Positions 1 through 64,000 of a DNA stretch of 64,000 bases are shown here, one piece after another. The notes under the pieces were generated by a model that saw only the letters and a list, made by a program, of their open reading frames with translations, ran no database searches and was not told the DNA's origin. Position numbers and translations under genes: made by a program. Origin of the DNA: an uncultured delta proteobacterium (lineage in GTDB: Bacteria > Desulfobacterota > Desulfobacteria > Desulfobacterales > B30-G6); NCBI GenBank assembly GCA_963823335.1, contig CAWGLD010000001.1:64001-128000 (forward strand). The letters run 5' to 3'. Position 1 is the first letter of the stretch. Each line of letters starts with the position of its first letter.

Positions 1-261
1 TTGATACTTGTTTCCATATACGCTGCTTGCAATCCCCCCTTCGACTTGAACCGCAACGAGGTTCGCTAACCCCGTGGGTTCTGCAATAATTTTTTACAAC
101 CATAATACATATCCGTGTCGAAGTATAACGCATTTCCAACACGTTACATTTATTTTACATTATCGGAGCCCTTCTGGAAGGAAAAGGAGAGACAGGGATG
201 ATAGGGGTGCAGACAATGGATCGGTAGCACCACAGGTCAGATTGCAGACCAGCGGCAGTTT

Positions 262-456
262 CTACCACCAGCAGATAACTTCATCGAAATCAAAAATCAG
301 ATCGATCAACTCGTCGTAATCAGGTGCTTCCCCTTCAATCTCGAACAACGGTATCTGTAAACAACTGTACCCCAGTGACAGGGTGTACATGAATGTTCGC
401 TGAAGGTCATCGGTGGGCGTTTTGAGAATATGCAACATTTTCTTTCTTTTAGGCAT
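262..456 (-). CDS. small DsrH/TusB-like protein
   Basis: MLHILKT...DYDELIDLIFDFDEVICWW; start overlaps the stop of the upstream gene; third of a three-small-gene operon. Confidence 0.5.
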   Translation of the reverse strand: MPKRKKMLHILKTPTDDLQRTFMYTLSLGYSCLQIPLFEIEGEAPDYDELIDLIFDFDEVICWW

Positions 457-775
457 CTGTTTCTTCCTTGTGATTGTCCCGGTTTCCAAAGGGGATGACC
501 AGGTCCATTTTTTTCAACTCGCGCGCAAGTTTGTCCAGGGGAACATACTTGAAACCGTGCTGCTCGTTCACCTCAAGGTTGGAATAGGTTTCGCACTCCA
601 TTTCTTCCAGCCATTCCAGATTTTCCTGAAGGGCCTCGTTCATTTCCACCTGGACATCAAACACGAACAGGTAAGCCCAATAGTTATGAGCAGCCAGCCC
701 CAGAGCCGTACGGGTACCTTCCCACACATCCTGAGATCTGCGTACGACGACAGCACAGTGCTTGATATTTTCCAT
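449..775 (-). CDS. DsrE/DsrF-like sulfur-relay family protein
   Basis: 108 aa; WEGTRTALGLA and terminal DLVIPF resemble DsrF/TusC-type proteins; operon context. Confidence 0.5.
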   Translation of the reverse strand: MENIKHCAVVVRRSQDVWEGTRTALGLAAHNYWAYLFVFDVQVEMNEALQENLEWLEEMECETYSNLEVNEQHGFKYVPLDKLARELKKMDLVIPFGNRDNHKEETDA

Positions 776-808
776 AATACGTGTTCCTCTTCTTTTTTCG
801 ACCTAAAA

Positions 809-846
809 TTGAACCGAAAAAGCGAGCGCTCGCTTTTTCGGTTCAA
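809..846. repeat. perfect 38-bp palindrome made of two ends of the TTGAA/TTCAA miniature element
   Basis: ttgaaccgaaaaagcgagcgctcgctttttcggttcaa equals its own reverse complement. Confidence 0.9.
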
Positions 847-1148
847 AACGTCAGATAACGGTCGCAGTCGTAAATCATCTCCGCATGCCACGATTGTGAA
901 GAATACGCACTGCGGTCAAGGACCGCCTTGGCTTCTTCCAGTTTCAGGCCCTCAAACCCGACCTTGCACAGCGCGACATCAACGATTCCTGCCAGCTCTT
1001 CCATTTGGGGATCCGTGCAGAGCCGCGTGCCCTCATGGGTGAAAAAGACTTTCACCGCAACACCTTTTTTTTTGGCTGCCTTACACAGCAGCATCAGCTT
1101 TTCCAGATGGCGATCCGAAGTGACATAAATACCCAGTGTTTTTTTCAT
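843..1148 (-). CDS. DsrE family protein
   Basis: AAKKKGVAVKVFFTHEG and ALC motifs typical of DsrE/TusD-like proteins. Confidence 0.7.
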   Translation of the reverse strand: MKKTLGIYVTSDRHLEKLMLLCKAAKKKGVAVKVFFTHEGTRLCTDPQMEELAGIVDVALCKVGFEGLKLEEAKAVLDRSAYSSQSWHAEMIYDCDRYLTF

Positions 1149-1157
1149 GTTTCGCCC

Positions 1158-1502
1158 TCAATCAAACCTTGAATTGCAGGTAACGCCCCACAGGGCCCAC
1201 TGCTGGCCGGGTCTCGATATTTTATGAGATATTTCCAGCTCCACTGCCGCCCGTTCGTCCGGTTCAAGGGGCAGACGATCCAGGCTGTTATCGATCCCGG
1301 TCCAGAAAAGACCCCGGTAAAACTCCCGCATTCCCTTGACTTTTGCGGTTATGAACCGCTCTTCAACAGCACTCAGCAGGTTGACGGTTCCCGAATCGAG
1401 CCGGTCTCCATTGCCTGGATCTAAAACCAGAAAGACAGCCAGACGAAATTGCCTGCCGCCATGACCGCTTTCCAGCGGATCTCTCTTCCATTCGATATGC
1501 AT
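1158..1502 (-). CDS. hypothetical protein
   Basis: 114-aa ORF ending 9 bp before the DsrE-like gene, same strand. Confidence 0.6.
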   Translation of the reverse strand: MHIEWKRDPLESGHGGRQFRLAVFLVLDPGNGDRLDSGTVNLLSAVEERFITAKVKGMREFYRGLFWTGIDNSLDRLPLEPDERAAVELEISHKISRPGQQWALWGVTCNSRFD

Positions 1503-1629
1503 CGCGTGACCGTCCGATTAAAACAGCTACATTGTGGTATTTATATAGTTAAGCCCTATAGAAACTGGTGTCAACATCTTTGTACCACCCAGAATGAACC
1601 GTCACCGCTCCCCCATCTTACCGGAATAA

Positions 1630-1658
1630 TTGACACACCACCATCCGATGCATAGTGT
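1630..1658 (+). promoter_or_regulatory. sigma70-type promoter for the MATE gene
   Basis: TTGACA-17 bp-TAGTGT about 100 bp upstream of the ATG. Confidence 0.5.
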
Positions 1659-1756
1659 TGCTCCTGAGATCGTACAAGAAAATACCGGCGCTATCTGCTC
1701 CTTTTTACGATTAAAAATGCAACCCTGTGCCACAGATTAATGATAGGTCAATATAA

Positions 1757-3136
1757 ATGGACACAGATAATGGCTTGATCACAAAACCGATTCCCGGATT
1801 GATTGCCCAATTGGCGATTCCCGCCAGTATCGGTATGTTTTTCAACACCATGTTCAATGTGGTGGACACCTATTTCAGCGGTCTGATCTCCACCGAAGCC
1901 ATCGCGGCACTGTCCCTGTCCTTTCCGGTGTTTTTTGTCATATTGGCCATCGGGTTTGGCATCAGCACCGGCACGACGGCATTAATCGCCAATGCCCTGG
2001 GTTCCGGCGATGAGAATAAAGCGCAGCTGTATGCCATTCAATCCGTGTCGTTCACCATCCTTTTGTCCATGGCGCTGACGTTGGCAGGTCTTTTTGCGGC
2101 ACCTTTCCTGTTTGGTGTCCTCGGGGCTGAAGGAAGCTATCTGACAATCTCCCTGTCTTATATCAACATCATCTTTTACGGTATGGTGTTTTTTTCCCTG
2201 ACCTTTGTGTTAAATGCAATTCTGACTGCCCAAGGCGACACCAGATCATTTCGCAATGTGTTGATTGTCGGTTTTTTTCTCAATTTGCTTTTCGATCCCT
2301 GGTTTATCTACGGCGGCTTTGGTCTGCCGGCCATGGGTCTTGCCGGTGTGGCATGGGCTACGATTTTAATTCAGCTGTTCAGCACCCTGTTCATGAGCAT
2401 GCGCGTCATCAAATCCGGTTTGATCTGTCGGGAGTGCTGGGCCATGTTCATTCCACGCCAGCACTTTTTTCTGGATATTGCAAAACAGGGCTTTCCGGCC
2501 AGTCTGAATACCATGAGCATCGCCATCGGGATTTTCATCATTACCTGGTTCATCAGCAAATATGGGCAGACTGCGGTTGCCGCCTACGGCATCGCCACCC
2601 GGGTGGACCAGATCGCCTTATTGCCCATCATGGGGCTTACCACCGCGACATTGACACTGGTGGGTCAGAACAACGGTGCAACCTTTTTTCAACGCTGCCG
2701 GGAGGTGTATCAAAAGGCGATGCTATACGGTATCGTTATCACCACGGTGAGCATGGTCATCGTATTTTTCTTTCCCCGTCTGATCATGCAGATATTTACC
2801 CAAGACGCGGCAGTACTGGATATCGGCACCTTTTATTTGAAAATTTCGGCCTTTATTTACTGGGCCTACATCATCCTGTTTGTAGCCGTGGCCGCCCTGC
2901 AGGGCTTGAAGCGGCCCTTGTATGCCATTTGGATAGGGCTTTATCGTCAGATTCTGGCCCCGGCAATTGTTTTTTACGCGCTGGCCAGTCTCCTGGGTAT
3001 GGGTCTTACCGGGATCTGGTGGGGAATTTTTGTGGTCACCTGGTCAGCCACCATTTTCACCCTGTTTTACGTGCGCCGGACCATGAACAGGATGTTCGTC
3101 CCAGCGAAAGCTCCTGCCGCAAGTACGAATAAATAA
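1757..3136 (+). CDS. MATE family efflux transporter
   Basis: 459 aa, about 12 TM; LAIPASIGMFFNTMFNVVDT, GDT, GLAGVAWAT, AAYGIA, GQNNGA motifs. Confidence 0.95.
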   Translation: MDTDNGLITKPIPGLIAQLAIPASIGMFFNTMFNVVDTYFSGLISTEAIAALSLSFPVFFVILAIGFGISTGTTALIANALGSGDENKAQLYAIQSVSFTILLSMALTLAGLFAAPFLFGVLGAEGSYLTISLSYINIIFYGMVFFSLTFVLNAILTAQGDTRSFRNVLIVGFFLNLLFDPWFIYGGFGLPAMGLAGVAWATILIQLFSTLFMSMRVIKSGLICRECWAMFIPRQHFFLDIAKQGFPASLNTMSIAIGIFIITWFISKYGQTAVAAYGIATRVDQIALLPIMGLTTATLTLVGQNNGATFFQRCREVYQKAMLYGIVITTVSMVIVFFFPRLIMQIFTQDAAVLDIGTFYLKISAFIYWAYIILFVAVAALQGLKRPLYAIWIGLYRQILAPAIVFYALASLLGMGLTGIWWGIFVVTWSATIFTLFYVRRTMNRMFVPAKAPAASTNK

Positions 3137-4003
3137 AAGATCAACCCTTTGTAGATAATGTTTGTATATTTTTTTATTGGCATCTTCGACACGTTGGAAA
3201 AAGCCGCTATTAACCGCCCCCCGAAGTATGCACAGCTCCTTGATCTGATCGATACTTTGCCGGCCATCCACAAGCTGGCTGCAGGTATCGGTGCATCTGC
3301 CACAGTCGATACACAGCCAGATGGAAGGGGATCGCATCAATTCGTCAATTAACCCGAGATTGATCATACGAAACAATACCCGGGGATCAAAGACCGATCG
3401 TTCACAAACGATCGGGCAGGCGCTGCTGCATTCGCCACAGGTAAAACAGGCTTGTGTCCGGGACAATGCCATAACGGTCTTGATATCGCTGGTAAGCCAG
3501 TGAGTTTTCTGCATCGAAATGAGGGAAGCAGATGGGCGAACCGGCTGCTCCAACCAGTCATGCCACATCTGATCAGTAAAAATTTCGAGTTCCTTATCAA
3601 AACAATGATGGACAGCCCGCCAACGTACTCTTTGGAATTTGGCAAACAGATCCTGATAAAGTCTCAATGTACCCATGGAGACGATCCCCTTGAAAAAGGC
3701 TTCACGACGCGCAAACGCAATCAGCGTGGACGGACTGACAACATTGGGACAAACATTCATACAGCGCCGGCAGGTCAGGCAGTACCAGATTTCCGGCATA
3801 TGCAACAGCTCTTCCAACAAGCCCAGATTGGCCATACGAACTATTTTCTGGGGTCTCAGACGACCGGTGGCAATGTTCACAGGGCATTCGAAGTCGCAGG
3901 AACCACATGTCCAGCACATGGTCGTCATACTGCGGGAGGCTCGATCAAGCTGTCGACCCAATGTTACATCCGGCGTGATGAAAGATGCCATGCTCTCTCC
4001 CAT
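3044..4003 (-). CDS. 4Fe-4S dicluster protein with two tandem HdrC-like domains
   Basis: two repeats of CxxCGxCxxxCP ... IWxCxxCxxCxxxC. Confidence 0.8.
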   Translation of the reverse strand: MGESMASFITPDVTLGRQLDRASRSMTTMCWTCGSCDFECPVNIATGRLRPQKIVRMANLGLLEELLHMPEIWYCLTCRRCMNVCPNVVSPSTLIAFARREAFFKGIVSMGTLRLYQDLFAKFQRVRWRAVHHCFDKELEIFTDQMWHDWLEQPVRPSASLISMQKTHWLTSDIKTVMALSRTQACFTCGECSSACPIVCERSVFDPRVLFRMINLGLIDELMRSPSIWLCIDCGRCTDTCSQLVDGRQSIDQIKELCILRGAVNSGFFQRVEDANKKIYKHYLQRVDLLFIRTCGRSFRWDEHPVHGPAHVKQGENGG

Positions 4004-4320
4004 TTAGGTTCAGGGCAATAACCAGGTTGCGTTTTGCTTTTTTAAGATTGGAACACGATTATCAGTGCTGTTCGCGCTGCATACAACAGAGTATAGGGTG
4101 GTGGTGTGCCGGTTGTGTCGCTGTATCCGAGGCAGTCATTAGCTACAATGTGGCATAACACCTGATCCAAATCAATACTAAAAAGCGACCGGTCAGATCA
4201 GAATTTCTTCAACCTGATTCTTAGTTGGCGGTGCCTTCGTACCTATTGCCGGAACCACGACAGGCTGCATTGTTTATGATCTTGACATGGAATCTTCGTT
4301 TCTCTATACTTTATTGTTTT

Positions 4321-4423
4321 TAGGGGTTGTCAGAAAAACGATCCGATTGAGGGCCTTTTTTCTGCTACAACCCCTTATGCCGCCATCCTATTTTCGGAAC
4401 ATTATTATGACAAGCGGTATAAA
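4321..4423. repeat. 103-bp double-hairpin intergenic repeat, copy 1
   Basis: near-identical to 24602-24704; aggggttgt/acaacccct and tatgccgc/gcggtata stems. Confidence 0.9.
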
Positions 4424-4458
4424 TACAATCTTTGGCCTAAATTCTTTTGGTATTATTC

Positions 4459-5865
4459 ATGTTTGGAAAAAATAACACGCTATCTGAAAAGATTTTGATC
4501 CTCGGCCTCGGCGGCGTCGGGTATTATCTGGCTAAACGGCTGGCCCATGAAGGGTATACCATTACCGTCATCGAGTCGGAGGGTCGCTTGATTCGAGAAG
4601 CAGACGGTACCCTGGATGCCCGGTTGATGCAGGGCAATGCCATGAGTATTGAATGCTGGCGCGAGGCCAATGCCGAAAAAATGGATTACCTCATCGCCGT
4701 CACCGACAACGACGCCGTGAACATGATGGCTGCCACCATTGCTCATCGTTTTGGAATACAACGAAAAATTGCCAGGGTCCGTTCCCAGGAATTCGGGAAT
4801 CAAGATTCGTTTCTTTCGGATGAAGACCTGAAAATAGACCTGTTCATTCACCCGGAAGAATTGGCGGCCCAGGAAATTATCAGAATCATCAAACTAAGGG
4901 CAGGCAACGATATTACCGATATCGCCAATGGACAAATCCAGGTCATGGCGACACGCATCAGGGAATCATCCTCCCTTGCCAATAAAAAGCTGAAAGAAAT
5001 TTCCCAGACCTATCATGAATTCCCATTTCGGGTGGTCTCCCTTGCCCGGGGTATCACCACCATCATTCCGGGAGGGAACGACACGCTTTTGCCCCAGGAC
5101 CAGATCTTTATTATGGCCGCCACCAAGGATTTGCCCAAGCTGATGTCTCTCACCGGTGACAGGAAGAAACGCAGTCACAAGGTGATGATTTTAGGCGGCG
5201 GCCTGGTGGGGAGCCGCGTCGCCCAGTTGCTGGAAAAAACCGTCCAGGTTACCCTGATCGAAAAGAATGAAAAATCGGCTGAAGAATTGTCTATTTCCCT
5301 AAAGAATACAGAAGTCCTGCATGGGGATGGTTCCGATGCCAATGTACTGCAGATGGCCGGTCTTCTGGATGTGGATACGTTTATCACCGCAACCGGGGAC
5401 AATGAAACCAATATCATGAGCTCCATGCTGGCAAAGCACCTCATGGACGAAAAAGGCAGTGAAGAAAAATCCCGTCAAAGAAAATCGATCTGCCTGGTCA
5501 ACAAAGAGGACTACCTGGTGCTGGCCGGCACCATGGGTTCTGATATTGCGCTGAACAAGAAAATGCTGGCCGGCAACGAGATCCTGAAATTCATCAGAAT
5601 GGGCCAGCTCTTGTCCGTGGCCCATCTGCACGGCTCTGACGCTGAAATGGTGGAAATCGTGGCTGAACCCGGGTCGCCCGTCACCCGCAAACCCCTGTCC
5701 AAACTGGATCCCTCTTATTATGGAAAAATTCTTATCGGTGCTATTTTCCGGGATGAAAAATGGCAGATCGCCGTGGGTGACACCCAAATCCAGGATAACG
5801 AGCGGGCCATTGTCGTGTGTATGTCAATGTCTTTAAAAGATGTTCAGCAGTTGTTTTTTAAGTAG
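4459..5865 (+). CDS. trkA: Trk potassium uptake NAD-binding subunit
   Basis: two RCK-N (GLGGVG, GGGLVG) and RCK-C domain pairs. Confidence 0.93.
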   Translation: MFGKNNTLSEKILILGLGGVGYYLAKRLAHEGYTITVIESEGRLIREADGTLDARLMQGNAMSIECWREANAEKMDYLIAVTDNDAVNMMAATIAHRFGIQRKIARVRSQEFGNQDSFLSDEDLKIDLFIHPEELAAQEIIRIIKLRAGNDITDIANGQIQVMATRIRESSSLANKKLKEISQTYHEFPFRVVSLARGITTIIPGGNDTLLPQDQIFIMAATKDLPKLMSLTGDRKKRSHKVMILGGGLVGSRVAQLLEKTVQVTLIEKNEKSAEELSISLKNTEVLHGDGSDANVLQMAGLLDVDTFITATGDNETNIMSSMLAKHLMDEKGSEEKSRQRKSICLVNKEDYLVLAGTMGSDIALNKKMLAGNEILKFIRMGQLLSVAHLHGSDAEMVEIVAEPGSPVTRKPLSKLDPSYYGKILIGAIFRDEKWQIAVGDTQIQDNERAIVVCMSMSLKDVQQLFFK

Positions 5866-5871
5866 AACCTT

Positions 5872-7329
5872 TTATTTCTTCCAGAAAGATGGGTAAAATA
5901 TCACCAGTGCCGAGAACATCTCCAGCCTCCCCACCAGCATGTTCCAGGACAAGAACCACTTCCCAAAAGCGGAGATGTGGGCATAGTTTTCAGAGGGGCC
6001 GATGGTGCCGAATCCCGGGCCGATATTCATCAGTGTGGCGATAACGGAACTCATGCCGGTGACATAGTCCATGTCGTCAACCAGCACCATCACGCACCCA
6101 CCGCCGAAGATAAGAAAGATATTGACAATAAAATAGCATATGGCCAGGTCGATAATGAGCCGGTCGATGGGACGGCCGTTCAGGCGGACCGTGACCACCG
6201 ACATGGGTTGAAAAAATATTTTTTTAATGGATGCCACCATGTATTTCCAGACGATGACATAATGAACCACTTTGATGCCACTGGTGGTCGATCCGGCGCA
6301 GGCGCCGATAAAACACGATGCATAGAGAAACATTTGGGCGGCCTGGGGCCATTTTTCATAATCGGCGGTGGTGAACCCGGTGGTGGTCAGCAGCGACATG
6401 ATCTGAAAAGTGCCGTATCGAATGGAATCCCCCAGGCTTCCGTAGGTGTTTTCCTTCCACAAGATCCATGCCACCATACCGCAGAAAAAGAGCAAAAAAC
6501 CCACGTACCAGCGGAATTCGGTATTTATCCTGATAACCTTCCATTCCCCTTTGACCATATGGTAGAACAGCATAAAGGTCATACCGCCAAAGAACATGAA
6601 CAGAGTAATCACCCAGTCAAAATAAGCGCTGTCATAATGTCCGATACTTGCGTTTTTGGGCGAATAACCCGATGTCGATACGGTCCCGAAGGAATGGCAC
6701 AAAGAATCAAACAGGGACATGCCGCCGAAACACAACAAGGCCGTTTCCAGGACATTCAAGGTCAGGTAGATGCCCCAGAGCCAGATCATGGTATCCCGGT
6801 TGCGGGGCATGAATTTTTCCTTGGTAATCACCTGTCCGGGGCTCGACTCGGCACGAAAAATACGCACCCCGCCCATGCCATGCGGAAGAAAAATAACGGT
6901 CAGGGTCAAAAACCCCATGCCGCCCAACAAATGGGTCTGGCTGCGCCAGAACAACAATCCATGCGGAACAATTTCAATATCCCTGAGAATCGTCGCACCA
7001 CTGGTGGTATACCCGGACATCATTTCAAAAAAAGCATCGGTAAATGAGGGGATTGAACCGTGAAACATGAAAGGCAGTCCCGACACTGCAGAAATCAGGA
7101 CCCATCCAAACACGGCAATGAAAAAGCCGTCTTTGATGTTCAGTTCATGGTGTCTTCGAAAAAACCACCACAGGGGTAAGCCAAATAAAAAGGTGATAAT
7201 CCCGGAAATAAAAATGGAAAACAGATCGTTCTCCCTGTAATAAATAGAACAGGCCAATGGCAATACCATGGAACAGCCCGTAACGATCAACAGTTTTCCC
7301 AGGACATTTGCGATGGATGCATAATTCAT
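5872..7329 (-). CDS. trkH: Trk potassium uptake membrane subunit
   Basis: DAFFEMMSGYTTSGAT, STSGYS, TTTGF, GACAGSTTSGIKV, NIGPG, MLVGRLE. Confidence 0.95.
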   Translation of the reverse strand: MNYASIANVLGKLLIVTGCSMVLPLACSIYYRENDLFSIFISGIITFLFGLPLWWFFRRHHELNIKDGFFIAVFGWVLISAVSGLPFMFHGSIPSFTDAFFEMMSGYTTSGATILRDIEIVPHGLLFWRSQTHLLGGMGFLTLTVIFLPHGMGGVRIFRAESSPGQVITKEKFMPRNRDTMIWLWGIYLTLNVLETALLCFGGMSLFDSLCHSFGTVSTSGYSPKNASIGHYDSAYFDWVITLFMFFGGMTFMLFYHMVKGEWKVIRINTEFRWYVGFLLFFCGMVAWILWKENTYGSLGDSIRYGTFQIMSLLTTTGFTTADYEKWPQAAQMFLYASCFIGACAGSTTSGIKVVHYVIVWKYMVASIKKIFFQPMSVVTVRLNGRPIDRLIIDLAICYFIVNIFLIFGGGCVMVLVDDMDYVTGMSSVIATLMNIGPGFGTIGPSENYAHISAFGKWFLSWNMLVGRLEMFSALVIFYPSFWKK

Positions 7330-7612
7330 AAGCGGCTCAACAGACTCTTGTAAACAGTCTCTCTGTTTTACATGAAAATAAATATAAAATCATCATTTAT
7401 GTGATTATTGGGGCGATAAACTGGGTTGATGTTGCCAGAAGGGACGGGGATGATCAAGACTGAAAAGAGGCGGTTTCCTGGTTCAGACTCTCGAAATCAC
7501 GCAATCAAATGGCTTTAATGGTCAATATCGAAAAAAAAAGGCCCCTGCCTTGACTTTACGGGTTTTATTCCCCATGTTACTGAAAATACGTTTGTAACCA
7601 AAGGAGTTTGCA

Positions 7613-8122
7613 ATGCAGAGAGTCGAAAATGGTTTGTTTGTAAGTGTCGATTATACGGGAACGCTGGAAAATGGCGAGGTGTTTGACTCCAGCAAAGACC
7701 GTGAACCCCTCGAAGTTCACATGGGTGCCGGCAACATGATCCCCGGGTTTGAATCGGCCCTCATGGGTATGTCCCTCAACGAGAGCAAAACCTTTACCCT
7801 TGCACCTGAAGAAGCCTACGGGGAGCGTGACGACAGTCGCACATATGCTTTCCCCAAATCCGATATTCCTCCGGAGATGAAACCGGAGGTGGGCCAGATC
7901 CTGGCATTGACCAATCCAGACGGGCAACAGATCCCTGCCCGGGTGGATCGGATAGATGATGAAACCGTGAGTTTTGATCTCAACCACCCCCTGGCCGGGG
8001 AATCGCTTACCTTTACAGTGGAAGTGCTGGGCATCAACGAAACCAAGGTTCAACAAAACCAGGGCTGCGGTTGCAGTTCCTCATCCGGTGGCTGTGGTTG
8101 CGGTGATTCCGGCTGCTGCTGA
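7613..8122 (+). CDS. slyD: FKBP-type peptidyl-prolyl isomerase with Cys-rich tail (SlyD-like)
   Basis: GEVFDSS, IPGFESAL, EEAYG, DLNHPLAG; C-terminal GCGC...GCC. Confidence 0.88.
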   Translation: MQRVENGLFVSVDYTGTLENGEVFDSSKDREPLEVHMGAGNMIPGFESALMGMSLNESKTFTLAPEEAYGERDDSRTYAFPKSDIPPEMKPEVGQILALTNPDGQQIPARVDRIDDETVSFDLNHPLAGESLTFTVEVLGINETKVQQNQGCGCSSSSGGCGCGDSGCC

Positions 8123-8134
8123 TGGAGAGCGCGT

Positions 8135-9250
8135 ATGAATACGTTTTTTCTTCGTTATCTATTTACGATGGGGATCTTTCTTTGCCTGGCAAATCCCCCG
8201 AGCACCCTCGCCGACGCAAACGTATCGGCTGACTACCCGTCCCTTATGTCGTCTCTGAAGATAGACGATGCGCATGACTTTTGTGATGAAGAAGTCCCCA
8301 TCAACAACCAGGAAGTCCGGGAACGATTTGAAAAAGAGCTTTTGCTTTCCCTCTGGGATCGACCACAGGTAATTCTCTGGTTGAAACGATCCCATCGCTA
8401 TCTTCCCCACATTGAAAAAATACTGCAAGAAAACGGGATGCCGGATGACCTCAAATATATCGCTGTGGCTGAGAGCGCCTTGCGACCCCATGTAGGTTCA
8501 AAGAGGGGAGCCATCGGATTCTGGCAATTTACAGCCGCCACCGGTCGGAAATATGGACTGGTCGTCGACGAACATGTGGATCAGCGCCGAAACATTTTTG
8601 CCTCAACAGCGGCCGCCATTCAATACTTGAAACAACTTCACCAAGACTTTGGTTCGTGGACCCTTGCCGCTGCCGCATACAATATGGGCGAAGGTGGTCT
8701 CATGGCCGAAATAATGGAGCAGGGCACGAATAACTATTACCTGCTGTATCTCCCTCTTGAAACACAGCAATATCTCTTTCGTCTTCTTTCGGTAAAGCTG
8801 ATTTTTTCAGATCCGGAAAGCTACGGTTTCAGACTGACAAAAAAAGACACGTATCCACCGTTGTCCTTTGATCAGGTTCAGGTGGCCTGCTCCCAGGAGA
8901 TCCCTATCCGGATTGTTGCTCAGGCAGCCAAGACACATTTCAAGACGATCAAGGATCTGAATCCTGAAATTCGGGGTCACTATCTTACCGAGGGAAAACA
9001 TACCATTCTGATACCCAGCGGGGCTTCAATGGGTTTTCAAGAGCGCTATATAAACCTTGAAAATAAATATTCAGCAACCCGGGAGGAAAGAATATATATC
9101 GTCAAAGAAGGGGACAATCTTTCTATAATTGCCGACAGGTTCGGTATCCCACTGGCAGCCCTCATTATCTGGAACCGCATTGATTTCCAGCGTCCTATCC
9201 ATCCGGGCGATCGTCTGATTGTCAATCGAGACACCATGCAACCCGAGTAG
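8135..9250 (+). CDS. lytic murein transglycosylase with LysM (MltD-like)
   Basis: AVAES, GAIGFWQF, AAAAYNMG SLT motifs; C-terminal LysM. Confidence 0.9.
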   Translation: MNTFFLRYLFTMGIFLCLANPPSTLADANVSADYPSLMSSLKIDDAHDFCDEEVPINNQEVRERFEKELLLSLWDRPQVILWLKRSHRYLPHIEKILQENGMPDDLKYIAVAESALRPHVGSKRGAIGFWQFTAATGRKYGLVVDEHVDQRRNIFASTAAAIQYLKQLHQDFGSWTLAAAAYNMGEGGLMAEIMEQGTNNYYLLYLPLETQQYLFRLLSVKLIFSDPESYGFRLTKKDTYPPLSFDQVQVACSQEIPIRIVAQAAKTHFKTIKDLNPEIRGHYLTEGKHTILIPSGASMGFQERYINLENKYSATREERIYIVKEGDNLSIIADRFGIPLAALIIWNRIDFQRPIHPGDRLIVNRDTMQPE

Positions 9251-9284
9251 ATATCCGGAATAGACCGTAAAGGGCATGTTGAAA

Positions 9285-10556
9285 TCACTGACAGCAGAAT
9301 GACAGTGTTTTGAGTGCTCCGGTCAAGACAGACACCCCTTTTTCAATATCATCCCACTCGGTCCACTCCATGGGTGCATGGCTGATGCCCTTGACACTCG
9401 GCACGAAGATCATCCCTGTTCTGGCAATTGAGGCCATGTTCTGGGTGTCATGACCCGCACCACTTACCATCCGCTTGGATCTGACACCCGCCTGAACCGC
9501 TGCTTTTTCAATTACGCGAATAATCTCTTCTGACAGCTTGACAGGCGGTTGCAGATGTGGAGATTCAACGTGTACATCAATGCCATTTTCCTGTTTCAAC
9601 CCCTTTAAAAAAAATACTGTTTCGTCTGTTAAGCCCTGCATATTCTCCATAGATGTAGCCCTGATGTCGAATCCCAGTTCCACCATTCCCGGTATGACGT
9701 TCATGTTATTCGGGTAAACGCTCAGATGGCCAGTGGTGCCGACAATGGGCGAATGTTGCGACCTGGCCATCTCCCGCGCCCGCCTGTTCAGGAACCTGAT
9801 CGCATCTGCCGCCGCCACCAGGGCATCCTGCCGCAAATGCATGGGCGTTGTACCGGCATGGTTTCCAATACCCGTAATAGTGGATTTCAGCCAGGTAATG
9901 CCGGTGATGTCCTCCACGATGCCCACAGAAATATCCTCGGTGTCCAGAACCGGTCCCTGCTCGATGTGCAGCTCAATAAAAGCATCAATATCGTCCACAC
10001 GATATTCAAAGTCACCTCCATAGCCCATTTTCATGAGAACTTCATGCAGCGTCAGGCCATGGGTGTTTCTGGTTGAAAGAGCCGCGTCCGTGCTCATTTT
10101 ACCGGTTAAGACAGCACTACCCAGCATGGCGCCGACCACAAAGGCCGATCCTTCTTCCCCTGTGAATGCTGCCACTTCAATGGGACGCTGGTTATCAAAT
10201 TTTTCATCCCGCAATCGTCGAACTGCTTCAATACCGGAAAAAACACCCAGGGCGCCGTCCAGATGACCACCATTTATCACACTGTCCAGATGGGAACCGA
10301 CCATAACAGCTTTTTCATGGTTTCTGGAACCATCCTTTCTCCCAAAAATATTACCCACACGATCGATCCGGACTGAAAGACCGGCGGCCTGCATACATTG
10401 GACCGTGAAATCGCGCAAAATCTTGTTTGCAGATGACCCCTCAGGTCGCGAAACCCCTATTTTAGGGTCCAGCTGCCCATAGGATCCAACAAAGCGCTTC
10501 GGCACCCGGCCCATTGCGCTGGTCCTGATCAAATCATCCTTGAGTCTGTTTATCAC
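9285..10556 (-). CDS. M20 Zn-dependent hydrolase (hydantoinase/carbamoylase, allantoate amidohydrolase family)
   Basis: GSHLDSV, DGALG, EEG, ELHIEQGP, NHAGTTP, SGAGHD, GISH. Confidence 0.93.
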   Translation of the reverse strand: MINRLKDDLIRTSAMGRVPKRFVGSYGQLDPKIGVSRPEGSSANKILRDFTVQCMQAAGLSVRIDRVGNIFGRKDGSRNHEKAVMVGSHLDSVINGGHLDGALGVFSGIEAVRRLRDEKFDNQRPIEVAAFTGEEGSAFVVGAMLGSAVLTGKMSTDAALSTRNTHGLTLHEVLMKMGYGGDFEYRVDDIDAFIELHIEQGPVLDTEDISVGIVEDITGITWLKSTITGIGNHAGTTPMHLRQDALVAAADAIRFLNRRAREMARSQHSPIVGTTGHLSVYPNNMNVIPGMVELGFDIRATSMENMQGLTDETVFFLKGLKQENGIDVHVESPHLQPPVKLSEEIIRVIEKAAVQAGVRSKRMVSGAGHDTQNMASIARTGMIFVPSVKGISHAPMEWTEWDDIEKGVSVLTGALKTLSFCCQ

Positions 10557-10572
10557 CGTCTTTGCCTTAAGT

Positions 10573-10844
10573 TTAGGGGACGCTCCTTCATTTATAAGTT
10601 ACTATTCATCCGTCAGTACATTTGCATCATCTTGCCATGCCCTTTCCTTTTTACCCAAAACAACTGAATGTCCGCAAAAAGGGTATCTATCCAGCAGCGC
10701 AACTTCCGCAACGTGTCCTGTCCTGATCGGATTAATATGATGAAGAGCGCCGGGAGCATCGATACATGCGATGCGTGACATAAAATGTTCCCTAACACAT
10801 TCCTTGTTAAAAACAAAACTTATAAAATAAAGAGCGTCCCCTAA
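10573..10844 (-). mobile_element. internally deleted Y1/RAYT-type transposase element with 28-bp terminal inverted repeats
   Basis: IRs at 10573-10600 and 10817-10844 (3 mismatches); residual MSRIACIDAPGALHHI joined to NPIRTG...RYPFCGH. Confidence 0.75.
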
Positions 10845-11072
10845 TTTCTTCTTGACACCTGCGGGTAACATAACCATCTTCTAATGGTCGCTAAAGGCAA
10901 AAAGCAGGTGGCTTTCTTTTTTCCGCAGCGCGGAAAAGAATCAGGAGACGGCATGCGGTTTGTAGGGCGACATACAAAATAGAAATGAAACCGTGTTAAC
11001 GGAAACGCCCCTTCTTTTCAGCGGGGCTGTCAAGGCAAGAAAAGCTACTGGCTTTTTTTAAAAGAAGGGTAA

Positions 11073-12635
11073 ATGCAAAATATTCTACAAAAAGTGCTCA
11101 ATAAATTTAAAAAAACACCCAAAGTACCAACGGAAGAAAAAGTCAGCCCACCAAAGAAATTACCGCGGTCCAAACGTACCACCACCGATTCAAAGTCCAG
11201 CCCCCCCAAACCAGAACAAAAAAGTCGTTCCCATCATCGACGACCCACTCGCAAAAAAAAAGGACCAGACCCCCGGACCGGCAGTTCATCGAGCGATACC
11301 TTAGACACCTCCTTGACAGAAAAGTGGGATATATCCAAATTCAAGGTTGAACCGCTCGAAGGCAATACCCGGTTTCACGAATTCGATCTACCTACCCCGT
11401 TGTTTCATGCTATTTTCGATCTGGGATTTCAGTATTGTACGCCTATTCAGGCCGAGATTCTTCCAAGCACTCTGTCCGGCAAGGATGCCACCGGTCGGGC
11501 CCAGACAGGTACGGGCAAAACAGCCGCTTTTTTGATCACCGTTATCACCCGGATGCTGAACATCCCCATTCAGGGCAAACGTAAACCGGGCACGCCCAGA
11601 GTCCTGATCATCGCTCCCACACGGGAACTGGTACTCCAGATCTCCGAGGAGGCGCGCCAGCTTGCCAAGTATAGTGCCTTGAACATCGTGTCTGTCTTCG
11701 GCGGTATGGATTACGAAAAGCAGAAAAGACAGCTGACCAATGCCGTGGTAGACATCATCGTAGCCACACCTGGAAGACTGTTGGACTTTCAACGGCGGGG
11801 CGACCTCAACCTGAAAAATGTTGAGGTAATGATCATCGACGAGGCTGACCGGATGCTTGATATGGGATTTATTCCGGACGTACGCAAAATCATCTACAGC
11901 ACACCCAAAAAAGATAAGCGCCAGACACTGCTTTTCAGCGCGACCCTGACCAGGGAAGTCATCCACCTGGCCGAGCAGTGGACCCGGGACCCTGTCACCA
12001 TTGAAATCGAACCGGAACAGATTGCGGTGGATTCAGTGGACCAGATCGTCTACCTGGTGACCCTCAGCGAAAAGTTTGCGCTGCTGTTCAACATTATTTC
12101 AAAACAGAACCTGGCCCGGGTGCTCATCTTTTGCAACAGGCGTGATGAAGTCAGACGGTTGACGGAAATGCTGACCCGCTACGGGATCAACTGCGCCGAG
12201 CTTTCCGGTGATGTTCCCCAGAACAAGCGGATTCGTCGTCTGAATGATTTTAAGAACAAAAAAATACGGGCCCTGGTGGCAACCGATGTGGCTGGACGCG
12301 GTATTCATATCGAAGGCATGGATCATGTCATCAACTACACCTTGCCACGCGACCCGGAAGATTACGTACACCGTATCGGGCGTACCGGCCGTGCCGGTTC
12401 GGCAGGTACTTCTGTCAGTTTCGCTGACGAGGAGGACGCTTTCTATCTTCCCCCCATCGAGAAGTTCATGGGCCGCGAACTGAACTGTATCCAGCCGGAG
12501 GATGAATGGCTCATAAAACCAGTGCCGGTTCATGCCAAGAAAAAATACAAGCCAGGCCCTGCAAAAAAAACCACTACCGGCACCAGGCGTAGATACAAAC
12601 CCAGACGAAAACAAGCACGGCCCGCAAAAAGATAA
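11073..12635 (+). CDS. DEAD-box RNA helicase (RhlB-like)
   Basis: [34 protein letters not shown]. Confidence 0.95.
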
Positions 12636-12685
12636 TTGTAATTTCCTTTGGATTTTTTGATGTGAAATTATTTTTGTGCGAGCCC

Positions 12686-13600
12686 TTAGGCCAACGGTGG
12701 TTGTGGCGGCGGCAGTTCTCCACGCTCCAGGGCTTTCCGGGCGGCCCTTACAGGGATACCCGCTTCACACGGCACACCCACCTGGCACAACCCGCAACCA
12801 TACCCCTCAAACTTGTAGGTTTTTTTGACATACTTTCTGGAACGATCCAGATGCTGCCGGCACTTCTCCTTGTCATGACCGGCCTCTGTGATAGCGCGTA
12901 CAGGGCAGCGATCGATACATTTACCACAAGTACCATTGGCGAAGAAGAGACAATAAGCACGGTGGTCGGTATAGGGTCGCGGGGTCGGTTCGATGCCTAT
13001 TTTGACCACCACCGACCCCACCCGCATGGCCTTACCTTTTGCGGTAATGAGCCCGTCACATAGCCCGAACGTTCCCAGACCGGCCGCATGGGCGACGTGA
13101 CGCTCAGACCAGGATGAAGCATAGGAAAACCGTAGCGATTTGACGATGGCCCAGTTGGGAACCAGCATGGGGGCGATAGCAGCATGGCCCATTTCTGAAA
13201 GACGCCCAGCCACATGCCGGCGCAGGGCCACGTTGAACGCCTCCCCATAAACCCTTATCCGGGCCCATTCTTCGGCTGGATACGTCTTGTTCCTGCGGTT
13301 CGCCTTGCGTACCGTTTCCCGCTGGGGCAGGACCCATGAAATAACGGTCAGCTCTTCAGGGCCGGCCAATTCCCCAGGACAATGCTGGTTAAAGACCTCC
13401 CAAGGGGTCCAGTGAAAAGCTCCGACATACTCCTTGTACTGCTGCCAGATCGGGTCAGCGCCCGCTGCGAACCCGACCAGGGCATCTTCCCACGCAGGTT
13501 CGTCCTTCTCGTCTTTCATGCTATTATCGGGTGATTTGCCGATGAAATCACGGATCAAACCGCGTATCCATTCTCTTGATATACGGGTATTGTTTTCCAC
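12686..13600 (-). CDS. 4Fe-4S protein, epoxyqueuosine reductase-like
   Basis: WSERHVAHAAGLGTFGL, CGKCIDRCP, CGLCQVGVPC. Confidence 0.75.
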   Translation of the reverse strand: MENNTRISREWIRGLIRDFIGKSPDNSMKDEKDEPAWEDALVGFAAGADPIWQQYKEYVGAFHWTPWEVFNQHCPGELAGPEELTVISWVLPQRETVRKANRRNKTYPAEEWARIRVYGEAFNVALRRHVAGRLSEMGHAAIAPMLVPNWAIVKSLRFSYASSWSERHVAHAAGLGTFGLCDGLITAKGKAMRVGSVVVKIGIEPTPRPYTDHRAYCLFFANGTCGKCIDRCPVRAITEAGHDKEKCRQHLDRSRKYVKKTYKFEGYGCGLCQVGVPCEAGIPVRAARKALERGELPPPQPPLA

Positions 13601-13777
13601 TGAAAACCTCCTGTTTTCTTTGAGATCTGTTTATTCTTACTTTTGAACGGGTTCTGTGTAAATATCTGTCCGTTGAAGTCCCCGTCTGACAGAGTGCTTG
13701 GCTTACTGCCGGCAACCCAGGGTCCCTGCAGCCTGTTTTGTCATCCGCGCGGTCCTGGCCTCGTTACTATTCTAATA

Positions 13778-14593
13778 TCATGTCAAGTCCACGGCAGCTG
13801 TAAGTCTGTCGATAGTCCTGGAGACAAAGCCTTGATCTGTAATGACGAGCTCAATGGCCTGATTTGGGCAGGTATCCACACATCTGCCACATCCACGGCA
13901 GGAATTGCCGATATGCGCCCTTCCCTCTCGAAGCTGGATGGCACCAAGAAAACAGATATCCTGCATGCACGTTCCGCAACCGACACAGTCCTGATTGACC
14001 CGCACATCAATACCCGGCATACGCGTCAGTTTGTTACCGATGTCCGGTGTGATCCCGGGCAGCAACCGCCAGAAACAGCAGCAGGGACAGCAATTGCACA
14101 CCGTAAACAATTTTTTCCCCGGCCGAACGTTGAGCCAGACCGCATCGAGCTTGTTTCTTCCCACCAGGTGAACCAGACCCGCCTCCCGGCATTTTTGAAC
14201 GTGTTTCCTGGCCGCTGCCGCGTCCACCGGCCGACCGAACTTAGGGTTGATGTCCAAAGTGGCCTCTCCCATGAAGAGGCATCCGAGATCCTTGGGAAAG
14301 TCCCTGCAGTCGGAAGACTCCCTGCAGATGCAGAAATCCATGATCCAATGATAACCGGCATTCTCGATAATACGATCCAGGATCTGAGACGGCAGCACCA
14401 GTTCGTTCCGTCCATCCAAGCTGTGGTTGATGGGGATGGTTTTATCTTGCGGGAGGTACATGATGTCATCGTCCTTAAACAAAAGAAAATCGATGACCCG
14501 ACCGATCAAAGCGAGGTGAGACAGTCTGGCCAGCACGAAACGACCGTTAAAAGTCTTGTTGATGATTTTTTTAATTGCATATGGACTGGCCAT
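13778..14593 (-). CDS. 4Fe-4S binding protein
   Basis: CICR, CNCCPCCC, CVGCGTC, CRGCGRCVDTCP. Confidence 0.85.
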   Translation of the reverse strand: MASPYAIKKIINKTFNGRFVLARLSHLALIGRVIDFLLFKDDDIMYLPQDKTIPINHSLDGRNELVLPSQILDRIIENAGYHWIMDFCICRESSDCRDFPKDLGCLFMGEATLDINPKFGRPVDAAAARKHVQKCREAGLVHLVGRNKLDAVWLNVRPGKKLFTVCNCCPCCCFWRLLPGITPDIGNKLTRMPGIDVRVNQDCVGCGTCMQDICFLGAIQLREGRAHIGNSCRGCGRCVDTCPNQAIELVITDQGFVSRTIDRLTAAVDLT

Positions 14594-14835
14594 GTAGACG
14601 TCACCTTTTCGCCATGCAGCATGAATATAATATCTTTACATGAGTACTACACCCCGGCTTTTTGTTGCAAATCATTTCAGCATATGATGGAAATAGTTTA
14701 CCACAGAAGAGTACTGGCACTTTTTCCCGACATTTTTCCCGTTTTTATGGAAAAGCCGGATTGCCTGTGACTTTTCCCTGTAAAACAAAATAGTCACCCT
14801 GGACAGCCGTAAGACACACCGCAAAGGAGACCAGT

Positions 14836-14982
14836 GTGGACGCTTTGGATTTCAATCCCGCCATCTGCGCATCCTGCGATACCTGTGACTGCCTCATGAG
14901 GTGCCAGCACATGACATCCGATCTGGATGAACGCATTCCGGTCCGGGAAATTTCGGAAATCGTCAACAGAAGGCTGGGGTAA
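14836..14982 (+). pseudogene. 48-codon remnant of an Fe-S oxidoreductase (N- and C-terminus fused)
   Basis: AAGGAG RBS, GTG; FNPAICASCDTCDCLMRCQHM joined directly to IPVREISEIV; family assignment from memory. Confidence 0.45.
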
Positions 14983-15148
14983 TTATGGTTTCAGACCGCT
15001 GCAGTGTGTCACGTCGAACAGCCGGCCGCATGTTTGATAAAATGATGGACACACCTGAGAATTTAAGCCATGATGAGGACATGCCCATGGCCGCAAACGG
15101 GTTTCTCGAAACATATCCCAATACAGTCTGAAACAAAAGGGGGATGAC

Positions 15149-15619
15149 ATGAAAGGACTCACTGCAAAACATGTAATGAATTCCAAGGTACTGACTGCTG
15201 AACCTGACTGGTCTGTCAGTCGTCTGGCCGCGTTTTTTATGGAAAACTGTATTTCAGGAGCGCCGGTAGAATCCGACACGGGGACTCCCATCGGCGTGGT
15301 GTCTCTGACCGACATCGTTCACCACGAGACCCAACCCGAAAAGAATGGCGAATGGCCTCATGACTACTACCTGCATACGCTCAATCGCCAGTATGCCAGG
15401 CAGGAAGCAGAAGGTTTCCGTATCCAGGCAGAACCCTTCACCACGGTCCGGGACATCATGACACCCACAATCTTCCAGGTTTCAGAAGATACGCCCGTGC
15501 AGCAAGTCGCCGGTATGATGATTAAAAACTATATCCACCGGGTCATTGTGCTCCGGGATGGAAAGGTCGTGGGCATCATCTCAACCCCTGATATGCTCAA
15601 GATCATCAGGGACATGTGA
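15149..15619 (+). CDS. CBS domain pair protein
   Basis: AKHVM...ISGAPV...GVVS and VRDIM...IHRVIV...GIIS. Confidence 0.9.
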   Translation: MKGLTAKHVMNSKVLTAEPDWSVSRLAAFFMENCISGAPVESDTGTPIGVVSLTDIVHHETQPEKNGEWPHDYYLHTLNRQYARQEAEGFRIQAEPFTTVRDIMTPTIFQVSEDTPVQQVAGMMIKNYIHRVIVLRDGKVVGIISTPDMLKIIRDM

Positions 15620-15664
15620 CCAGCAACGAAAGAATTTTTCGTCAAGCTTTATGAAATATTCGGG

Positions 15665-17359
15665 CTAGTCGTTCATTTGATAGGCCCCTTTCAGGCTGTA
15701 TACATGCTCCTTCCAGATACGGTTGAAGCGCTCCGGGTTCACCGTCGGTTTTTTAATCATCTTCATGCAGATCTCCATCTGTAGTGGCGTGCTGCTGGTC
15801 TTGCTGTAAAGCTGAAGAGCGAACTTGGAGAAATCCCGGACCATGAAATCGAAGATCTGGTCGATCAGATCGTCCCCCACCGCATCGATCCCGGCTTTTT
15901 CGATGAGCAACTGGCCATAAGCCACCAGGGTGAACAGCTCCCCCAGATTGAGCAGAAAATCGATATCTTTGACCTGGTCCTTGTTGGGTGAAGCACTCAT
16001 GAGCAGTTCCACCAGCAGAGCGATCTGCTCCTTGAATATCCGGATATTGGGAAGATCCAGGCTGTTGTAGGCAATATTGTAGTCGTGGAACTGAATTTTT
16101 CCCAGTCCCTTGGTGGGCCCCTGGTCAAATAGAAACGCGTCATGACCGGGGGCGTCCATTTTCCCGATCTCCGGAAACTGTCCCGGGTTGAAAAAGTAGT
16201 TGGCCATGAACTTGACAATAAGGGCCATGTTCACATGCACCGTGCCTTCCAGTTTGGGCAGGGCACGGATGTCCCTGGCCGCCATCTCGAAGTAGGTGTC
16301 CTTTTCAAACCCCTTGGCTGCAATCACGTCCCACAGCAGGTTGATCACCTCCTCACCCTGGGTGGTCACTTTCATCTTGACCATGGGGTTATACAGCAGA
16401 TAGCGCCGGTCGTCAGCCGAAGCGCTGCGCATGTAGTCCGCCGCCCGTGTGGCAAACATGCGCATGGCACACAGCCGGGTATAGGCATCCACAAAAATCT
16501 GACGGATATGGGGAAAATCGGTCACATAATGCTTGAACAGAAAACGATTGGCCGCATGATCGATAGATTCGTAAAAAGCATGGGCACAGATACCGATGGA
16601 AGCCCAGCCCAGATTGTACTTGCCGACATTGATGGTGTTCAGTGAGGAATCCCAGGCATCGCTGCCCATGGTGAGGATGTCATCATCGGTCAGGGGGTAA
16701 CCATGCAGGGCATACTCGGACACATACATCTGGGAATTCACCACATTCTGAACACATTCGTAGTTTTCGTGCTTGGCATCCACCACGAAAAAGGCGTATT
16801 CATCGGTTTCCGAATTCTTGGCAAAGGTGGAGACCAATGCCGCCTCGTTACCATTGCCGATGTAGTATTTGCCACCGTCTGCCCTATACTGGCCGTCACC
16901 CATGGGGGTCAAGGCCATGTCACTGGCATAAAGGTCCGCTCCGTGTTCTTTTTCCGAAAGACCAAAGGCAAAAATACCGCCTTCTTTCAGCAGGCGGGCT
17001 GTTTTTTTCTTGACGGCTTCGTTTTTTCCCATCCAGATGGGACCCAGCCCCAGAATGGTTACCTGCCAGGTATACCAATGGGCCAGACTGTAAAAGCCGA
17101 GAATTTCGTTGAAGTCCATATTGCGGAATGTGTCCCAGCGACATCCCTCTGCACCGTATTGGGTGGGGGTCAGGAGCTCGGAAAAAATAGACTCGTTTTT
17201 GACGAACTGAAGAAAATCGTCGTACCAGACCCGCTCGTGATCATCGTTCTTGAGTTGTTTCTTGCCCTTGGTTTCAAAAAAATCGATGGTCTTTTGCATG
17301 ATTTCCCTGGATCGTTCATCCAGGTGGTCGAACTGTGCCTTTTTCGGATTGAACAGCAT
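15665..17359 (-). CDS. acyl-CoA dehydrogenase family protein
   Basis: AFGLSEKEHGAD, GGKYYIGNG, LEGT. Confidence 0.9.
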   Translation of the reverse strand: MLFNPKKAQFDHLDERSREIMQKTIDFFETKGKKQLKNDDHERVWYDDFLQFVKNESIFSELLTPTQYGAEGCRWDTFRNMDFNEILGFYSLAHWYTWQVTILGLGPIWMGKNEAVKKKTARLLKEGGIFAFGLSEKEHGADLYASDMALTPMGDGQYRADGGKYYIGNGNEAALVSTFAKNSETDEYAFFVVDAKHENYECVQNVVNSQMYVSEYALHGYPLTDDDILTMGSDAWDSSLNTINVGKYNLGWASIGICAHAFYESIDHAANRFLFKHYVTDFPHIRQIFVDAYTRLCAMRMFATRAADYMRSASADDRRYLLYNPMVKMKVTTQGEEVINLLWDVIAAKGFEKDTYFEMAARDIRALPKLEGTVHVNMALIVKFMANYFFNPGQFPEIGKMDAPGHDAFLFDQGPTKGLGKIQFHDYNIAYNSLDLPNIRIFKEQIALLVELLMSASPNKDQVKDIDFLLNLGELFTLVAYGQLLIEKAGIDAVGDDLIDQIFDFMVRDFSKFALQLYSKTSSTPLQMEICMKMIKKPTVNPERFNRIWKEHVYSLKGAYQMND

Positions 17360-17487
17360 GGATAGTCCTCCTTCATTTCTCTTGCTTAACGCACTTGTCC
17401 ATCAGAGCGAGTGTTTTCACGGCCATTGGATGCCAATCTATATTCGCAATATTTCATGCGCTTCCTATCCCATAAAAACAAGTTCTG

Positions 17488-18222
17488 TCAAAGAATATCG
17501 GTCTGATTTGGGGAATTAAAAAAATGATTCGTAAACAATTTAACTGTTTCCATATCCAGCTCTTTGTCCATAAATATTTTGCGTTTTATTACTTGTCCAT
17601 TTTTTTTATCTGTTGAGACGATGAGTCCAATGTATGACCTGGCATCATAATCCCAGACCAGAACCCGCATGTCTTCCCTTTCCGTATAAACAGGATCACC
17701 ATAGGCCACCGTGTTTTTGCGTCTTTCGTGAGCAATGTGATCACGTACCTTATCTGACAGGTTACGGTAGGTCGTGTAGGTGCAGCCTGATATCAGAGAA
17801 TTTTCATAAAAAAAATAGGACCTGGGGCTTCTCCCTTTTTGCTGCGTCAAGGGATACAGGTGCACTTTCTCGGCATGCAGGGCCTGAAACTGTTGACCGA
17901 ATTGTTTCAATTGCGGTGGTGCCACAGTCCCGGATGGTCTTCCGCTAAGATTTTCTACTCTTATTACGTCTTCGGGGGACATTCCCCAGTCACATGCAAA
18001 AAATGCACGCGTTTCCCAAAACCAGCTGTTGTGCTTGTAGCGCCCGCCGAAGATGACTATCGCAGATATCACGGCCACAAGGACAAGCGCTATTCTTGCC
18101 TCGGCGATCCAGAATCTTTTTGATCGCCAGGGCCACTTTCCATCGTCGCGGTATACATACCAGCCATGCATTGTCAGCATTAACAAAATGAATATGGATG
18201 TAAAGATAATGTGAATTTTCAC
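17488..18222 (-). CDS. hypothetical membrane protein
   Basis: 244 aa, two N-terminal hydrophobic segments, directly downstream of recQ. Confidence 0.65.
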   Translation of the reverse strand: MKIHIIFTSIFILLMLTMHGWYVYRDDGKWPWRSKRFWIAEARIALVLVAVISAIVIFGGRYKHNSWFWETRAFFACDWGMSPEDVIRVENLSGRPSGTVAPPQLKQFGQQFQALHAEKVHLYPLTQQKGRSPRSYFFYENSLISGCTYTTYRNLSDKVRDHIAHERRKNTVAYGDPVYTEREDMRVLVWDYDARSYIGLIVSTDKKNGQVIKRKIFMDKELDMETVKLFTNHFFNSPNQTDIL

Positions 18223-18243
18223 CGATAAAACCCTTGCACGATG

Positions 18244-20136
18244 TTATTTTATGCTTGTATTCTCCCGGGTATGCTGAATCATAAAATCCACGAAAACCTG
18301 CCCGAATTTTTTCAGTTTTGCATCGCCAACACCATACAGCCCGGCCATTTCTATTAAAGAGACAGGTTTTTTCGAAGCCATTTCTTTTAAGGTCCGGTCA
18401 TGAAATACAACATAGGGAGGGACATTGTTCTTTTTTGAGATGTCCAAGCGCAACTGTCTCAAGTCCTCAAACAATGCCCGTGGATATTCGAGATCGGATA
18501 ATTCAGAGGGTGCTTTTTCACGAGCAGGCCGGGCTGCTTTTCCGGTCTTGACGACTTCTTTTCTCAGGAATATTGTTTCTCTTGATTTCAGGAAAGTCCG
18601 GCCTTTTTTTGTCAAGGACAGACCACCGTACCCGTTGATGTCGATTTCAGCATAACCTGCTGCAACAATCTGGCGATAAACCGATTTCCAGTCGTTATAA
18701 CTCATTTCTTTTCCAATGCCGAAGGTTGATACCCGGTCATGTCTGAAGTCTCTAATACGTTTGTTTTCTTTTCCTAACAATACATCCGTAAGATATTTTA
18801 CACCAAAGCGCTCCCCGGTTCGATAGATGCAAGACATGGCCTTCTGGACAGCGATGGTTCCATCCCATTTTTCAACTGTTTCAAGACAGTTATCACAGTT
18901 ACCGCACGCTTTGTCATACGATTCGCCAAAATAATTCAGCAAGACCGGCCGGCGGCAGTTTATGGTTTCGCAATATCCGATCATGGATTGAAGACGCTGA
19001 TATTGTATGCGCTTGAAACCCTGATCCCCTTCTGACTTTTCAAGTATTTTTCCGATAGTGACGATATCGGAAAGATCATAGGCCAGCCACGCGCTCGATT
19101 TTTCTCCATCACGACCAGCGCGGCCGGTCTCCTGGTAGTAGCTTTCTATATTCTTGGGCATGTCCAGGTGGGCCACAAAACGGACATTGGGTTTGTCTAT
19201 CCCCATGCCAAACGCAATCGTCGCGACGATGATGACACCCTCCTGTTCCTGAAATATACGCTGGTGCCTTGTGCGGGCAGAAGCATCCAGCCCTGCATGA
19301 TACGGCAGGGCATTATATCCTCTTTGGGAAAGCCATTCAGCCGTTGCCTCCACTTTTTTCCGGGTTAGACAGTAAACAATACCGGAATCACCAGGGTGTT
19401 CTTGACGGATAAAATGATCCAACTGGGATTTTGCATTCTTCTTGATGACCACGGAATACCTGATATTGGGTCTGTCAAAACTGGAAACATATTGTCGGGC
19501 ATCTTCCAGATGAAGTTTTTGCAGAATGTCTTTGCAGGTGGCAATATCCGCAGTGGCAGTCAGGGCGATGCGCGGCACGTGGGGAAATGTTTCATGCAGA
19601 AGATTGAGCTGCAAATATTCAGGTCTGAAATCGTGACCCCACTGGGACACACAGTGGGCTTCATCTATGGCAAAAAGTGAAATAGTCGCTTTTTTCAGCC
19701 TCTGCAAAAAATCCGGTATAAAAATACGCTCAGGAGCGATATACAACAAATCCATTTCATTGGAAGCCAGCTTCTTTTGCACGTGTTGGATCTCTGCGGA
19801 TTGCATGGTCGAATTGATATAGTGGGCCTTGATTCCATACTGCCTCAACCCATCTACCTGGTCCTGCATCAAAGCGATCAATGGCGAAATGACGATGCCG
19901 ACACCTGGCCGGATCATAGCCGGAATCTGATAGCACAAGGACTTCCCACCGCCTGTGGGCATGAGAACAAAGGCATCCTGCCCGGAGACCAGGCTGTGGA
20001 TGATTTCTCCCTGGTTTTCATAAAAGCGCTCAAACCCGAAATAACGCTTTAGAATATCTGCCGGATGTGTCTGGCGTATGTTTTGTGTTATTGATGGGTC
20101 CTCAGAGTTCTTCACCAGCATTTCCTTGCCATCCAT
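18244..20136 (-). CDS. recQ: DNA helicase RecQ
   Basis: [29 protein letters not shown] zinc motif, HRDC. Confidence 0.97.
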
Positions 20137-20663
20137 TCCCAGTCTCCGGTGGTCCCGATATAGCGATTATTGTCCTGGCGCTCGTGGGCTAGATCGTCCG
20201 AAAAAAGGAGTGACCTGTTTTGTTGATAATACCTGTTATAAATCTGTGGTACACAAAAAGGGCATTCGCAAGTATCCGCTGCATTTGGCGGCGGTGCCGG
20301 TATGGATTCTGTCCCGGCTTCCTTTGCCTGACTTCGGCTCAGGGTAATTCTGCATGTTCGAAAGGGGATGGGATGCCTGCGGGACTCAATCAATCTTTCA
20401 ACAGATTCACCGGACGGATCCATGAAGTTTGCCGAGATGATCTCTTTTGTAAAGCTCCGTTTTTCACGCACTGGCATCTTCATTTTTGCTCTTTCGGACC
20501 TATAAACCAAACAATTCGCAAACCCAACGTGGCCGGGCATTTTCCTTTCCCACCTCTTGATCCCCTATATCTGAAAAGCATCCCAGATGCAACCTAATGC
20601 ACCAGGACACCGCTGCCGCAGCCAAGATGGCTCAGGATCTCAAAAGCACAAACCCCGCCATCA

Positions 20664-20888
20664 ACCTATACTGGACGAAAAGATCTCAGCGCCATTACGC
20701 AGCCATTATTGGTTGTCGCCGGTACGGCAGACGATGCCTTCATTGCTGAAAATTTTGAACCTGTGATCTCGCAATACACAGCCGTTCAGGTCGCGCTGCT
20801 GCCAGGTGTCACACACATGGGCGTGGTTGGTGGTCCTGACGTTCAACCTGTTCTCAAGGACTGGCTGGAAGATTTCGGCAAACGATAG
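20664..20888 (+). pseudogene. C-terminal fragment of an alpha/beta hydrolase
   Basis: frame without start codon: PLLVVAGTADD...LLPGVTHMG...WLEDFGKR*. Confidence 0.6.
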
Positions 20889-20940
20889 CTTTTATCGCAT
20901 AATAATTGTGTGGAGAGTGCATTTGCAGAGATGCATGGAT

Positions 20941-21027
20941 ACTGTCCAACGTAAAAAAATTGGCGATCCCATATATCGAAAAAATAAAAAAGTCAATCTA
21001 CAGTCCCATCTAATTTCCTTCGCATGA
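20941..21027 (+). pseudogene. internally deleted remnant of a PAS-LuxR gene 3' end
   Basis: matches 47402-47452 joined to 47706-47741; about 250 bp including the HTH removed. Confidence 0.85.
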
Positions 21028-21103
21028 TACCCATATTGAATAGGCATTATATGGGCTATTAAATAGTCTTGATTGTCTTGTCAATTTGAATTAGAAAATA
21101 ATT

Positions 21104-21211
21104 ACAGGGATGCGCTCTGGGCCCACCAACCCATTGGCACCTCCAACCCTGCAAAAAGCCCCTGAGAAGATAATTCATTTGCCAGTACCTTCTCCATCTT
21201 GGGGGCTTTTT
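21104..21211 (+). ncRNA. candidate structured small RNA, copy 1
   Basis: near-identical to 47818-47924; aggg/ccct closing stem, GCACCTCC, terminator-like aaaaagcccc/ggggcttttt. Confidence 0.5.
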
Positions 21212-21384
21212 CACATTGGCTTATTGAACACTTTAGCTATAGCGGCATCTCATCTGTCATTATTCTAATGATAGAACTGTTAAACCCACCACACAAGGAG
21301 GATATCAATCAATCTTCAATCGCTATCACCACTCTACGGATTCAACCGCTAATTTGATAGGAGGAAACCCTTTGGAGATAACAA

Positions 21385-21567
21385 ATGGGCGAAGATAGAC
21401 GTCTTCGTGCAGATCGCAGGATCGATGGGGATAGGCGATTTGGCACAAATCCTAAAGGATATTATGGCCCGGAAAGAAGAGCTGTCTTCGATCGCAGAAA
21501 CTATAACGACAGACGACAGAAGAAATACGCTATCGCATCGCCGATAACGCCTACTCATCAAAGGTAA
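21385..21567 (+). CDS. 60-aa DRR/ERR arginine-repeat micro-protein
   Basis: GGAG RBS; six (D/E)RR units including YYGPERR. Confidence 0.65.
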   Translation: MGEDRRLRADRRIDGDRRFGTNPKGYYGPERRAVFDRRNYNDRRQKKYAIASPITPTHQR

Positions 21568-21645
21568 AAAGAATTTCTGGAAAACTGTGATGTCATACTG
21601 CGGAGCGATATTCTAACTCACATTGCAGTTTAGTCAATTCAAGTA
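21556..21645. repeat. repeat family B, copy 1
   Basis: catcaa.ggt...ttctg.aaa..gtgat...gtcaattcaagta; 82 bp from catc to gtcaa as in the other two copies. Confidence 0.7.
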
Positions 21646-21659
21646 TAGACGGGGTCAGA

Positions 21660-21950
21660 TTATGCTTGGAATGGTTTTGAATAAAAAAGATTTTTCAGAT
21701 TCTGCCGTAATTTCTTACCATCAATGGCGAAACGGACACTCTCAGCCAAAGTAGTATTTCCAAAACATTCAAGCAGGTCTTTATCTGATGCGTCTACTTC
21801 TGACAAATTCAAACTTTGCCTAATGCGTTTGACGAGTTCTTTCTTTTTGGGGCTCAATGGTTTTCTCCTTCGAATTTGGTGATATATATCATATAGTTGC
21901 CGTGAAGTCAAGTTGCCACAATATAATGTGGTACAATTCCCAGCGCTCAA
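21660..21950 (-). CDS. hypothetical protein
   Basis: 96-aa ORF filling the space between repeat B1 and repeat R1. Confidence 0.5.
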   Translation of the reverse strand: MSAGNCTTLYCGNLTSRQLYDIYHQIRRRKPLSPKKKELVKRIRQSLNLSEVDASDKDLLECFGNTTLAESVRFAIDGKKLRQNLKNLFYSKPFQA

Positions 21951-21960
21951 CCGTGGATGA

Positions 21961-22131
21961 CTCCTACAAAACGGTAGATATCAAACCCCTGAAAATTTGC
22001 CGGTGTGCGATTATAATCACCACAGACCAAATCTTGAATTCATAAGCCCTGCCGTGCTACCTTGGTGATGGCCAGATGGTATCGGCAATATTGCCCTAAT
22101 TTCCAAAATGCCAAGTGTATCTCCATACATC
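21961..22131. repeat. 170-bp repeat R1 (171 bp, divergent right arm)
   Basis: ccggtgtgcgattataatcac, ccagatggtatc, atctccat anchors. Confidence 0.9.
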
Positions 22132-22236
22132 TTCAATCCTGATTCTTTATTTTAAGAGTTTACAACCCCGCTAATGGATAGTAGAAACCAGCAATTTTCA
22201 TCATGATTAGTCGTAGTCAATAAAAAGAAATTATAA

Positions 22237-22584
22237 GTGGCACTTATAAAATCATTTGCAATTAGATTAGCAAAGACCAAGTTTGGTCAAACCTCTCTGA
22301 CCAAATCCGAGAGCCTTCATATCTTGATGCCGAAACCGAGTATACGAGTTTATGTCGGTTTAGTCTTATTGGTGATGAGTTGTTTGATAAGTTTGCCGAC
22401 TCTGGCCTTATTGGGATATTTGTCATTGAACATGAGCAAACCGATAATTATCGCAGTTGGTGGCCCCGTTGTTTTTATTTCAGTACATATCATGTTCGGG
22501 TTGGGAGTATATTTAACCGGGCAGAACTACGCTATAGAGCTTCTGCATTGGGCTACCAAGCGATTTCTGAAAAAATACGTGTGA
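22237..22584 (+). CDS. hypothetical membrane protein
   Basis: 115 aa, two TM segments. Confidence 0.65.
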   Translation: MALIKSFAIRLAKTKFGQTSLTKSESLHILMPKPSIRVYVGLVLLVMSCLISLPTLALLGYLSLNMSKPIIIAVGGPVVFISVHIMFGLGVYLTGQNYAIELLHWATKRFLKKYV

Positions 22585-22677
22585 CTGAGTTTTGACAGGA
22601 TCTGATTCGATTTGATAGGTTTAATGGACCAACAAAGATCTCAACACTATGAAATGAAAGAGAGCATCGTGTATTAA

Positions 22678-22749
22678 GTGGTATTGTGGGGATGTCCAAA
22701 GCGTATCTGACAAAAATCAAGCTTCTCGGATAGTTGGTCTCCATTAATC
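22678..22749. repeat. partial, degenerate right half of the 170-bp repeat
   Basis: gtatctgacaa...tcggatagttgg(..)tctccat matches the R2/R10 right-arm type. Confidence 0.65.
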
Positions 22750-23172
22750 ACCAGGGTGATATTTGGTTTGATTGCATGCATCCTCCTTCTGGGGTTACGC
22801 ACCAATAAAAGGTGGTGAACAAATAGGTCGTATTTGGGGATGCATGCGCATCGCTTATGCATCAGTAAAGGGCTAAATTTAAGTCAAGACGCAGATCCCG
22901 TAGTGGCATCAGACCGCTCGAGGCGACTTTCTATTATTCGTTTGCAGATAACAAGCAGCTGGTAAGGATGTGTAAAAACCACGCACACCAAAGCAGCGGC
23001 GTTATGGATACCAAGGGAAAACAATTGACAATGTCGCCAATAGAGCATTATAAATCATCCTCTTATTTTAGGGCAACCCATATTTACCCTCTGTTTTATT
23101 TGAAATATAAAGGACGGTTTTTTATGGACAAGGTTTTTCAATCCAAAATTTCAATGAATGTGAAATGAAGCG

Positions 23173-23922
23173 ATGATTTTTTTTAAAAGGCTGTATTCTC
23201 TATGCGATAAAGGCCTAAAAAAATTGGCGTATCTTATAAAGGAACGCCTGAATATGATAGAGGTGAAAATCCTGTTGATCGGGCTTGTTTTGATGGCACT
23301 AACTGGGATCTATTTTCTATATCTTCTCTTTACAGACTTCGGCCTCTACAAAGTGCTGTCTTCAACCGCCGCCATCCATATCATGGGGGGAAGGGCCTTG
23401 GGAATTGTCACCTGTCTTTCTGCAGACATTTCCCTATTTTATACGATTTTATACAATTTTTATCTTGAAGTCGTCATTGTTCTGATTGCATATGGTATAG
23501 TGGTCCTGGTAATGCGAAACATCATCCAGCCAAAGCTCTTTAAAAGTGCTGTCCGACAGGCGGAACTCAACGCCCAGAGCCAGAAGACCAAGATCAAAAA
23601 GTACGGTTCTATCGGGCTTTTCCTGTTTGTCATGTTCCCCTTTTTCATGACAGGACCGGTGATAGGGGCCATTATCGGGTACCTGCTAAACTACAGGCCG
23701 ATCAATAATTTTCTGATCGTGTTCAGCGGAACCCTGGCTTCTATTATGATCTATGCCCTTCTCGGCAACAATATCATCAACTTTATCAACCAGTACATTC
23801 ATATTGACGTGCTGAAAAAATGGGGTGGGATCATCATTGCTGTGCTGATCGTGATATTTTTTATCTACCACTTAAAAACCGTTAAAGCCTTTCTTTATTC
23901 TGATGCCGATGACGAAGGATGA
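23173..23922 (+). CDS. small multidrug export / COG2426-like membrane protein
   Basis: KKYGSIGLFLFVMFPFFMTGPVIGAIIG. Confidence 0.75.
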   Translation: MIFFKRLYSLCDKGLKKLAYLIKERLNMIEVKILLIGLVLMALTGIYFLYLLFTDFGLYKVLSSTAAIHIMGGRALGIVTCLSADISLFYTILYNFYLEVVIVLIAYGIVVLVMRNIIQPKLFKSAVRQAELNAQSQKTKIKKYGSIGLFLFVMFPFFMTGPVIGAIIGYLLNYRPINNFLIVFSGTLASIMIYALLGNNIINFINQYIHIDVLKKWGGIIIAVLIVIFFIYHLKTVKAFLYSDADDEG

Positions 23923-24016
23923 TGTTCAAAGGCCCCGGCATCCCGATCTGGAGAAAATCATAGTACGTGGTGACAAGGCTTGTGCCGGCCATTTTTTCGA
24001 CCATACCATGCAAAAA

Positions 24017-24068
24017 TTGAAGAACCTCGCAGCAAGCTACGGGGAATGCGCTCGCTGTTGCGGTTCAA
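24017..24068 (+). mobile_element. TTGAA/TTCAA miniature element, short form
   Basis: ttgaagaacctcgcagcaagctacggggaatgcgctcgctgttgcggttcaa; one mismatch to 57585-57636. Confidence 0.85.
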
Positions 24069-24317
24069 ATAGTACACTCCTTTATTCTCCCCGTAACGAG
24101 ATTGATGATTTGCTGAGACCGCTTGAAACGTCATCATCTACCTGTTTTATCTATATAATTTAGAGAAAGGAGGTAGAAATGACTCTCACACAAGATGAAT
24201 TGGCAGTAGATATCGGTAATAATTTAGTTGAGTATGATAACTGGACATCTCCATATATCACCATTGTTCATCATTATCCAATCTTGATAAGATGATAAGA
24301 CATTTTTTAGAATATGG

Positions 24318-24347
24318 TTGACAATTATTATTCCGATCCGATAGTAT
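24318..24347 (+). promoter_or_regulatory. sigma70-type promoter before riboswitch 1
   Basis: TTGACA-18 bp-TAGTAT. Confidence 0.5.
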
Positions 24348-24364
24348 AGTACTAACATATAAAT

Positions 24365-24446
24365 CAAGTGGGCAAACCTGTTGAAAGGTGGGGACGCAAA
24401 GCCACGGGTCTAAAGCGTAAATGCTATGACAGCCGGGCTGCTGAAA
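24365..24446 (+). promoter_or_regulatory. c-di-GMP-I (GEMM) riboswitch 1
   Basis: GGGCAAAC...GAAA...GACGCAAAGCCACGGGTCTAA...ATGACAGCCGGGCTGC. Confidence 0.92.
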
Positions 24447-24454
24447 ATAACCGT

Positions 24455-24495
24455 TAAAGCCTTTGGGAGTGTCTGCCCTGAGGTTTTTTGTTTTT
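24455..24495 (+). terminator. putative intrinsic terminator after riboswitch 1
   Basis: aagcctttggg...ccctgaggtt followed by T-run. Confidence 0.55.
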
Positions 24496-24601
24496 ATGTT
24501 CAACTCTTTTTTTTGATATTATAACAGGTCAAAAAGGCAATAGTTTTAGCTTCAATACCATGAGTATAAATGTCAAATTAATAACCTGAATAATGCCTTT
24601 A

Positions 24602-24704
24602 TAGGGGTTGTCAGAAAAACGTTCCGATTGAGGACCTTTTTTCTGCTACAACCCCTTATGCCGCCATCCTATTTTCGGAACATTATTATGACGAGCGGTA
24701 TAAA
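24602..24704. repeat. 103-bp double-hairpin intergenic repeat, copy 2
   Basis: near-identical to 4321-4423. Confidence 0.9.
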
Positions 24705-24821
24705 ATTTTAGTGCTCATTTTGTAACATATTTTTAATTTCATGACAGGAACTTGGGCTAATATTCCAGCCCTGTCTTTGTCGGGACACATCCAATATTAA
24801 TATTCTGGTATTGGACTCTAT

Positions 24822-24910
24822 TTAGTGAAAGGGCAAACTCACTGAAAGGTGGGGGCGCAAAGCCACGGGTCTAAGGCTTTAGAGCTATGACAGCCGGGTT
24901 GCCAACTAAG
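24822..24910 (+). promoter_or_regulatory. c-di-GMP-I (GEMM) riboswitch 2
   Basis: GGGCAAACTCACTGAAAGGTGGGGGCGCAAAGCCACGGGTCTAA...ATGACAGCCGGGTTGCC. Confidence 0.92.
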
Positions 24911-25011
24911 TGCAGAACTCATCTGTCCTGCAACAATAGATGCGTTGCCTTAGCTATTAATAGGCGCCTTTCTCTTTATAAATATCCAATGCAAAGAGGA
25001 AGGCGCCTATT

Positions 25012-26751
25012 ATGTTTATCAATCCAAATACTATTCTATTTAAAAATAAGTTTCTGTTTGCTTTCTTAACGCTATCTTTATTATTTTTGGATATACCTGA
25101 CGTTTCAGCTACGACCCAAGCTTCGTTCATGTGGGATCCAAACCCCGAACCGGACGTGGCCGGCTACAGAATATTTTGCCGAGAACAAAGCCAATCCTAT
25201 GATTATACAAATCCATCTTGGGAAGGGACAGAAACATACAGCACAATTTACGATTTTGATGAAAGCAAAACATATTTTTTAGTTGTAAGAGCGTTCGATA
25301 CGGAAGGTTTCGAGAGTGGCGATTCCAACGAGGTTTGCTTAGAGCCTTTGAATGGACATAATGAAGTACCGACTGCTGATGCCGGTCCAGATCAGACTGT
25401 TGAAGAAGGGCAGTCTGTCCTTTTGAATGGGTCGAATTCCACGGATACGGACGATGGTATCGAATTTTATCAATGGGTCCAAACAAATGGACCGATCGTA
25501 ACCCTTTCTGATTCCGATGTACAACAACCAAGCTTTACAGCGCCGGATGTTAGTAGTGAAGGCGCTGCGCTGACCTTTGAACTTACGGTTGTAGACTTCA
25601 GTGGCACCCAAGCAAAGGATGTTTGTACCGTTAACGTAACATGGCAAAATGAGCCGCCAACTGCAAATGCCGGCAATGACCAAACCGTTGATGAAGGCAC
25701 TACCGTTCTTCTTGATGGATCTTCTTCTCTGGATATTGACGACGGGATTGCTGCCTATCTGTGGACCCAGATTGGAGGCCCGACGGTAACCCTCTTTAAT
25801 CCTGAAACCCTTAATCCGACGTTTACTGCACCGAATGTTAATTCGGATGGTCTTTCCCTTGCCTTCGGTCTTAAGGTGACCGATGCTGGAGGACTGCAAA
25901 GTGCTGACTCATGTATTGTCAATGTCAGCTGGCAAAACGAATCACCAACTGCAATTATTTCTCCAGATTATCTGGAAACTACGCAGGAGACTTTAGTTAC
26001 ATTGGATGGCTCCGCCTCAACGGATTCTGATGATGGAATTGCCTCATATCTTTGGACCCAAATCGAGGGAGACCCTGTTTCATTGTCAACAGCAACATCT
26101 GCCGTTACGACCTTTACTGCGCCAAAAACAGAAGCATTTGAAAAAAATATAAAATTGAAATTGACAGTTACAGATCATCGCGGACTTAAGGCCACGGCAG
26201 ATAGCTCCATCTACATCATGCAGAATGAACCGCCGGCACTAAATTCTGTTACAATATCTGGCCCAGTCCAGGTTGATGAGATTTCTGGAGAACAGTATAT
26301 ACTTACAGCTAACTACAGTGACGGCAACAGCAGCGAGGTTACAGGCCTTGCAAACTGGAGTGATAATTCCAGTTATGCGAATATCAGCAGCGACGGATAT
26401 TTAGCTGCCAGTTCGGTGGCATCTGATCAATCATGCACGATAACGGCAAGTTATGAGGGAAAATCCGACTCACAGAATGTAATGATCACTGACATTCCTT
26501 CAAACAATTCACCTGTAGTCAATTTCAGCTTTGCAGCAAAGAGGAAAATAGTTGCTTTTAATGATCGTAGTATTGATAGTGATGGAACGATTGTGTCATG
26601 GTTTTGGGATTTTGGCGACGGTACGTATAATATTACACAAAATCCCGAGCACAGATATATCAAGTTTCGTAATTACTCAGTTACCCTCACTGTTACCGAT
26701 AATGGAGGGCTAAGTAATACTATATCAAAAACTGTATCTATCACTAAATAG
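25012..26751 (+). CDS. secreted FN3 / PKD-repeat surface protein
   Basis: signal peptide; WDPNPEPDVAGY; three ADAGxDQ/LDGSxS repeats; terminal PKD WDFGDG. Confidence 0.9.
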   Translation: MFINPNTILFKNKFLFAFLTLSLLFLDIPDVSATTQASFMWDPNPEPDVAGYRIFCREQSQSYDYTNPSWEGTETYSTIYDFDESKTYFLVVRAFDTEGFESGDSNEVCLEPLNGHNEVPTADAGPDQTVEEGQSVLLNGSNSTDTDDGIEFYQWVQTNGPIVTLSDSDVQQPSFTAPDVSSEGAALTFELTVVDFSGTQAKDVCTVNVTWQNEPPTANAGNDQTVDEGTTVLLDGSSSLDIDDGIAAYLWTQIGGPTVTLFNPETLNPTFTAPNVNSDGLSLAFGLKVTDAGGLQSADSCIVNVSWQNESPTAIISPDYLETTQETLVTLDGSASTDSDDGIASYLWTQIEGDPVSLSTATSAVTTFTAPKTEAFEKNIKLKLTVTDHRGLKATADSSIYIMQNEPPALNSVTISGPVQVDEISGEQYILTANYSDGNSSEVTGLANWSDNSSYANISSDGYLAASSVASDQSCTITASYEGKSDSQNVMITDIPSNNSPVVNFSFAAKRKIVAFNDRSIDSDGTIVSWFWDFGDGTYNITQNPEHRYIKFRNYSVTLTVTDNGGLSNTISKTVSITK

Positions 26752-26890
26752 AAATATAGAAATACAAATAGGACATTTATGTGGGGCCAGAAATAGCCTT
26801 GCTTTTTTTGTGGATTTCTCCAACCTATTCACACTTTTACAGGTGTTTGAAAACCTGTGATAACACCATGCCAGAGCATCTTCACCACAA

Positions 26891-27079
26891 TCAAGCATAA
26901 TATCCCATGAACTCTCCACACCGGTCATTGAAAAATTCCATCGCCTCATCAACGGTGTCAAAGATTATCCAATCATGCCGTATGGTCTTTTCACCCTGTT
27001 TGCGAATCCGTTCGATCTCAGTGTTCCCGAAATATTCAAAATGGTCATGATACTCTGTGTACAGCTCATGTTTCCGCAT
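26891..27079 (-). CDS. small hypothetical protein
   Basis: 62 aa, GGAGGG RBS upstream on the minus strand. Confidence 0.6.
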   Translation of the reverse strand: MRKHELYTEYHDHFEYFGNTEIERIRKQGEKTIRHDWIIFDTVDEAMEFFNDRCGEFMGYYA

Positions 27080-27234
27080 TTTGATGCCCTCCCTTTATTA
27101 AAAGAACGCCGTTTCATCATGTTTTGGAAGGCAGATTAACACATGCGTTTGACAGATCCGGTCACACTGTTGTAAATATTTTCAAATATTTTCCATCCGA
27201 CTCAAAGCGAACATTTCCCAAAGACAGGATCCCC

Positions 27235-27510
27235 ATGAACAAACTCGACCTCATCAAGACCCTCAACACCACCACTGATATTTCCAAAATTGAAGCAACA
27301 AAGATTGTAAACCTGTTTTTCGAACAGATGGCCACCGCACTCGAAAAGGGTGATCGGGTTGAAATCCGGGGATTGTGCTCTTTTTATACCAAGGAATATG
27401 AGGGGTACACCGGCCGGAATCCGAAAACTAGGGAAACGATCGAGATTGCGCCGAAGAGACTGCCGTTTTTTAAATGTGGGAAGGGGTTGAGGGAGCGGGT
27501 GGATAAATGA
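27235..27510 (+). CDS. ihfB: integration host factor beta-like (HU/IHF)
   Basis: MNKLDLI...GDRVEIRGLCSF...GRNPKT...PFFKCGK. Confidence 0.85.
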   Translation: MNKLDLIKTLNTTTDISKIEATKIVNLFFEQMATALEKGDRVEIRGLCSFYTKEYEGYTGRNPKTRETIEIAPKRLPFFKCGKGLRERVDK

Positions 27511-27659
27511 TGGCGGCTAAAATTATAGGCGTTATATTTGGCCCCTTGGCAGTGGGAATCTTTGCCTGGAAATTCAAAGAGATCCCACTGTGCCGACCGT
27601 GAATTATATTGCCTCTGGGTTTTGGCGTCGGGTACGCTGTTTATTGGGTATTAAAAAAA

Positions 27660-27778
27660 TTGAACCGCAATAGCGAGCGCATTCCCCGTAGCTTGCTGCG
27701 GGGTTAGCGAGCGAATCTAAATTAGACAGAATTCCTTACGGTCGAAGATTCCTCGCAGCTTGCTGCGAGGTTCTTCAA
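27660..27778 (-). mobile_element. TTGAA/TTCAA miniature element, long form
   Basis: reverse-complement match to 62330-62472. Confidence 0.85.
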
Positions 27779-28058
27779 TTCAGCGATGATTTTGTGAGGA
27801 TCATCCCGGATCACCACCAGTTCGATTTGGGTCTGAGAAAAATTGATAAAAAGGATATTGAGCAAGCAAAGACCTTTCTCAATAGAATGAATTTTGACAA
27901 TCGTTTTGAAATAAGAGATGTCTAATAATAGTATGAAGATGAACGGACTTTCACTCAATATGGTGTAGTCTCAATTTTTATGACGGGATGGTTCGACTTG
28001 GCACTCCGATTGCGTGTCGAATGACCAAATATTTTTTTGGGCAAAAGGAGAATGACGG

Positions 28059-29279
28059 ATGCGTACGATTTATTTTGAGAAAAGTATTCCTAAAATACTG
28101 CTTTCCAAAGTTCTGCAGCCGATTTGGCCGGCGGTGGTTTATTCGCGCTTATCCCCCACCCGCTTCACGGATGTACCAGAGACACCTTTGCCCGGCCCCA
28201 GTTGGGTAAGAATGCGCAATCAGTTGTGCGGCATCTGTGCCAGTGACCTGCACCTGCTCTTCGTCAATGCCGATCCAAGGATAAGCCCCGCTGCTCTTCC
28301 AGGCACCGAACGCATATACCTGGGTCACGAGGTGCTTAGCGAAGTGACTGAGGTGGGGACGGGTGTGACCACTCTGAAGGTAGGAGACCGCGTGATTTTA
28401 GACCACCCGGAAACCAACTGCCTAAACCAGGAGATCAAGCCGCTTTGTCGCCACTGCCGCGAAGGTAATCCCACACTTTGTGAAAATTCCTCTCTAGGGT
28501 TAAGCCTCGGAGGTATGGGCGGCGGCTGGGGGGACGGCTTCACCGCCCATGAAACCGGAGTCCATAAAGTGCCAGATGAGTTGGATGACGAGACCGCTAT
28601 GATGCTCGAGCCACTTTCAGTGGGTGTGCGTGCTGCGCTGCGCTGTTTGCCTGAGCCGGACCAGGGCGTTTTGGTGGTAGGCAGCGGCATGATAGGCCTT
28701 GCGGTTATCGAGGCCGTTCGAGCTCTTTCCCCTGACTGTCACATCGCCGCGATGGCCCGCTACCCCCAGCAAGTCGAGATGGCCCGAAAGCTCGGCGCTG
28801 ATGAAGTCATCATGCAAGAAGATCCCTATATAGCATCCGCCCGCATTACTTCCGGCAAGCTTTACACTGGCAAATTCAAAAACCGTATGATCCTGGGTGG
28901 CTTCGATGTGGTCTATGATTGCGTAGGTTCAGAGAAGACAGTTAAAGACAGTCTTCGCTGGACCCGGGCCGGTGGCACCGTGGTGCTGGCCGGTGTCAGC
29001 TTGAAACCCATGCATGTAGATCTAACCCCTATCTGGTATCAGGAAGTCGGACTGATCGGCCTGTATGCTCACGGCATGGAGAATTGGAATGGGGTTAGGC
29101 AATCCACCTATGACCTAACGACGGACTTGCTGTTGAAAAAGAAACTTTTCATCGATGGATTGATCACCCATCGCTTCCCGTTAGAGCAATGGCGCATGGC
29201 TGCTCGTACGGCAAAAGACAAACGCAGCGGCGCCATCAAGGTAATTTTGGACTTTCGCGATACAAGGTTACAGCATTGA
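28059..29279 (+). CDS. Zn-dependent MDR alcohol dehydrogenase
   Basis: CGICASD, GHE, CRHC, GSGMIG. Confidence 0.92.
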   Translation: MRTIYFEKSIPKILLSKVLQPIWPAVVYSRLSPTRFTDVPETPLPGPSWVRMRNQLCGICASDLHLLFVNADPRISPAALPGTERIYLGHEVLSEVTEVGTGVTTLKVGDRVILDHPETNCLNQEIKPLCRHCREGNPTLCENSSLGLSLGGMGGGWGDGFTAHETGVHKVPDELDDETAMMLEPLSVGVRAALRCLPEPDQGVLVVGSGMIGLAVIEAVRALSPDCHIAAMARYPQQVEMARKLGADEVIMQEDPYIASARITSGKLYTGKFKNRMILGGFDVVYDCVGSEKTVKDSLRWTRAGGTVVLAGVSLKPMHVDLTPIWYQEVGLIGLYAHGMENWNGVRQSTYDLTTDLLLKKKLFIDGLITHRFPLEQWRMAARTAKDKRSGAIKVILDFRDTRLQH

Positions 29280-29482
29280 TTTTATTATGATCTTTTGAAT
29301 GCCCCGTCTACTTGCGGTGGGGAGATTCATTTCCAATAAGTAACAAAAAAGAATTGATATAAGCGTGCAGACGTTGATCCATGTATCACTGCTTGATTCC
29401 TCACTGGGATAATGGCAAATGTTATGTAATCAGGTATTAGACCATGGGAAATAAACCTTTGAAGGTATGAGGGCTATCAGTT

Positions 29483-29620
29483 ATGAGCGATACACATGAT
29501 TTAAGCACATATCTTGAACCTACCTATTTTATTGATAGCGACTCACCGACAATAATAGAATATGCAGGCGGGATCTGCCGTGGGATTTACTCTAATATAG
29601 ATAGAGCTATTGCTTTATGA
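29483..29620 (+). pseudogene. truncated transglutaminase-family N-terminus
   Basis: YLEPTYFIDSDSPTIIEYA...RAIAL then stop. Confidence 0.55.
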
Positions 29621-30002
29621 CACTATATATGGAGCGTTGAGGCGATATTATCCTAAAATCTTTGCACTGAATGTAAACATGGATGCCGAAACATTTTAAT
29701 CATGTATCAATTTCATAACTCTCTCTAATCACATAATTTTCATGTTATATCATCTTCAAATCCTATTCCAAAAGGTGATCTAATGCCCTCAGACCAAGAT
29801 AAAGTCAGATGACCACAAGTATTTCTTTATTGAATTATACGCAGATAGGAATGACAATATTTGTATCCATGTTGACAAAAAATGTCATTGTCTCTTTAAC
29901 ATGATCTGGCTAACCAAATAATATATTGAATTTAAACGATATATTTATTTATACAAGTTTGCATGATCTTTGCAAAGATTTATTCATTGTAATTTAAATA
30001 CA

Positions 30003-30087
30003 GTTGAAAATGGCAAAACCGCCGAAAGTCGGTGACGCAAAACTACGGGTCTAAAGCTTTGATGCCACGATCGCCGGGTTACCAACG
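30003..30087 (+). promoter_or_regulatory. c-di-GMP-I (GEMM) riboswitch 3
   Basis: GGCAAAACCGCCGAAAGTCGGTGACGCAAAACTACGGGTCTAA...ACGATCGCCGGGTTACC. Confidence 0.9.
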
Positions 30088-30096
30088 AGACTATGA

Positions 30097-30128
30097 CGCC
30101 TCTTGGTTGGCATGCGGGAGGCGTTTTT
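30097..30128 (+). terminator. intrinsic terminator after riboswitch 3
   Basis: acgcctc...gaggcgt followed by T-run. Confidence 0.7.
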
Positions 30129-30184
30129 ATTTATCCGAAACTATGAACTTGCTTAATCGAATGAACTAAAAGGAGGCAACAATC

Positions 30185-30505
30185 ATGAAAAACACAATAT
30201 TAATCAATTTTCTTGTTATCTTTTTTTCTGCTTTGCTTTATCAACCAACATTTGGATTTGGTGATACAATTCACATAGACGCTGAAGGCAATACCATTGA
30301 TAAAGCAACGTATGAACTGATTGCATCGAAAAGAGAAAACATTTTAGGCATAAAATTAAGAAATGGTTATAATTTAAAATCTAATGCCTGGAAAGATCCT
30401 ATCAAATTAAGAAAAATAAGAATTGAACAGTGGAAAAACATGCGAGCGATGTACAATCCTGACTCGCTGCCCTCGATAATAGAACACAAGGCGGTAACCC
30501 GTTAA
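30185..30505 (+). CDS. secreted hypothetical protein
   Basis: AGGAGG RBS, signal peptide. Confidence 0.7.
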   Translation: MKNTILINFLVIFFSALLYQPTFGFGDTIHIDAEGNTIDKATYELIASKRENILGIKLRNGYNLKSNAWKDPIKLRKIRIEQWKNMRAMYNPDSLPSIIEHKAVTR

Positions 30506-30724
30506 TATATGCAGGCGGTATAAAAAATAAGATTAACGCCTTTCATCAGGTTCATCAGTGTAAGAGGGTTATGGCAACAGGGGGCGGTCAACCCGCTTAA
30601 CTGAAAAGGAGATGGCATGTTCAAGCACAATAATAATGCACTAGTCGCAAAAGATAAAAACAACACAACCCGCTCGGAAGTGAAACCCGAGAAAACATTG
30701 GTTCAACTGGTAAGGGAGTGTGTA

Positions 30725-31165
30725 ATGAAACTGTCTAAAATCAATTTGAGTGTTTTGATAGTACTATTAGCTTTTGTATCGGTATCCGTAGCAGGTGATT
30801 TTGACTGGATGAAAGATTTTAGTATCAAAGCTGAAGCAGATCCTTCAGGCTTTAAAGCAAGACTTTCTTCACGCTTTAAAATAGGGAATGCGGAAATCAA
30901 TGCCGTACTCAGCAATGTTGATAATTCTGCTGACGCTTACATGATACTTCGTTTTGGGGAAATGTCGGGTCAACCTACACAAAATATCATTAGAAAATAC
31001 AAATCTGGAAAAGGCAAAGGTTGGGGGGTGCTTGCGAAAAGTTTAGGTATTAAACCTGGCTCAAAAGAGTTCAAAGCACTCAAAAATGGTGAAGAATTTA
31101 AAGAAAAACGATATACTGATAAAATAAAAAATAAAGAGAAAAAGGGAAATAATAAAAGAGGCTAA
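30725..31165 (+). CDS. secreted hypothetical protein
   Basis: signal peptide from the second ATG; GKGWGVLAKSLGIKPGS. Confidence 0.75.
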   Translation: MKLSKINLSVLIVLLAFVSVSVAGDFDWMKDFSIKAEADPSGFKARLSSRFKIGNAEINAVLSNVDNSADAYMILRFGEMSGQPTQNIIRKYKSGKGKGWGVLAKSLGIKPGSKEFKALKNGEEFKEKRYTDKIKNKEKKGNNKRG

Positions 31166-31233
31166 AAATTATTTTATAGCTCTGTTATAGATTTTTTACT
31201 ATAAAATAAATTAGCTATAATTTAGGGGGTCAT

Positions 31234-32106
31234 ATGAGGGTTTCAAAGATTGTAATTTTAATTTGTTCTATCTCTATTTCGTTATTCTTAATAGCTTGTG
31301 ACGGAGGAGGTGGATCAAGTAGTTCAACGGGCTCAGGGGTTGTAGCTATGTCTGTCACTGATGCCAAACCATTGTTACCAGAAAATGTGACCAATCTATT
31401 TGTTGAATTTTCTGGTGTGTGGGTTCATAAGCCAGGTGGGGGTTGGATTGAATTAGACTTGATTGAAGATCATTATTCTATTGATTTACTCCAATTTCAG
31501 GAAGGTTATACCACTGAACTAGTCCCACCTACAATTCTTCAATCCGGCAAATACACTCAAGTGCGGATTGAGGTAAGTAAGGCAACGATGAGATGCAAAA
31601 ATGAAGATGGATCTACAGAGGATAAGACACTTGAAATTCCAAGTGACAACTTGAAGACAGACAAAAATTTCACCATCGATTTAGGAGACGGGTCCGCTAT
31701 AGATCTCGTCATCCATTTTGACTTAAGCATGTCTGTCGTAGTATCGGGTACCGCACCAGATCTGACATATAAACTTAAACCGGTTCTACATCTCTTCGAT
31801 GATCCCATTAAGGCCGCTATCATTGAAGGAGAGATAGACAAATCCTCTTTTAATGATGCTGAAAACGAAGCAACTGTTGTTGTAGAAAGCAATGAAGGAA
31901 TATACACACAGGTCGTGATTTCACAATCATCTACAGAAGACCCAACAAAATACAGTATCTTTTGGATCGTCCCCAATCAAGAGTACACCGTGAAGATTGA
32001 TATAAACCAAAACGATACAATAGACTGCGAAAAAACTATAGGGTCTGGGGGAGATTTTTTTTCGCCTGGCCCCGGAGATGTTGTTGATATAGGAACTTGT
32101 TTTTAA
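31234..32106 (+). CDS. DUF4382-like lipoprotein
   Basis: lipobox LIAC, SVTDA, GKYTQVRI, YKLKPV. Confidence 0.75.
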   Translation: MRVSKIVILICSISISLFLIACDGGGGSSSSTGSGVVAMSVTDAKPLLPENVTNLFVEFSGVWVHKPGGGWIELDLIEDHYSIDLLQFQEGYTTELVPPTILQSGKYTQVRIEVSKATMRCKNEDGSTEDKTLEIPSDNLKTDKNFTIDLGDGSAIDLVIHFDLSMSVVVSGTAPDLTYKLKPVLHLFDDPIKAAIIEGEIDKSSFNDAENEATVVVESNEGIYTQVVISQSSTEDPTKYSIFWIVPNQEYTVKIDINQNDTIDCEKTIGSGGDFFSPGPGDVVDIGTCF

Positions 32107-32192
32107 CTAATGTGAAGTAATTTATAAAATTGGTTCATTATAATAAACAGGGTCACGATGGCTCTGCCTGTTCATTAAATTATTGTGGATCT

Positions 32193-32362
32193 CTCCAGCA
32201 AAAATAAGGTTATCAGACACCCTAAAAATTACCGGTGTGCGAAAATAATCACAACAGGCCAAAACTTGCATTGATAGACCCTGCCGTGATACCTTGGTGA
32301 TGACCAGATGGTATCTGAAAAATCCCCAACTTGTCGGATAGTTGGACTTGTCTCCATGTATC
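32193..32362. repeat. 170-bp repeat R2
   Basis: 170 bp; all anchors; right-arm type tatctga...ttgtcggata. Confidence 0.95.
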
Positions 32363-32366
32363 GGTA

Positions 32367-34443
32367 TTGCGACACGAAGTCGCGTATTTTAACTGTTCAG
32401 CGGAGGCATTTAGCCTTTGTCTGAACCCAGTGTCCCGTCGCTGCGATCCTATGGAAGCATGCGCTCAAGGTGCATCCTTGACGGGTATGAAGCCTTCCCG
32501 ACAATGCGCCGAAGTTCGCCTGTGCGAGCGGTGTGGAAACCGTGAGGTGGAAACGCTCCTGGAAGCTCCATCCGGGTGAGGTGTTAGGATAGGATACTAT
32601 GGTCAACGTAAGTAAACACTTGTAACTGCCGTGAATATGAACAAGCCAAAGGAGCTGTGAGGCTTGAACCAAAACGGTAAGTGGGTGGTTCGGATGGATT
32701 GCTGAACGTCCGACACGGGCAGTATTCCCACCGGCAGAGCAGAGTGGACCTAAGGTATTCGCTGTTGGATACGTGGAACGTGGTAACCTCATGCCTTCGC
32801 CTTCGGGCAGGCTAACCGTAAGGCATGCTGTGGGAGGTATGAGGAGAGAGGATGGAAGAAGCGAAGGCCATCCTGTAATGGGGTGGATACAGGTTGAGAG
32901 CCTTAGGCTCGATATTACCTAACCCGCGAGGGGGCTGACGTCCATCGGGTGCTTCGTTGCGAGATAGTTTGTAGAACTTCTAAAGGAGGAAAAGCAAATG
33001 AGGGCTGCTAAAAAGCAGATCCATGCGTCCTCCCGCCGTACTCTTAAGTGGACTTCCATAAACTGGAAGAAAGTTAAGAAGAAGGTGAAGGAGCTGCAGA
33101 TGCGTATCGCAAAGGCCGTTCGAGAAGGAAAGCTACGGCTGGTTAAATCTTTGCAGTGGCTTTTGACTCATTCGTTTTATGGTAAACTTTTTGCCATAAG
33201 ACGGGTTGTTACCAACAAAGGAAAAGCAACACCGGGATCCGATGGTGTTGTGTGGAACTCATCTAAAAAGAAGATGCAAGCTGTAAACCTGCTAAGCCGA
33301 AGAGGATATCGTCCTTTCCCCCTTCGGCGGGTTTATATACGGAAGAAAAACGGCAAACTCCGACCTTTAAGTATTCCCACCATGAGGGATAGAGCAATGC
33401 AGGCTCTATATGCACTTGCTCTGGTACCAGTAGCAGAGACAATCGGTGACCTAAATTCGTACGGGTTCAGAGATGGTCGATGTTGCGCCGATGCCATTAA
33501 GCAGTGCTACAATTGTCTGGCAAAGCGTCGTTCCTCGCGGTGGATTCTTGAGGCCGACATTCAAGCCTGCTTCGATAGAATCGATCACGAATGGATGCTC
33601 AACAATATCCTGACTGATAAAAAGATACTTAGAAGCTGGCTAAACGCCGGATACATAGACGAGGGTAAACTTTATCCAACCAAAGCGGGTACTCCACAGG
33701 GATCAGTTATCTCTCCTGTACTTGCCAATATGACCCTGGATGGACTGGAAGCGGCTATTAGAAATGCAGTTCCCAAGAACGCCAAGGTCAACATGATCCG
33801 GTATGCAGATGACTTTATCGTAACTGGAAAATCAGAAGAGATTCTCCAGGAAAAAGTCAAGCCTGCAATCCGCGCATTTCTCAGCCAAAGAGGTTTAAAT
33901 CTCTCAGGCGAGAAAACAAGGATCACCAGGATAGAGAATGGATTTGATTTTCTGGGCCAACATCTGAGAAAATTTGGGGATAAGTTTATTGTTACCCCAT
34001 CAAAGAACTCGGTGAAAGGCATTGTTTCCAAAACAAAGGAAGTCATCAAATCCCATCTTGGCAACGCAACAGCGGAGATGCTACGAGAGCTCAACCCAGT
34101 AATCCGGGGATGGGCCAACTATCACCGCCATGCATGCTCCAAGAAAGCCTTCAACTATGTTGATTCCCGCATCTTCAATAATCTCTGGATATGGGCTAAA
34201 AGAAGGCATCAGGATAAAAAGGCCCAGTGGATACGAAATCGTTATTTTCGAACCATTGGTAACCGGCAATGGTGTTTTTTTGCAACCAAAAAGGCAGAGG
34301 GAGGTGGGGTTGGCGTCATCGATTTGGTCTATATGGCCACGGTAAAAATAGTTCGTCATACGAAAATCCGTGGCAAGGCAAATCCTTACGACAATAGATG
34401 GCAGGGATATTTTTCCAAACCTTGTAGAATGAAGACTTATTAG
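32367..34443 (+). mobile_element. group II intron (CL-like), 3'-truncated
   Basis: 5' TTGCGACACG, about 630-nt structured leader, RT ORF; no domain V/VI motif after the stop. Confidence 0.8.
32998..34443 (+). CDS. ltrA: group II intron reverse transcriptase/maturase (no endonuclease domain)
   Basis: LQMRIAKA, RPLSIP, GTPQG, RYADDF, FDFLG, LNPVIRGWANY. Confidence 0.95.
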   Translation: MRAAKKQIHASSRRTLKWTSINWKKVKKKVKELQMRIAKAVREGKLRLVKSLQWLLTHSFYGKLFAIRRVVTNKGKATPGSDGVVWNSSKKKMQAVNLLSRRGYRPFPLRRVYIRKKNGKLRPLSIPTMRDRAMQALYALALVPVAETIGDLNSYGFRDGRCCADAIKQCYNCLAKRRSSRWILEADIQACFDRIDHEWMLNNILTDKKILRSWLNAGYIDEGKLYPTKAGTPQGSVISPVLANMTLDGLEAAIRNAVPKNAKVNMIRYADDFIVTGKSEEILQEKVKPAIRAFLSQRGLNLSGEKTRITRIENGFDFLGQHLRKFGDKFIVTPSKNSVKGIVSKTKEVIKSHLGNATAEMLRELNPVIRGWANYHRHACSKKAFNYVDSRIFNNLWIWAKRRHQDKKAQWIRNRYFRTIGNRQWCFFATKKAEGGGVGVIDLVYMATVKIVRHTKIRGKANPYDNRWQGYFSKPCRMKTY

Positions 34444-34480
34444 CGAAATCTTCAGTTCGATAAAATTTTACAAACACAAC

Positions 34481-34972
34481 ATGTTGGGTATAATTAATAT
34501 GCGAACCTTTGGATTAGCATCTATTTCCGATCTAAAAGGGTTGGTTAAAGTAGCAAAATCTGCATTCATAGATGATGAAAGATTCAAACCCCGTGAGGCA
34601 ACCGCAGGCGGTCCACCCGGACATGATCAAATAGAACGACATCGAGAATGGCTCGACTCATTGCTATACTATAAATGTGAAGAACACGGATCTATTGTAG
34701 GAACATGTACGGTAGAGATAAATGGTGATGAAGCAAAGATACATGGTATTCATGTGGTTTCTGAATCAATGGATCAAGGCATTGGCTCATATATGTTGCG
34801 TGAGATACAGACCGGGATGCCACATATAACTAAATGGACGTTAATTACGCCAGATTACGCTATACGCAACCAGCATTTTTATGAAATAAATGGGTTTACG
34901 TTGAAGCAAAGAGGTGATGTAGAACCAGATCTCGGGTTCGGCTTTTATACATATGAAAAAAATGTCCTATAA
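34481..34972 (+). CDS. GNAT acetyltransferase
   Basis: QGIGS, RNQHFYEINGF. Confidence 0.85.
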   Translation: MLGIINMRTFGLASISDLKGLVKVAKSAFIDDERFKPREATAGGPPGHDQIERHREWLDSLLYYKCEEHGSIVGTCTVEINGDEAKIHGIHVVSESMDQGIGSYMLREIQTGMPHITKWTLITPDYAIRNQHFYEINGFTLKQRGDVEPDLGFGFYTYEKNVL

Positions 34973-35064
34973 CAGCATTCCCCTTGATCCTATAAGCTTG
35001 GAGTGTTTTATACAGAGAAATTGAAGATTACTGGCATAAGTCTCCAACTGGCCATTGCCGATTT

Positions 35065-35234
35065 CTCCAACAAAACGGTAGATATCAGGCACGCCAAAAA
35101 TTACCGGTGTGCGAAAATAATCACAACAGCTCAAATCTTGCATTCATAAACCCCCTCGTGGTACCGTGGGGATGACCGAATGGTATCGGTAATATTGCCG
35201 TTGAACTTGATAACTGGACTTATCTCCATCTATC
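35065..35234. repeat. 170-bp repeat R3
   Basis: 170 bp; all anchors. Confidence 0.95.
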
Positions 35235-35281
35235 TGTACTTGGATGATATTTGGATTTTCACAGGGGATAAAGGTGGAATA

Positions 35282-36130
35282 ATGGGTTTTCATAGAAAGA
35301 CATTGGTCGATGGACTTATATTTGGCGAAGGCCCGCGTTGGCATGATGATCGCCTATGGTTTTCTGATATGCAGGCAGGCTTAGTTATGGCCACAGATAT
35401 TGATGGAAATTGTGAAAAAATTGTTGATGTGCCAGGGAGCCCATCGGGTCTCGGATGGCTACCAGACGGCCGGCTATTGGTTGTGTCTATGATCGATCGG
35501 CGTTTGCTCAGGATGGAAGGCGAACGGCTCATTGAACATGCTGACCTGAGTAATATTGCCACCTGGCATTGCAACGATATGGTTGTAGATGGCAAGGGAA
35601 ACGCCTATATTGGTAATTTTGGTTTCGATTTAGAGGTTAATGATATCAAGCCTGTTGAAGCCACAATGGCCATGGTAACCCCTGAGGGTGAAGTTACGCC
35701 TGCTGCTGATGGGCTACTGTTTCCAAATGGAACAGTTATTACCTCAGATGCCAGAACTCTAATTGTTGCTGAAACATATGGAGCAAGGCTCACAGCTTTT
35801 GATATTCAATCAGATGGTACTCTGACGAATCGTCGTCTGTTCGCTGATGTCTCTCCACACTTCCCTGATGGGATATGCCTCGACACTGAAGGTGCAATAT
35901 GGGTTGCTGATCCAGTTGGTGGTGAATGCATTCGTGTACTCGAGGGGGGTGAAATTACCCATAGAATTGATACAGGGCGCGGATGCTTTGCCTGCATGCT
36001 TGGGGGGGCGAATCGGAATACACTTTTTATGATGACTGCCGGTGATTTTAGAACAGATACCGTTGTACGGGCCCAAAATGGTAAGGTTGAATATGTTGAA
36101 GTTGATGTACCAGGTGCTGGTTGGCCGTAA
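35282..36130 (+). CDS. SMP-30/gluconolactonase family protein
   Basis: FGEGPRW, NDMVVD, FPNG, PDGICLD. Confidence 0.92.
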   Translation: MGFHRKTLVDGLIFGEGPRWHDDRLWFSDMQAGLVMATDIDGNCEKIVDVPGSPSGLGWLPDGRLLVVSMIDRRLLRMEGERLIEHADLSNIATWHCNDMVVDGKGNAYIGNFGFDLEVNDIKPVEATMAMVTPEGEVTPAADGLLFPNGTVITSDARTLIVAETYGARLTAFDIQSDGTLTNRRLFADVSPHFPDGICLDTEGAIWVADPVGGECIRVLEGGEITHRIDTGRGCFACMLGGANRNTLFMMTAGDFRTDTVVRAQNGKVEYVEVDVPGAGWP

Positions 36131-36226
36131 TATAACATAAACGGATTCCACGGATACTGAAAAAATGGAATTTGGTATACAGAACTATACATTGAAGTGA
36201 ATATTTTGGATTTTGGCCGTGGATGT

Positions 36227-36396
36227 CGCCAACAAAAACAAGGTTATCAGACCCCTTAAATATTACCGGTGTGCGAAAATAATCACAACCGACCGAATCT
36301 TGAATTAATAGTAGTTCTCATGGTACCGTGGAGATGACCGAATGGTATCGGTAATATTGCCGTTGAACTTGATAACTGGACTTATCTCCATCAATC
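36227..36396. repeat. 170-bp repeat R4
   Basis: 170 bp; all anchors. Confidence 0.95.
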
Positions 36397-36553
36397 ACAA
36401 CTTTGATGAATGTTGTGATAGCCATCTCAGAATAATACTATTGGTTGATTCTTTCTTTTCGGTTTGAATCTCGTAAGGTATTTTTTTTGCAAAAGAACTT
36501 TTTCAGTGCGAAGGAAGCAGAACTTCATACTTTTAATAAAGAAAGGAGGAATC

Positions 36554-37009
36554 ATGAGAATATTTGTTAAGATTGGGATAGTGTTTCTGGTCTTGGCCTT
36601 AAGTTTCGGTATCGCCTTGGCCCAATTTGCCAAAACTGAAGATGCCATTGAATACCGGAAGTCCGTAATGCAGGTAATCAAGAAACATTTTGGTAGCATG
36701 GCCAGTGTTGTTAAAGGCGAAACACCTTATGATCAGGCTGCATTCCTTGAAGACGCAAAGGTCGTGGCAATGTTGTCGAAACTGCCATGGGAGGCTTCTA
36801 TGGTTCCCGGTTCAAATGAGGGTCAAACAACATTAAACGAAAAAGCGTTGAAGGATAAAGAGGGATTTATGGCTGTTGCAAAACGGTTCCAAAACCATAG
36901 CAGTGAACTAGCTGCGGCAGCAGAAAGTGGTGATATGGGAAAAATAAAGAAGCAGTTCGGAGCCACCGCTCAAACATGTGGCAGTTGCCATAAGCCCTAC
37001 CGAAAATAA
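36554..37009 (+). CDS. cytochrome c' / c556
   Basis: AGGAGG RBS, signal peptide, AIEYRKSVM, C-terminal CGSCH. Confidence 0.92.
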   Translation: MRIFVKIGIVFLVLALSFGIALAQFAKTEDAIEYRKSVMQVIKKHFGSMASVVKGETPYDQAAFLEDAKVVAMLSKLPWEASMVPGSNEGQTTLNEKALKDKEGFMAVAKRFQNHSSELAAAAESGDMGKIKKQFGATAQTCGSCHKPYRK

Positions 37010-37019
37010 GTGCCCGGAT

Positions 37020-37623
37020 TCAGTTTATTATCAAATAGACAACTACAAGGGAAATTCCGAATATTATAGTGGCAGTCCAATGATTGCCGCCAGGTGGTGG
37101 TGCATCGCCAGGCCACATCTTGATACCCGTGAACATGGGTTTAATCAGGTTTTCATGTTTGACAACCAGGTAAAATATGATGGCTGTCAAATGAACAGCT
37201 ATAAGGCATCCGATCACAATAGCGTTGATGTTGTGGATGCGGGTAAGTGCGCTGCTGACGGAATTGCTCACCAAAGGGTAAAGCGGTCCTTCAGTGAATA
37301 TGTCATCGCTGGCAAATAGCCCAGTCATTGCTTGTAGCAACAGGGTGAGGAGCATAGCAACGACTGACCACCCCCCGAGGGGATTATGTCCTAGATAATG
37401 AGGCACATCCTTTTTAATAAGGCCGATTGCGTATTGTAATACAATTGATGGTCCACGAACAAAATTGACAAATCGAGAATGGTATCCACCCAAGACACCC
37501 CAAACAAAGCGAAAAAACAAAAAGATTAGCACTAAATATCCGCTATACATGTGGTAGGTCATTAAATTGCCACCGATTTTAGCGGTCACAACGCAGTTGA
37601 TTACCAAAACTGCTAGCACCCAA
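37020..37623 (-). pseudogene. cytochrome b (Ni-hydrogenase b-type), N-terminus removed by IS256
   Basis: GHNPLGG, ENLIKPMFTG; frame starts at W-V-L-A right at the IS end, first heme His missing. Confidence 0.8.
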
Positions 37624-38948
37624 GAGGGTGTTCAAAATTTTGTGTCAGTCTAACTGAAAGCTGATATATACAGCCCAAAGGAGACTGACATGCCAAAAGA
37701 TAATGCAGATTTTGATTTCCAGAAAGCCCTCAAAGCCATCCAATCAGGCAAGCCCCTTACTGGCAAAGACGGGGTGCTCACCCCATTAATCAAGAACCTA
37801 ACCGAAGCTGCACTCGAAGGGGAGTTAGACTCCCATCTTGGACAGGAGATAGCGGCCAATCGAAGAAACGGTAAGAGCAAAAAGACCATCAAGACCCTGA
37901 ACGGCTCCTTCGAACTGAACACTCCCCGTGAGCGCAACGGCACTTTTTCACCCCAGCTGATTAAAAAGCATCAGACGACCATCAGCGATGAGATCGAAGA
38001 AAAAATCATTGCCATGTACGGCCTGGGCATGAGCTATAAAGACATATCTTTTCATCTTGAGGATATCTATGGCATTTCTGTCTCTAAGGGCACTCTGACT
38101 GCGATTACAGATAAAATCATTCACACCGTGAAAGAGTGGCAAGCCCGGCCGCTTGAAACGATATATCCCATTGTCTGGCTTGATGCCATACACTACAAAA
38201 TCCGTGAAGATGGCAAGGTCCTCAGTAAGGCTGTTTACACGATCCTCGGGGTCAATATTGAAGGCCGCAAGGAGGTCCTTGGCCTGTATATCTCAGAGAA
38301 CGAAGGGGCCAACTTCTGGCTGCAGGTGCTGACCGATCTCTCTAACCGTGGCGTTGCCGATATCCTGATCGCCTGTATTGATGGGCTAAAAGGCTTTCCA
38401 GAAGCCATCGAGACAATCTTCCCCAAAACGGAAGTGCAACTTTGTGTGGTGCATCAAATTCGGAATTCCTTAAAATACGTTGGCTCCAAAAACCAGAAGG
38501 AATTCATGGTCGATCTCAAGCGCGTCTACAAAGCAGCCAACAAGGATTTAGCCGAATCCGAATTGGACAAGCTCGAAGCCAAGTGGAACGACAAGTATCC
38601 GATTGTCATTAAGTCCTGGCGCAACAACTGGGAGCGTCTGAGTCAATTCTTCAAATACCCGGAGGATATCCGCAGGATCATTTACACAACGAACACCATT
38701 GAGGCGGTTCACCGTCAATTCCGTAAGCTGACCAAGACTAAAGGCGCTTTTCCGAACCAGGACAGTTTGTTGAAATTACTGTATATGGGCATCCAGAATG
38801 CCAGTAAAAAATGGACCATGCCGGTTCAGAACTGGTCATTAACTATCTCTCAGTTGGCTATATTTTTTGAGGGCAGACTGGATAAAGAATTAAAGCTCTG
38901 ATATGATTAATTACAATTTAAAACTGACACAGAATTCTGAACATACCC
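37624..38948 (+). mobile_element. IS256-family insertion sequence
   Basis: 26-bp imperfect terminal IRs (gagggtgttcaaaattttgtgtcagt / actgacacagaattctgaacataccc); no target duplication. Confidence 0.92.
37690..38901 (+). CDS. IS256 transposase
   Basis: NRRNG, WLDA, DGLKGF, QLCVVHQIRN, YTTNTIE. Confidence 0.97.
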   Translation: MPKDNADFDFQKALKAIQSGKPLTGKDGVLTPLIKNLTEAALEGELDSHLGQEIAANRRNGKSKKTIKTLNGSFELNTPRERNGTFSPQLIKKHQTTISDEIEEKIIAMYGLGMSYKDISFHLEDIYGISVSKGTLTAITDKIIHTVKEWQARPLETIYPIVWLDAIHYKIREDGKVLSKAVYTILGVNIEGRKEVLGLYISENEGANFWLQVLTDLSNRGVADILIACIDGLKGFPEAIETIFPKTEVQLCVVHQIRNSLKYVGSKNQKEFMVDLKRVYKAANKDLAESELDKLEAKWNDKYPIVIKSWRNNWERLSQFFKYPEDIRRIIYTTNTIEAVHRQFRKLTKTKGAFPNQDSLLKLLYMGIQNASKKWTMPVQNWSLTISQLAIFFEGRLDKELKL

Positions 38949-38953
38949 GATTT

Positions 38954-39123
38954 CTCCAACAAAAAGGTAAATATCAGCTCTCTGAAATTGTACCGGTGTG
39001 CGAAAATAATCACAACCGACCGAACCTTGCGTTGGCGTACCTTTCCGTGATACCTTGGCGATGACCATATGGTATCGGTGATATTCCCGTTGAACTTGAT
39101 AACTGGACTTATCTCCATGTATC
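38954..39123. repeat. 170-bp repeat R5
   Basis: 170 bp; begins 5 bp after the IS256 end. Confidence 0.95.
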
Positions 39124-39189
39124 AAAGGCGTGAGCACTATTAGATTTCCCCCAGAATATCTTTTCCAAAAGGTTCAAAATGACCATTTC

Positions 39190-39218
39190 TTGACCCATCC
39201 TTTTAATTCATGTATATA
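39190..39218 (+). promoter_or_regulatory. sigma70-type promoter
   Basis: TTGACC-17 bp-TATATA; same arrangement at 50495-50523. Confidence 0.6.
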
Positions 39219-39356
39219 TCGCATATCGCATCTAAATCACACCTGATCTGAAGCCGAATTTAAACTTGAACCTGAGTTGAGCTCATTCTCGATCTGTTCT
39301 CACCTTTTCCAAGACATATCATCTTCTTCAAACCTCAAAACCAGAAGGTGATCCAC

Positions 39357-41123
39357 ATGCCCACAGAAAAAAGAGCCACACGCAAACTCAGAGCCATTCT
39401 TTCTGCTGATGTTAAAGGCTACAGCATCCTTATAGCGGATGATGAGACCTTCACAATCAAAACTATTAAAGAATATCGAAGCATAATATCCAACTGCATC
39501 GAGCAATATGCCGGTCGGGTTGTGGATAGTCCCGGTGATAACATACTGGCGGAGTTTGCAAGTGCGGTTGATGCTGTACAGTGTGCAGTGGAAATTCAAA
39601 AACAATTGAAGAAAGAAAATGACCGGCTTGTAGAGAACAAAAGGCTGGAGTTCAGAATTGGTGTGAACATCGGTGATGTTGTGCAGGATGAGAATCGTAT
39701 CTATGGTAATGGTGTTAACATTGCCTCAAGGATTGAGGGTTTGGCAGATCCTGCTGGCATCTGTGTATCTCGCAGTGCATACGATCAGATAAAAAATAAA
39801 ATGGGTTTCAGTTTTGAATATATGGGGGAACACTCTGTTAAAAATATATCTGAACCAGTAAGAGTTTATAAAGTTCTAATGCATTCTAATTCACCATCAC
39901 CTTTGGTTGAAGAGACGCTGAAGCTGCCGGACAAACCATCCATTGCAGTCTTGCCATTTGTAAACATGAGTGGAGATCCTGAGCAGGAGTATTTTTCTGA
40001 TGGAATAACAGAAGACCTCACAACTGTTCTGTCACGGAATTCGTTGATGTTTGTGATAGCACGGAACTCCAGCTTCGCCTACAAAGGAAAGGCAGTCGAT
40101 GTAAAAAAAATTAGCAAAGAACTTGGGGTTCATTATGTATTGGAAGGAAGCGTACGAAAGGCAGGAACAAGAATCCGTGTAACAGCACAGCTTATTAATG
40201 GGATTAATGGAAAGCATGTATGGGCAGAGAAATATGATGGTGAGCTTCAAGACATTTTCGATTTGCAGGATCAAATAACACAAAAGATTGTTGCTTCAAC
40301 CCAAACCCAAGTAGCATTAAGTCTTGGAGAAGTCAGAACAGCTGCAAGACATGAAAACTTAGATACTTGGGATATTACCGCAAAAGCTTTAAAATATAGT
40401 TATGATCTAACTGAAGACAGTCTTAGAAAGGCTGAAAAACTCTTACGATCAGCCATAAAGTCAAATCCAAAATCTGATTCTGCTTATGCTTTGCTTGCAA
40501 GTGTTTTATTTCATCTATTATTGATGGGGTATGAACAGGAGAACGTTAGTGAAATTTTAAATGAATCTTTTCAATACTCAGCAAAAGCAATATCAATTAA
40601 TGAATCTAATGAAATTGGGCATTGGATTAACGGAAACCTTCAGCTATTTTCCAGAAGAAATCATGATTATGCGCTTGCGGAGTATGATCGTCTGATAGAA
40701 ATAAATCCTAATAATTCGTTAGCATATGGCTCTCTCGGCGCTGCCCTAACATTTTCCCGAAAATATGATCAAGCAATAAAAAATATTGAATTAGCAATAA
40801 GAATTAATCCTATGGACCCAAGCATATTTTTTCGATTCTCTGAAATAGCATTGGCTTATCTTCTTAAAGGAAAATATAACGATGCAATTGATTGGTCAAC
40901 CAAGTGTATCCATAAAAGATCCAGTTGGATAGCTGGTCATTTTGTTTTAATAGCATCTCTTGTAAATCTTAATCGTCTCGATGAAGCAAAACAAGCAACC
41001 AAGGAGTTGTTGAATACCAACCCAACTGCAAGAGCATCTGATATTTCAATGTATCCGTTTAAATACGCTGAAGATGTGATAAAGTTACAAAAAGCTCTCT
41101 GTAAAGCAGGTCTACCTGAATAA
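39357..41123 (+). CDS. class III adenylate/guanylate cyclase with TolB-like and TPR domains
   Basis: AILSADVKGYS, GD, FRIGVNIGDV, GVNIASRIE, SIAVLPF, TPR repeats. Confidence 0.93.
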   Translation: MPTEKRATRKLRAILSADVKGYSILIADDETFTIKTIKEYRSIISNCIEQYAGRVVDSPGDNILAEFASAVDAVQCAVEIQKQLKKENDRLVENKRLEFRIGVNIGDVVQDENRIYGNGVNIASRIEGLADPAGICVSRSAYDQIKNKMGFSFEYMGEHSVKNISEPVRVYKVLMHSNSPSPLVEETLKLPDKPSIAVLPFVNMSGDPEQEYFSDGITEDLTTVLSRNSLMFVIARNSSFAYKGKAVDVKKISKELGVHYVLEGSVRKAGTRIRVTAQLINGINGKHVWAEKYDGELQDIFDLQDQITQKIVASTQTQVALSLGEVRTAARHENLDTWDITAKALKYSYDLTEDSLRKAEKLLRSAIKSNPKSDSAYALLASVLFHLLLMGYEQENVSEILNESFQYSAKAISINESNEIGHWINGNLQLFSRRNHDYALAEYDRLIEINPNNSLAYGSLGAALTFSRKYDQAIKNIELAIRINPMDPSIFFRFSEIALAYLLKGKYNDAIDWSTKCIHKRSSWIAGHFVLIASLVNLNRLDEAKQATKELLNTNPTARASDISMYPFKYAEDVIKLQKALCKAGLPE

Positions 41124-41176
41124 AGGATATCTGTTGTATATCTCATATCTTTCAGATATTCAAAATAGTGTAGTAT

Positions 41177-41346
41177 CTCCAACAAAAACAAGGTTATCAG
41201 ACCCCTGAAAATTTACCGGTGTGCGAAAACAATCACAACAGACGGAATCTTGCATTGGTAAGGTCTCCCATGGTACCGTGGGCATGACCGTATGGTATCG
41301 GCAATAATTTCGTTGAATTTGATAACTGGACTTGTCTCCATGTATC
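41177..41346. repeat. 170-bp repeat R6
   Basis: 170 bp; all anchors. Confidence 0.95.
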
Positions 41347-41559
41347 TGCAATTGAATGATAGTCGGTTTTATGCTTGACTGAACATAATTCCTCCTCTAT
41401 ATTCGATTAATCTATACTAAAACTTCACTTCCTCTGAATCTGAATATCCAATTCTAACTCTACACTTCATCTGAAGCTGCCCTGTCAAAGCTGTAAGCTT
41501 TTCTTTCTTCACTTCGATCATTGATAAAACCTAATATTAATCTGAAAGGAGGACATGAA

Positions 41560-41967
41560 ATGCGAAAACTCACAGCTATCATCCTTGTACTTGGAGTTAT
41601 TTTGTTTCTTCAAAGTTGTGCCATGTCTGAGAAAAAATTACCGGAACCAGAAGGTGTATTGCTTGGTCAGGGTGAATTGGAACAGCTCTTTAGCAAAAAT
41701 ATAGGTTTTGATGGCCGGTATAATAAAATGTCTTACGCCAATTTTAGAACGCAAATACAACCTGATGGAAAACAAATTACGACTTGGTTTAATAAAGATG
41801 GCGAACAAGGTGAATCAATGAATGGAATGTATACGATTAAAAATGGACAAAAATGTGATAATTATATTGGTGAAGAGAAATGCTGGAAATATTATAAAAT
41901 TGATCAAGAGAAATATTATATTGAAACCAATGACGGTTCTGAATTTCGTTATTTATCGCGTTTTTAA
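41560..41967 (+). CDS. hypothetical lipoprotein
   Basis: AGGAGG RBS, lipobox LQSC. Confidence 0.75.
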   Translation: MRKLTAIILVLGVILFLQSCAMSEKKLPEPEGVLLGQGELEQLFSKNIGFDGRYNKMSYANFRTQIQPDGKQITTWFNKDGEQGESMNGMYTIKNGQKCDNYIGEEKCWKYYKIDQEKYYIETNDGSEFRYLSRF

Positions 41968-42290
41968 CCATGAATAAAAATATTCCCTATTCAATCATGA
42001 GGGTCTTTATGATTGCCGAATGCCGTATTTTACGAATTAGTGGGATCCATGGTCCTCGTTAACTGGATCACGCATACTTTTTGATGCCGATGAAGATGAC
42101 GCGATTATTGGAATGTCGGTTCCGTAATCAAAAGATACACCAATGCATTTTAAATCTCTGATAAAAGGCGGAATAAAGAATGGTTTCGCCTTTTGCTAAT
42201 TTTATATGCTTAACCATCCCTGAAACTTATATTGATTGACAGGTATTTCAAATTCTATGCTTTTCATAGCCCCGTAAAATATGGTGCTGT

Positions 42291-42460
42291 CTCCAACGAT
42301 TCGGTAGATATCAGAGTGCTGAAAATTTACCGGTGTGCGAAAATAATCACAACAGACCAATTCTTGCATTGGCAGGACCTCCCGTGATACCGTGGGCATG
42401 TCCATATGGTATCAGCAATATTGCCGTTGAACTTGGTAACTGGACTTATCTCCATAAATC
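42291..42460. repeat. 170-bp repeat R7
   Basis: 170 bp; all anchors. Confidence 0.95.
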
Positions 42461-42564
42461 ACAGTTTCCAGTTTGAAGACTTATTAGCGTAGCCTTCAGT
42501 TTGGTATTATTTTCATCGACCACAAGATGTGGTATCGGAAATTTTAGATGAATGGTGTAGCTCC

Positions 42565-43032
42565 ATGAACCTACGACCCGCCACGAGCGAAGATTTGAAG
42601 ACCATCATCTCCTGGATCAAGGATGAAACAGCCTGCCGGACGTGGGCGGGACCGATGGTGAGATTTCCCCTCAACCCGGAGGGCCTTGCCCATGCCATTG
42701 AATTTGAGCCGGGCAATTCCTATTGCCTGATGGAAGATGAGAGCATTTTTGCCTTTGGCCAGTTGATAAGAAAGAGCCCAAAACGCCTTCATATGGCCAG
42801 GGTCATCGTAGCGCCGAGAAAAAGGGCATCCGGACTTGGTGGGCAATGGTGCCGTGAGCTGATGGCGCTGGCCCGGAAAAAGGGTTGTGAAACCATCACA
42901 CTGAATGTTTACAGAGACAATACTGCCGCCTGCAGGATATATATCAGCAACGGCTTCATGGAGGTTGCTGAAAAATCAACCCAGGAATTGTGCCATATGA
43001 TCCTCCGCTGCGGTAGTCCAAATAATAGTTAA
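42565..43032 (+). CDS. GNAT acetyltransferase
   Basis: MNLRPAT, RASGLG, NTAACRIYISNGF. Confidence 0.88.
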   Translation: MNLRPATSEDLKTIISWIKDETACRTWAGPMVRFPLNPEGLAHAIEFEPGNSYCLMEDESIFAFGQLIRKSPKRLHMARVIVAPRKRASGLGGQWCRELMALARKKGCETITLNVYRDNTAACRIYISNGFMEVAEKSTQELCHMILRCGSPNNS

Positions 43033-43058
43033 GTCAAGGATAGGGAACACCTAGCACT

Positions 43059-43228
43059 CTCCAACAAAAACAAGGATATCAGACCCTTAAAATATTACCG
43101 GTGTTTGAAAATAATCACAACAGGCAGAATCTTGCATTCATAAGCCCTAAAATGGTACCATGGCGATCACCAGATGGTATCGGTAATATTGGCATTGATC
43201 TTGATAACTGGACTTATCTCCATGTATC
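43059..43228. repeat. 170-bp repeat R8
   Basis: 170 bp; all anchors. Confidence 0.95.
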
Positions 43229-43585
43229 AGTACCTGACTGGCACTATGTTTTAGTATAAGATGTGTAAATCTATTCATTACTTTTTGGATAATCTTTTCC
43301 ACAATCAGGCATAACTTCCAGCAGCAGAATCAGCGTGACCCCTACTAATGTTCTGTTTATCAAAACCTTCCAATCTTGCACAATAATTGCATTCACCAAT
43401 AAAGATAAAAAAGTTGTCATTTAGTTGGCTTGTTGCAATGATTGAAAAACGTTATCTATCTGCGGATAGTGGAAGTCTCAATACATCTATGCTTCATCTG
43501 ATAGTTGATTTTCAGAGTTCTTAGACTATGATAGTCTAAATTGACCAGACCTCAACCGGATTCTCGCGCTGGAAAGGAGTTGGAA

Positions 43586-46000
43586 ATGAGATCGAAACTT
43601 CAACATGGTTTTATCTTGCTGCTGTTTGTTGGTTTTGGAGTTTTGGCATTTGTGGGTTGTGGCAGTGGCGGTGGCGGTGGTGGTGACGGAGACAACGTCT
43701 CTTCCGGCAATGACTCTGTAGACCAAAATCCGATTATCACGGCTATGGTGTCTACAGACACTGACAAACTATCCCTTGCATGGCTCCCGGCGACAGATAA
43801 TGAGACACCTGCTGACCAGGTTGTTTATGAGGTCCACCTTTCGAAAAGTGAAACCTTTGAACCGAACAGCACTACCCTTAAGAAAACCATTTTGGGTGAT
43901 CGGCAGGTAAACGTGGCTGGTCTGGAGCCGGATACAACCTATTACGCTATCATCCTCGCTATTTTTCCAGGTGGTACAGATGCCCAAAGCAACCCTCTGG
44001 CTGCCACAACATTTGCAAATCCTGTCCTTAAAAACGCGGCAAATACCGTGAAGCAGGCAGACGAGCTTGGTCTTGGGCGATACGCTGCTTCAGACGCCAC
44101 CAGCTTAACCTTCCCCTATAATGACAATGCCGTGCTGCCGGAAGTCGGAACCATCTTGTTCGCTGAAAGCGTTGATGGTGAGATCGTATTGCGACGTGTT
44201 GTTTCCTGTGTATCGGCAAACCCGGTCATTACGATCAATACCACGGCAGCTTCACTCACAGATGTTTTCGAAGATGCAACCATCAGTTCGGCATTTCACC
44301 TGGTTGACATAGGTGGTGACACAACCTTTTCAAGAAATGTTTCTACCGCGAAAATGGGGACAGACCTATATTTTCAGAGCAATTGGGATGACGGATTTCT
44401 GACAATCGATCAAGTCGATTATGTCCATAATGAACAGAACTTGAAAGTGACACCAAGGAATATCAATTCGAATATCACCAGCGAATTTAATATCCAGGTC
44501 ACACCTTCTTTTGAACCGGTACTGGAAACATACGCCAATTGGAGCGGGTTCCAGCTTAATTCCGCGGTGGTCACCGCCAGAGGGACATTGAGCATTGAAG
44601 CCCTGGCCGAGTATAATTTTGAGGCTCAGGGAACATGGGAGGATGAGGTTGAAATAACCAACAGAACCTGGACCAGTATATACTACATCGGTACAGTCCC
44701 AGTATTTCAGCAGATCAGCCTGTCCATCAAAGTAGCTGCTTCAGCTGAAGCTCAAGCCAAGATAAAAGCCTCCACCAATGCAAGCATATCCCGCACGGTC
44801 GAGGTTGGCGCCACCTACACAAATGCAGGCGGGTGGGAGACATTCTTGAACGAGACCAATGATGAATCACTTACGGCAAACCTCGATATTGGTGCGGAAG
44901 CCAGCGCCGAGGTCAGAATCATACCCGAAGTCAGGGTCACATTCTACACGGTCTTAAGTAGCTACTTGAGCGTTGAACCATATTTACGGGGTGGATTGGC
45001 TGTAGGCGATACAACAAGTAATTGGGATTTTCTCGCAATTCATCCAGATCGTGCGCTTGAGTTGACCACTTTTGAATCAGCGCTTGGGCTTGAAAGCTTC
45101 ATCGGTGCAGATTTGACAGTCTTTGGCAACAGCTTTCCCATTCTGGAAAAGACCTGCGTGCTTGGCCCGGTTTCGAACGCTTCGTGTACAGCAAACATTG
45201 ACGAACTTACGCTATTTTCACTGCCGGAACTCACGCTTACGGTACCGCAAAACTCAAACAGTACACAGGAAGAGCTGAAACTGGAGGCAATTCACGGCGT
45301 GAACAACCCATTTGATCCAACCTCCGTTCAGTGGGAGGTTTTTCCTTCATCGGCCAGTATCGAACCACACGAGTGCTCAGATTCAACCGGAAATGGCCAG
45401 ACTAAGACAACCTGCACGGCCACGCTTTCGATGTCTGGAAGCGATGAATATACGGTGTTTGCGTCCGGCCAAGGTGTTTTGGGTGAATTGGCAAGACAGT
45501 TTGAGGAAGGTGATATATATCAATCTGATTGTATTTATGGTACCAGCACCAGGTTAAATAACGTAATCGTTTATTGGAAGAACTGTTCAACATCGCGTGA
45601 ACTGGCTTACATAAACCAACCAGGAGACGACTCTGGTTCTACGGATATTGTTCTTGCTGCAAAGGTAATATGTAATGAGGATTTTGTTGGTGAATGTCCA
45701 GACCCGAATAGGTGGGTAGAAGTAGTTTTTGAAGGATCAGAGATAAGATATATTTATTTATTCTTTTTAAATGGAGAAAGCGTTAATACGAATTATTATT
45801 GTGATGGCGATTCCTATTTTGGGAGATTAAATCGTACGACACTGGATAATCCTTCTCCTGTACAGATAGGTGACTATTTTATCTCCCTCTCAGCCTGCAG
45901 AAGCGCTCTATCAGAATATGTTCCAAACGACGACGATTTAATTTATCCAGGTAGTTGCCACAGTTGGTGGGATCATGATGGAGAAACTTGTATTTATTGA
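43586..46000 (+). CDS. large lipoprotein with FN3 domain
   Basis: lipobox FVGC + Gly run; LAW...GLEPDTTYY FN3 motif. Confidence 0.85.
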   Translation: MRSKLQHGFILLLFVGFGVLAFVGCGSGGGGGGDGDNVSSGNDSVDQNPIITAMVSTDTDKLSLAWLPATDNETPADQVVYEVHLSKSETFEPNSTTLKKTILGDRQVNVAGLEPDTTYYAIILAIFPGGTDAQSNPLAATTFANPVLKNAANTVKQADELGLGRYAASDATSLTFPYNDNAVLPEVGTILFAESVDGEIVLRRVVSCVSANPVITINTTAASLTDVFEDATISSAFHLVDIGGDTTFSRNVSTAKMGTDLYFQSNWDDGFLTIDQVDYVHNEQNLKVTPRNINSNITSEFNIQVTPSFEPVLETYANWSGFQLNSAVVTARGTLSIEALAEYNFEAQGTWEDEVEITNRTWTSIYYIGTVPVFQQISLSIKVAASAEAQAKIKASTNASISRTVEVGATYTNAGGWETFLNETNDESLTANLDIGAEASAEVRIIPEVRVTFYTVLSSYLSVEPYLRGGLAVGDTTSNWDFLAIHPDRALELTTFESALGLESFIGADLTVFGNSFPILEKTCVLGPVSNASCTANIDELTLFSLPELTLTVPQNSNSTQEELKLEAIHGVNNPFDPTSVQWEVFPSSASIEPHECSDSTGNGQTKTTCTATLSMSGSDEYTVFASGQGVLGELARQFEEGDIYQSDCIYGTSTRLNNVIVYWKNCSTSRELAYINQPGDDSGSTDIVLAAKVICNEDFVGECPDPNRWVEVVFEGSEIRYIYLFFLNGESVNTNYYCDGDSYFGRLNRTTLDNPSPVQIGDYFISLSACRSALSEYVPNDDDLIYPGSCHSWWDHDGETCIY

Positions 46001-46106
46001 AACGTCAATTCGCAGGATTTCGAAATGTCGCCATACTGAGTGGATGTCTCGGACAGGGGGACCATCACGACGACTAAAAATTGAGGTTTCCTAAAACCGT
46101 GGATAT

Positions 46107-46340
46107 CTCCAACAAAAACAAAGATATCATGCACGCCAAAAATTACCGGTGTGCGAAAATAATCACAAATTAAAAGGGTGAGTCCGAGCCATGGATTCGC
46201 CCCTTTTTTATTGGCACAAAGCAGCGTTATTAGGGTCTACAGTTTGACACCAGGTTTAATGATGCGATAGACTGCATATATCCAGATGGTATCGGTGATA
46301 ATTAGGCTGAGCTTGATAACTGGACATCTCTCCATGTATC
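46107..46340. repeat. 170-bp repeat R9 with central replacement (234 bp)
   Basis: left and right arms intact; centre replaced by about 110 bp carrying a terminator-like hairpin. Confidence 0.85.
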
Positions 46341-46433
46341 CGTATATTTCGTTAATAATTTTTTATTTAAAATTCCTGGCCGGTTATAATGGTTGTTCTA
46401 CAGTTAAATTTGGTCTCTACAAAGGATGATTAA

Positions 46434-47741
46434 TTGAAGCAGAAGCACACATATCAAGAATTGAAAAAAGAGAATGAATTATTAAGGAAGCAACTGCAAA
46501 TCCTTCAAGAGAACGCGGATCGGTTCAATGACATCGCTGAGAATGCATTAGAATGGATCTGGGAAGTCGATAAGGAAGGAAGGTATACATATTCAAGCCC
46601 TGTCGTAAAGGTTATCTTAGGCTATGAACCCGAGGAGGTTTTAGGAAAACACTTCTCTGATTTTTTTCATCCCAAGGATAAGAAAAAAATGTTAGCTGAG
46701 GCCTCCAAGGCTTTCGATCAAAGATTTCCCTTCAGGAAATTTATTAACCAAAATGTACATAAAGATGGCAATAAAAAGGTGTTTCTTTTAACGAGTGGTA
46801 TCCCTGTGTTTGATTCTGAAGGGGCATTTTCGGGATATCGTGGGGCTGACATGGATGTAACAGAACAATATGTGGCTAAAAAAGCTCTAAAAGAAAGCGA
46901 AGAACACCTACGATCACTAATGCAGAGAGCCTCAGGGTTTGCCATTTACCGGTTGGCATATAATAAAGTTTCCCCATATTCCTTGCGGGTTGTTTTAGCC
47001 AGTCCATCCGTGAAAGACATCCTGGGCATACCTGATCAAACGAAATTCGAGATGTGGTTTGAAAATATCCATGCTGATGACAGGGAAAGAATCATAAAAG
47101 CTAATTTGAAAGCGTTTGAAACGAATGAATTTAATGAAGTCATGAAGATTAATCATCCTGACAAAAAGGAGCATCGCTGGATTCATTCAATTGCTAAAGG
47201 CATTTTCTCGCAATATGGCGAATTACAATATATCAATGGCATTATAATCGATATTACAGAACGTAAACTTGTTGAAGAGGCTTTGATTGAGAAAGAGAAA
47301 GAATTAGAATCCAAGACAAACAAGCTTGAAGAGATAAATGTCGCCCTGAACGTCCTGTTAGAAAAAAGAGAGGAAGATAAAATACTCTTGCAAGAGCAGG
47401 TACTGTCCAACGTAAAAAAATTGGCGATCCCCTATGTCGAAAAATTAAAAAAAGGCACCCTCACCGAAACACAAATTGCCTTGCTTGATGTTTTAGAATC
47501 AAGTTTGCACGAAATTATTTCACCGTTTTCCCTCAAGCTGGCCTCTAATTCTTTCGGATTAACGCCCGCCGAAATCAAAGTGGCTTCTCTTATAAAACAG
47601 GGCAAAGGGACAAAAGAAATAGCAAAGATGCGAAATCTTTCGCATAAAACAGTAGCACGCCATAGGGAGAATATAAGAAATAAGCTCGGTATAAAAAATA
47701 CAAAAGTCAATCTACAGTCCCACCTAATTTCCTTCGCATAA
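46434..47741 (+). CDS. PAS-PAS-LuxR transcriptional regulator
   Basis: two PAS/PAC domains; LTPAEIKVA...TKEIA...TVARHRENIRNKLG. Confidence 0.92.
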   Translation: MKQKHTYQELKKENELLRKQLQILQENADRFNDIAENALEWIWEVDKEGRYTYSSPVVKVILGYEPEEVLGKHFSDFFHPKDKKKMLAEASKAFDQRFPFRKFINQNVHKDGNKKVFLLTSGIPVFDSEGAFSGYRGADMDVTEQYVAKKALKESEEHLRSLMQRASGFAIYRLAYNKVSPYSLRVVLASPSVKDILGIPDQTKFEMWFENIHADDRERIIKANLKAFETNEFNEVMKINHPDKKEHRWIHSIAKGIFSQYGELQYINGIIIDITERKLVEEALIEKEKELESKTNKLEEINVALNVLLEKREEDKILLQEQVLSNVKKLAIPYVEKLKKGTLTETQIALLDVLESSLHEIISPFSLKLASNSFGLTPAEIKVASLIKQGKGTKEIAKMRNLSHKTVARHRENIRNKLGIKNTKVNLQSHLISFA

Positions 47742-47817
47742 CACCCATAATAAATAGGTACTATATGGGCTATAAAATGGCATTGATTGTCTTGTCAATT
47801 TGAATTAGAAAATAATT

Positions 47818-47924
47818 ATAGGGATGCGCTCTGGGCTCATCGCCCATTGGCACCTCCAACCCTGTAAAAAGCCCCTGAGAAGATAATTCATTTGCCAGTA
47901 CCTTCTCCATCTTGGGGGCTTTTT
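47818..47924 (+). ncRNA. candidate structured small RNA, copy 2
   Basis: near-identical to 21104-21211. Confidence 0.5.
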
Positions 47925-48029
47925 CAATATGGATCTTCAGCCCGACCGATTCCTTACCTTGGAATATTGTATTATGTTAATTTGTTTTTGGACAGGTTAG
48001 GACTGTCTATATCTTTCAACCTAAATCTC

Positions 48030-50255
48030 ATGGCTATGAAACCGACATTACCCACAAAGCTTATCAGTACTACTAAAGAAGGGTTGTCTGGCATAATGAC
48101 AGGAACGGTTGCCATCACTGTTAGTTTGTCGATGGCTGCGCTGATATTTCATGGTAGTCTTGCTAATTTTATTGGTTACGGCATAGGAGCCGTTTTATGT
48201 ACTACCATATTTATCAATTTAATTTTACTCATAGGATCTTCTTATAAGGGGATAGTCGCCGCTCCTCAATCTGCAACCTCGATTGTTTTAGCGACTGGTA
48301 TTAGCCTATTATATGATAAATCTCTTCAAGGAGATAACCAACAAGACTCGCTTTTGCTTATTGCCGGCTTTGTTTTATCAACCTCTATCATTACAGGAAT
48401 ATTTCTATTTGTTGCCGGTAAATTCAATCTGGGGAAATTGGCTCGCTTTATCCCTTACCCTGTGATCGGGGGTTTTTTAGCTGGAACGGGCTATTTAATA
48501 ATCAAAGGCGCTGTTTCTTTCATGGTCGGTTTTACAATTTCCTTCGATACGCTCCCATTTCTAATTTCAAATCAATCGTTTCTAAAGCTATTGCCTGGAA
48601 TAATAATAGCATTTATCATGTTCTTTCTGTCAAAAACATCTCGCCATCTGATTCTTTTCCCGTTATTTATATTGTGTTCTATATGCCTGTTTTATAGCGG
48701 TTTATGGATCCTGGACCTGTCCCATGAAACTGCCTTGAAGTTGGGTCTTGTCATGCAATTAAACACAGGTGAATATTTTAATTTATTGAATATATCTAAT
48801 ACAATATCCAAAATTGACTACTCCATTATCTTAGAACACAAATGGACTATATTTTCGATTGTTTTCATTACGTCGATTGCACTATTGCTGAATTTGAGTA
48901 GTTTAGAACTTATCGTCAAAGATGACATAGATCTTGATAAAGAGTTAAAGTTGTGTGGTACCGGCAACATCGTTTCTGGCTTTTTTGGGGGCATCGTCGG
49001 ATACCAAATGCTCGGACCTTCAGCGTTAAATCATACCCTTGGATTAAAGTCCCGGGCCCCAATAATAGTATTAATAATAATGAGTTTTATTATTCTTTTT
49101 TGGGGTCATGATTTCTTAAAGTTTTTTCCTGTCCCACTTATCGGCGCTTATTTACTGTTTATCGGGTTGAATTTTCTACACGACTTTTTGTATGATAGTT
49201 GGCTGAAATTGCCGTTAAGTGAATACATAATAGTGCTTTGTATTTTAATGATAACTGTATTCAAAGGTCTTCTTTCTGCTATTGCATTTGGAACGATTGC
49301 AGCTATTTTCATATTTATCCTCAATTATGCAAAAGTAAAAAACATAAAAAGCATAACAACCGGTGAACATCATAGAAGCAATGTAGAAAGATCTCCCATT
49401 GAGGAGGAATTGTTCAAGCGTGAAGGTAGGAGAATACGTGTATACCGGTTGAATGGTTATCTGTTTTTCGGAAGCGTATACAATTTGTACTTGAATGTTA
49501 GGGAATATACACTTGAAACTGGAAACAATCATGCTGGATTCATTGTTTTGGACTTTAAAGATGTACAGGGCATGGACTCGTCAGCCATTCATAGTTTTTT
49601 AAAAATTAGGCAAATTGTACAGAATGGTCAAAAGGTCAAGCTGATATATACCCAATTGAACCCTAATCTCCACAATTTATTTATAAAAGGATCGGTGTTA
49701 ATTGGTAAAAATGACTCAAGTGTCTACGATGATTTGGATCGAGGTCTCGAATGGTGTGAAGAACAAATACTTAATGAGAATGGTTTTAAAGCTGACAGAT
49801 TAAATCAATTCACCGCCGTGCTTGAAAAAATATTCGAGAATGAAAATGAAACTATTCGGTTTAAGAGCTACCTGACCAGAAAATTTTTCAAAAAAGACAC
49901 TGTCCTTATGAAAAAAGGTGAGTTCTCAGAAACTCTTTATTTCATCGAAACCGGACAATTTTCAGTATTAAGAAATGACCATGAGAAATCTTCAATAAGG
50001 TATCGAAAAATTGGGAGTGGAGCTATAATTGGCGAGATGGGTTTTTTTTCTAACAACAATAGAACAGCTTCAGTTATTTCAGATAAAGATAGCTTTGTTT
50101 ATGAATTAAACCTTACGAATATGAAAAAAATGGAAAAAGACTGTTCTAAAATAGCGTTCAAGTTTCAAAATTACGTAATAAAATTATTGTCAATGAGATT
50201 AAGCCGATCAACTCAGGAAATAAATTCACTATTAATTGATTATAAAAACCGTTGA
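48030..50255 (+). CDS. SulP family anion transporter with STAS and cNMP-binding domains
   Basis: RFIPYPVIGGFLAG, GYLFFGS, DSSA, GEMG...RTASV; start moved downstream of the RNA element. Confidence 0.92.
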   Translation: MAMKPTLPTKLISTTKEGLSGIMTGTVAITVSLSMAALIFHGSLANFIGYGIGAVLCTTIFINLILLIGSSYKGIVAAPQSATSIVLATGISLLYDKSLQGDNQQDSLLLIAGFVLSTSIITGIFLFVAGKFNLGKLARFIPYPVIGGFLAGTGYLIIKGAVSFMVGFTISFDTLPFLISNQSFLKLLPGIIIAFIMFFLSKTSRHLILFPLFILCSICLFYSGLWILDLSHETALKLGLVMQLNTGEYFNLLNISNTISKIDYSIILEHKWTIFSIVFITSIALLLNLSSLELIVKDDIDLDKELKLCGTGNIVSGFFGGIVGYQMLGPSALNHTLGLKSRAPIIVLIIMSFIILFWGHDFLKFFPVPLIGAYLLFIGLNFLHDFLYDSWLKLPLSEYIIVLCILMITVFKGLLSAIAFGTIAAIFIFILNYAKVKNIKSITTGEHHRSNVERSPIEEELFKREGRRIRVYRLNGYLFFGSVYNLYLNVREYTLETGNNHAGFIVLDFKDVQGMDSSAIHSFLKIRQIVQNGQKVKLIYTQLNPNLHNLFIKGSVLIGKNDSSVYDDLDRGLEWCEEQILNENGFKADRLNQFTAVLEKIFENENETIRFKSYLTRKFFKKDTVLMKKGEFSETLYFIETGQFSVLRNDHEKSSIRYRKIGSGAIIGEMGFFSNNNRTASVISDKDSFVYELNLTNMKKMEKDCSKIAFKFQNYVIKLLSMRLSRSTQEINSLLIDYKNR

Positions 50256-50258
50256 TTT

Positions 50259-50428
50259 CTCCAACGAAAACAAGGTTATCAGCCCCCTAAAATATTACCG
50301 GTGTGCGAAAATAATCACAACCGACCGAATCTTGCATTAATAATAGTTCCCATGGTACCGTGGGGATGACCGAATGATATCTGACAATTTTTCAGATTGT
50401 CGGATAGTTGGACTTGTCTCCATAAATC
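50259..50428. repeat. 170-bp repeat R10
   Basis: 170 bp; R4-like centre with R2-like right arm. Confidence 0.95.
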
Positions 50429-50661
50429 TGTATTGCGAGAATAGTAGTTTTTCATCAAAATATTAAAGTCACCCAGTGGCAATTCACCCATACCTTGACC
50501 CATCATGACGAATCGTGTATATACCTTATAACATACTTGAATCACACCTGATCTAAAGCTGTTTCTCATTGTTTACACGTAGCCTAAGCCCTTTCTCGAC
50601 TTGTCAGTACCTTCCCAAAAGGTATTATAATTATACAAATCAACAACTTTGGAGGTGACTA

Positions 50662-51171
50662 ATGCCGGCCTATCTGAAAGAAGTGGATGTAGTCCCAGAA
50701 GTTTTAAAATTTAAATCTGCCCTCACCGTCAGCTGTCGATTCTGTCCTGCAGCCAGTTTAGCCATACGAAACAATAAACCTTATATAGAATTCTTTCGCA
50801 GGTTGCTTAAGACTGAACCGTATGAAGAGCTTATTGACAAAATGCAATCACGTCTGAAAAATGAGGGTCTTAAAACAGGCGTGTTTAAAGGTAATCTCCT
50901 TAATTATCTCATGTGCATGTGGACTTCAGGACGCCGAAAGAAATTATTAAAGCGTGCAAGTCAATTTGAAGCCGTTGTTGTTATGGGTTGTGAAAATGCA
51001 TATGAAAGCGTGCAAGATATTCTTAAATCGACCGATTGCCAAGTATTTCATGGCATGGAATCTGAAGGTCTTATGAACGTTATTCCAAAAGTTCATCTAC
51101 CGTTCAATATTTCGCTCGAAAAATTCAAAATAACTCCGATAACACTAAAAGCGAAACAAACGGAGGAATGA
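50662..51171 (+). CDS. Cys-containing hypothetical protein
   Basis: GGAGG RBS; CRFCP, MCM, GC. Confidence 0.75.
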   Translation: MPAYLKEVDVVPEVLKFKSALTVSCRFCPAASLAIRNNKPYIEFFRRLLKTEPYEELIDKMQSRLKNEGLKTGVFKGNLLNYLMCMWTSGRRKKLLKRASQFEAVVVMGCENAYESVQDILKSTDCQVFHGMESEGLMNVIPKVHLPFNISLEKFKITPITLKAKQTEE

Positions 51172-51193
51172 TAAACGACAAATTCAACCGTCT

Positions 51194-51352
51194 TTTCAAC
51201 AACTATGCAGATATCAGGTGCTCCCGAAATTAAAATTATCACAACAGACCAAATCTTGCATCCATAGACACCTACGTGGTACGCTGATGATCACCAGATG
51301 GTATCGGTAAATTTATCAGGGAAATTGATAACTGGACTTTTCTCCATGTATC
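51194..51352. repeat. 170-bp repeat R11 (about 11-bp internal deletion)
   Basis: lacks accggtgtgcg; other anchors present. Confidence 0.85.
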
Positions 51353-51642
51353 AAAGATTGATGTAGAACATAAAAAGGCATCTATAGAATATTAGTGTTA
51401 TGCATTTTTAAAACCTATACTAATATTTTTTTAGAAAACGAATAATAATGAAAAATCATATTCTAGTTCTTGTCGTAGGAAAGTTGAGGTGGAAATCAAT
51501 TGGCAGCTTCAACCCGAATACGTTTCCACCGGAATTACGAAGCACGGCAATGAATTGTGGTGATCAGCTTGCTTTAAAAAATAAATCGAACTTTGTTTAA
51601 AAAGAAAATAGAATATCATAAATTATCGAGAAGGCGCAGCCT

Positions 51643-52899
51643 ATGAAAAAATACTTCATTCTGACGTTAGCTGTTTGCTTGGGTTTAATTAGCAACCCGG
51701 TTTCGGCTTGCACCGGCCTGGTGGCAAATGACCATGAGCGCGTGTTGGTGGGCAACAATGAAGACTGGTTCAACCCGCGCACTAAAATCTGGTTCATACA
51801 GCCGTTGAACGACCGGTATGGCAGCGTGTTTTTTGGCTTTGATAATTACTGGCCTCAAGGCGGTATGAATCAGAAAGGGCTATTTTTTGATGCATTCGCT
51901 TTAGAACCAAAGGAGGTAGATGGGCAGGAGGGTAAACCCCGTTTTAAAGGCAACCTGATAAAAGAGGTAATGGCGACCTGTGCGACGGTAAAAGAGGCTT
52001 TGGCCTTGTTAGATAAATACAGTCTACATTTCATGACTCGTTTTCAGATGTTCGTGGCCGATGCCTCTGGCGACTCTGCCATTATCGAAGGCAACGCCAT
52101 AATTCGTAAAGAAGTGAATTATCAAGTGGTGACCAATTTTCGCCAATCAGAAACCGACCCCAGTGAGACTTCTTGTTGGCGCTACCGGGTCGCCAATGAC
52201 ATGCTGATGAATTGCCGTGAAGATAAGCTTCACTGTATACGCAGTATTCTGGACGCTACTCACCAGAAGGGGGACTACCCGACGCTTTATTCAAACATAT
52301 ATGATCTGAAAGCTAAGCGGGTTTATGTATACTATTTTCACAATTTTCAAGAAGGAGTTGTGATTGATCTCGAAAACGAACTCATAAAAAAGCCTGGAAT
52401 TCTTGATCTACCCGATTTATTTTCACCAAATCTTGAGGCACAGGCATATCTTGCTCAGTTCACCAACCTCAAGAAGGAATATACACACAACGTACCTAAA
52501 TTTGTAGTGCGCTATCCTGAAGAGTATGAGGAGGACAAAACACTGGATCCCACCCAGGTCTTTCTGGCCAAAAGTCGTTACGGGCAGCCGGTACTAACAG
52601 TCTCAGTAACTCCTGCTGAGGCTAAGATGACGCTTTCCAGGGTCGGCAGTGAATATTATGCACATGGGTTACGCCAGTTCGGAAAACAAGTTCAGATTAT
52701 CTCCAATCGTCCGGCCAAGTTGGCCGACGGTTCAGAGGCCTATGAGACTAAAATTGTTTGGCAGTATCAGGGAAAAACCAAATTAAATAGTCTGGTGCTT
52801 TCCGCCTTTAGAGAGGATAAGCTTATCAATGTGGCCCTACATCACACTGGTGAGCTGAATTATTTGAAACACATACCTTACAGTCTGAGCTTTGAATAG
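51643..52899 (+). CDS. secreted Ntn-hydrolase-like protein (C45/C59-like) with extra C-terminal domain
   Basis: signal peptide then CT, GNNED, GGMNQKGL, VTNF. Confidence 0.75.
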   Translation: MKKYFILTLAVCLGLISNPVSACTGLVANDHERVLVGNNEDWFNPRTKIWFIQPLNDRYGSVFFGFDNYWPQGGMNQKGLFFDAFALEPKEVDGQEGKPRFKGNLIKEVMATCATVKEALALLDKYSLHFMTRFQMFVADASGDSAIIEGNAIIRKEVNYQVVTNFRQSETDPSETSCWRYRVANDMLMNCREDKLHCIRSILDATHQKGDYPTLYSNIYDLKAKRVYVYYFHNFQEGVVIDLENELIKKPGILDLPDLFSPNLEAQAYLAQFTNLKKEYTHNVPKFVVRYPEEYEEDKTLDPTQVFLAKSRYGQPVLTVSVTPAEAKMTLSRVGSEYYAHGLRQFGKQVQIISNRPAKLADGSEAYETKIVWQYQGKTKLNSLVLSAFREDKLINVALHHTGELNYLKHIPYSLSFE

Positions 52900-53016
52900 C
52901 GCCGCTAAACAGATAACTGAAAGCACTCGGCCTTGAAGAACCTACAAGTACCCTGTCAGTATCGCGAGGAAGTGCCGGATTGTGGTCACAAACGGGTACC
53001 TAAAAATCATATGGGA

Positions 53017-53129
53017 TTGAAAACCCGTGATAGCTGGTACCTTTCCTATAGGTAGATGTTGTGGAGGCGAGCGAGCCCGTAGGGTGTAGCTCGCGGAGTC
53101 TCCACAACTCTATCGATAGGGGTTTTCAA
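53017..53129. repeat. 113-nt imperfect hairpin bounded by TTGAA/TTCAA
   Basis: ttgaaaaccc/gggttttcaa, gttgtggag/ctccacaac, gcgagc/gctcgc nested stems. Confidence 0.8.
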
Positions 53130-53131
53130 GC

Positions 53132-53301
53132 CTCCAACAAAAACAAGGTTATCAGATACCTAAAATTTCACCGGTGTGCGATTATAATCACAACAGGCTG
53201 AATCTTGCATTGATAAGAATTTCCGTGGTGCTTTGGTGATGCCCAGATGGTATCGCTGATATTTACATCAAACTTGATAACTGGACTTATCTCCATAAAT
53301 C
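53132..53301. repeat. 170-bp repeat R12
   Basis: 170 bp; all anchors. Confidence 0.95.
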
Positions 53302-53411
53302 TGTATGTTGAGCGAGTTTCCCCAAAAGTAACGCAATTATCATATTTCAAGGCCTATTTGACCAAGAATTAATGCTTAGCTATACCTTTAAATCAAAAAG
53401 GAGGTCGTAGG

Positions 53412-54527
53412 ATGAAATTTAGAATACTATTGAGTGCATTGTTGGTATCTCTGCTGTTGTTTAGCACCCATATTGCGAAAGTCCATGCCTGTACTGGTAT
53501 AAGATTGTCAGCGAAGGACGGATCGACAGTCTATGGAAGAACTATGGAATGGGGGACTTTTGACCTAAATTCCAGAGTTGCAATTTTTCCACGTGGATAT
53601 GAATTTACCGGTCTCACTCCTGATGGTCATAACGGTAAAAAGTGGAAATCGAAATACGGCATTGTCGGCCTTGATCTGCTGGGAAAAGACCTGCTCGCTG
53701 ATGGTATGAATGAAAAAGGGCTGGCAACGGGCCTTTTTTATCACCCCGGTTTTGCCAGCTATATGAAGTACGATAAGAGTCAGGCAAATAATTCGATCAC
53801 AGCCGTTGATATTGTCTCGTTTATTCTTTCTCAGTTTGCCACGATAGATGAGGTCAGAAGCGGTATGGAAAGTGTGAGGGTTGTTCCGGTTGTGGAAGAG
53901 GCAATAGGGATTCCAGTACAGGGGCATTGGATGGTGACAGAACCCTCTGGAAAGTCGATTGTCATTGAGTATCTGGACAACAAGCTGCGAATTTTCGACA
54001 ATCCGTTGGGCGTTATCACAAATTCTCCCAGCTACGATTGGCATATGACCAATCTGCGTAATTATATAAATCTCTCGGCAGTTGCACTTCCTACAAAAAA
54101 GATCAAAGATCTCGATTTTTCTCCTTTGGGAGGTGGAAGCGGTATGATCGGTCTTCCGGGTGATTTCACGCCCCCGTCCCGTTTTGTTCGTGCGGTAGCG
54201 TGGTCCCAGACTGCCCGACCACTGGAGAAATCGGACGAAGCGATGTATGAACTTTTCCGTATTCTTGACAACTTCAATGTACCCCTTGGGGCTGCTGAAG
54301 GCTCGGATAGTGAGCAGACAAATCTGAAAGGGATGCGAAGCTCAACAATCTGGACTACCGGATGGGATCTTACAAAGAGGGTGCTTTATTTCCATACTCA
54401 GCATAACCGTCGTGTGCGTCAAGTTACGCTAAATAAAATTGACTTTTCAGGAAAAGAAATTGCTCACATTCCACTCGACGATAAAAAAGATCAAGACATT
54501 AAAGACATTTCACTAAACGCAAAATAG
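53412..54527 (+). CDS. choloylglycine hydrolase / penicillin V acylase family (C59)
   Basis: signal peptide, CTG, GRTME, DGMNEKGL, TNSP, GLPGDFTPPSRFVRA. Confidence 0.93.
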   Translation: MKFRILLSALLVSLLLFSTHIAKVHACTGIRLSAKDGSTVYGRTMEWGTFDLNSRVAIFPRGYEFTGLTPDGHNGKKWKSKYGIVGLDLLGKDLLADGMNEKGLATGLFYHPGFASYMKYDKSQANNSITAVDIVSFILSQFATIDEVRSGMESVRVVPVVEEAIGIPVQGHWMVTEPSGKSIVIEYLDNKLRIFDNPLGVITNSPSYDWHMTNLRNYINLSAVALPTKKIKDLDFSPLGGGSGMIGLPGDFTPPSRFVRAVAWSQTARPLEKSDEAMYELFRILDNFNVPLGAAEGSDSEQTNLKGMRSSTIWTTGWDLTKRVLYFHTQHNRRVRQVTLNKIDFSGKEIAHIPLDDKKDQDIKDISLNAK

Positions 54528-54543
54528 AAAGTGGCTGACTTGT

Positions 54544-54646
54544 GATTTCTCCAACTCATCAACGGTGTAGAGGCCTTCTGAAAAGTGGTGATACCACATT
54601 GTCAATTCATGCCCTGACTCGGTTTTCAATTCTGTCAATTCAAGTA
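54544..54646. repeat. repeat family B, copy 2, preceded by the left tip of the 170-bp repeat
   Basis: gatttctccaac then tcatcaacggtgtagagg...gtcaattcaagta. Confidence 0.8.
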
Positions 54647-54745
54647 AGTATAGATCAGGACATATCATGATATGCATTTTTTTTGGAGCTTGCAGGTTTT
54701 TGACTGAATTTGGATCCACAATTATGGCGAGGTCCCCTTTTCAAT

Positions 54746-54916
54746 TAGAAGCCATCTCAAAAAAAGGGTTTTGGCTCAAGTTCAAGGCGGGCCCGAACTT
54801 CAACCCGCAGGTGCCCGCAGGAAATGCCCTTGGGGTGCATACTCAAGTATTCCGAGGAGTTGAAGCAAGGGACCAACACAGAAATTGGGCTAAAAAACTT
54901 TTTTGAGATAGCTTCT
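54746..54916. mobile_element. MITE-like element with terminal inverted repeats
   Basis: tagaagccatctcaaaaa / tttttgagatagcttcta; partial right end also at about 61565-61597. Confidence 0.75.
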
Positions 54917-54987
54917 AATAAGGGGCCGCTAAAGATAGAGGGAGGGGGGGGTAAGCAGTCTCGCTTAATTAGCACGTGCCAAAATAT

Positions 54988-55164
54988 TTACCTTTCACCA
55001 TCCTTGCTGCGTATGTCACCCAGCCACTGGTCAAAAATATTTTGGTATTCATCTAACTCGGTTTCACGTTTACACTTTGGGCAGGCTACAATTTTCTGAT
55101 CACCTTGCTTCTCTATCTTTGCAATTCTGCCACAGAAGATGCAGATGATATTTTCAGGTTCCAT
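54988..55164 (-). CDS. small zinc-ribbon protein
   Basis: CIFC...CPKC; start overlaps the IHF-alpha stop. Confidence 0.6.
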   Translation of the reverse strand: MEPENIICIFCGRIAKIEKQGDQKIVACPKCKRETELDEYQNIFDQWLGDIRSKDGER

Positions 55165-55438
55165 TGATTCGATCTCGAAGTTTACCACTGCATTTAAATG
55201 TCACTACCTTCCTTGCTGGCAGCATCAGAGCTTCACTCGTCGCAGGGTTCCTGCCTTTGCGTTCAGCTTTCTGCTTTACACAGAGTTTGCCGAAACCACT
55301 GATCAGGACATCTTCACCGGTGGCAAGGTTGTCTTTTATGGTGTGAATAATAGTCTCTACAATGTCAGTGCTCTGCTTCTTAGTGAATCCGCTTTCGGAT
55401 GATACTGAATCAATGAGATCAGATTTCGTTAGTGCCAT
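55154..55438 (-). CDS. ihfA: integration host factor alpha-like
   Basis: MALTKSDL...VLISGFGK...RKGRNPAT...RKVVTFKCSGKLR. Confidence 0.9.
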   Translation of the reverse strand: MALTKSDLIDSVSSESGFTKKQSTDIVETIIHTIKDNLATGEDVLISGFGKLCVKQKAERKGRNPATSEALMLPARKVVTFKCSGKLRDRINGT

Positions 55439-55527
55439 GCTTGCTCCTGTTTAGAGGTAGCGCCAGATTAAGAAAAGACAGCCATAACAGTTGCCCAATC
55501 AGGAAAAGTTCAAAAGATGAGAGGCGG

Positions 55528-55755
55528 TTACCTTTTGAACATGTTTCTTGAGACACTAAAAAGACCGATAACACCCGTTGCCAAAAGGATCATTATGGTT
55601 GGTTCAGTAGCTTGAGCGAAATTATCAATAACATTCGTTCCTGCAACTATTCCATCGGTACTTTCATCAAAACCTGCATTAATGATTCCTGAGTTAGATG
55701 CGATTCCAAATAATACTAAGAAAAAGCTAAAACACATTAATAGGTATTTTGTCAT
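55528..55755 (-). CDS. 75-aa protein with signal peptide and PEP-CTERM-like tail
   Basis: ATEPTIMILLATGVIGLFSVSRNMFKR. Confidence 0.6.
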   Translation of the reverse strand: MTKYLLMCFSFFLVLFGIASNSGIINAGFDESTDGIVAGTNVIDNFAQATEPTIMILLATGVIGLFSVSRNMFKR

Positions 55756-56551
55756 GCTAAATTCTCTTTAAGATAGGTGCGCTTTTAGTTTGTTCATGTT
55801 TTGTTTATGCAAAATTCATGCAAGAAATCGTCTTAATTATAATATCTAATATTTATAGTCGGTTATCCATGTGTTAAATCAAACAAATAACAAGAACTAT
55901 GAATTAGAAATCAGAGTCCTAAATGCTGATATGTAAAACAGGTAACATAAAGGAGGATAACAGGATAAAAACGATGTTCTTAAAGACCACCCAAGGGTGG
56001 GCGCCCGCTGAATGGCTAGTGAGTGAGCAAGGCAATGAAATTCTTTTGAAAGTAAAAATGGAGAGTATCGGCCTTACCATCGATGTGAAGTTAACAAAAA
56101 AATAGCAGGAGATATTGATCCGTGACAAAATATCTGACTGTATATCTGAAATAAAGTACACTTCCAAAAATCCACAGTTCTCCAGCACATCCAAGAAAAT
56201 TTGCGGCTTTTAACAATTGTGATACCATGACCATCGTGGATTCCATCATCCTTTGACATAACACGCATAACCTGATAACGGTAAAATTACATCTTACACC
56301 AGAGCCTCACCTGCCTTTAGCCAGACGGCAGGACCATTCTGATCCGGAGTCTTCTGTATAATTCTGACCAAACCAATACTCACAACTCAATAATCGATAA
56401 TAAGGCCGATATGAAATTCTATCTATTGATAGGATGTCTGAAGTTCCCATGATTTCCCTCATAAGGAGTTAGCGCTCCTTATGAGGGACTACAAATTTGG
56501 TCCCGATACTCGCCAGTTCAAAACCCAGAATCCAAAATAAGGAGGTTTTCG

Positions 56552-56851
56552 ATGGTAATAGTATTGAATGTATCGTTTCCAGCTGAAAGCGCAAAGAAGA
56601 TGGGAGAAAGCTTTATAAAAGCCCCACCTATACCAGATTATTTAACACGCAGGGGTCCTTACATTAGCTCTAACAACATGGATGGTATAAGAAGCTTGTC
56701 AATATTCGAAGTGGATTCTGATAAGCTTGCTGACGGATTATTAGCGGTAGGAGATTATGTTGCAGGCTTTTTTGACGTTCCTGGATTCGCATATGAGGCT
56801 AAAGTTAACAATGAAGTTCAGGAGGCTTTAAAAATGATCGGATTAGGTTAA
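56552..56851 (+). CDS. hypothetical protein
   Basis: AGGAGG RBS, 99 aa. Confidence 0.8.
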   Translation: MVIVLNVSFPAESAKKMGESFIKAPPIPDYLTRRGPYISSNNMDGIRSLSIFEVDSDKLADGLLAVGDYVAGFFDVPGFAYEAKVNNEVQEALKMIGLG

Positions 56852-57010
56852 GATATGGTTCGGGATTCATTGAATGACTCCCGGATCAACTATTCCTGAA
56901 TAGGATTTCGCTTGGCCCACCCTTTCCGTCCTATATATTCCCGGGAGCTAAGTTATTTCTTGTCTTTACAGGATCATCATCTGTAACCAACAACCGACAA
57001 GGAGGATGAA

Positions 57011-57436
57011 ATGCTTACAAAAGAATCTGCTGAACTACTAAAGGGAGCGGTAGGAGTAACAGATGAACAATTAGCCAAATTGAGTGGTGGGGAAGAAAAA
57101 CTTTGGAACAATGTTATGAAAATGATGCAAGTTCAAACGGTTGCAGAGGTGGTAAAATCTGAACGCTGTTTTGCCCAAGTCAAGGTAGGGGACAAACTTG
57201 TTTTCGATCCATTTCTTAACCCTGAAAAGTCTACAGGAGTAATGTGCCCGAAAGCCCTTTTACCAATTATGTCTCAAATCGGCGCAATTTGGGAAATGGC
57301 AGGAGAATGGGCAGAATCGGGGAAAGAGGAGCCTCCAGAAATAATTTGGCGTCATATTCGCTGTCTTGATCCAGGCCTTGAGGACGGAGGATTGGGAGGT
57401 GTCGTTTACAGTCTTCGCCTTGAACCAGTATCTTAA
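57011..57436 (+). CDS. hypothetical Cys-containing protein (TIGR04076-like)
   Basis: AGGAGG RBS; C...KVGD, MCP, RCLDPG. Confidence 0.7.
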   Translation: MLTKESAELLKGAVGVTDEQLAKLSGGEEKLWNNVMKMMQVQTVAEVVKSERCFAQVKVGDKLVFDPFLNPEKSTGVMCPKALLPIMSQIGAIWEMAGEWAESGKEEPPEIIWRHIRCLDPGLEDGGLGGVVYSLRLEPVS

Positions 57437-57462
57437 AACGAATATGAGAAATTGGCATTTTT

Positions 57463-57491
57463 AGCAGGGTCAGAAATGGCCCTGCTTTTTT
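57463..57491 (+). terminator. intrinsic terminator
   Basis: agcagggtca/tggccctgct stem with T-run. Confidence 0.7.
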
Positions 57492-57502
57492 CGTGATACC
57501 TC

Positions 57503-57640
57503 CATCAACGGTGTAGAGGACTTCTGAAAAGTTGTGATACTACATTGTAAATGCTTGTTCTAACTTGCTTTTCAAATTAGTCAATTGAAGAACCTCGCAG
57601 CAAGCTACGGGGAATGCGCTCGCTGCTGCGGTTCAAGTAT
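57503..57640. repeat. repeat family B, copy 3, interrupted by the miniature element
   Basis: catcaacggtgtagagg...gtcaa[element]gtat. Confidence 0.85.
57585..57636 (+). mobile_element. TTGAA/TTCAA miniature element, short form
   Basis: one mismatch to 24017-24068. Confidence 0.85.
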
Positions 57641-57863
57641 CGGCCAAAATAAATAATAATGACAACGAGTTGTCCTGATACTGCATCCGATGCAAGCATC
57701 AAGGGTGATACTTGCGGTCTTGCCAATTGAGCCAACACGATAGGCCCAACCGTAAAATATTCCTAATCCAACAAGACCAGCCGGTTAGATTAAACAGGCC
57801 TAAACTGCCATGGAACACGATAAAGAAATAATCGAACAACCGTATAGACTTTAGGTTGACACA

Positions 57864-58361
57864 TCATTTCTTCCATTTCGTTAATGCATCTTTCCCTTTG
57901 ATAGCTATTAACTCTTTTGTCAATGATCGTAATCGGTCAGCAAGAATCTCTGAAAATACCCGATACATGATATAACCGAATGCAACTTTATCATTTCCGG
58001 TAAGTTTATCGACATACTCAGTGTCGACTGCTATACATGCGACATCCCCATCTGCGTATGCAGAGGCCGATCGAGGTGAACTGTCTATAAACCTCATTTC
58101 TCCAAAAATATCACCCTTACGTTTTAGAATTGTCACCTCTTTATCTTTCTTAACGATTTTGACCTTGCCATAGACAAGAAAATATACCCAAGGATCAATG
58201 TTGTTTTCTTGTATAATAGCTTCTCCTGATTTGTACGCTCTCAGCTTGCTCATATTAAGCAGTGTTTGGAGATCGTTCTGGGTAAAAGGCCGAAAAATAG
58301 GCATCTTTTTTAGATCATCGATTATTTTCTCGTTCCCTAATAAATAGTCAGTTTCTTTCAT
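57864..58361 (-). CDS. cyclic nucleotide-binding domain protein
   Basis: GDIFGEM...PRSASA. Confidence 0.9.
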   Translation of the reverse strand: MKETDYLLGNEKIIDDLKKMPIFRPFTQNDLQTLLNMSKLRAYKSGEAIIQENNIDPWVYFLVYGKVKIVKKDKEVTILKRKGDIFGEMRFIDSSPRSASAYADGDVACIAVDTEYVDKLTGNDKVAFGYIMYRVFSEILADRLRSLTKELIAIKGKDALTKWKK

Positions 58362-59137
58362 TTTTATAATCTCCCACTTTATATGCATCTAACTTAGAAA
58401 TCTATCGGGGATTTTTAACATTGGAGAAAGGGTCTTATGGTTTGAAATTATAAATGAAATAAATTTAACAAACTTTTAGAAAATAAGCAAATATCGTTAT
58501 AAGAACAGGGAAATAAGACGATATCGGCCCTGGGCCCCATTGTATGGACAGCCTGAGCGTAGAGTTAAGCTCTGAGAACCCGCTAATTGAAGAGGAGGCA
58601 TCAGGCAGACTCCGCAAAAGGATGAGGAAGGTTGTATATAAACCTCATCCGGTGTCAGATTGTCAAGGGCCTGGTGAGAGCGTTCTTGGTTGTAATGGTT
58701 GAATCACTCGTTGGAATATAGATGCAGGGATAAAATGTCGATTACGGGTAGATAGACGGAAATACGGTCAGTTGGCGGGAATCGCAAGGTTGGAAATTAT
58801 CGGTATCTTGAGACACTTTTGGCGGGATAAGATGGCTGGATTTCGAGGATACTCTTTAAGATTCGGGTGTCTCTGACTTGAGACACGCCCCATAAGAATG
58901 AAATATATAAAATTTCACAGGTGTTATTGAGATCTATATTTGACGGTTATGGTCGGTTACAGGAAAATGACAACAGGCTCGCCCACCGCCACATTTCATG
59001 TCCTCTCCGCTATCATGACCAAGAGCCTTCTCATATTTTAAGCGCCGCTCCAAAATAAAAACGGCACGCCCGGTTTAGAACCTGTGGGTGCCGTATTAAA
59101 CATTGAAATATTGAACTGCAAAGAACGCAAAGATCTT

Positions 59138-59554
59138 CTATGCAGAATGCCAGTTTTGCACCTTAAGTCTTAAAAACTGATTAAAATCGTTCACATTCCG
59201 TGTTACCAGTATCAGGCCATTCACCGCAGATATTGCCGCAATCTGCCCATCAACAAATGACGGAGTTAATCCTTTCGACGACAGCCTAACATGTTCTTTT
59301 GCATGCCACTCCGCTGCCCTATCATCGTAGGGAAGAATAAGCATGGTCTGTCTGACGGTGTCGTTAAGAAATGAAGCAATGACTTCACGTTTGCGGGACC
59401 GCGGAAGGCGTCTGCAACCAAATTGAAGCTCATGCCAAACCGGAGCAGCCGTTACGATTTCGTTCTCCCATTTTTCAAACATCTTCATGACTGATTTATC
59501 AGGAACGGTTTTCAATGCCTCTGAAAGTACATTTGTATCAATGAGGTATTTCAT
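59138..59554 (-). CDS. vapC: VapC-family PIN toxin
   Basis: YLIDTNVLSE, DGQIAA, LVTRNVNDF. Confidence 0.92.
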   Translation of the reverse strand: MKYLIDTNVLSEALKTVPDKSVMKMFEKWENEIVTAAPVWHELQFGCRRLPRSRKREVIASFLNDTVRQTMLILPYDDRAAEWHAKEHVRLSSKGLTPSFVDGQIAAISAVNGLILVTRNVNDFNQFLRLKVQNWHSA

Positions 59555-59844
59555 CCCTCCAACCCCACTTCTCTCCCTGAAGACCGGTCTCGTAGCCCTT
59601 TGAAATCCCCGTCTGAGATTTCAATCCCTTCAGCCTCAACCTTGCGCCTGTATTGCGAAACAGCACTCCAAAACCCTGTATATTTGCGACTGAGTCGTTC
59701 ATATTCTTGGATCGACAGCAATACTGCAACCGGTTTTCCCCGTCTTGTCAGTTCAACAGATGGGCCATTTTCAACAGAATGGACGATAGTGGGAAGTCTG
59801 TTTTTTGCTTCGGCTATGGAAAATTGCTTTTGCATGATGACCAC
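59551..59844 (-). CDS. Phd/YefM-family antitoxin
   Basis: SIAEAKNRL...LTRRGKPVAVL; 4-bp overlap with the toxin. Confidence 0.92.
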   Translation of the reverse strand: MVIMQKQFSIAEAKNRLPTIVHSVENGPSVELTRRGKPVAVLLSIQEYERLSRKYTGFWSAVSQYRRKVEAEGIEISDGDFKGLRDRSSGREVGLEG

Positions 59845-59937
59845 CTCCTTAGCCCGAACATTTCATGAAACTTGACGAAGAATTCTTTAGCCGATCAGGT
59901 TCGTGAAATTTCTGGGTTAGCAAATCATATGTTTGCT

Positions 59938-59966
59938 ATTATAGCCATCTTTATAGCCATAATCAA
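59938..59966 (-). promoter_or_regulatory. toxin-antitoxin promoter with overlapping operator repeats
   Basis: TTGATT-17 bp-TATAAT on the minus strand; tatagccat repeated twice. Confidence 0.65.
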
Positions 59967-60048
59967 GTTATTCTTTATACAGCATGATGAATTTGGGGGT
60001 TTGGGGGTCGGGATAGAAATGCGGCAATCGGATGATACAAGATCGTGC

Positions 60049-60158
60049 CAGAGATCAGAGATCAGAGATCAGGGCTTTGAATAAGATCACAAATGAACCT
60101 CGAAGGCGCGAAGAACATTTCAGAGATCGGAAGTCAGAGATCAGAGGTCTGAGGTCGG
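60049..60158. repeat. CAGAGAT-like heptamer tandem repeats in two blocks
   Basis: (cagagat)x3 at 60049 and degenerate units at 60121-60158. Confidence 0.8.
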
Positions 60159-60241
60159 TAAGAAATAAGATTGAACCACGAAGTTAATCCGGTAAAAGTC
60201 AAATAGTTTTTTTAACTTGCTCTTTGAAAATTCGGTAAAAC

Positions 60242-60545
60242 CTACACTTGTGGGAACATATCTGCTATAATGTCGGCCAATGGAGCGGGGGCAGTGATCC
60301 CGGACATAGTGTCACTGACATTATGGGACCTTTCTCGCTCCAGTCTTTTTTTCCGCTGACGTTTGCTAACAGGGGCTGTTTGATCGTAACCCTGAAGACG
60401 ACGACTGGTACTATCTATAGGTTCATTGCCCTGCATTGGCACACTTCGCAATCTATTCGCCAAATCGATATGTGGGTTGAATGGCCGGTTGTGTTTAAGC
60501 ATACCGTAAAGGATCCGCACGATCTTGTGCATGCATGCACCCATA
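60242..60545 (-). pseudogene. C-terminal fragment of an IS110-family transposase
   Basis: MGACMHKIVRILYGMLKHNRPFNP. Confidence 0.65.
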
Positions 60546-61301
60546 AGCTCCGTCGTATCCAACTTGTTTGGCAATACCGGACGCAATCTAATGAATAAGC
60601 TAATCGATACGGATATTGAAATAACAATTGGACATGTCGAAGAATGTGCCGAGGGAAGTCTCAAACAAAAAGTTCCAGAGCTCTTTCGGTCCATTCAAGG
60701 TTTTTTTGAAACCCATCATCGTTTTCAGCTGAAAATGATGATGCAGACTATCAATCACCTTGAGAGTGAAATTGAAGCTATTACCAGACGCCTGGATGAT
60801 ATTATGCTTCCCCATCAGGAGATGATCGACCAACTAGATCAGGTTCCCGGTATTGATAAAAAAACAGCCCAATCGATCATCGGTCATATTGGTGATACAT
60901 TAACAGCCTTTAGATCAGAGAAAGCTTTAGCTTCATGGGGAGGGCTTTGTCCCGGCAACAATGAGAGTGCCGGGAAACGAAAAAGTGGAAGAAGTCCGGT
61001 GCGCAAACACCCTTTTAAGGAACTGATGATCGAAATTGCCTGGGCTGCTGTGAGGACAAAAGGCTCCTACTATAAAGACAAGTATCATCGTCTTAAATCC
61101 AGGCGGGGGGCCAAAAGAGCCATTGTCGCCATAGCCCATCGAATCACCAAAGCAGTTTATCATATCATTAAATATGGAAAATCGTTTGTCGATCTTGGCG
61201 AAGCGTATCTTATGTCAAAGAGCAAAGAAAAACGAATAAAAGCGCTAAAATCAAGAGCCAAGTATCTTGGCTTTAACCTGGTGCCGTTAGAGGCGAAGTG
61301 A
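60543..61301 (+). pseudogene. 5'-truncated IS110-family transposase
   Basis: VPGID, GLCPGNNESAGK, AIVAIAH; N-terminal RuvC-like domain absent. Confidence 0.88.
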
Positions 61302-61688
61302 AACCGTATTTTGAGGTCGATACATAAGTGAAGCCCGTGAGCGCGACATAAATATGATCGGTCAGCCAGGTGAACAACAAATTGTCGGCGAAGACCACGT
61401 AAATGAAACTACGAAGACACAAGGCTGACACTACGGTTTCATTATGGTTTATTTATTCACATTAGAAACTCCGCAAAGCCAATGATGCTGATTGGATCAA
61501 AAGAACCTCGACCTGGTACAAATGCGTTGCCAGTTGAGGCCTGTTTCTAATGAATATGTTCCGTTTGGGCTAAAAATCTTTTTTGAGATAGCTTCCAGAC
61601 GTTTACGGAACCATGTGCCCTATTGAAAGATATGGCACAGCCTTTACCCATACCGTACCCGGAAAAACCTCTATTAGATCTGAGAAAT

Positions 61689-61991
61689 ATGATGAAAAAC
61701 ATCATAATCACAGCAATTGTTATTTTTATAGTCGTCGAACTTATCGAACATATTATTTTCCCGATAGTTTGGTACATCTTGAAAGGGAGGAAAAAATCTA
61801 CGTATGGTGTGACCAGCATGATAGGGAAAGTTGTTGAGATTCGTACATGGCATAATACTAAAGGACAAGTATTAATCAACGGCGAGTTATGGAAAGCTGA
61901 ATGCGAGGCTTCCTTACCCGTTGGTGGCAAAGCGGTGGTTTATGATATTGATGGACTTACATTGAAGTTAAAGCCTTACGAAAATTCATAG
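61689..61991 (+). CDS. NfeD-like membrane protein
   Basis: G...MIGK, GQVLINGELWKA, GLTL. Confidence 0.85.
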   Translation: MMKNIIITAIVIFIVVELIEHIIFPIVWYILKGRKKSTYGVTSMIGKVVEIRTWHNTKGQVLINGELWKAECEASLPVGGKAVVYDIDGLTLKLKPYENS

Positions 61992-62044
61992 AGGAGATTT
62001 TACTGCCTTAATCCATAAATATTTATCATAATGGAAGGTGCTTC

Positions 62045-62188
62045 ATGAAAACAGACTTATACGCAAAGACCATCTTGACCATTATCGCTATCTGCCTGCT
62101 GTATATGACTTGCAGGGATATGGTAGTACCAGCTTATGCAGATCGTAACGATATCGTTGACGTCAATATCGTAGCAGTGAGGAACTAA
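62045..62188 (+). CDS. 47-aa membrane peptide, possibly truncated
   Basis: RBS; MKTDLYAKTILTIIAICLL...VDVNIVAV. Confidence 0.45.
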   Translation: MKTDLYAKTILTIIAICLLYMTCRDMVVPAYADRNDIVDVNIVAVRN

Positions 62189-62329
62189 TACGGGACATTC
62201 GTGCAGAGCGTGCGTAGCGAACCCTTTAGAAAACTTCTCAAGACCGATCCCTACCTAAATCGAAACCTTTGCAAAACACTCCTTTTTGCCCAATTTCCGT
62301 GTCAGGCTCAAATTCTAATCCTAAATATA

Positions 62330-62472
62330 TTGAAGAACCTCGCAGCAAGCTACGAGGAATGTTCTGCCGTTCGGCAGTGCTGCGCATCGACCGTAAGGAA
62401 TTCTGTCTAATTTAGATTCGCTCGCTAACCCCGCGGCAAGCCACGGGGAATGCGCTCGCTTTTGCGGTTCAA
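62330..62472 (+). mobile_element. TTGAA/TTCAA miniature element, long form, nested in another repeat
   Basis: matches 27660-27778 (reverse complement). Confidence 0.85.
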
Positions 62473-62529
62473 TGTATTCATATGGTTAAAAAATTATTTT
62501 CCTCAATCTGAACCAAAATTGAGCCTTTT

Positions 62530-63687
62530 TCAAAGGCCCCGGTCCAATAAAGACACACCTTTTGCCAGTGTTTGTAGTGGAACGGCTTCCACTTGACTTG
62601 CCAATGGGAATCGTTGGGTTCCCGGATAAATTACAAACACATGCTTTAAATTCAAATCATCAAGAGCGATCCGGATGGAAGGCGTTATGCGTGGCGTGTC
62701 CGTACGTTTACACTCTATACCGTACAACACGTCACCTCGGCGTAGAATCAAATCGATTTCCGCACCTTGGTGGGTAGCCCAAAAGAAAACCTCATCATGT
62801 GGCTCTGTTTTTAGCAATTGTTCGATAACAAACCCTTCCCATGAGGCACCCATCTTGGGATGAGAGAACAGGTTCTTCATAGAATCGATGCCCAGCAATT
62901 GATGCAGCATTCCGCTGTCACGCACATAGATCTTGGGCGATTTCACCTGGCGCTTTTTCAGGTTTGCATGGTAAGGCTGCAATTGACGAATCATAAAGGC
63001 ATCTGTCAGCAAATCCAAATAGCGTCGTGTGGTCGATTCACTAACGCCAAGGGTACGGGCTGGCTCGGCTGCGTTCCAAACCTGCCCATGATAATGCGCC
63101 ACCATGGTCCAAAAACGCCAAAGGGCGGTTGCCGCGACACGTACGCCCCACTGGGGAAAGTCACGCTCAAGAAGGGTTTGGATGAAGTTCTTGCGCCATG
63201 CAATGCTATTGGCATTACTTCCGGCCAGGTAGGAAAGGGGAAGACCGCCCCTCAACCACAAGTGCTGCTCCGCTTCGAAACCTAACTCCGACAACGAGAA
63301 ACCGCCGATGACTATACGCTCCATTCTACCGGCAAGGCTTTCCGAAGTCTGGCGCATGAGAGTGCCGGAAGCGCTGCCAAGAATGAGAAAACGTGCCGGT
63401 GTGCGCTTTCGGTCGGCAAGTACCCGCAGTACAGGAAAAAGATCTGGGCGCCGCTGAATTTCATCAATTACTACCAATCCATTCAGTGGTTTTAAAGCGG
63501 TCATGGGCTCATCCAGTCGGCCCAAGCTTGTCGGGTCCTCCAGGTCAAAATAGTTGACTGAATCTTCTTCAAGCAACTTGCGAGCGAGCGTGGTTTTACC
63601 ACTTTGGCGAGGCCCCACCAATACGACAACGCGGCTGCGGGAAAGGGCATTTTTTAGCGCAGAAAGTATGGATGCACGCTTGATCAT
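62530..63687 (-). CDS. AAA+ ATPase with DUF4143 domain
   Basis: GPRQSGKT, IDEIQ, ESLAGR, KSPKIY, GAEIDL, IECK. Confidence 0.9.
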   Translation of the reverse strand: MIKRASILSALKNALSRSRVVVLVGPRQSGKTTLARKLLEEDSVNYFDLEDPTSLGRLDEPMTALKPLNGLVVIDEIQRRPDLFPVLRVLADRKRTPARFLILGSASGTLMRQTSESLAGRMERIVIGGFSLSELGFEAEQHLWLRGGLPLSYLAGSNANSIAWRKNFIQTLLERDFPQWGVRVAATALWRFWTMVAHYHGQVWNAAEPARTLGVSESTTRRYLDLLTDAFMIRQLQPYHANLKKRQVKSPKIYVRDSGMLHQLLGIDSMKNLFSHPKMGASWEGFVIEQLLKTEPHDEVFFWATHQGAEIDLILRRGDVLYGIECKRTDTPRITPSIRIALDDLNLKHVFVIYPGTQRFPLASQVEAVPLQTLAKGVSLLDRGL

Positions 63688-64000
63688 GAACCTACAATAC
63701 CATGAATATCCGTCATGTCAAGGCGGTTATTCGTGGTATTTCTCCACACTCAAGTTTTTCCATTGAAATTCTTCACATTTATTATTCGGTTCTGTTAATT
63801 TTTCAACTTCGCTTACTTTACGTCCAGTGGAATCCTCCATACCAGACGCAAAGGACTCAAACATAATTTTGAATGTTTAAATTTGAATTTTAAATTACAG
63901 GATCAGGAAAACCATCATGCCCTGCGGGCAATACGCTTTCCTGGGAAACTGAAATGCTGCAGAAGCTATAAAGAACATGGGCGGTGACAGGCATTAATCA

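Follow-up and report, generated by a model that had tools for sequence, protein, structure and literature searches.

Co-oriented gene modules bounded by a 170-bp repeat that may be a miniature derivative of a tyrosine-recombinase element

Integrons are co-oriented arrays of single, unrelated accessory genes with a conserved, species-typical site behind each gene, in which crossover occurs at the far right end of the site and a few conserved bases open the next module, a group II intron can lie right behind the site, and the gene for a tyrosine recombinase, a member of the Xer/IntI superfamily, runs against the direction of the cassettes. The arrays described here, from an uncultured relative of sulfate reducers (genome G000; the 64,000-nt stretch analysed, hereafter the window, is part of its contig C1), share all these features. 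Unlike integron sites, however, the repeat has no hairpin fold and carries direct repeats at its ends, IntI and a separate attI platform are both absent, a full-length version of the site itself houses the recombinase gene, the site can move alone, many cassettes have leaders of 70–310 bp that leave room for a promoter of their own, and there are many arrays per genome. Acinetobacter plasmid dif (pdif) modules and dif-integrating elements dependent on host Xer are likewise small modules with Xer-type sites of arm, 6-bp centre and arm, and their insertion regenerates the site so that modules accumulate; here, in contrast, the sites are direct and not alternating as reported for dif modules, each core is extended on one side by about 145 bp of further conserved sequence, and the elements are chromosomal and associated with a dedicated recombinase rather than, or besides, host XerC/XerD.

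As in MITEs and mobile insertion cassettes, short non-coding copies are abundant, retain the two ends of a longer enzyme-encoding element and are presumably mobilised in trans, but the parent here encodes a tyrosine recombinase and not a DDE transposase, terminal inverted repeats are absent, the ends share a 5-bp direct core, and the copies are clustered and co-oriented instead of scattered. The cer and psi sites of plasmids have an Xer-type core flanked on just one side by roughly 150–180 bp of accessory sequence, a layout shared by the repeats; they occur once per plasmid and serve multimer resolution with host accessory proteins, whereas the repeats are recurring boundaries of gene modules. 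Tycheposons of marine cyanobacteria are also cargo-bearing tyrosine-recombinase elements stacked in tandem in variable islands and have small enzyme-less satellites. They integrate at tRNA genes and are kilobases long, whereas the elements described here target their own short core and have a satellite of 170 bp.

A profile search of the genome gave 15 matches in the window corresponding to 14 repeat elements, 11 of them full-length or nearly so, one divergent and two right-end fragments, all on the + strand. These are the 11 copies, the outlier at 21961 and the partial copy of the preliminary description, each of which was present in the orientation given there, and one fragment missing from it. 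The 12-mer TCTCCATNNATC occurs 14 times in the window, always on the + strand and at a repeat right end, against 0.25 occurrences expected from shuffles. With the starts listed earlier and the ends placed at this 12-mer, the nine copies described as exactly 170 bp are indeed of that length (32193–32362, 35065–35234, 36227–36396, 38954–39123, 41177–41346, 42291–42460, 43059–43228, 50259–50428 and 53132–53301, all + strand and found by both profile search and 12-mer), the last matching a copy on contig C9 at 97% identity although neither of its flanks is related to those of that copy. The copy at 51194–51352 (+) has 159 bp owing to an 11-bp deletion in the left module, and that at 46107–46340 (+) is a 234-bp variant with the usual left and right modules around a different centre, a longer stretch with a terminator-like hairpin resembling the stretch behind the recombinase gene of full-length elements; this subfamily also occurs in G004, in G007 and on contig C10 of G000. 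The divergent full-length copy (21961–22131, +), 64% identical to the reference copy, ends in the core TCTCCATACATC, and the two right-module fragments with core, likewise on the + strand, lie at 22675–22749 (profile positions 102–184) and at 24203–24259 (positions 129–185), the latter being the one not listed before; the divergent copy and both fragments were also found by both methods.

The repeat begins with CTCCAAC and ends with TCTCCAT|NNATC, CTCCA being present at the two ends as direct and not inverted copies. Its right end forms an imperfect dyad of 26 bp with a 6-bp centre (GATnnnTGGA-CTTRTC-TCCATnnATC), the left arm of which is variable and absent from some repeat subfamilies; this is the core layout of Xer-type sites, and the earlier statement that the repeats are not dif-like needs softening to that extent. 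Of the 12 window copies, 4 have an open minus-strand frame of 42 codons, in a fifth it extends to 66 codons and in the rest it is interrupted by stops, so that the claim of no frame staying open across copies was essentially right. Genome-wide the frame is open in about 24 of 49 copies, no third-position excess was found in it among the genome copies (entropy 0.65/0.63/0.72), and the repeat is not clearly coding.

Thirteen modules, each reaching from just after one core to the next, occupy 22132–53301 (+) and measure, in order, 618, 1510, 8103, 2872, 1162, 2727, 2223, 1114, 768, 3112, 4088, 924 and 1949 bp. Each consists of a leader and one or more genes followed by the repeat at the 3′ end, and the annotated genes, all on the + strand and mutually unrelated between intervals as previously noted, encode two GNAT proteins, a gluconolactonase-like protein, cytochrome c′, an adenylate cyclase-TPR protein, an fn3 protein, a PAS-LuxR protein, a SulP-cNMP protein, two CBAH/AAT hydrolases and an IS256-type transposase. 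Throughout the genome, 86 of 99 ORFs of at least 100 aa between co-oriented cores are on the strand of the repeat. The mechanism proposed below leaves this strict co-orientation of gene and repeat unexplained. A group II intron (32367–34429, +) starts 4 nt past the core of copy 32193, with a D1-D4 RNA match at 32426–32583 and an RT/maturase ORF at 32998–34443; its 3′ limit is approximate, being placed by the homology between positions 34430–34469 and the leader (42474–42513) at the 5′ end of the GNAT cassette. Such an intron sits just behind the site in 8 copies. Abutting the left end of copy 53132 is a 104-nt hairpin repeat (53028–53131, +; predicted −50 kcal/mol) with 8 copies in the genome, 4 of which, this one included, abut the left end of a repeat.

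The extent of the repeat is much larger than the preliminary description saw, with 88 profile matches in the genome representing about 75 copies in about 13 clusters, 11 of the 13 being uniform in orientation, and with matches in 13 out of 41 related genomes (among them G000), 10 of the 14 genomes of the same family having dozens of copies each. Where a uniform model predicts 8.3 occurrences of the core 12-mer, the genome has 86; 57 of these are at profile-detected repeats, and among the remaining 29 at least 7 are part of a second family of repeats, which differ in body but share the core. Directly behind recQ, three congeners have DNA that in G000 is found on another contig, and since the array is absent there it constitutes variable DNA. 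All genomes are metagenome-assembled (G000 is 93.9% complete with 4.6% contamination) and the repeats could cause some misjoins in them, but the array architecture recurs across independent assemblies.

Homology breakpoints coincide with the two ends of the repeat, CTCCAAC on the left and TCTCCAT|NNATC on the right, and the blocks they delimit show that either the approximately 160-bp unit alone or a gene with its downstream repeat has been copied to new contexts. Two blocks of G000 (C7:213.4–214.7 kb and 226.8–228.1 kb), 13 kb apart and not in tandem, share 99.6% identity over a stretch that opens at the right-end core of the left repeat, takes in the gene and the next repeat in full and stops exactly after ...CTCCATGTATC, their left repeats being only about 70% alike. 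A second pair of gene plus repeat, in G007, is 100% identical in the body, 99% upstream and 54% downstream. Two repeat pairs are 97–98% identical while their flanks are unrelated on both sides, identity running from the CTCCAAC start to just after TCTCCAT with differing NN dinucleotides; the repeat is thus a discrete unit that has itself moved alone, a point missed by the preliminary description. In two informative cross-species pairs (TT and CT) NN goes with the downstream module, and a gene of G000 and one of G007 share 98% identity yet have different repeats behind them. Comparison of the array regions of four genomes gave 24 homology blocks with a minimum of 400 bp and 93% identity, of which 5 had ends within 10 nt of the core in both partners and 2 more in one. 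Gene conversion from one repeat to another could in principle also produce such sharp breakpoints.

A full-length version of the repeat, roughly 1.1 kb long, is located 36 kb beyond the window on contig C1 of G000 and consists of the right module (163777–163843), a 278-aa Xer/XerA-like tyrosine recombinase gene with its own ribosome-binding site (frame 163905–164735), a terminator and the left module (164784–164851), the gene being antisense to the cassette genes. A truncated twin lies at C9:36153–36758, and the layout of a recombinase gene between the two modules is also present in G001 and in G015, a member of another family. An enzyme encoded outside the window had been anticipated; that the repeat seems to be a miniature of this element had been overlooked. 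The protein has a Phage_integrase domain (69–77 bits), its translations show RIGE, HDLRR, LRH and TTQ.Y motifs, and its best named relatives are XerA, XerD and XerC, all under the cut-off. Relatives with 60–98% identity are encoded by 80 metagenome contigs; the reverse complement of the left end was present 60–200 nt past the stop in 24 of 57 loci with enough flank, and that of the right core, with G or T allowed at one place, 90–220 nt ahead of the start in 24 of 58, where about 1% or less per locus is expected by chance. An A8–A10 run with a change of frame was found in the gene in 42 of 57 metagenome loci (A9 in 36), the others being intact without the run (13) or in frame with it (2), which points to programmed slippage. 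The only full-length copy of G000 requires the frame change for a whole protein, the second copy being truncated, and close database relatives are called as 225–268 aa, more distant ones as 278 aa. Of the 13 repeat-positive genomes 9 had a recombinase homologue, compared with 6 of the 28 repeat-negative ones, counts that are not independent because the genomes are kin, and all 5 homologues of at least 82% identity came from repeat-positive genomes. With this query none was found in G005, G012, G013 and G014 (4 of the 13), three of which are assemblies in 310–580 contigs. Relatives at 44–63% identity occur in genomes without this repeat and may serve other repeats.

The Xer-site layout of the right end, two XerC/D-like genes in the genome (C3:153918–154847 and C5:425332–426312) and the four repeat-rich genomes without a detectable homologue would all agree with modules whose cores are recognised by the host's own dimer-resolution recombinases XerC/XerD, as in the Acinetobacter dif modules, with the embedded recombinase a passenger. 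The organism's dif site was sought in the genome and not located. We consider this unlikely, as the two modules of the repeat flank the embedded gene in several genomes and at 24 of the 57 or 58 metagenome loci, which is not expected for a passenger, and as the sites are all direct while dif modules are reported to alternate in orientation. There is also only a small chance that the 160-bp unit is a miniature element and nothing else, inserting at short sites behind genes that are not themselves mobile as modules, with gene plus repeat duplicating by homologous recombination or segmental duplication. The near-identical repeat pairs in unrelated flanks and the gene shared by G000 and G007 with different repeats behind it fit such an element, but the C7 duplicate is not in tandem with its twin and has both limits at right-end cores, the same downstream modules stand behind different repeats across species with NN conserved, and random insertion would give neither the uniform orientation of 11 of 13 clusters nor the shared strand of 86 of 99 ORFs.

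Atypical, very long attC sites, with the integron integrase encoded elsewhere or lost, would account for co-oriented, promoter-proximal genes with a conserved site behind each, crossover at its right end and integron-typical cargo such as GNATs and small hypothetical genes; group II introns that target attC exist, and those behind 8 copies recall them. Yet the best match to the integron-integrase model scored 88.5 bits against a cut-off of 265, no consensus hairpin was found among 98 copies (mean z only about −1.2), the ends are direct and not complementary, two short inverted boxes are without covariation, and Rfam gave no match at E up to 1, so the earlier separation from attC holds and this explanation is very improbable. 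Equally improbable is rolling-circle capture of the IS91 (HUH) type, with the right end as nick or termination site and modules copied by read-through. Transposase genes of the IS91 family, accompanied by a 296-aa tyrosine recombinase, are present inside arrays of G004 (two) and G001 (one), adjoining repeats truncated at the right side, and one sharply conserved end with little conservation past it fits a nick site; but tblastn found no IS91 transposase homologue in G000 despite its recent duplicates, and the IS91 genes may be plain insertions, the repeat holding tetranucleotides that are targets of IS91. Readings of the element as a structured RNA, as a regulatory leader or terminator common to the genes, or as the gene of a small protein (the 42-codon frame) would explain why it always stands between the end of one gene and the start of the next, the hairpin of the 234-bp variant and the frame being open in about half of the copies. 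These ideas are largely refuted, since neither strand has a consensus structure or an Rfam match, codon periodicity is lacking, full-length elements have the frame cut short after 20 codons, and neither the breakpoints nor the embedded recombinase are accounted for. The comparison with Tn3/gamma-delta res, drawn in the preliminary description from short TATC/GATA sub-motifs of which several lie about two helical turns apart, has practically nothing left in its favour, with no match to the serine resolvase family (PF00239) from 5 candidates scored in the 93.9%-complete genome. What stands of that description's overall interpretation is a recombination site bounding movable modules, as the breakpoints at its ends indicate, whereas its stacking of circular modules is a conjecture that we share.

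From the anatomy, the breakpoint positions, the embedding of the recombinase gene and the conservation of the A-run and end motifs, all observed directly, we regard it as rather probable that the repeats are miniature, non-autonomous derivatives of the tyrosine-recombinase element, with the core they share as the means by which cassettes are excised and stacked; action of the recombinase on the cores, circle formation and slippage are what we infer. The recombinase of a full-length copy, supplied in trans, would exchange strands at the cores, its output probably held low by the slippery A9 run that needs a change of frame. Exchange between the two cores of one repeat would move the repeat alone, and a circle of leader, gene and repeat, able to re-enter at any other core, would be released if two successive repeats exchanged strands at their right cores. 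As every insertion would regenerate the core, co-oriented arrays of unrelated accessory genes would accumulate, as in integrons and at dif. Literature searches found no description of such a gene-shuffling system, and the arrays of this organism and its relatives look like an integron-like one.

The array of direct repeats claimed in the preliminary description is real, and repeat finding, alignment and profile searching showed it to be more extensive than was stated there. Repeat finding and alignment gave 12 copies of about 170 bp, all on the + strand, between window positions 21961 and 53301, the repeat running from CTCCAAC at its left end to TCTCCAT and then NNATC at its right, with NN a variable dinucleotide. 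A search profile built from nine window copies gave 15 matches in the window part of contig C1, representing 14 elements, and this search also placed right-end fragments on the + strand at 22675-22749 and 24203-24259. Nine copies are exactly 170 bp long, as the preliminary description has it, and all 14 window copies lie on the + strand. The variant at 46107 has a different centre and a length of 234 bp; the copy at 51194 lacks 11 bp. The 12-mer TCTCCATNNATC occurs 14 times in the window against 0.25 expected, in every case on the + strand and at a right end of the repeat. The window genes between the copies, as annotated, are on the + strand throughout and mutually unrelated.

The 88 profile matches in the whole genome correspond to about 75 elements, 49 of them nearly full-length. 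Apart from 5 single matches, they are grouped in some 13 clusters, with uniform orientation in 11 of the 13. Approximately 57 modules, each consisting of a leader, one or more genes and the downstream repeat, lie between co-oriented copies of the core, the short CTCCA-containing end motif, and the arrays make up a few percent of the genome. The repeat and 86 of 99 ORFs are co-oriented, a strand bias that the mechanism proposed below does not account for. A second repeat family of about 190 nt, with a terminator-like hairpin and a different body, carries the same right core TCTCCATNNATC and is found in the same orientation inside the same arrays (contig coordinates C1:1511023, C4:539576, C7:225778, C1:1769462, C9:46733 and C10:29057). 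By BLAST the repeat is present in 13 of 41 related genomes, this one counted. The other carriers, often with dozens of copies apiece, comprise ten of the 14 genomes from its own family and a single member of each of two further families. When a single genome per species was scanned for an exact 24-mer, matches were limited to assemblies of uncultured Desulfobacterales or 'delta proteobacterium', with the exception of a single 2.6-kb contig filed under another phylum. Viral contigs scanned with the conserved 24-mer gave no match.

The positions at which homology starts and stops were informative about exchange. On contig C7 a 1.1-kb block occurs twice, 13 kb apart, with 99.6% identity. The duplicate starts inside TCTCCATGTATC, the end of the left repeat, the bodies of the left repeats being otherwise only about 70% alike; it spans leader, gene and the whole next repeat, and stops exactly after ...CTCCATGTATC of that repeat. 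A second pair of duplicated modules was found in the related genome G007. Two cross-species pairs have the same downstream module (95-99% identical) behind different repeats, and in both of them the rare NN dinucleotides TT and CT travel with the downstream side. Conversely, two pairs of repeats are 97-98% identical with both flanks unrelated, the identity reaching from CTCCAAC to just after TCTCCAT and the NN differing. Among homology blocks of at least 93% identity and at least 400 bp in the array regions of four genomes, 5 of 24 have an end no more than 10 nt away from a core in both partners. Together the duplicated modules, the cross-species pairs, the lone-repeat pairs and the homology blocks place exchange at the short core CTCCA, at both repeat ends. 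Judged from these alignments, both the unit of about 160 bp and the combination of leader, gene and repeat have moved. The duplicated modules and cross-species pairs also display a cassette anatomy, namely a gene with a site at its 3′ end and the crossover at the right end of that site.

The genome contains 86 occurrences of the core, where a uniform model predicts 8.3, and at least 7 of the 29 occurrences outside profile matches belong to the second repeat family. The right core consensus of 103 copies reads as an imperfect dyad, GATnnnTGGA-CTTRTC-TCCATnnATC, with a 6-bp centre. Its right arm, which opens each downstream module, is nearly invariant, in part through how the copies were selected; its left arm is 60-90% conserved and missing from one subfamily. 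The breakpoints put exchange between -13 and -6 from the repeat end, which fits putative cleavage at the boundary of the 6-bp centre and the right arm. At the singleton C1:1737057 homology with relatives does not extend beyond the upstream gene and stops 200-250 bp short of the repeat, and no empty site can therefore be read there. Of public sequencing data, 20 runs contain at most a third of the sampled words, and four of these runs gave only short Logan contigs, with joints inside repeats and contig ends at cores, as repeat-induced assembly breaks would give. All the genomes are metagenome-assembled and misjoins at repeats are possible; the same architecture is seen in independent assemblies.

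The repeat is built of three parts, a left module at profile positions of about 5-72, a right module at about 118-185 and between them a centre that can be replaced, and split copies broken at the module limits recur. At C1:163777-164851, 36 kb past the window, the two modules stand 940 bp apart and a tyrosine recombinase gene lies between them on the opposite strand, with its own ribosome-binding site and start. A truncated twin of this full-length element is found on contig C9. The same layout occurs in G015, a genome of another family, with a protein 82% identical, and in the related genome G001 with 97% identity. The stretches that flank the gene in the present genome and in G015 correspond to profile positions 5-72 and 118-184. 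The stop codon of the recombinase gene is followed by a terminator hairpin, behind which lies the left module. A similar hairpin is retained in the 234-bp window variant, which suggests that the miniatures may be internal-deletion derivatives of the full-length element. In a metagenome set of 80 contigs encoding recombinase relatives of 60-98% identity, the left-end motif lies at a fixed distance behind the recombinase stop in 24 of the 57 loci with enough flank, and 24 of 58 loci have the right-core motif, in which one position is G or T, ahead of the start.

The recombinase has 278 aa and matches Phage_integrase (PF00589) at 69-77 bits against a cut-off of 27. The motifs RIGE, HDLRR, LRH and TTQ.Y are visible in the translations, their residues having been assigned to the catalytic pattern R..H-x-x-R..H/W..Y by eye and not by structural alignment. 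Its nearest named relatives are archaeal XerA, XerD and XerC, but its scores lie far under their curated NCBIfam cut-offs (126 versus 220, 68 versus 330 and 65 versus 335, respectively), and its solved relatives are Xer proteins only. A large protein collection contains 4164 clusters at E <= 1e-30, mostly of exactly 278 aa and on contigs of 1-2 kb, with database names limited to 'integrase/recombinase XerD' or similar. A homologue was present in 9 of 13 repeat-positive versus 6 of 28 repeat-negative genomes, counts from 41 related genomes that are kin and so not independent. The five homologues with at least 82% identity are all in repeat-positive genomes. Other tyrosine recombinase matches near arrays, a 375-aa integrase at C7:240.5-241.6 kb and fragments at C4:151.8 kb and C1:1516 kb, were set aside as they have no consistent position relative to the arrays. 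The IS91 transposase, which lies inside arrays of the related genomes G004 and G001 and was not found in the present genome, was likewise rejected. Its genes encode 404 aa and are paired with genes for a 296-aa tyrosine recombinase inside arrays, beside repeats truncated on the right side (G004 loci L109, 5703-7749, and L112, 349-2395; G001 locus L122, 4650-6696), and the two G004 copies of the pair are 99.9% identical over 2.5 kb.

The recombinase gene of the full-length element (C1:163901-164735) contains, about 20 codons in, a run of A that is one base too long for the frame. An A9 tract near the gene start followed by a frame change is shared by this genome, G001, G002, G015 and both G007 copies, and G037 has the same frame change with A8. 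A run of A8-A10 with the frame change was found in 42 of the 57 metagenome loci (L165-L244) with a recognisable start, 36 of these having A9; of the remaining loci 2 have the run in frame and 13 are intact without a run. Gene calls are 225-268 aa in close database relatives and 278 aa in distant ones, and the genomes G024 and G031 have in-frame forms of 278 aa. The agreement of many independent assemblies makes programmed slippage, transcriptional or translational, a likelier candidate than sequencing error.

Of the known systems, integrons are the closest in module anatomy, crossover position, antisense recombinase and arrays, but neither IntI nor a folded attC was found here. The best match to the integron integrase model (TIGR02249) in the whole genome, which is 93.9% complete, scored 88.5 bits with a cut-off of 265, and the embedded recombinase scored 52 bits against that model. 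The attC boxes RYYYAAC ... GTTRRRY are complementary outer ends of an imperfect palindrome, unlike the repeat ends CTCCAAC and TCTCCAT, which are direct and not complementary. RNAalifold on 98 copies from four genomes gave 0.0 and -0.5 kcal/mol with no helices on either strand, and single-copy folds had a mean z of about -1.2 relative to shuffles, with energy parameters for RNA and not DNA. Rfam gave no match over the repeats at gathering score and none at E up to 1 over three copies. A structured RNA or an attC-like hairpin was rejected for the lack of a consensus fold, the weak z-scores and the lack of an Rfam match, and a bridge-RNA-like gene for the IS110-type ORF of the window was dropped on the same grounds. 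A small minus-strand protein was also considered, since a 42-codon frame begins in the right end of the repeat; only some half of the copies keep this frame open, it has no codon periodicity and ends after 20 codons in full-length elements, and for these reasons it was rejected and the repeat is treated as non-coding.

The dif (pdif) modules may have the idea of an Xer-type core in common with the repeat; such cores have two inverted arms of some 10-11 bp on either side of a 6-8 bp centre. The flanking sites of dif modules stand in inverted, alternating orientation, as the abstracts on them also state, unlike the repeat with its uniform orientation in the window and in 11 of the 13 clusters. 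A dif search of the genome with the enterobacterial motif, which may not be that of the host, gave no match at up to 7 mismatches. The resemblance to Tn3/gamma-delta res sites proposed from sub-motifs of the repeat was not borne out: no match to serine recombinase (PF00239) was found in the genome, which leaves that comparison without an enzyme. The relation of parent and miniature, with both parent ends kept, is that of a MITE. Unlike MITEs, which have inverted ends, variable target duplications and scattered copies in random orientation, the repeat has ends that are direct copies of a fixed 5-bp core, and it is clustered and co-oriented. Full-text searching, judged on titles and abstract openings, found no description of the repeat or of the recombinase element.

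The array is bordered on the left by recQ (window 18244-20136). In G001, G004 and G007 recQ gives way within a few hundred bases to DNA located here on contig C10 (C10:23256-1). There is no array behind recQ in these three congeners, which marks the window array as variable DNA beside a synteny break. Either a rearrangement or an assembly interrupted at repeats accounts for the break, and because the second flank is on another contig no insertion site can be defined at recQ. Contig C10 starts with repeat copies. The 3′ end of a PAS-LuxR gene with its terminator (window 47401-47926) has a duplicate of 90-99% identity on the left margin of the array region, just past recQ (20940-21213), and a third copy of the 3′ end, at C1:1513187-1513822, has 91.5% identity. 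To the right of the array the stretch 57864-63687, with a cNMP-binding protein and an AAA/DUF4143 ATPase, is accessory DNA too; it also holds a PIN/Phd toxin-antitoxin pair on the minus strand (59138-59844) and an ORF with only the C-terminal domain of an IS110-family transposase (60525-61301).

Some modules are 94-99% identical between species. The commonest cargo is an adenylate cyclase-TPR protein, with a cluster of 20 in 12 array regions of this genome, G001, G004 and G007 that includes window 39348-41123, followed by response regulators (13) and alpha/beta hydrolases (8); acetyltransferases and hydrolases are also among the cargo. The cytochrome c' module is 2.7 kb long as a result of the insertion of an IS256/Mutator-family transposase gene (37690-38901, 362 bits). 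Two tandem c-di-GMP-I riboswitches (24361-24445 and 24822-24906) precede a gene for a PKD-domain protein (25012-26751) and a third (30002-30086) precedes small ORFs of unknown function, the three scoring 75-84 bits, and further ones were seen by eye in the C10 array remnant. A 104-nt hairpin repeat of -50 kcal/mol (53028-53131) is present eight times in the genome (other copies at C1:1248162, C7:217223, C4:170875, C9:36072 and elsewhere). Three copies agree at 99-100% identity, and four copies including that of the window end exactly at the left end CTCCAAC of the repeat.

A group II intron (window 32367-34429) starts 4 nt after the final ATC of the repeat and has the same position in 8 copies from four genomes (the others at about 19.2 kb on C9 and in the array-bearing loci L110, L116, L117, with two, L120 and L123), the 4 nt preceding it differing between copies. 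Its RT/maturase ORF has no endonuclease domain in Pfam, and no Rfam D5/D6 match was reported in the window copy. Some group II introns target attC sites or terminators, and this one appears to be targeted to the repeat at its right end.

We rate the repeat system as a cassette or module system based on tyrosine recombinases, and there is a fair chance that it deserves the status of a separate platform. In the mechanism proposed, the cores would be acted on in trans by the recombinase from a full-length copy. A small element would be delimited by both cores of a single repeat, and a module by the right cores of successive repeats; such a module would leave as a circle and re-enter at any core with regeneration of the site, so that arrays could grow as in integrons or at dif. 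More conjecturally, exchange might involve one strand and be finished by replication. The repeat has about 145 bp of conserved sequence in addition. The fullest reading, offered tentatively as possible and somewhat short of probable, is that of a second, independently evolved integron-like platform, in which a family of small Xer-like recombinases, with thousands of variants in sediment metagenomes, resides inside its own site, miniatures tag single genes for excision, interspecies exchange and stacking into many chromosomal arrays, and programmed slippage at A9 throttles the enzyme.

Integrons are the textbook system for capturing and stacking single genes, with dif modules as a narrower second example. 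Should the reading hold, relatives of sediment sulfate reducers would have a third gene-stacking system made of other components: its site would be double-stranded, free of hairpins and itself mobile, and its recombinase would come from a different Xer/IntI branch. The compact recombinase and short site would be directly testable, and the tyrosine recombinase gene would clearly qualify as a candidate for programmed frame change. The reading would also give a context to the 278-aa 'XerD-like integrases' that occur anonymously in their thousands on short metagenome contigs, and the system would be a main route of accessory gene flow in an abundant uncultured group.
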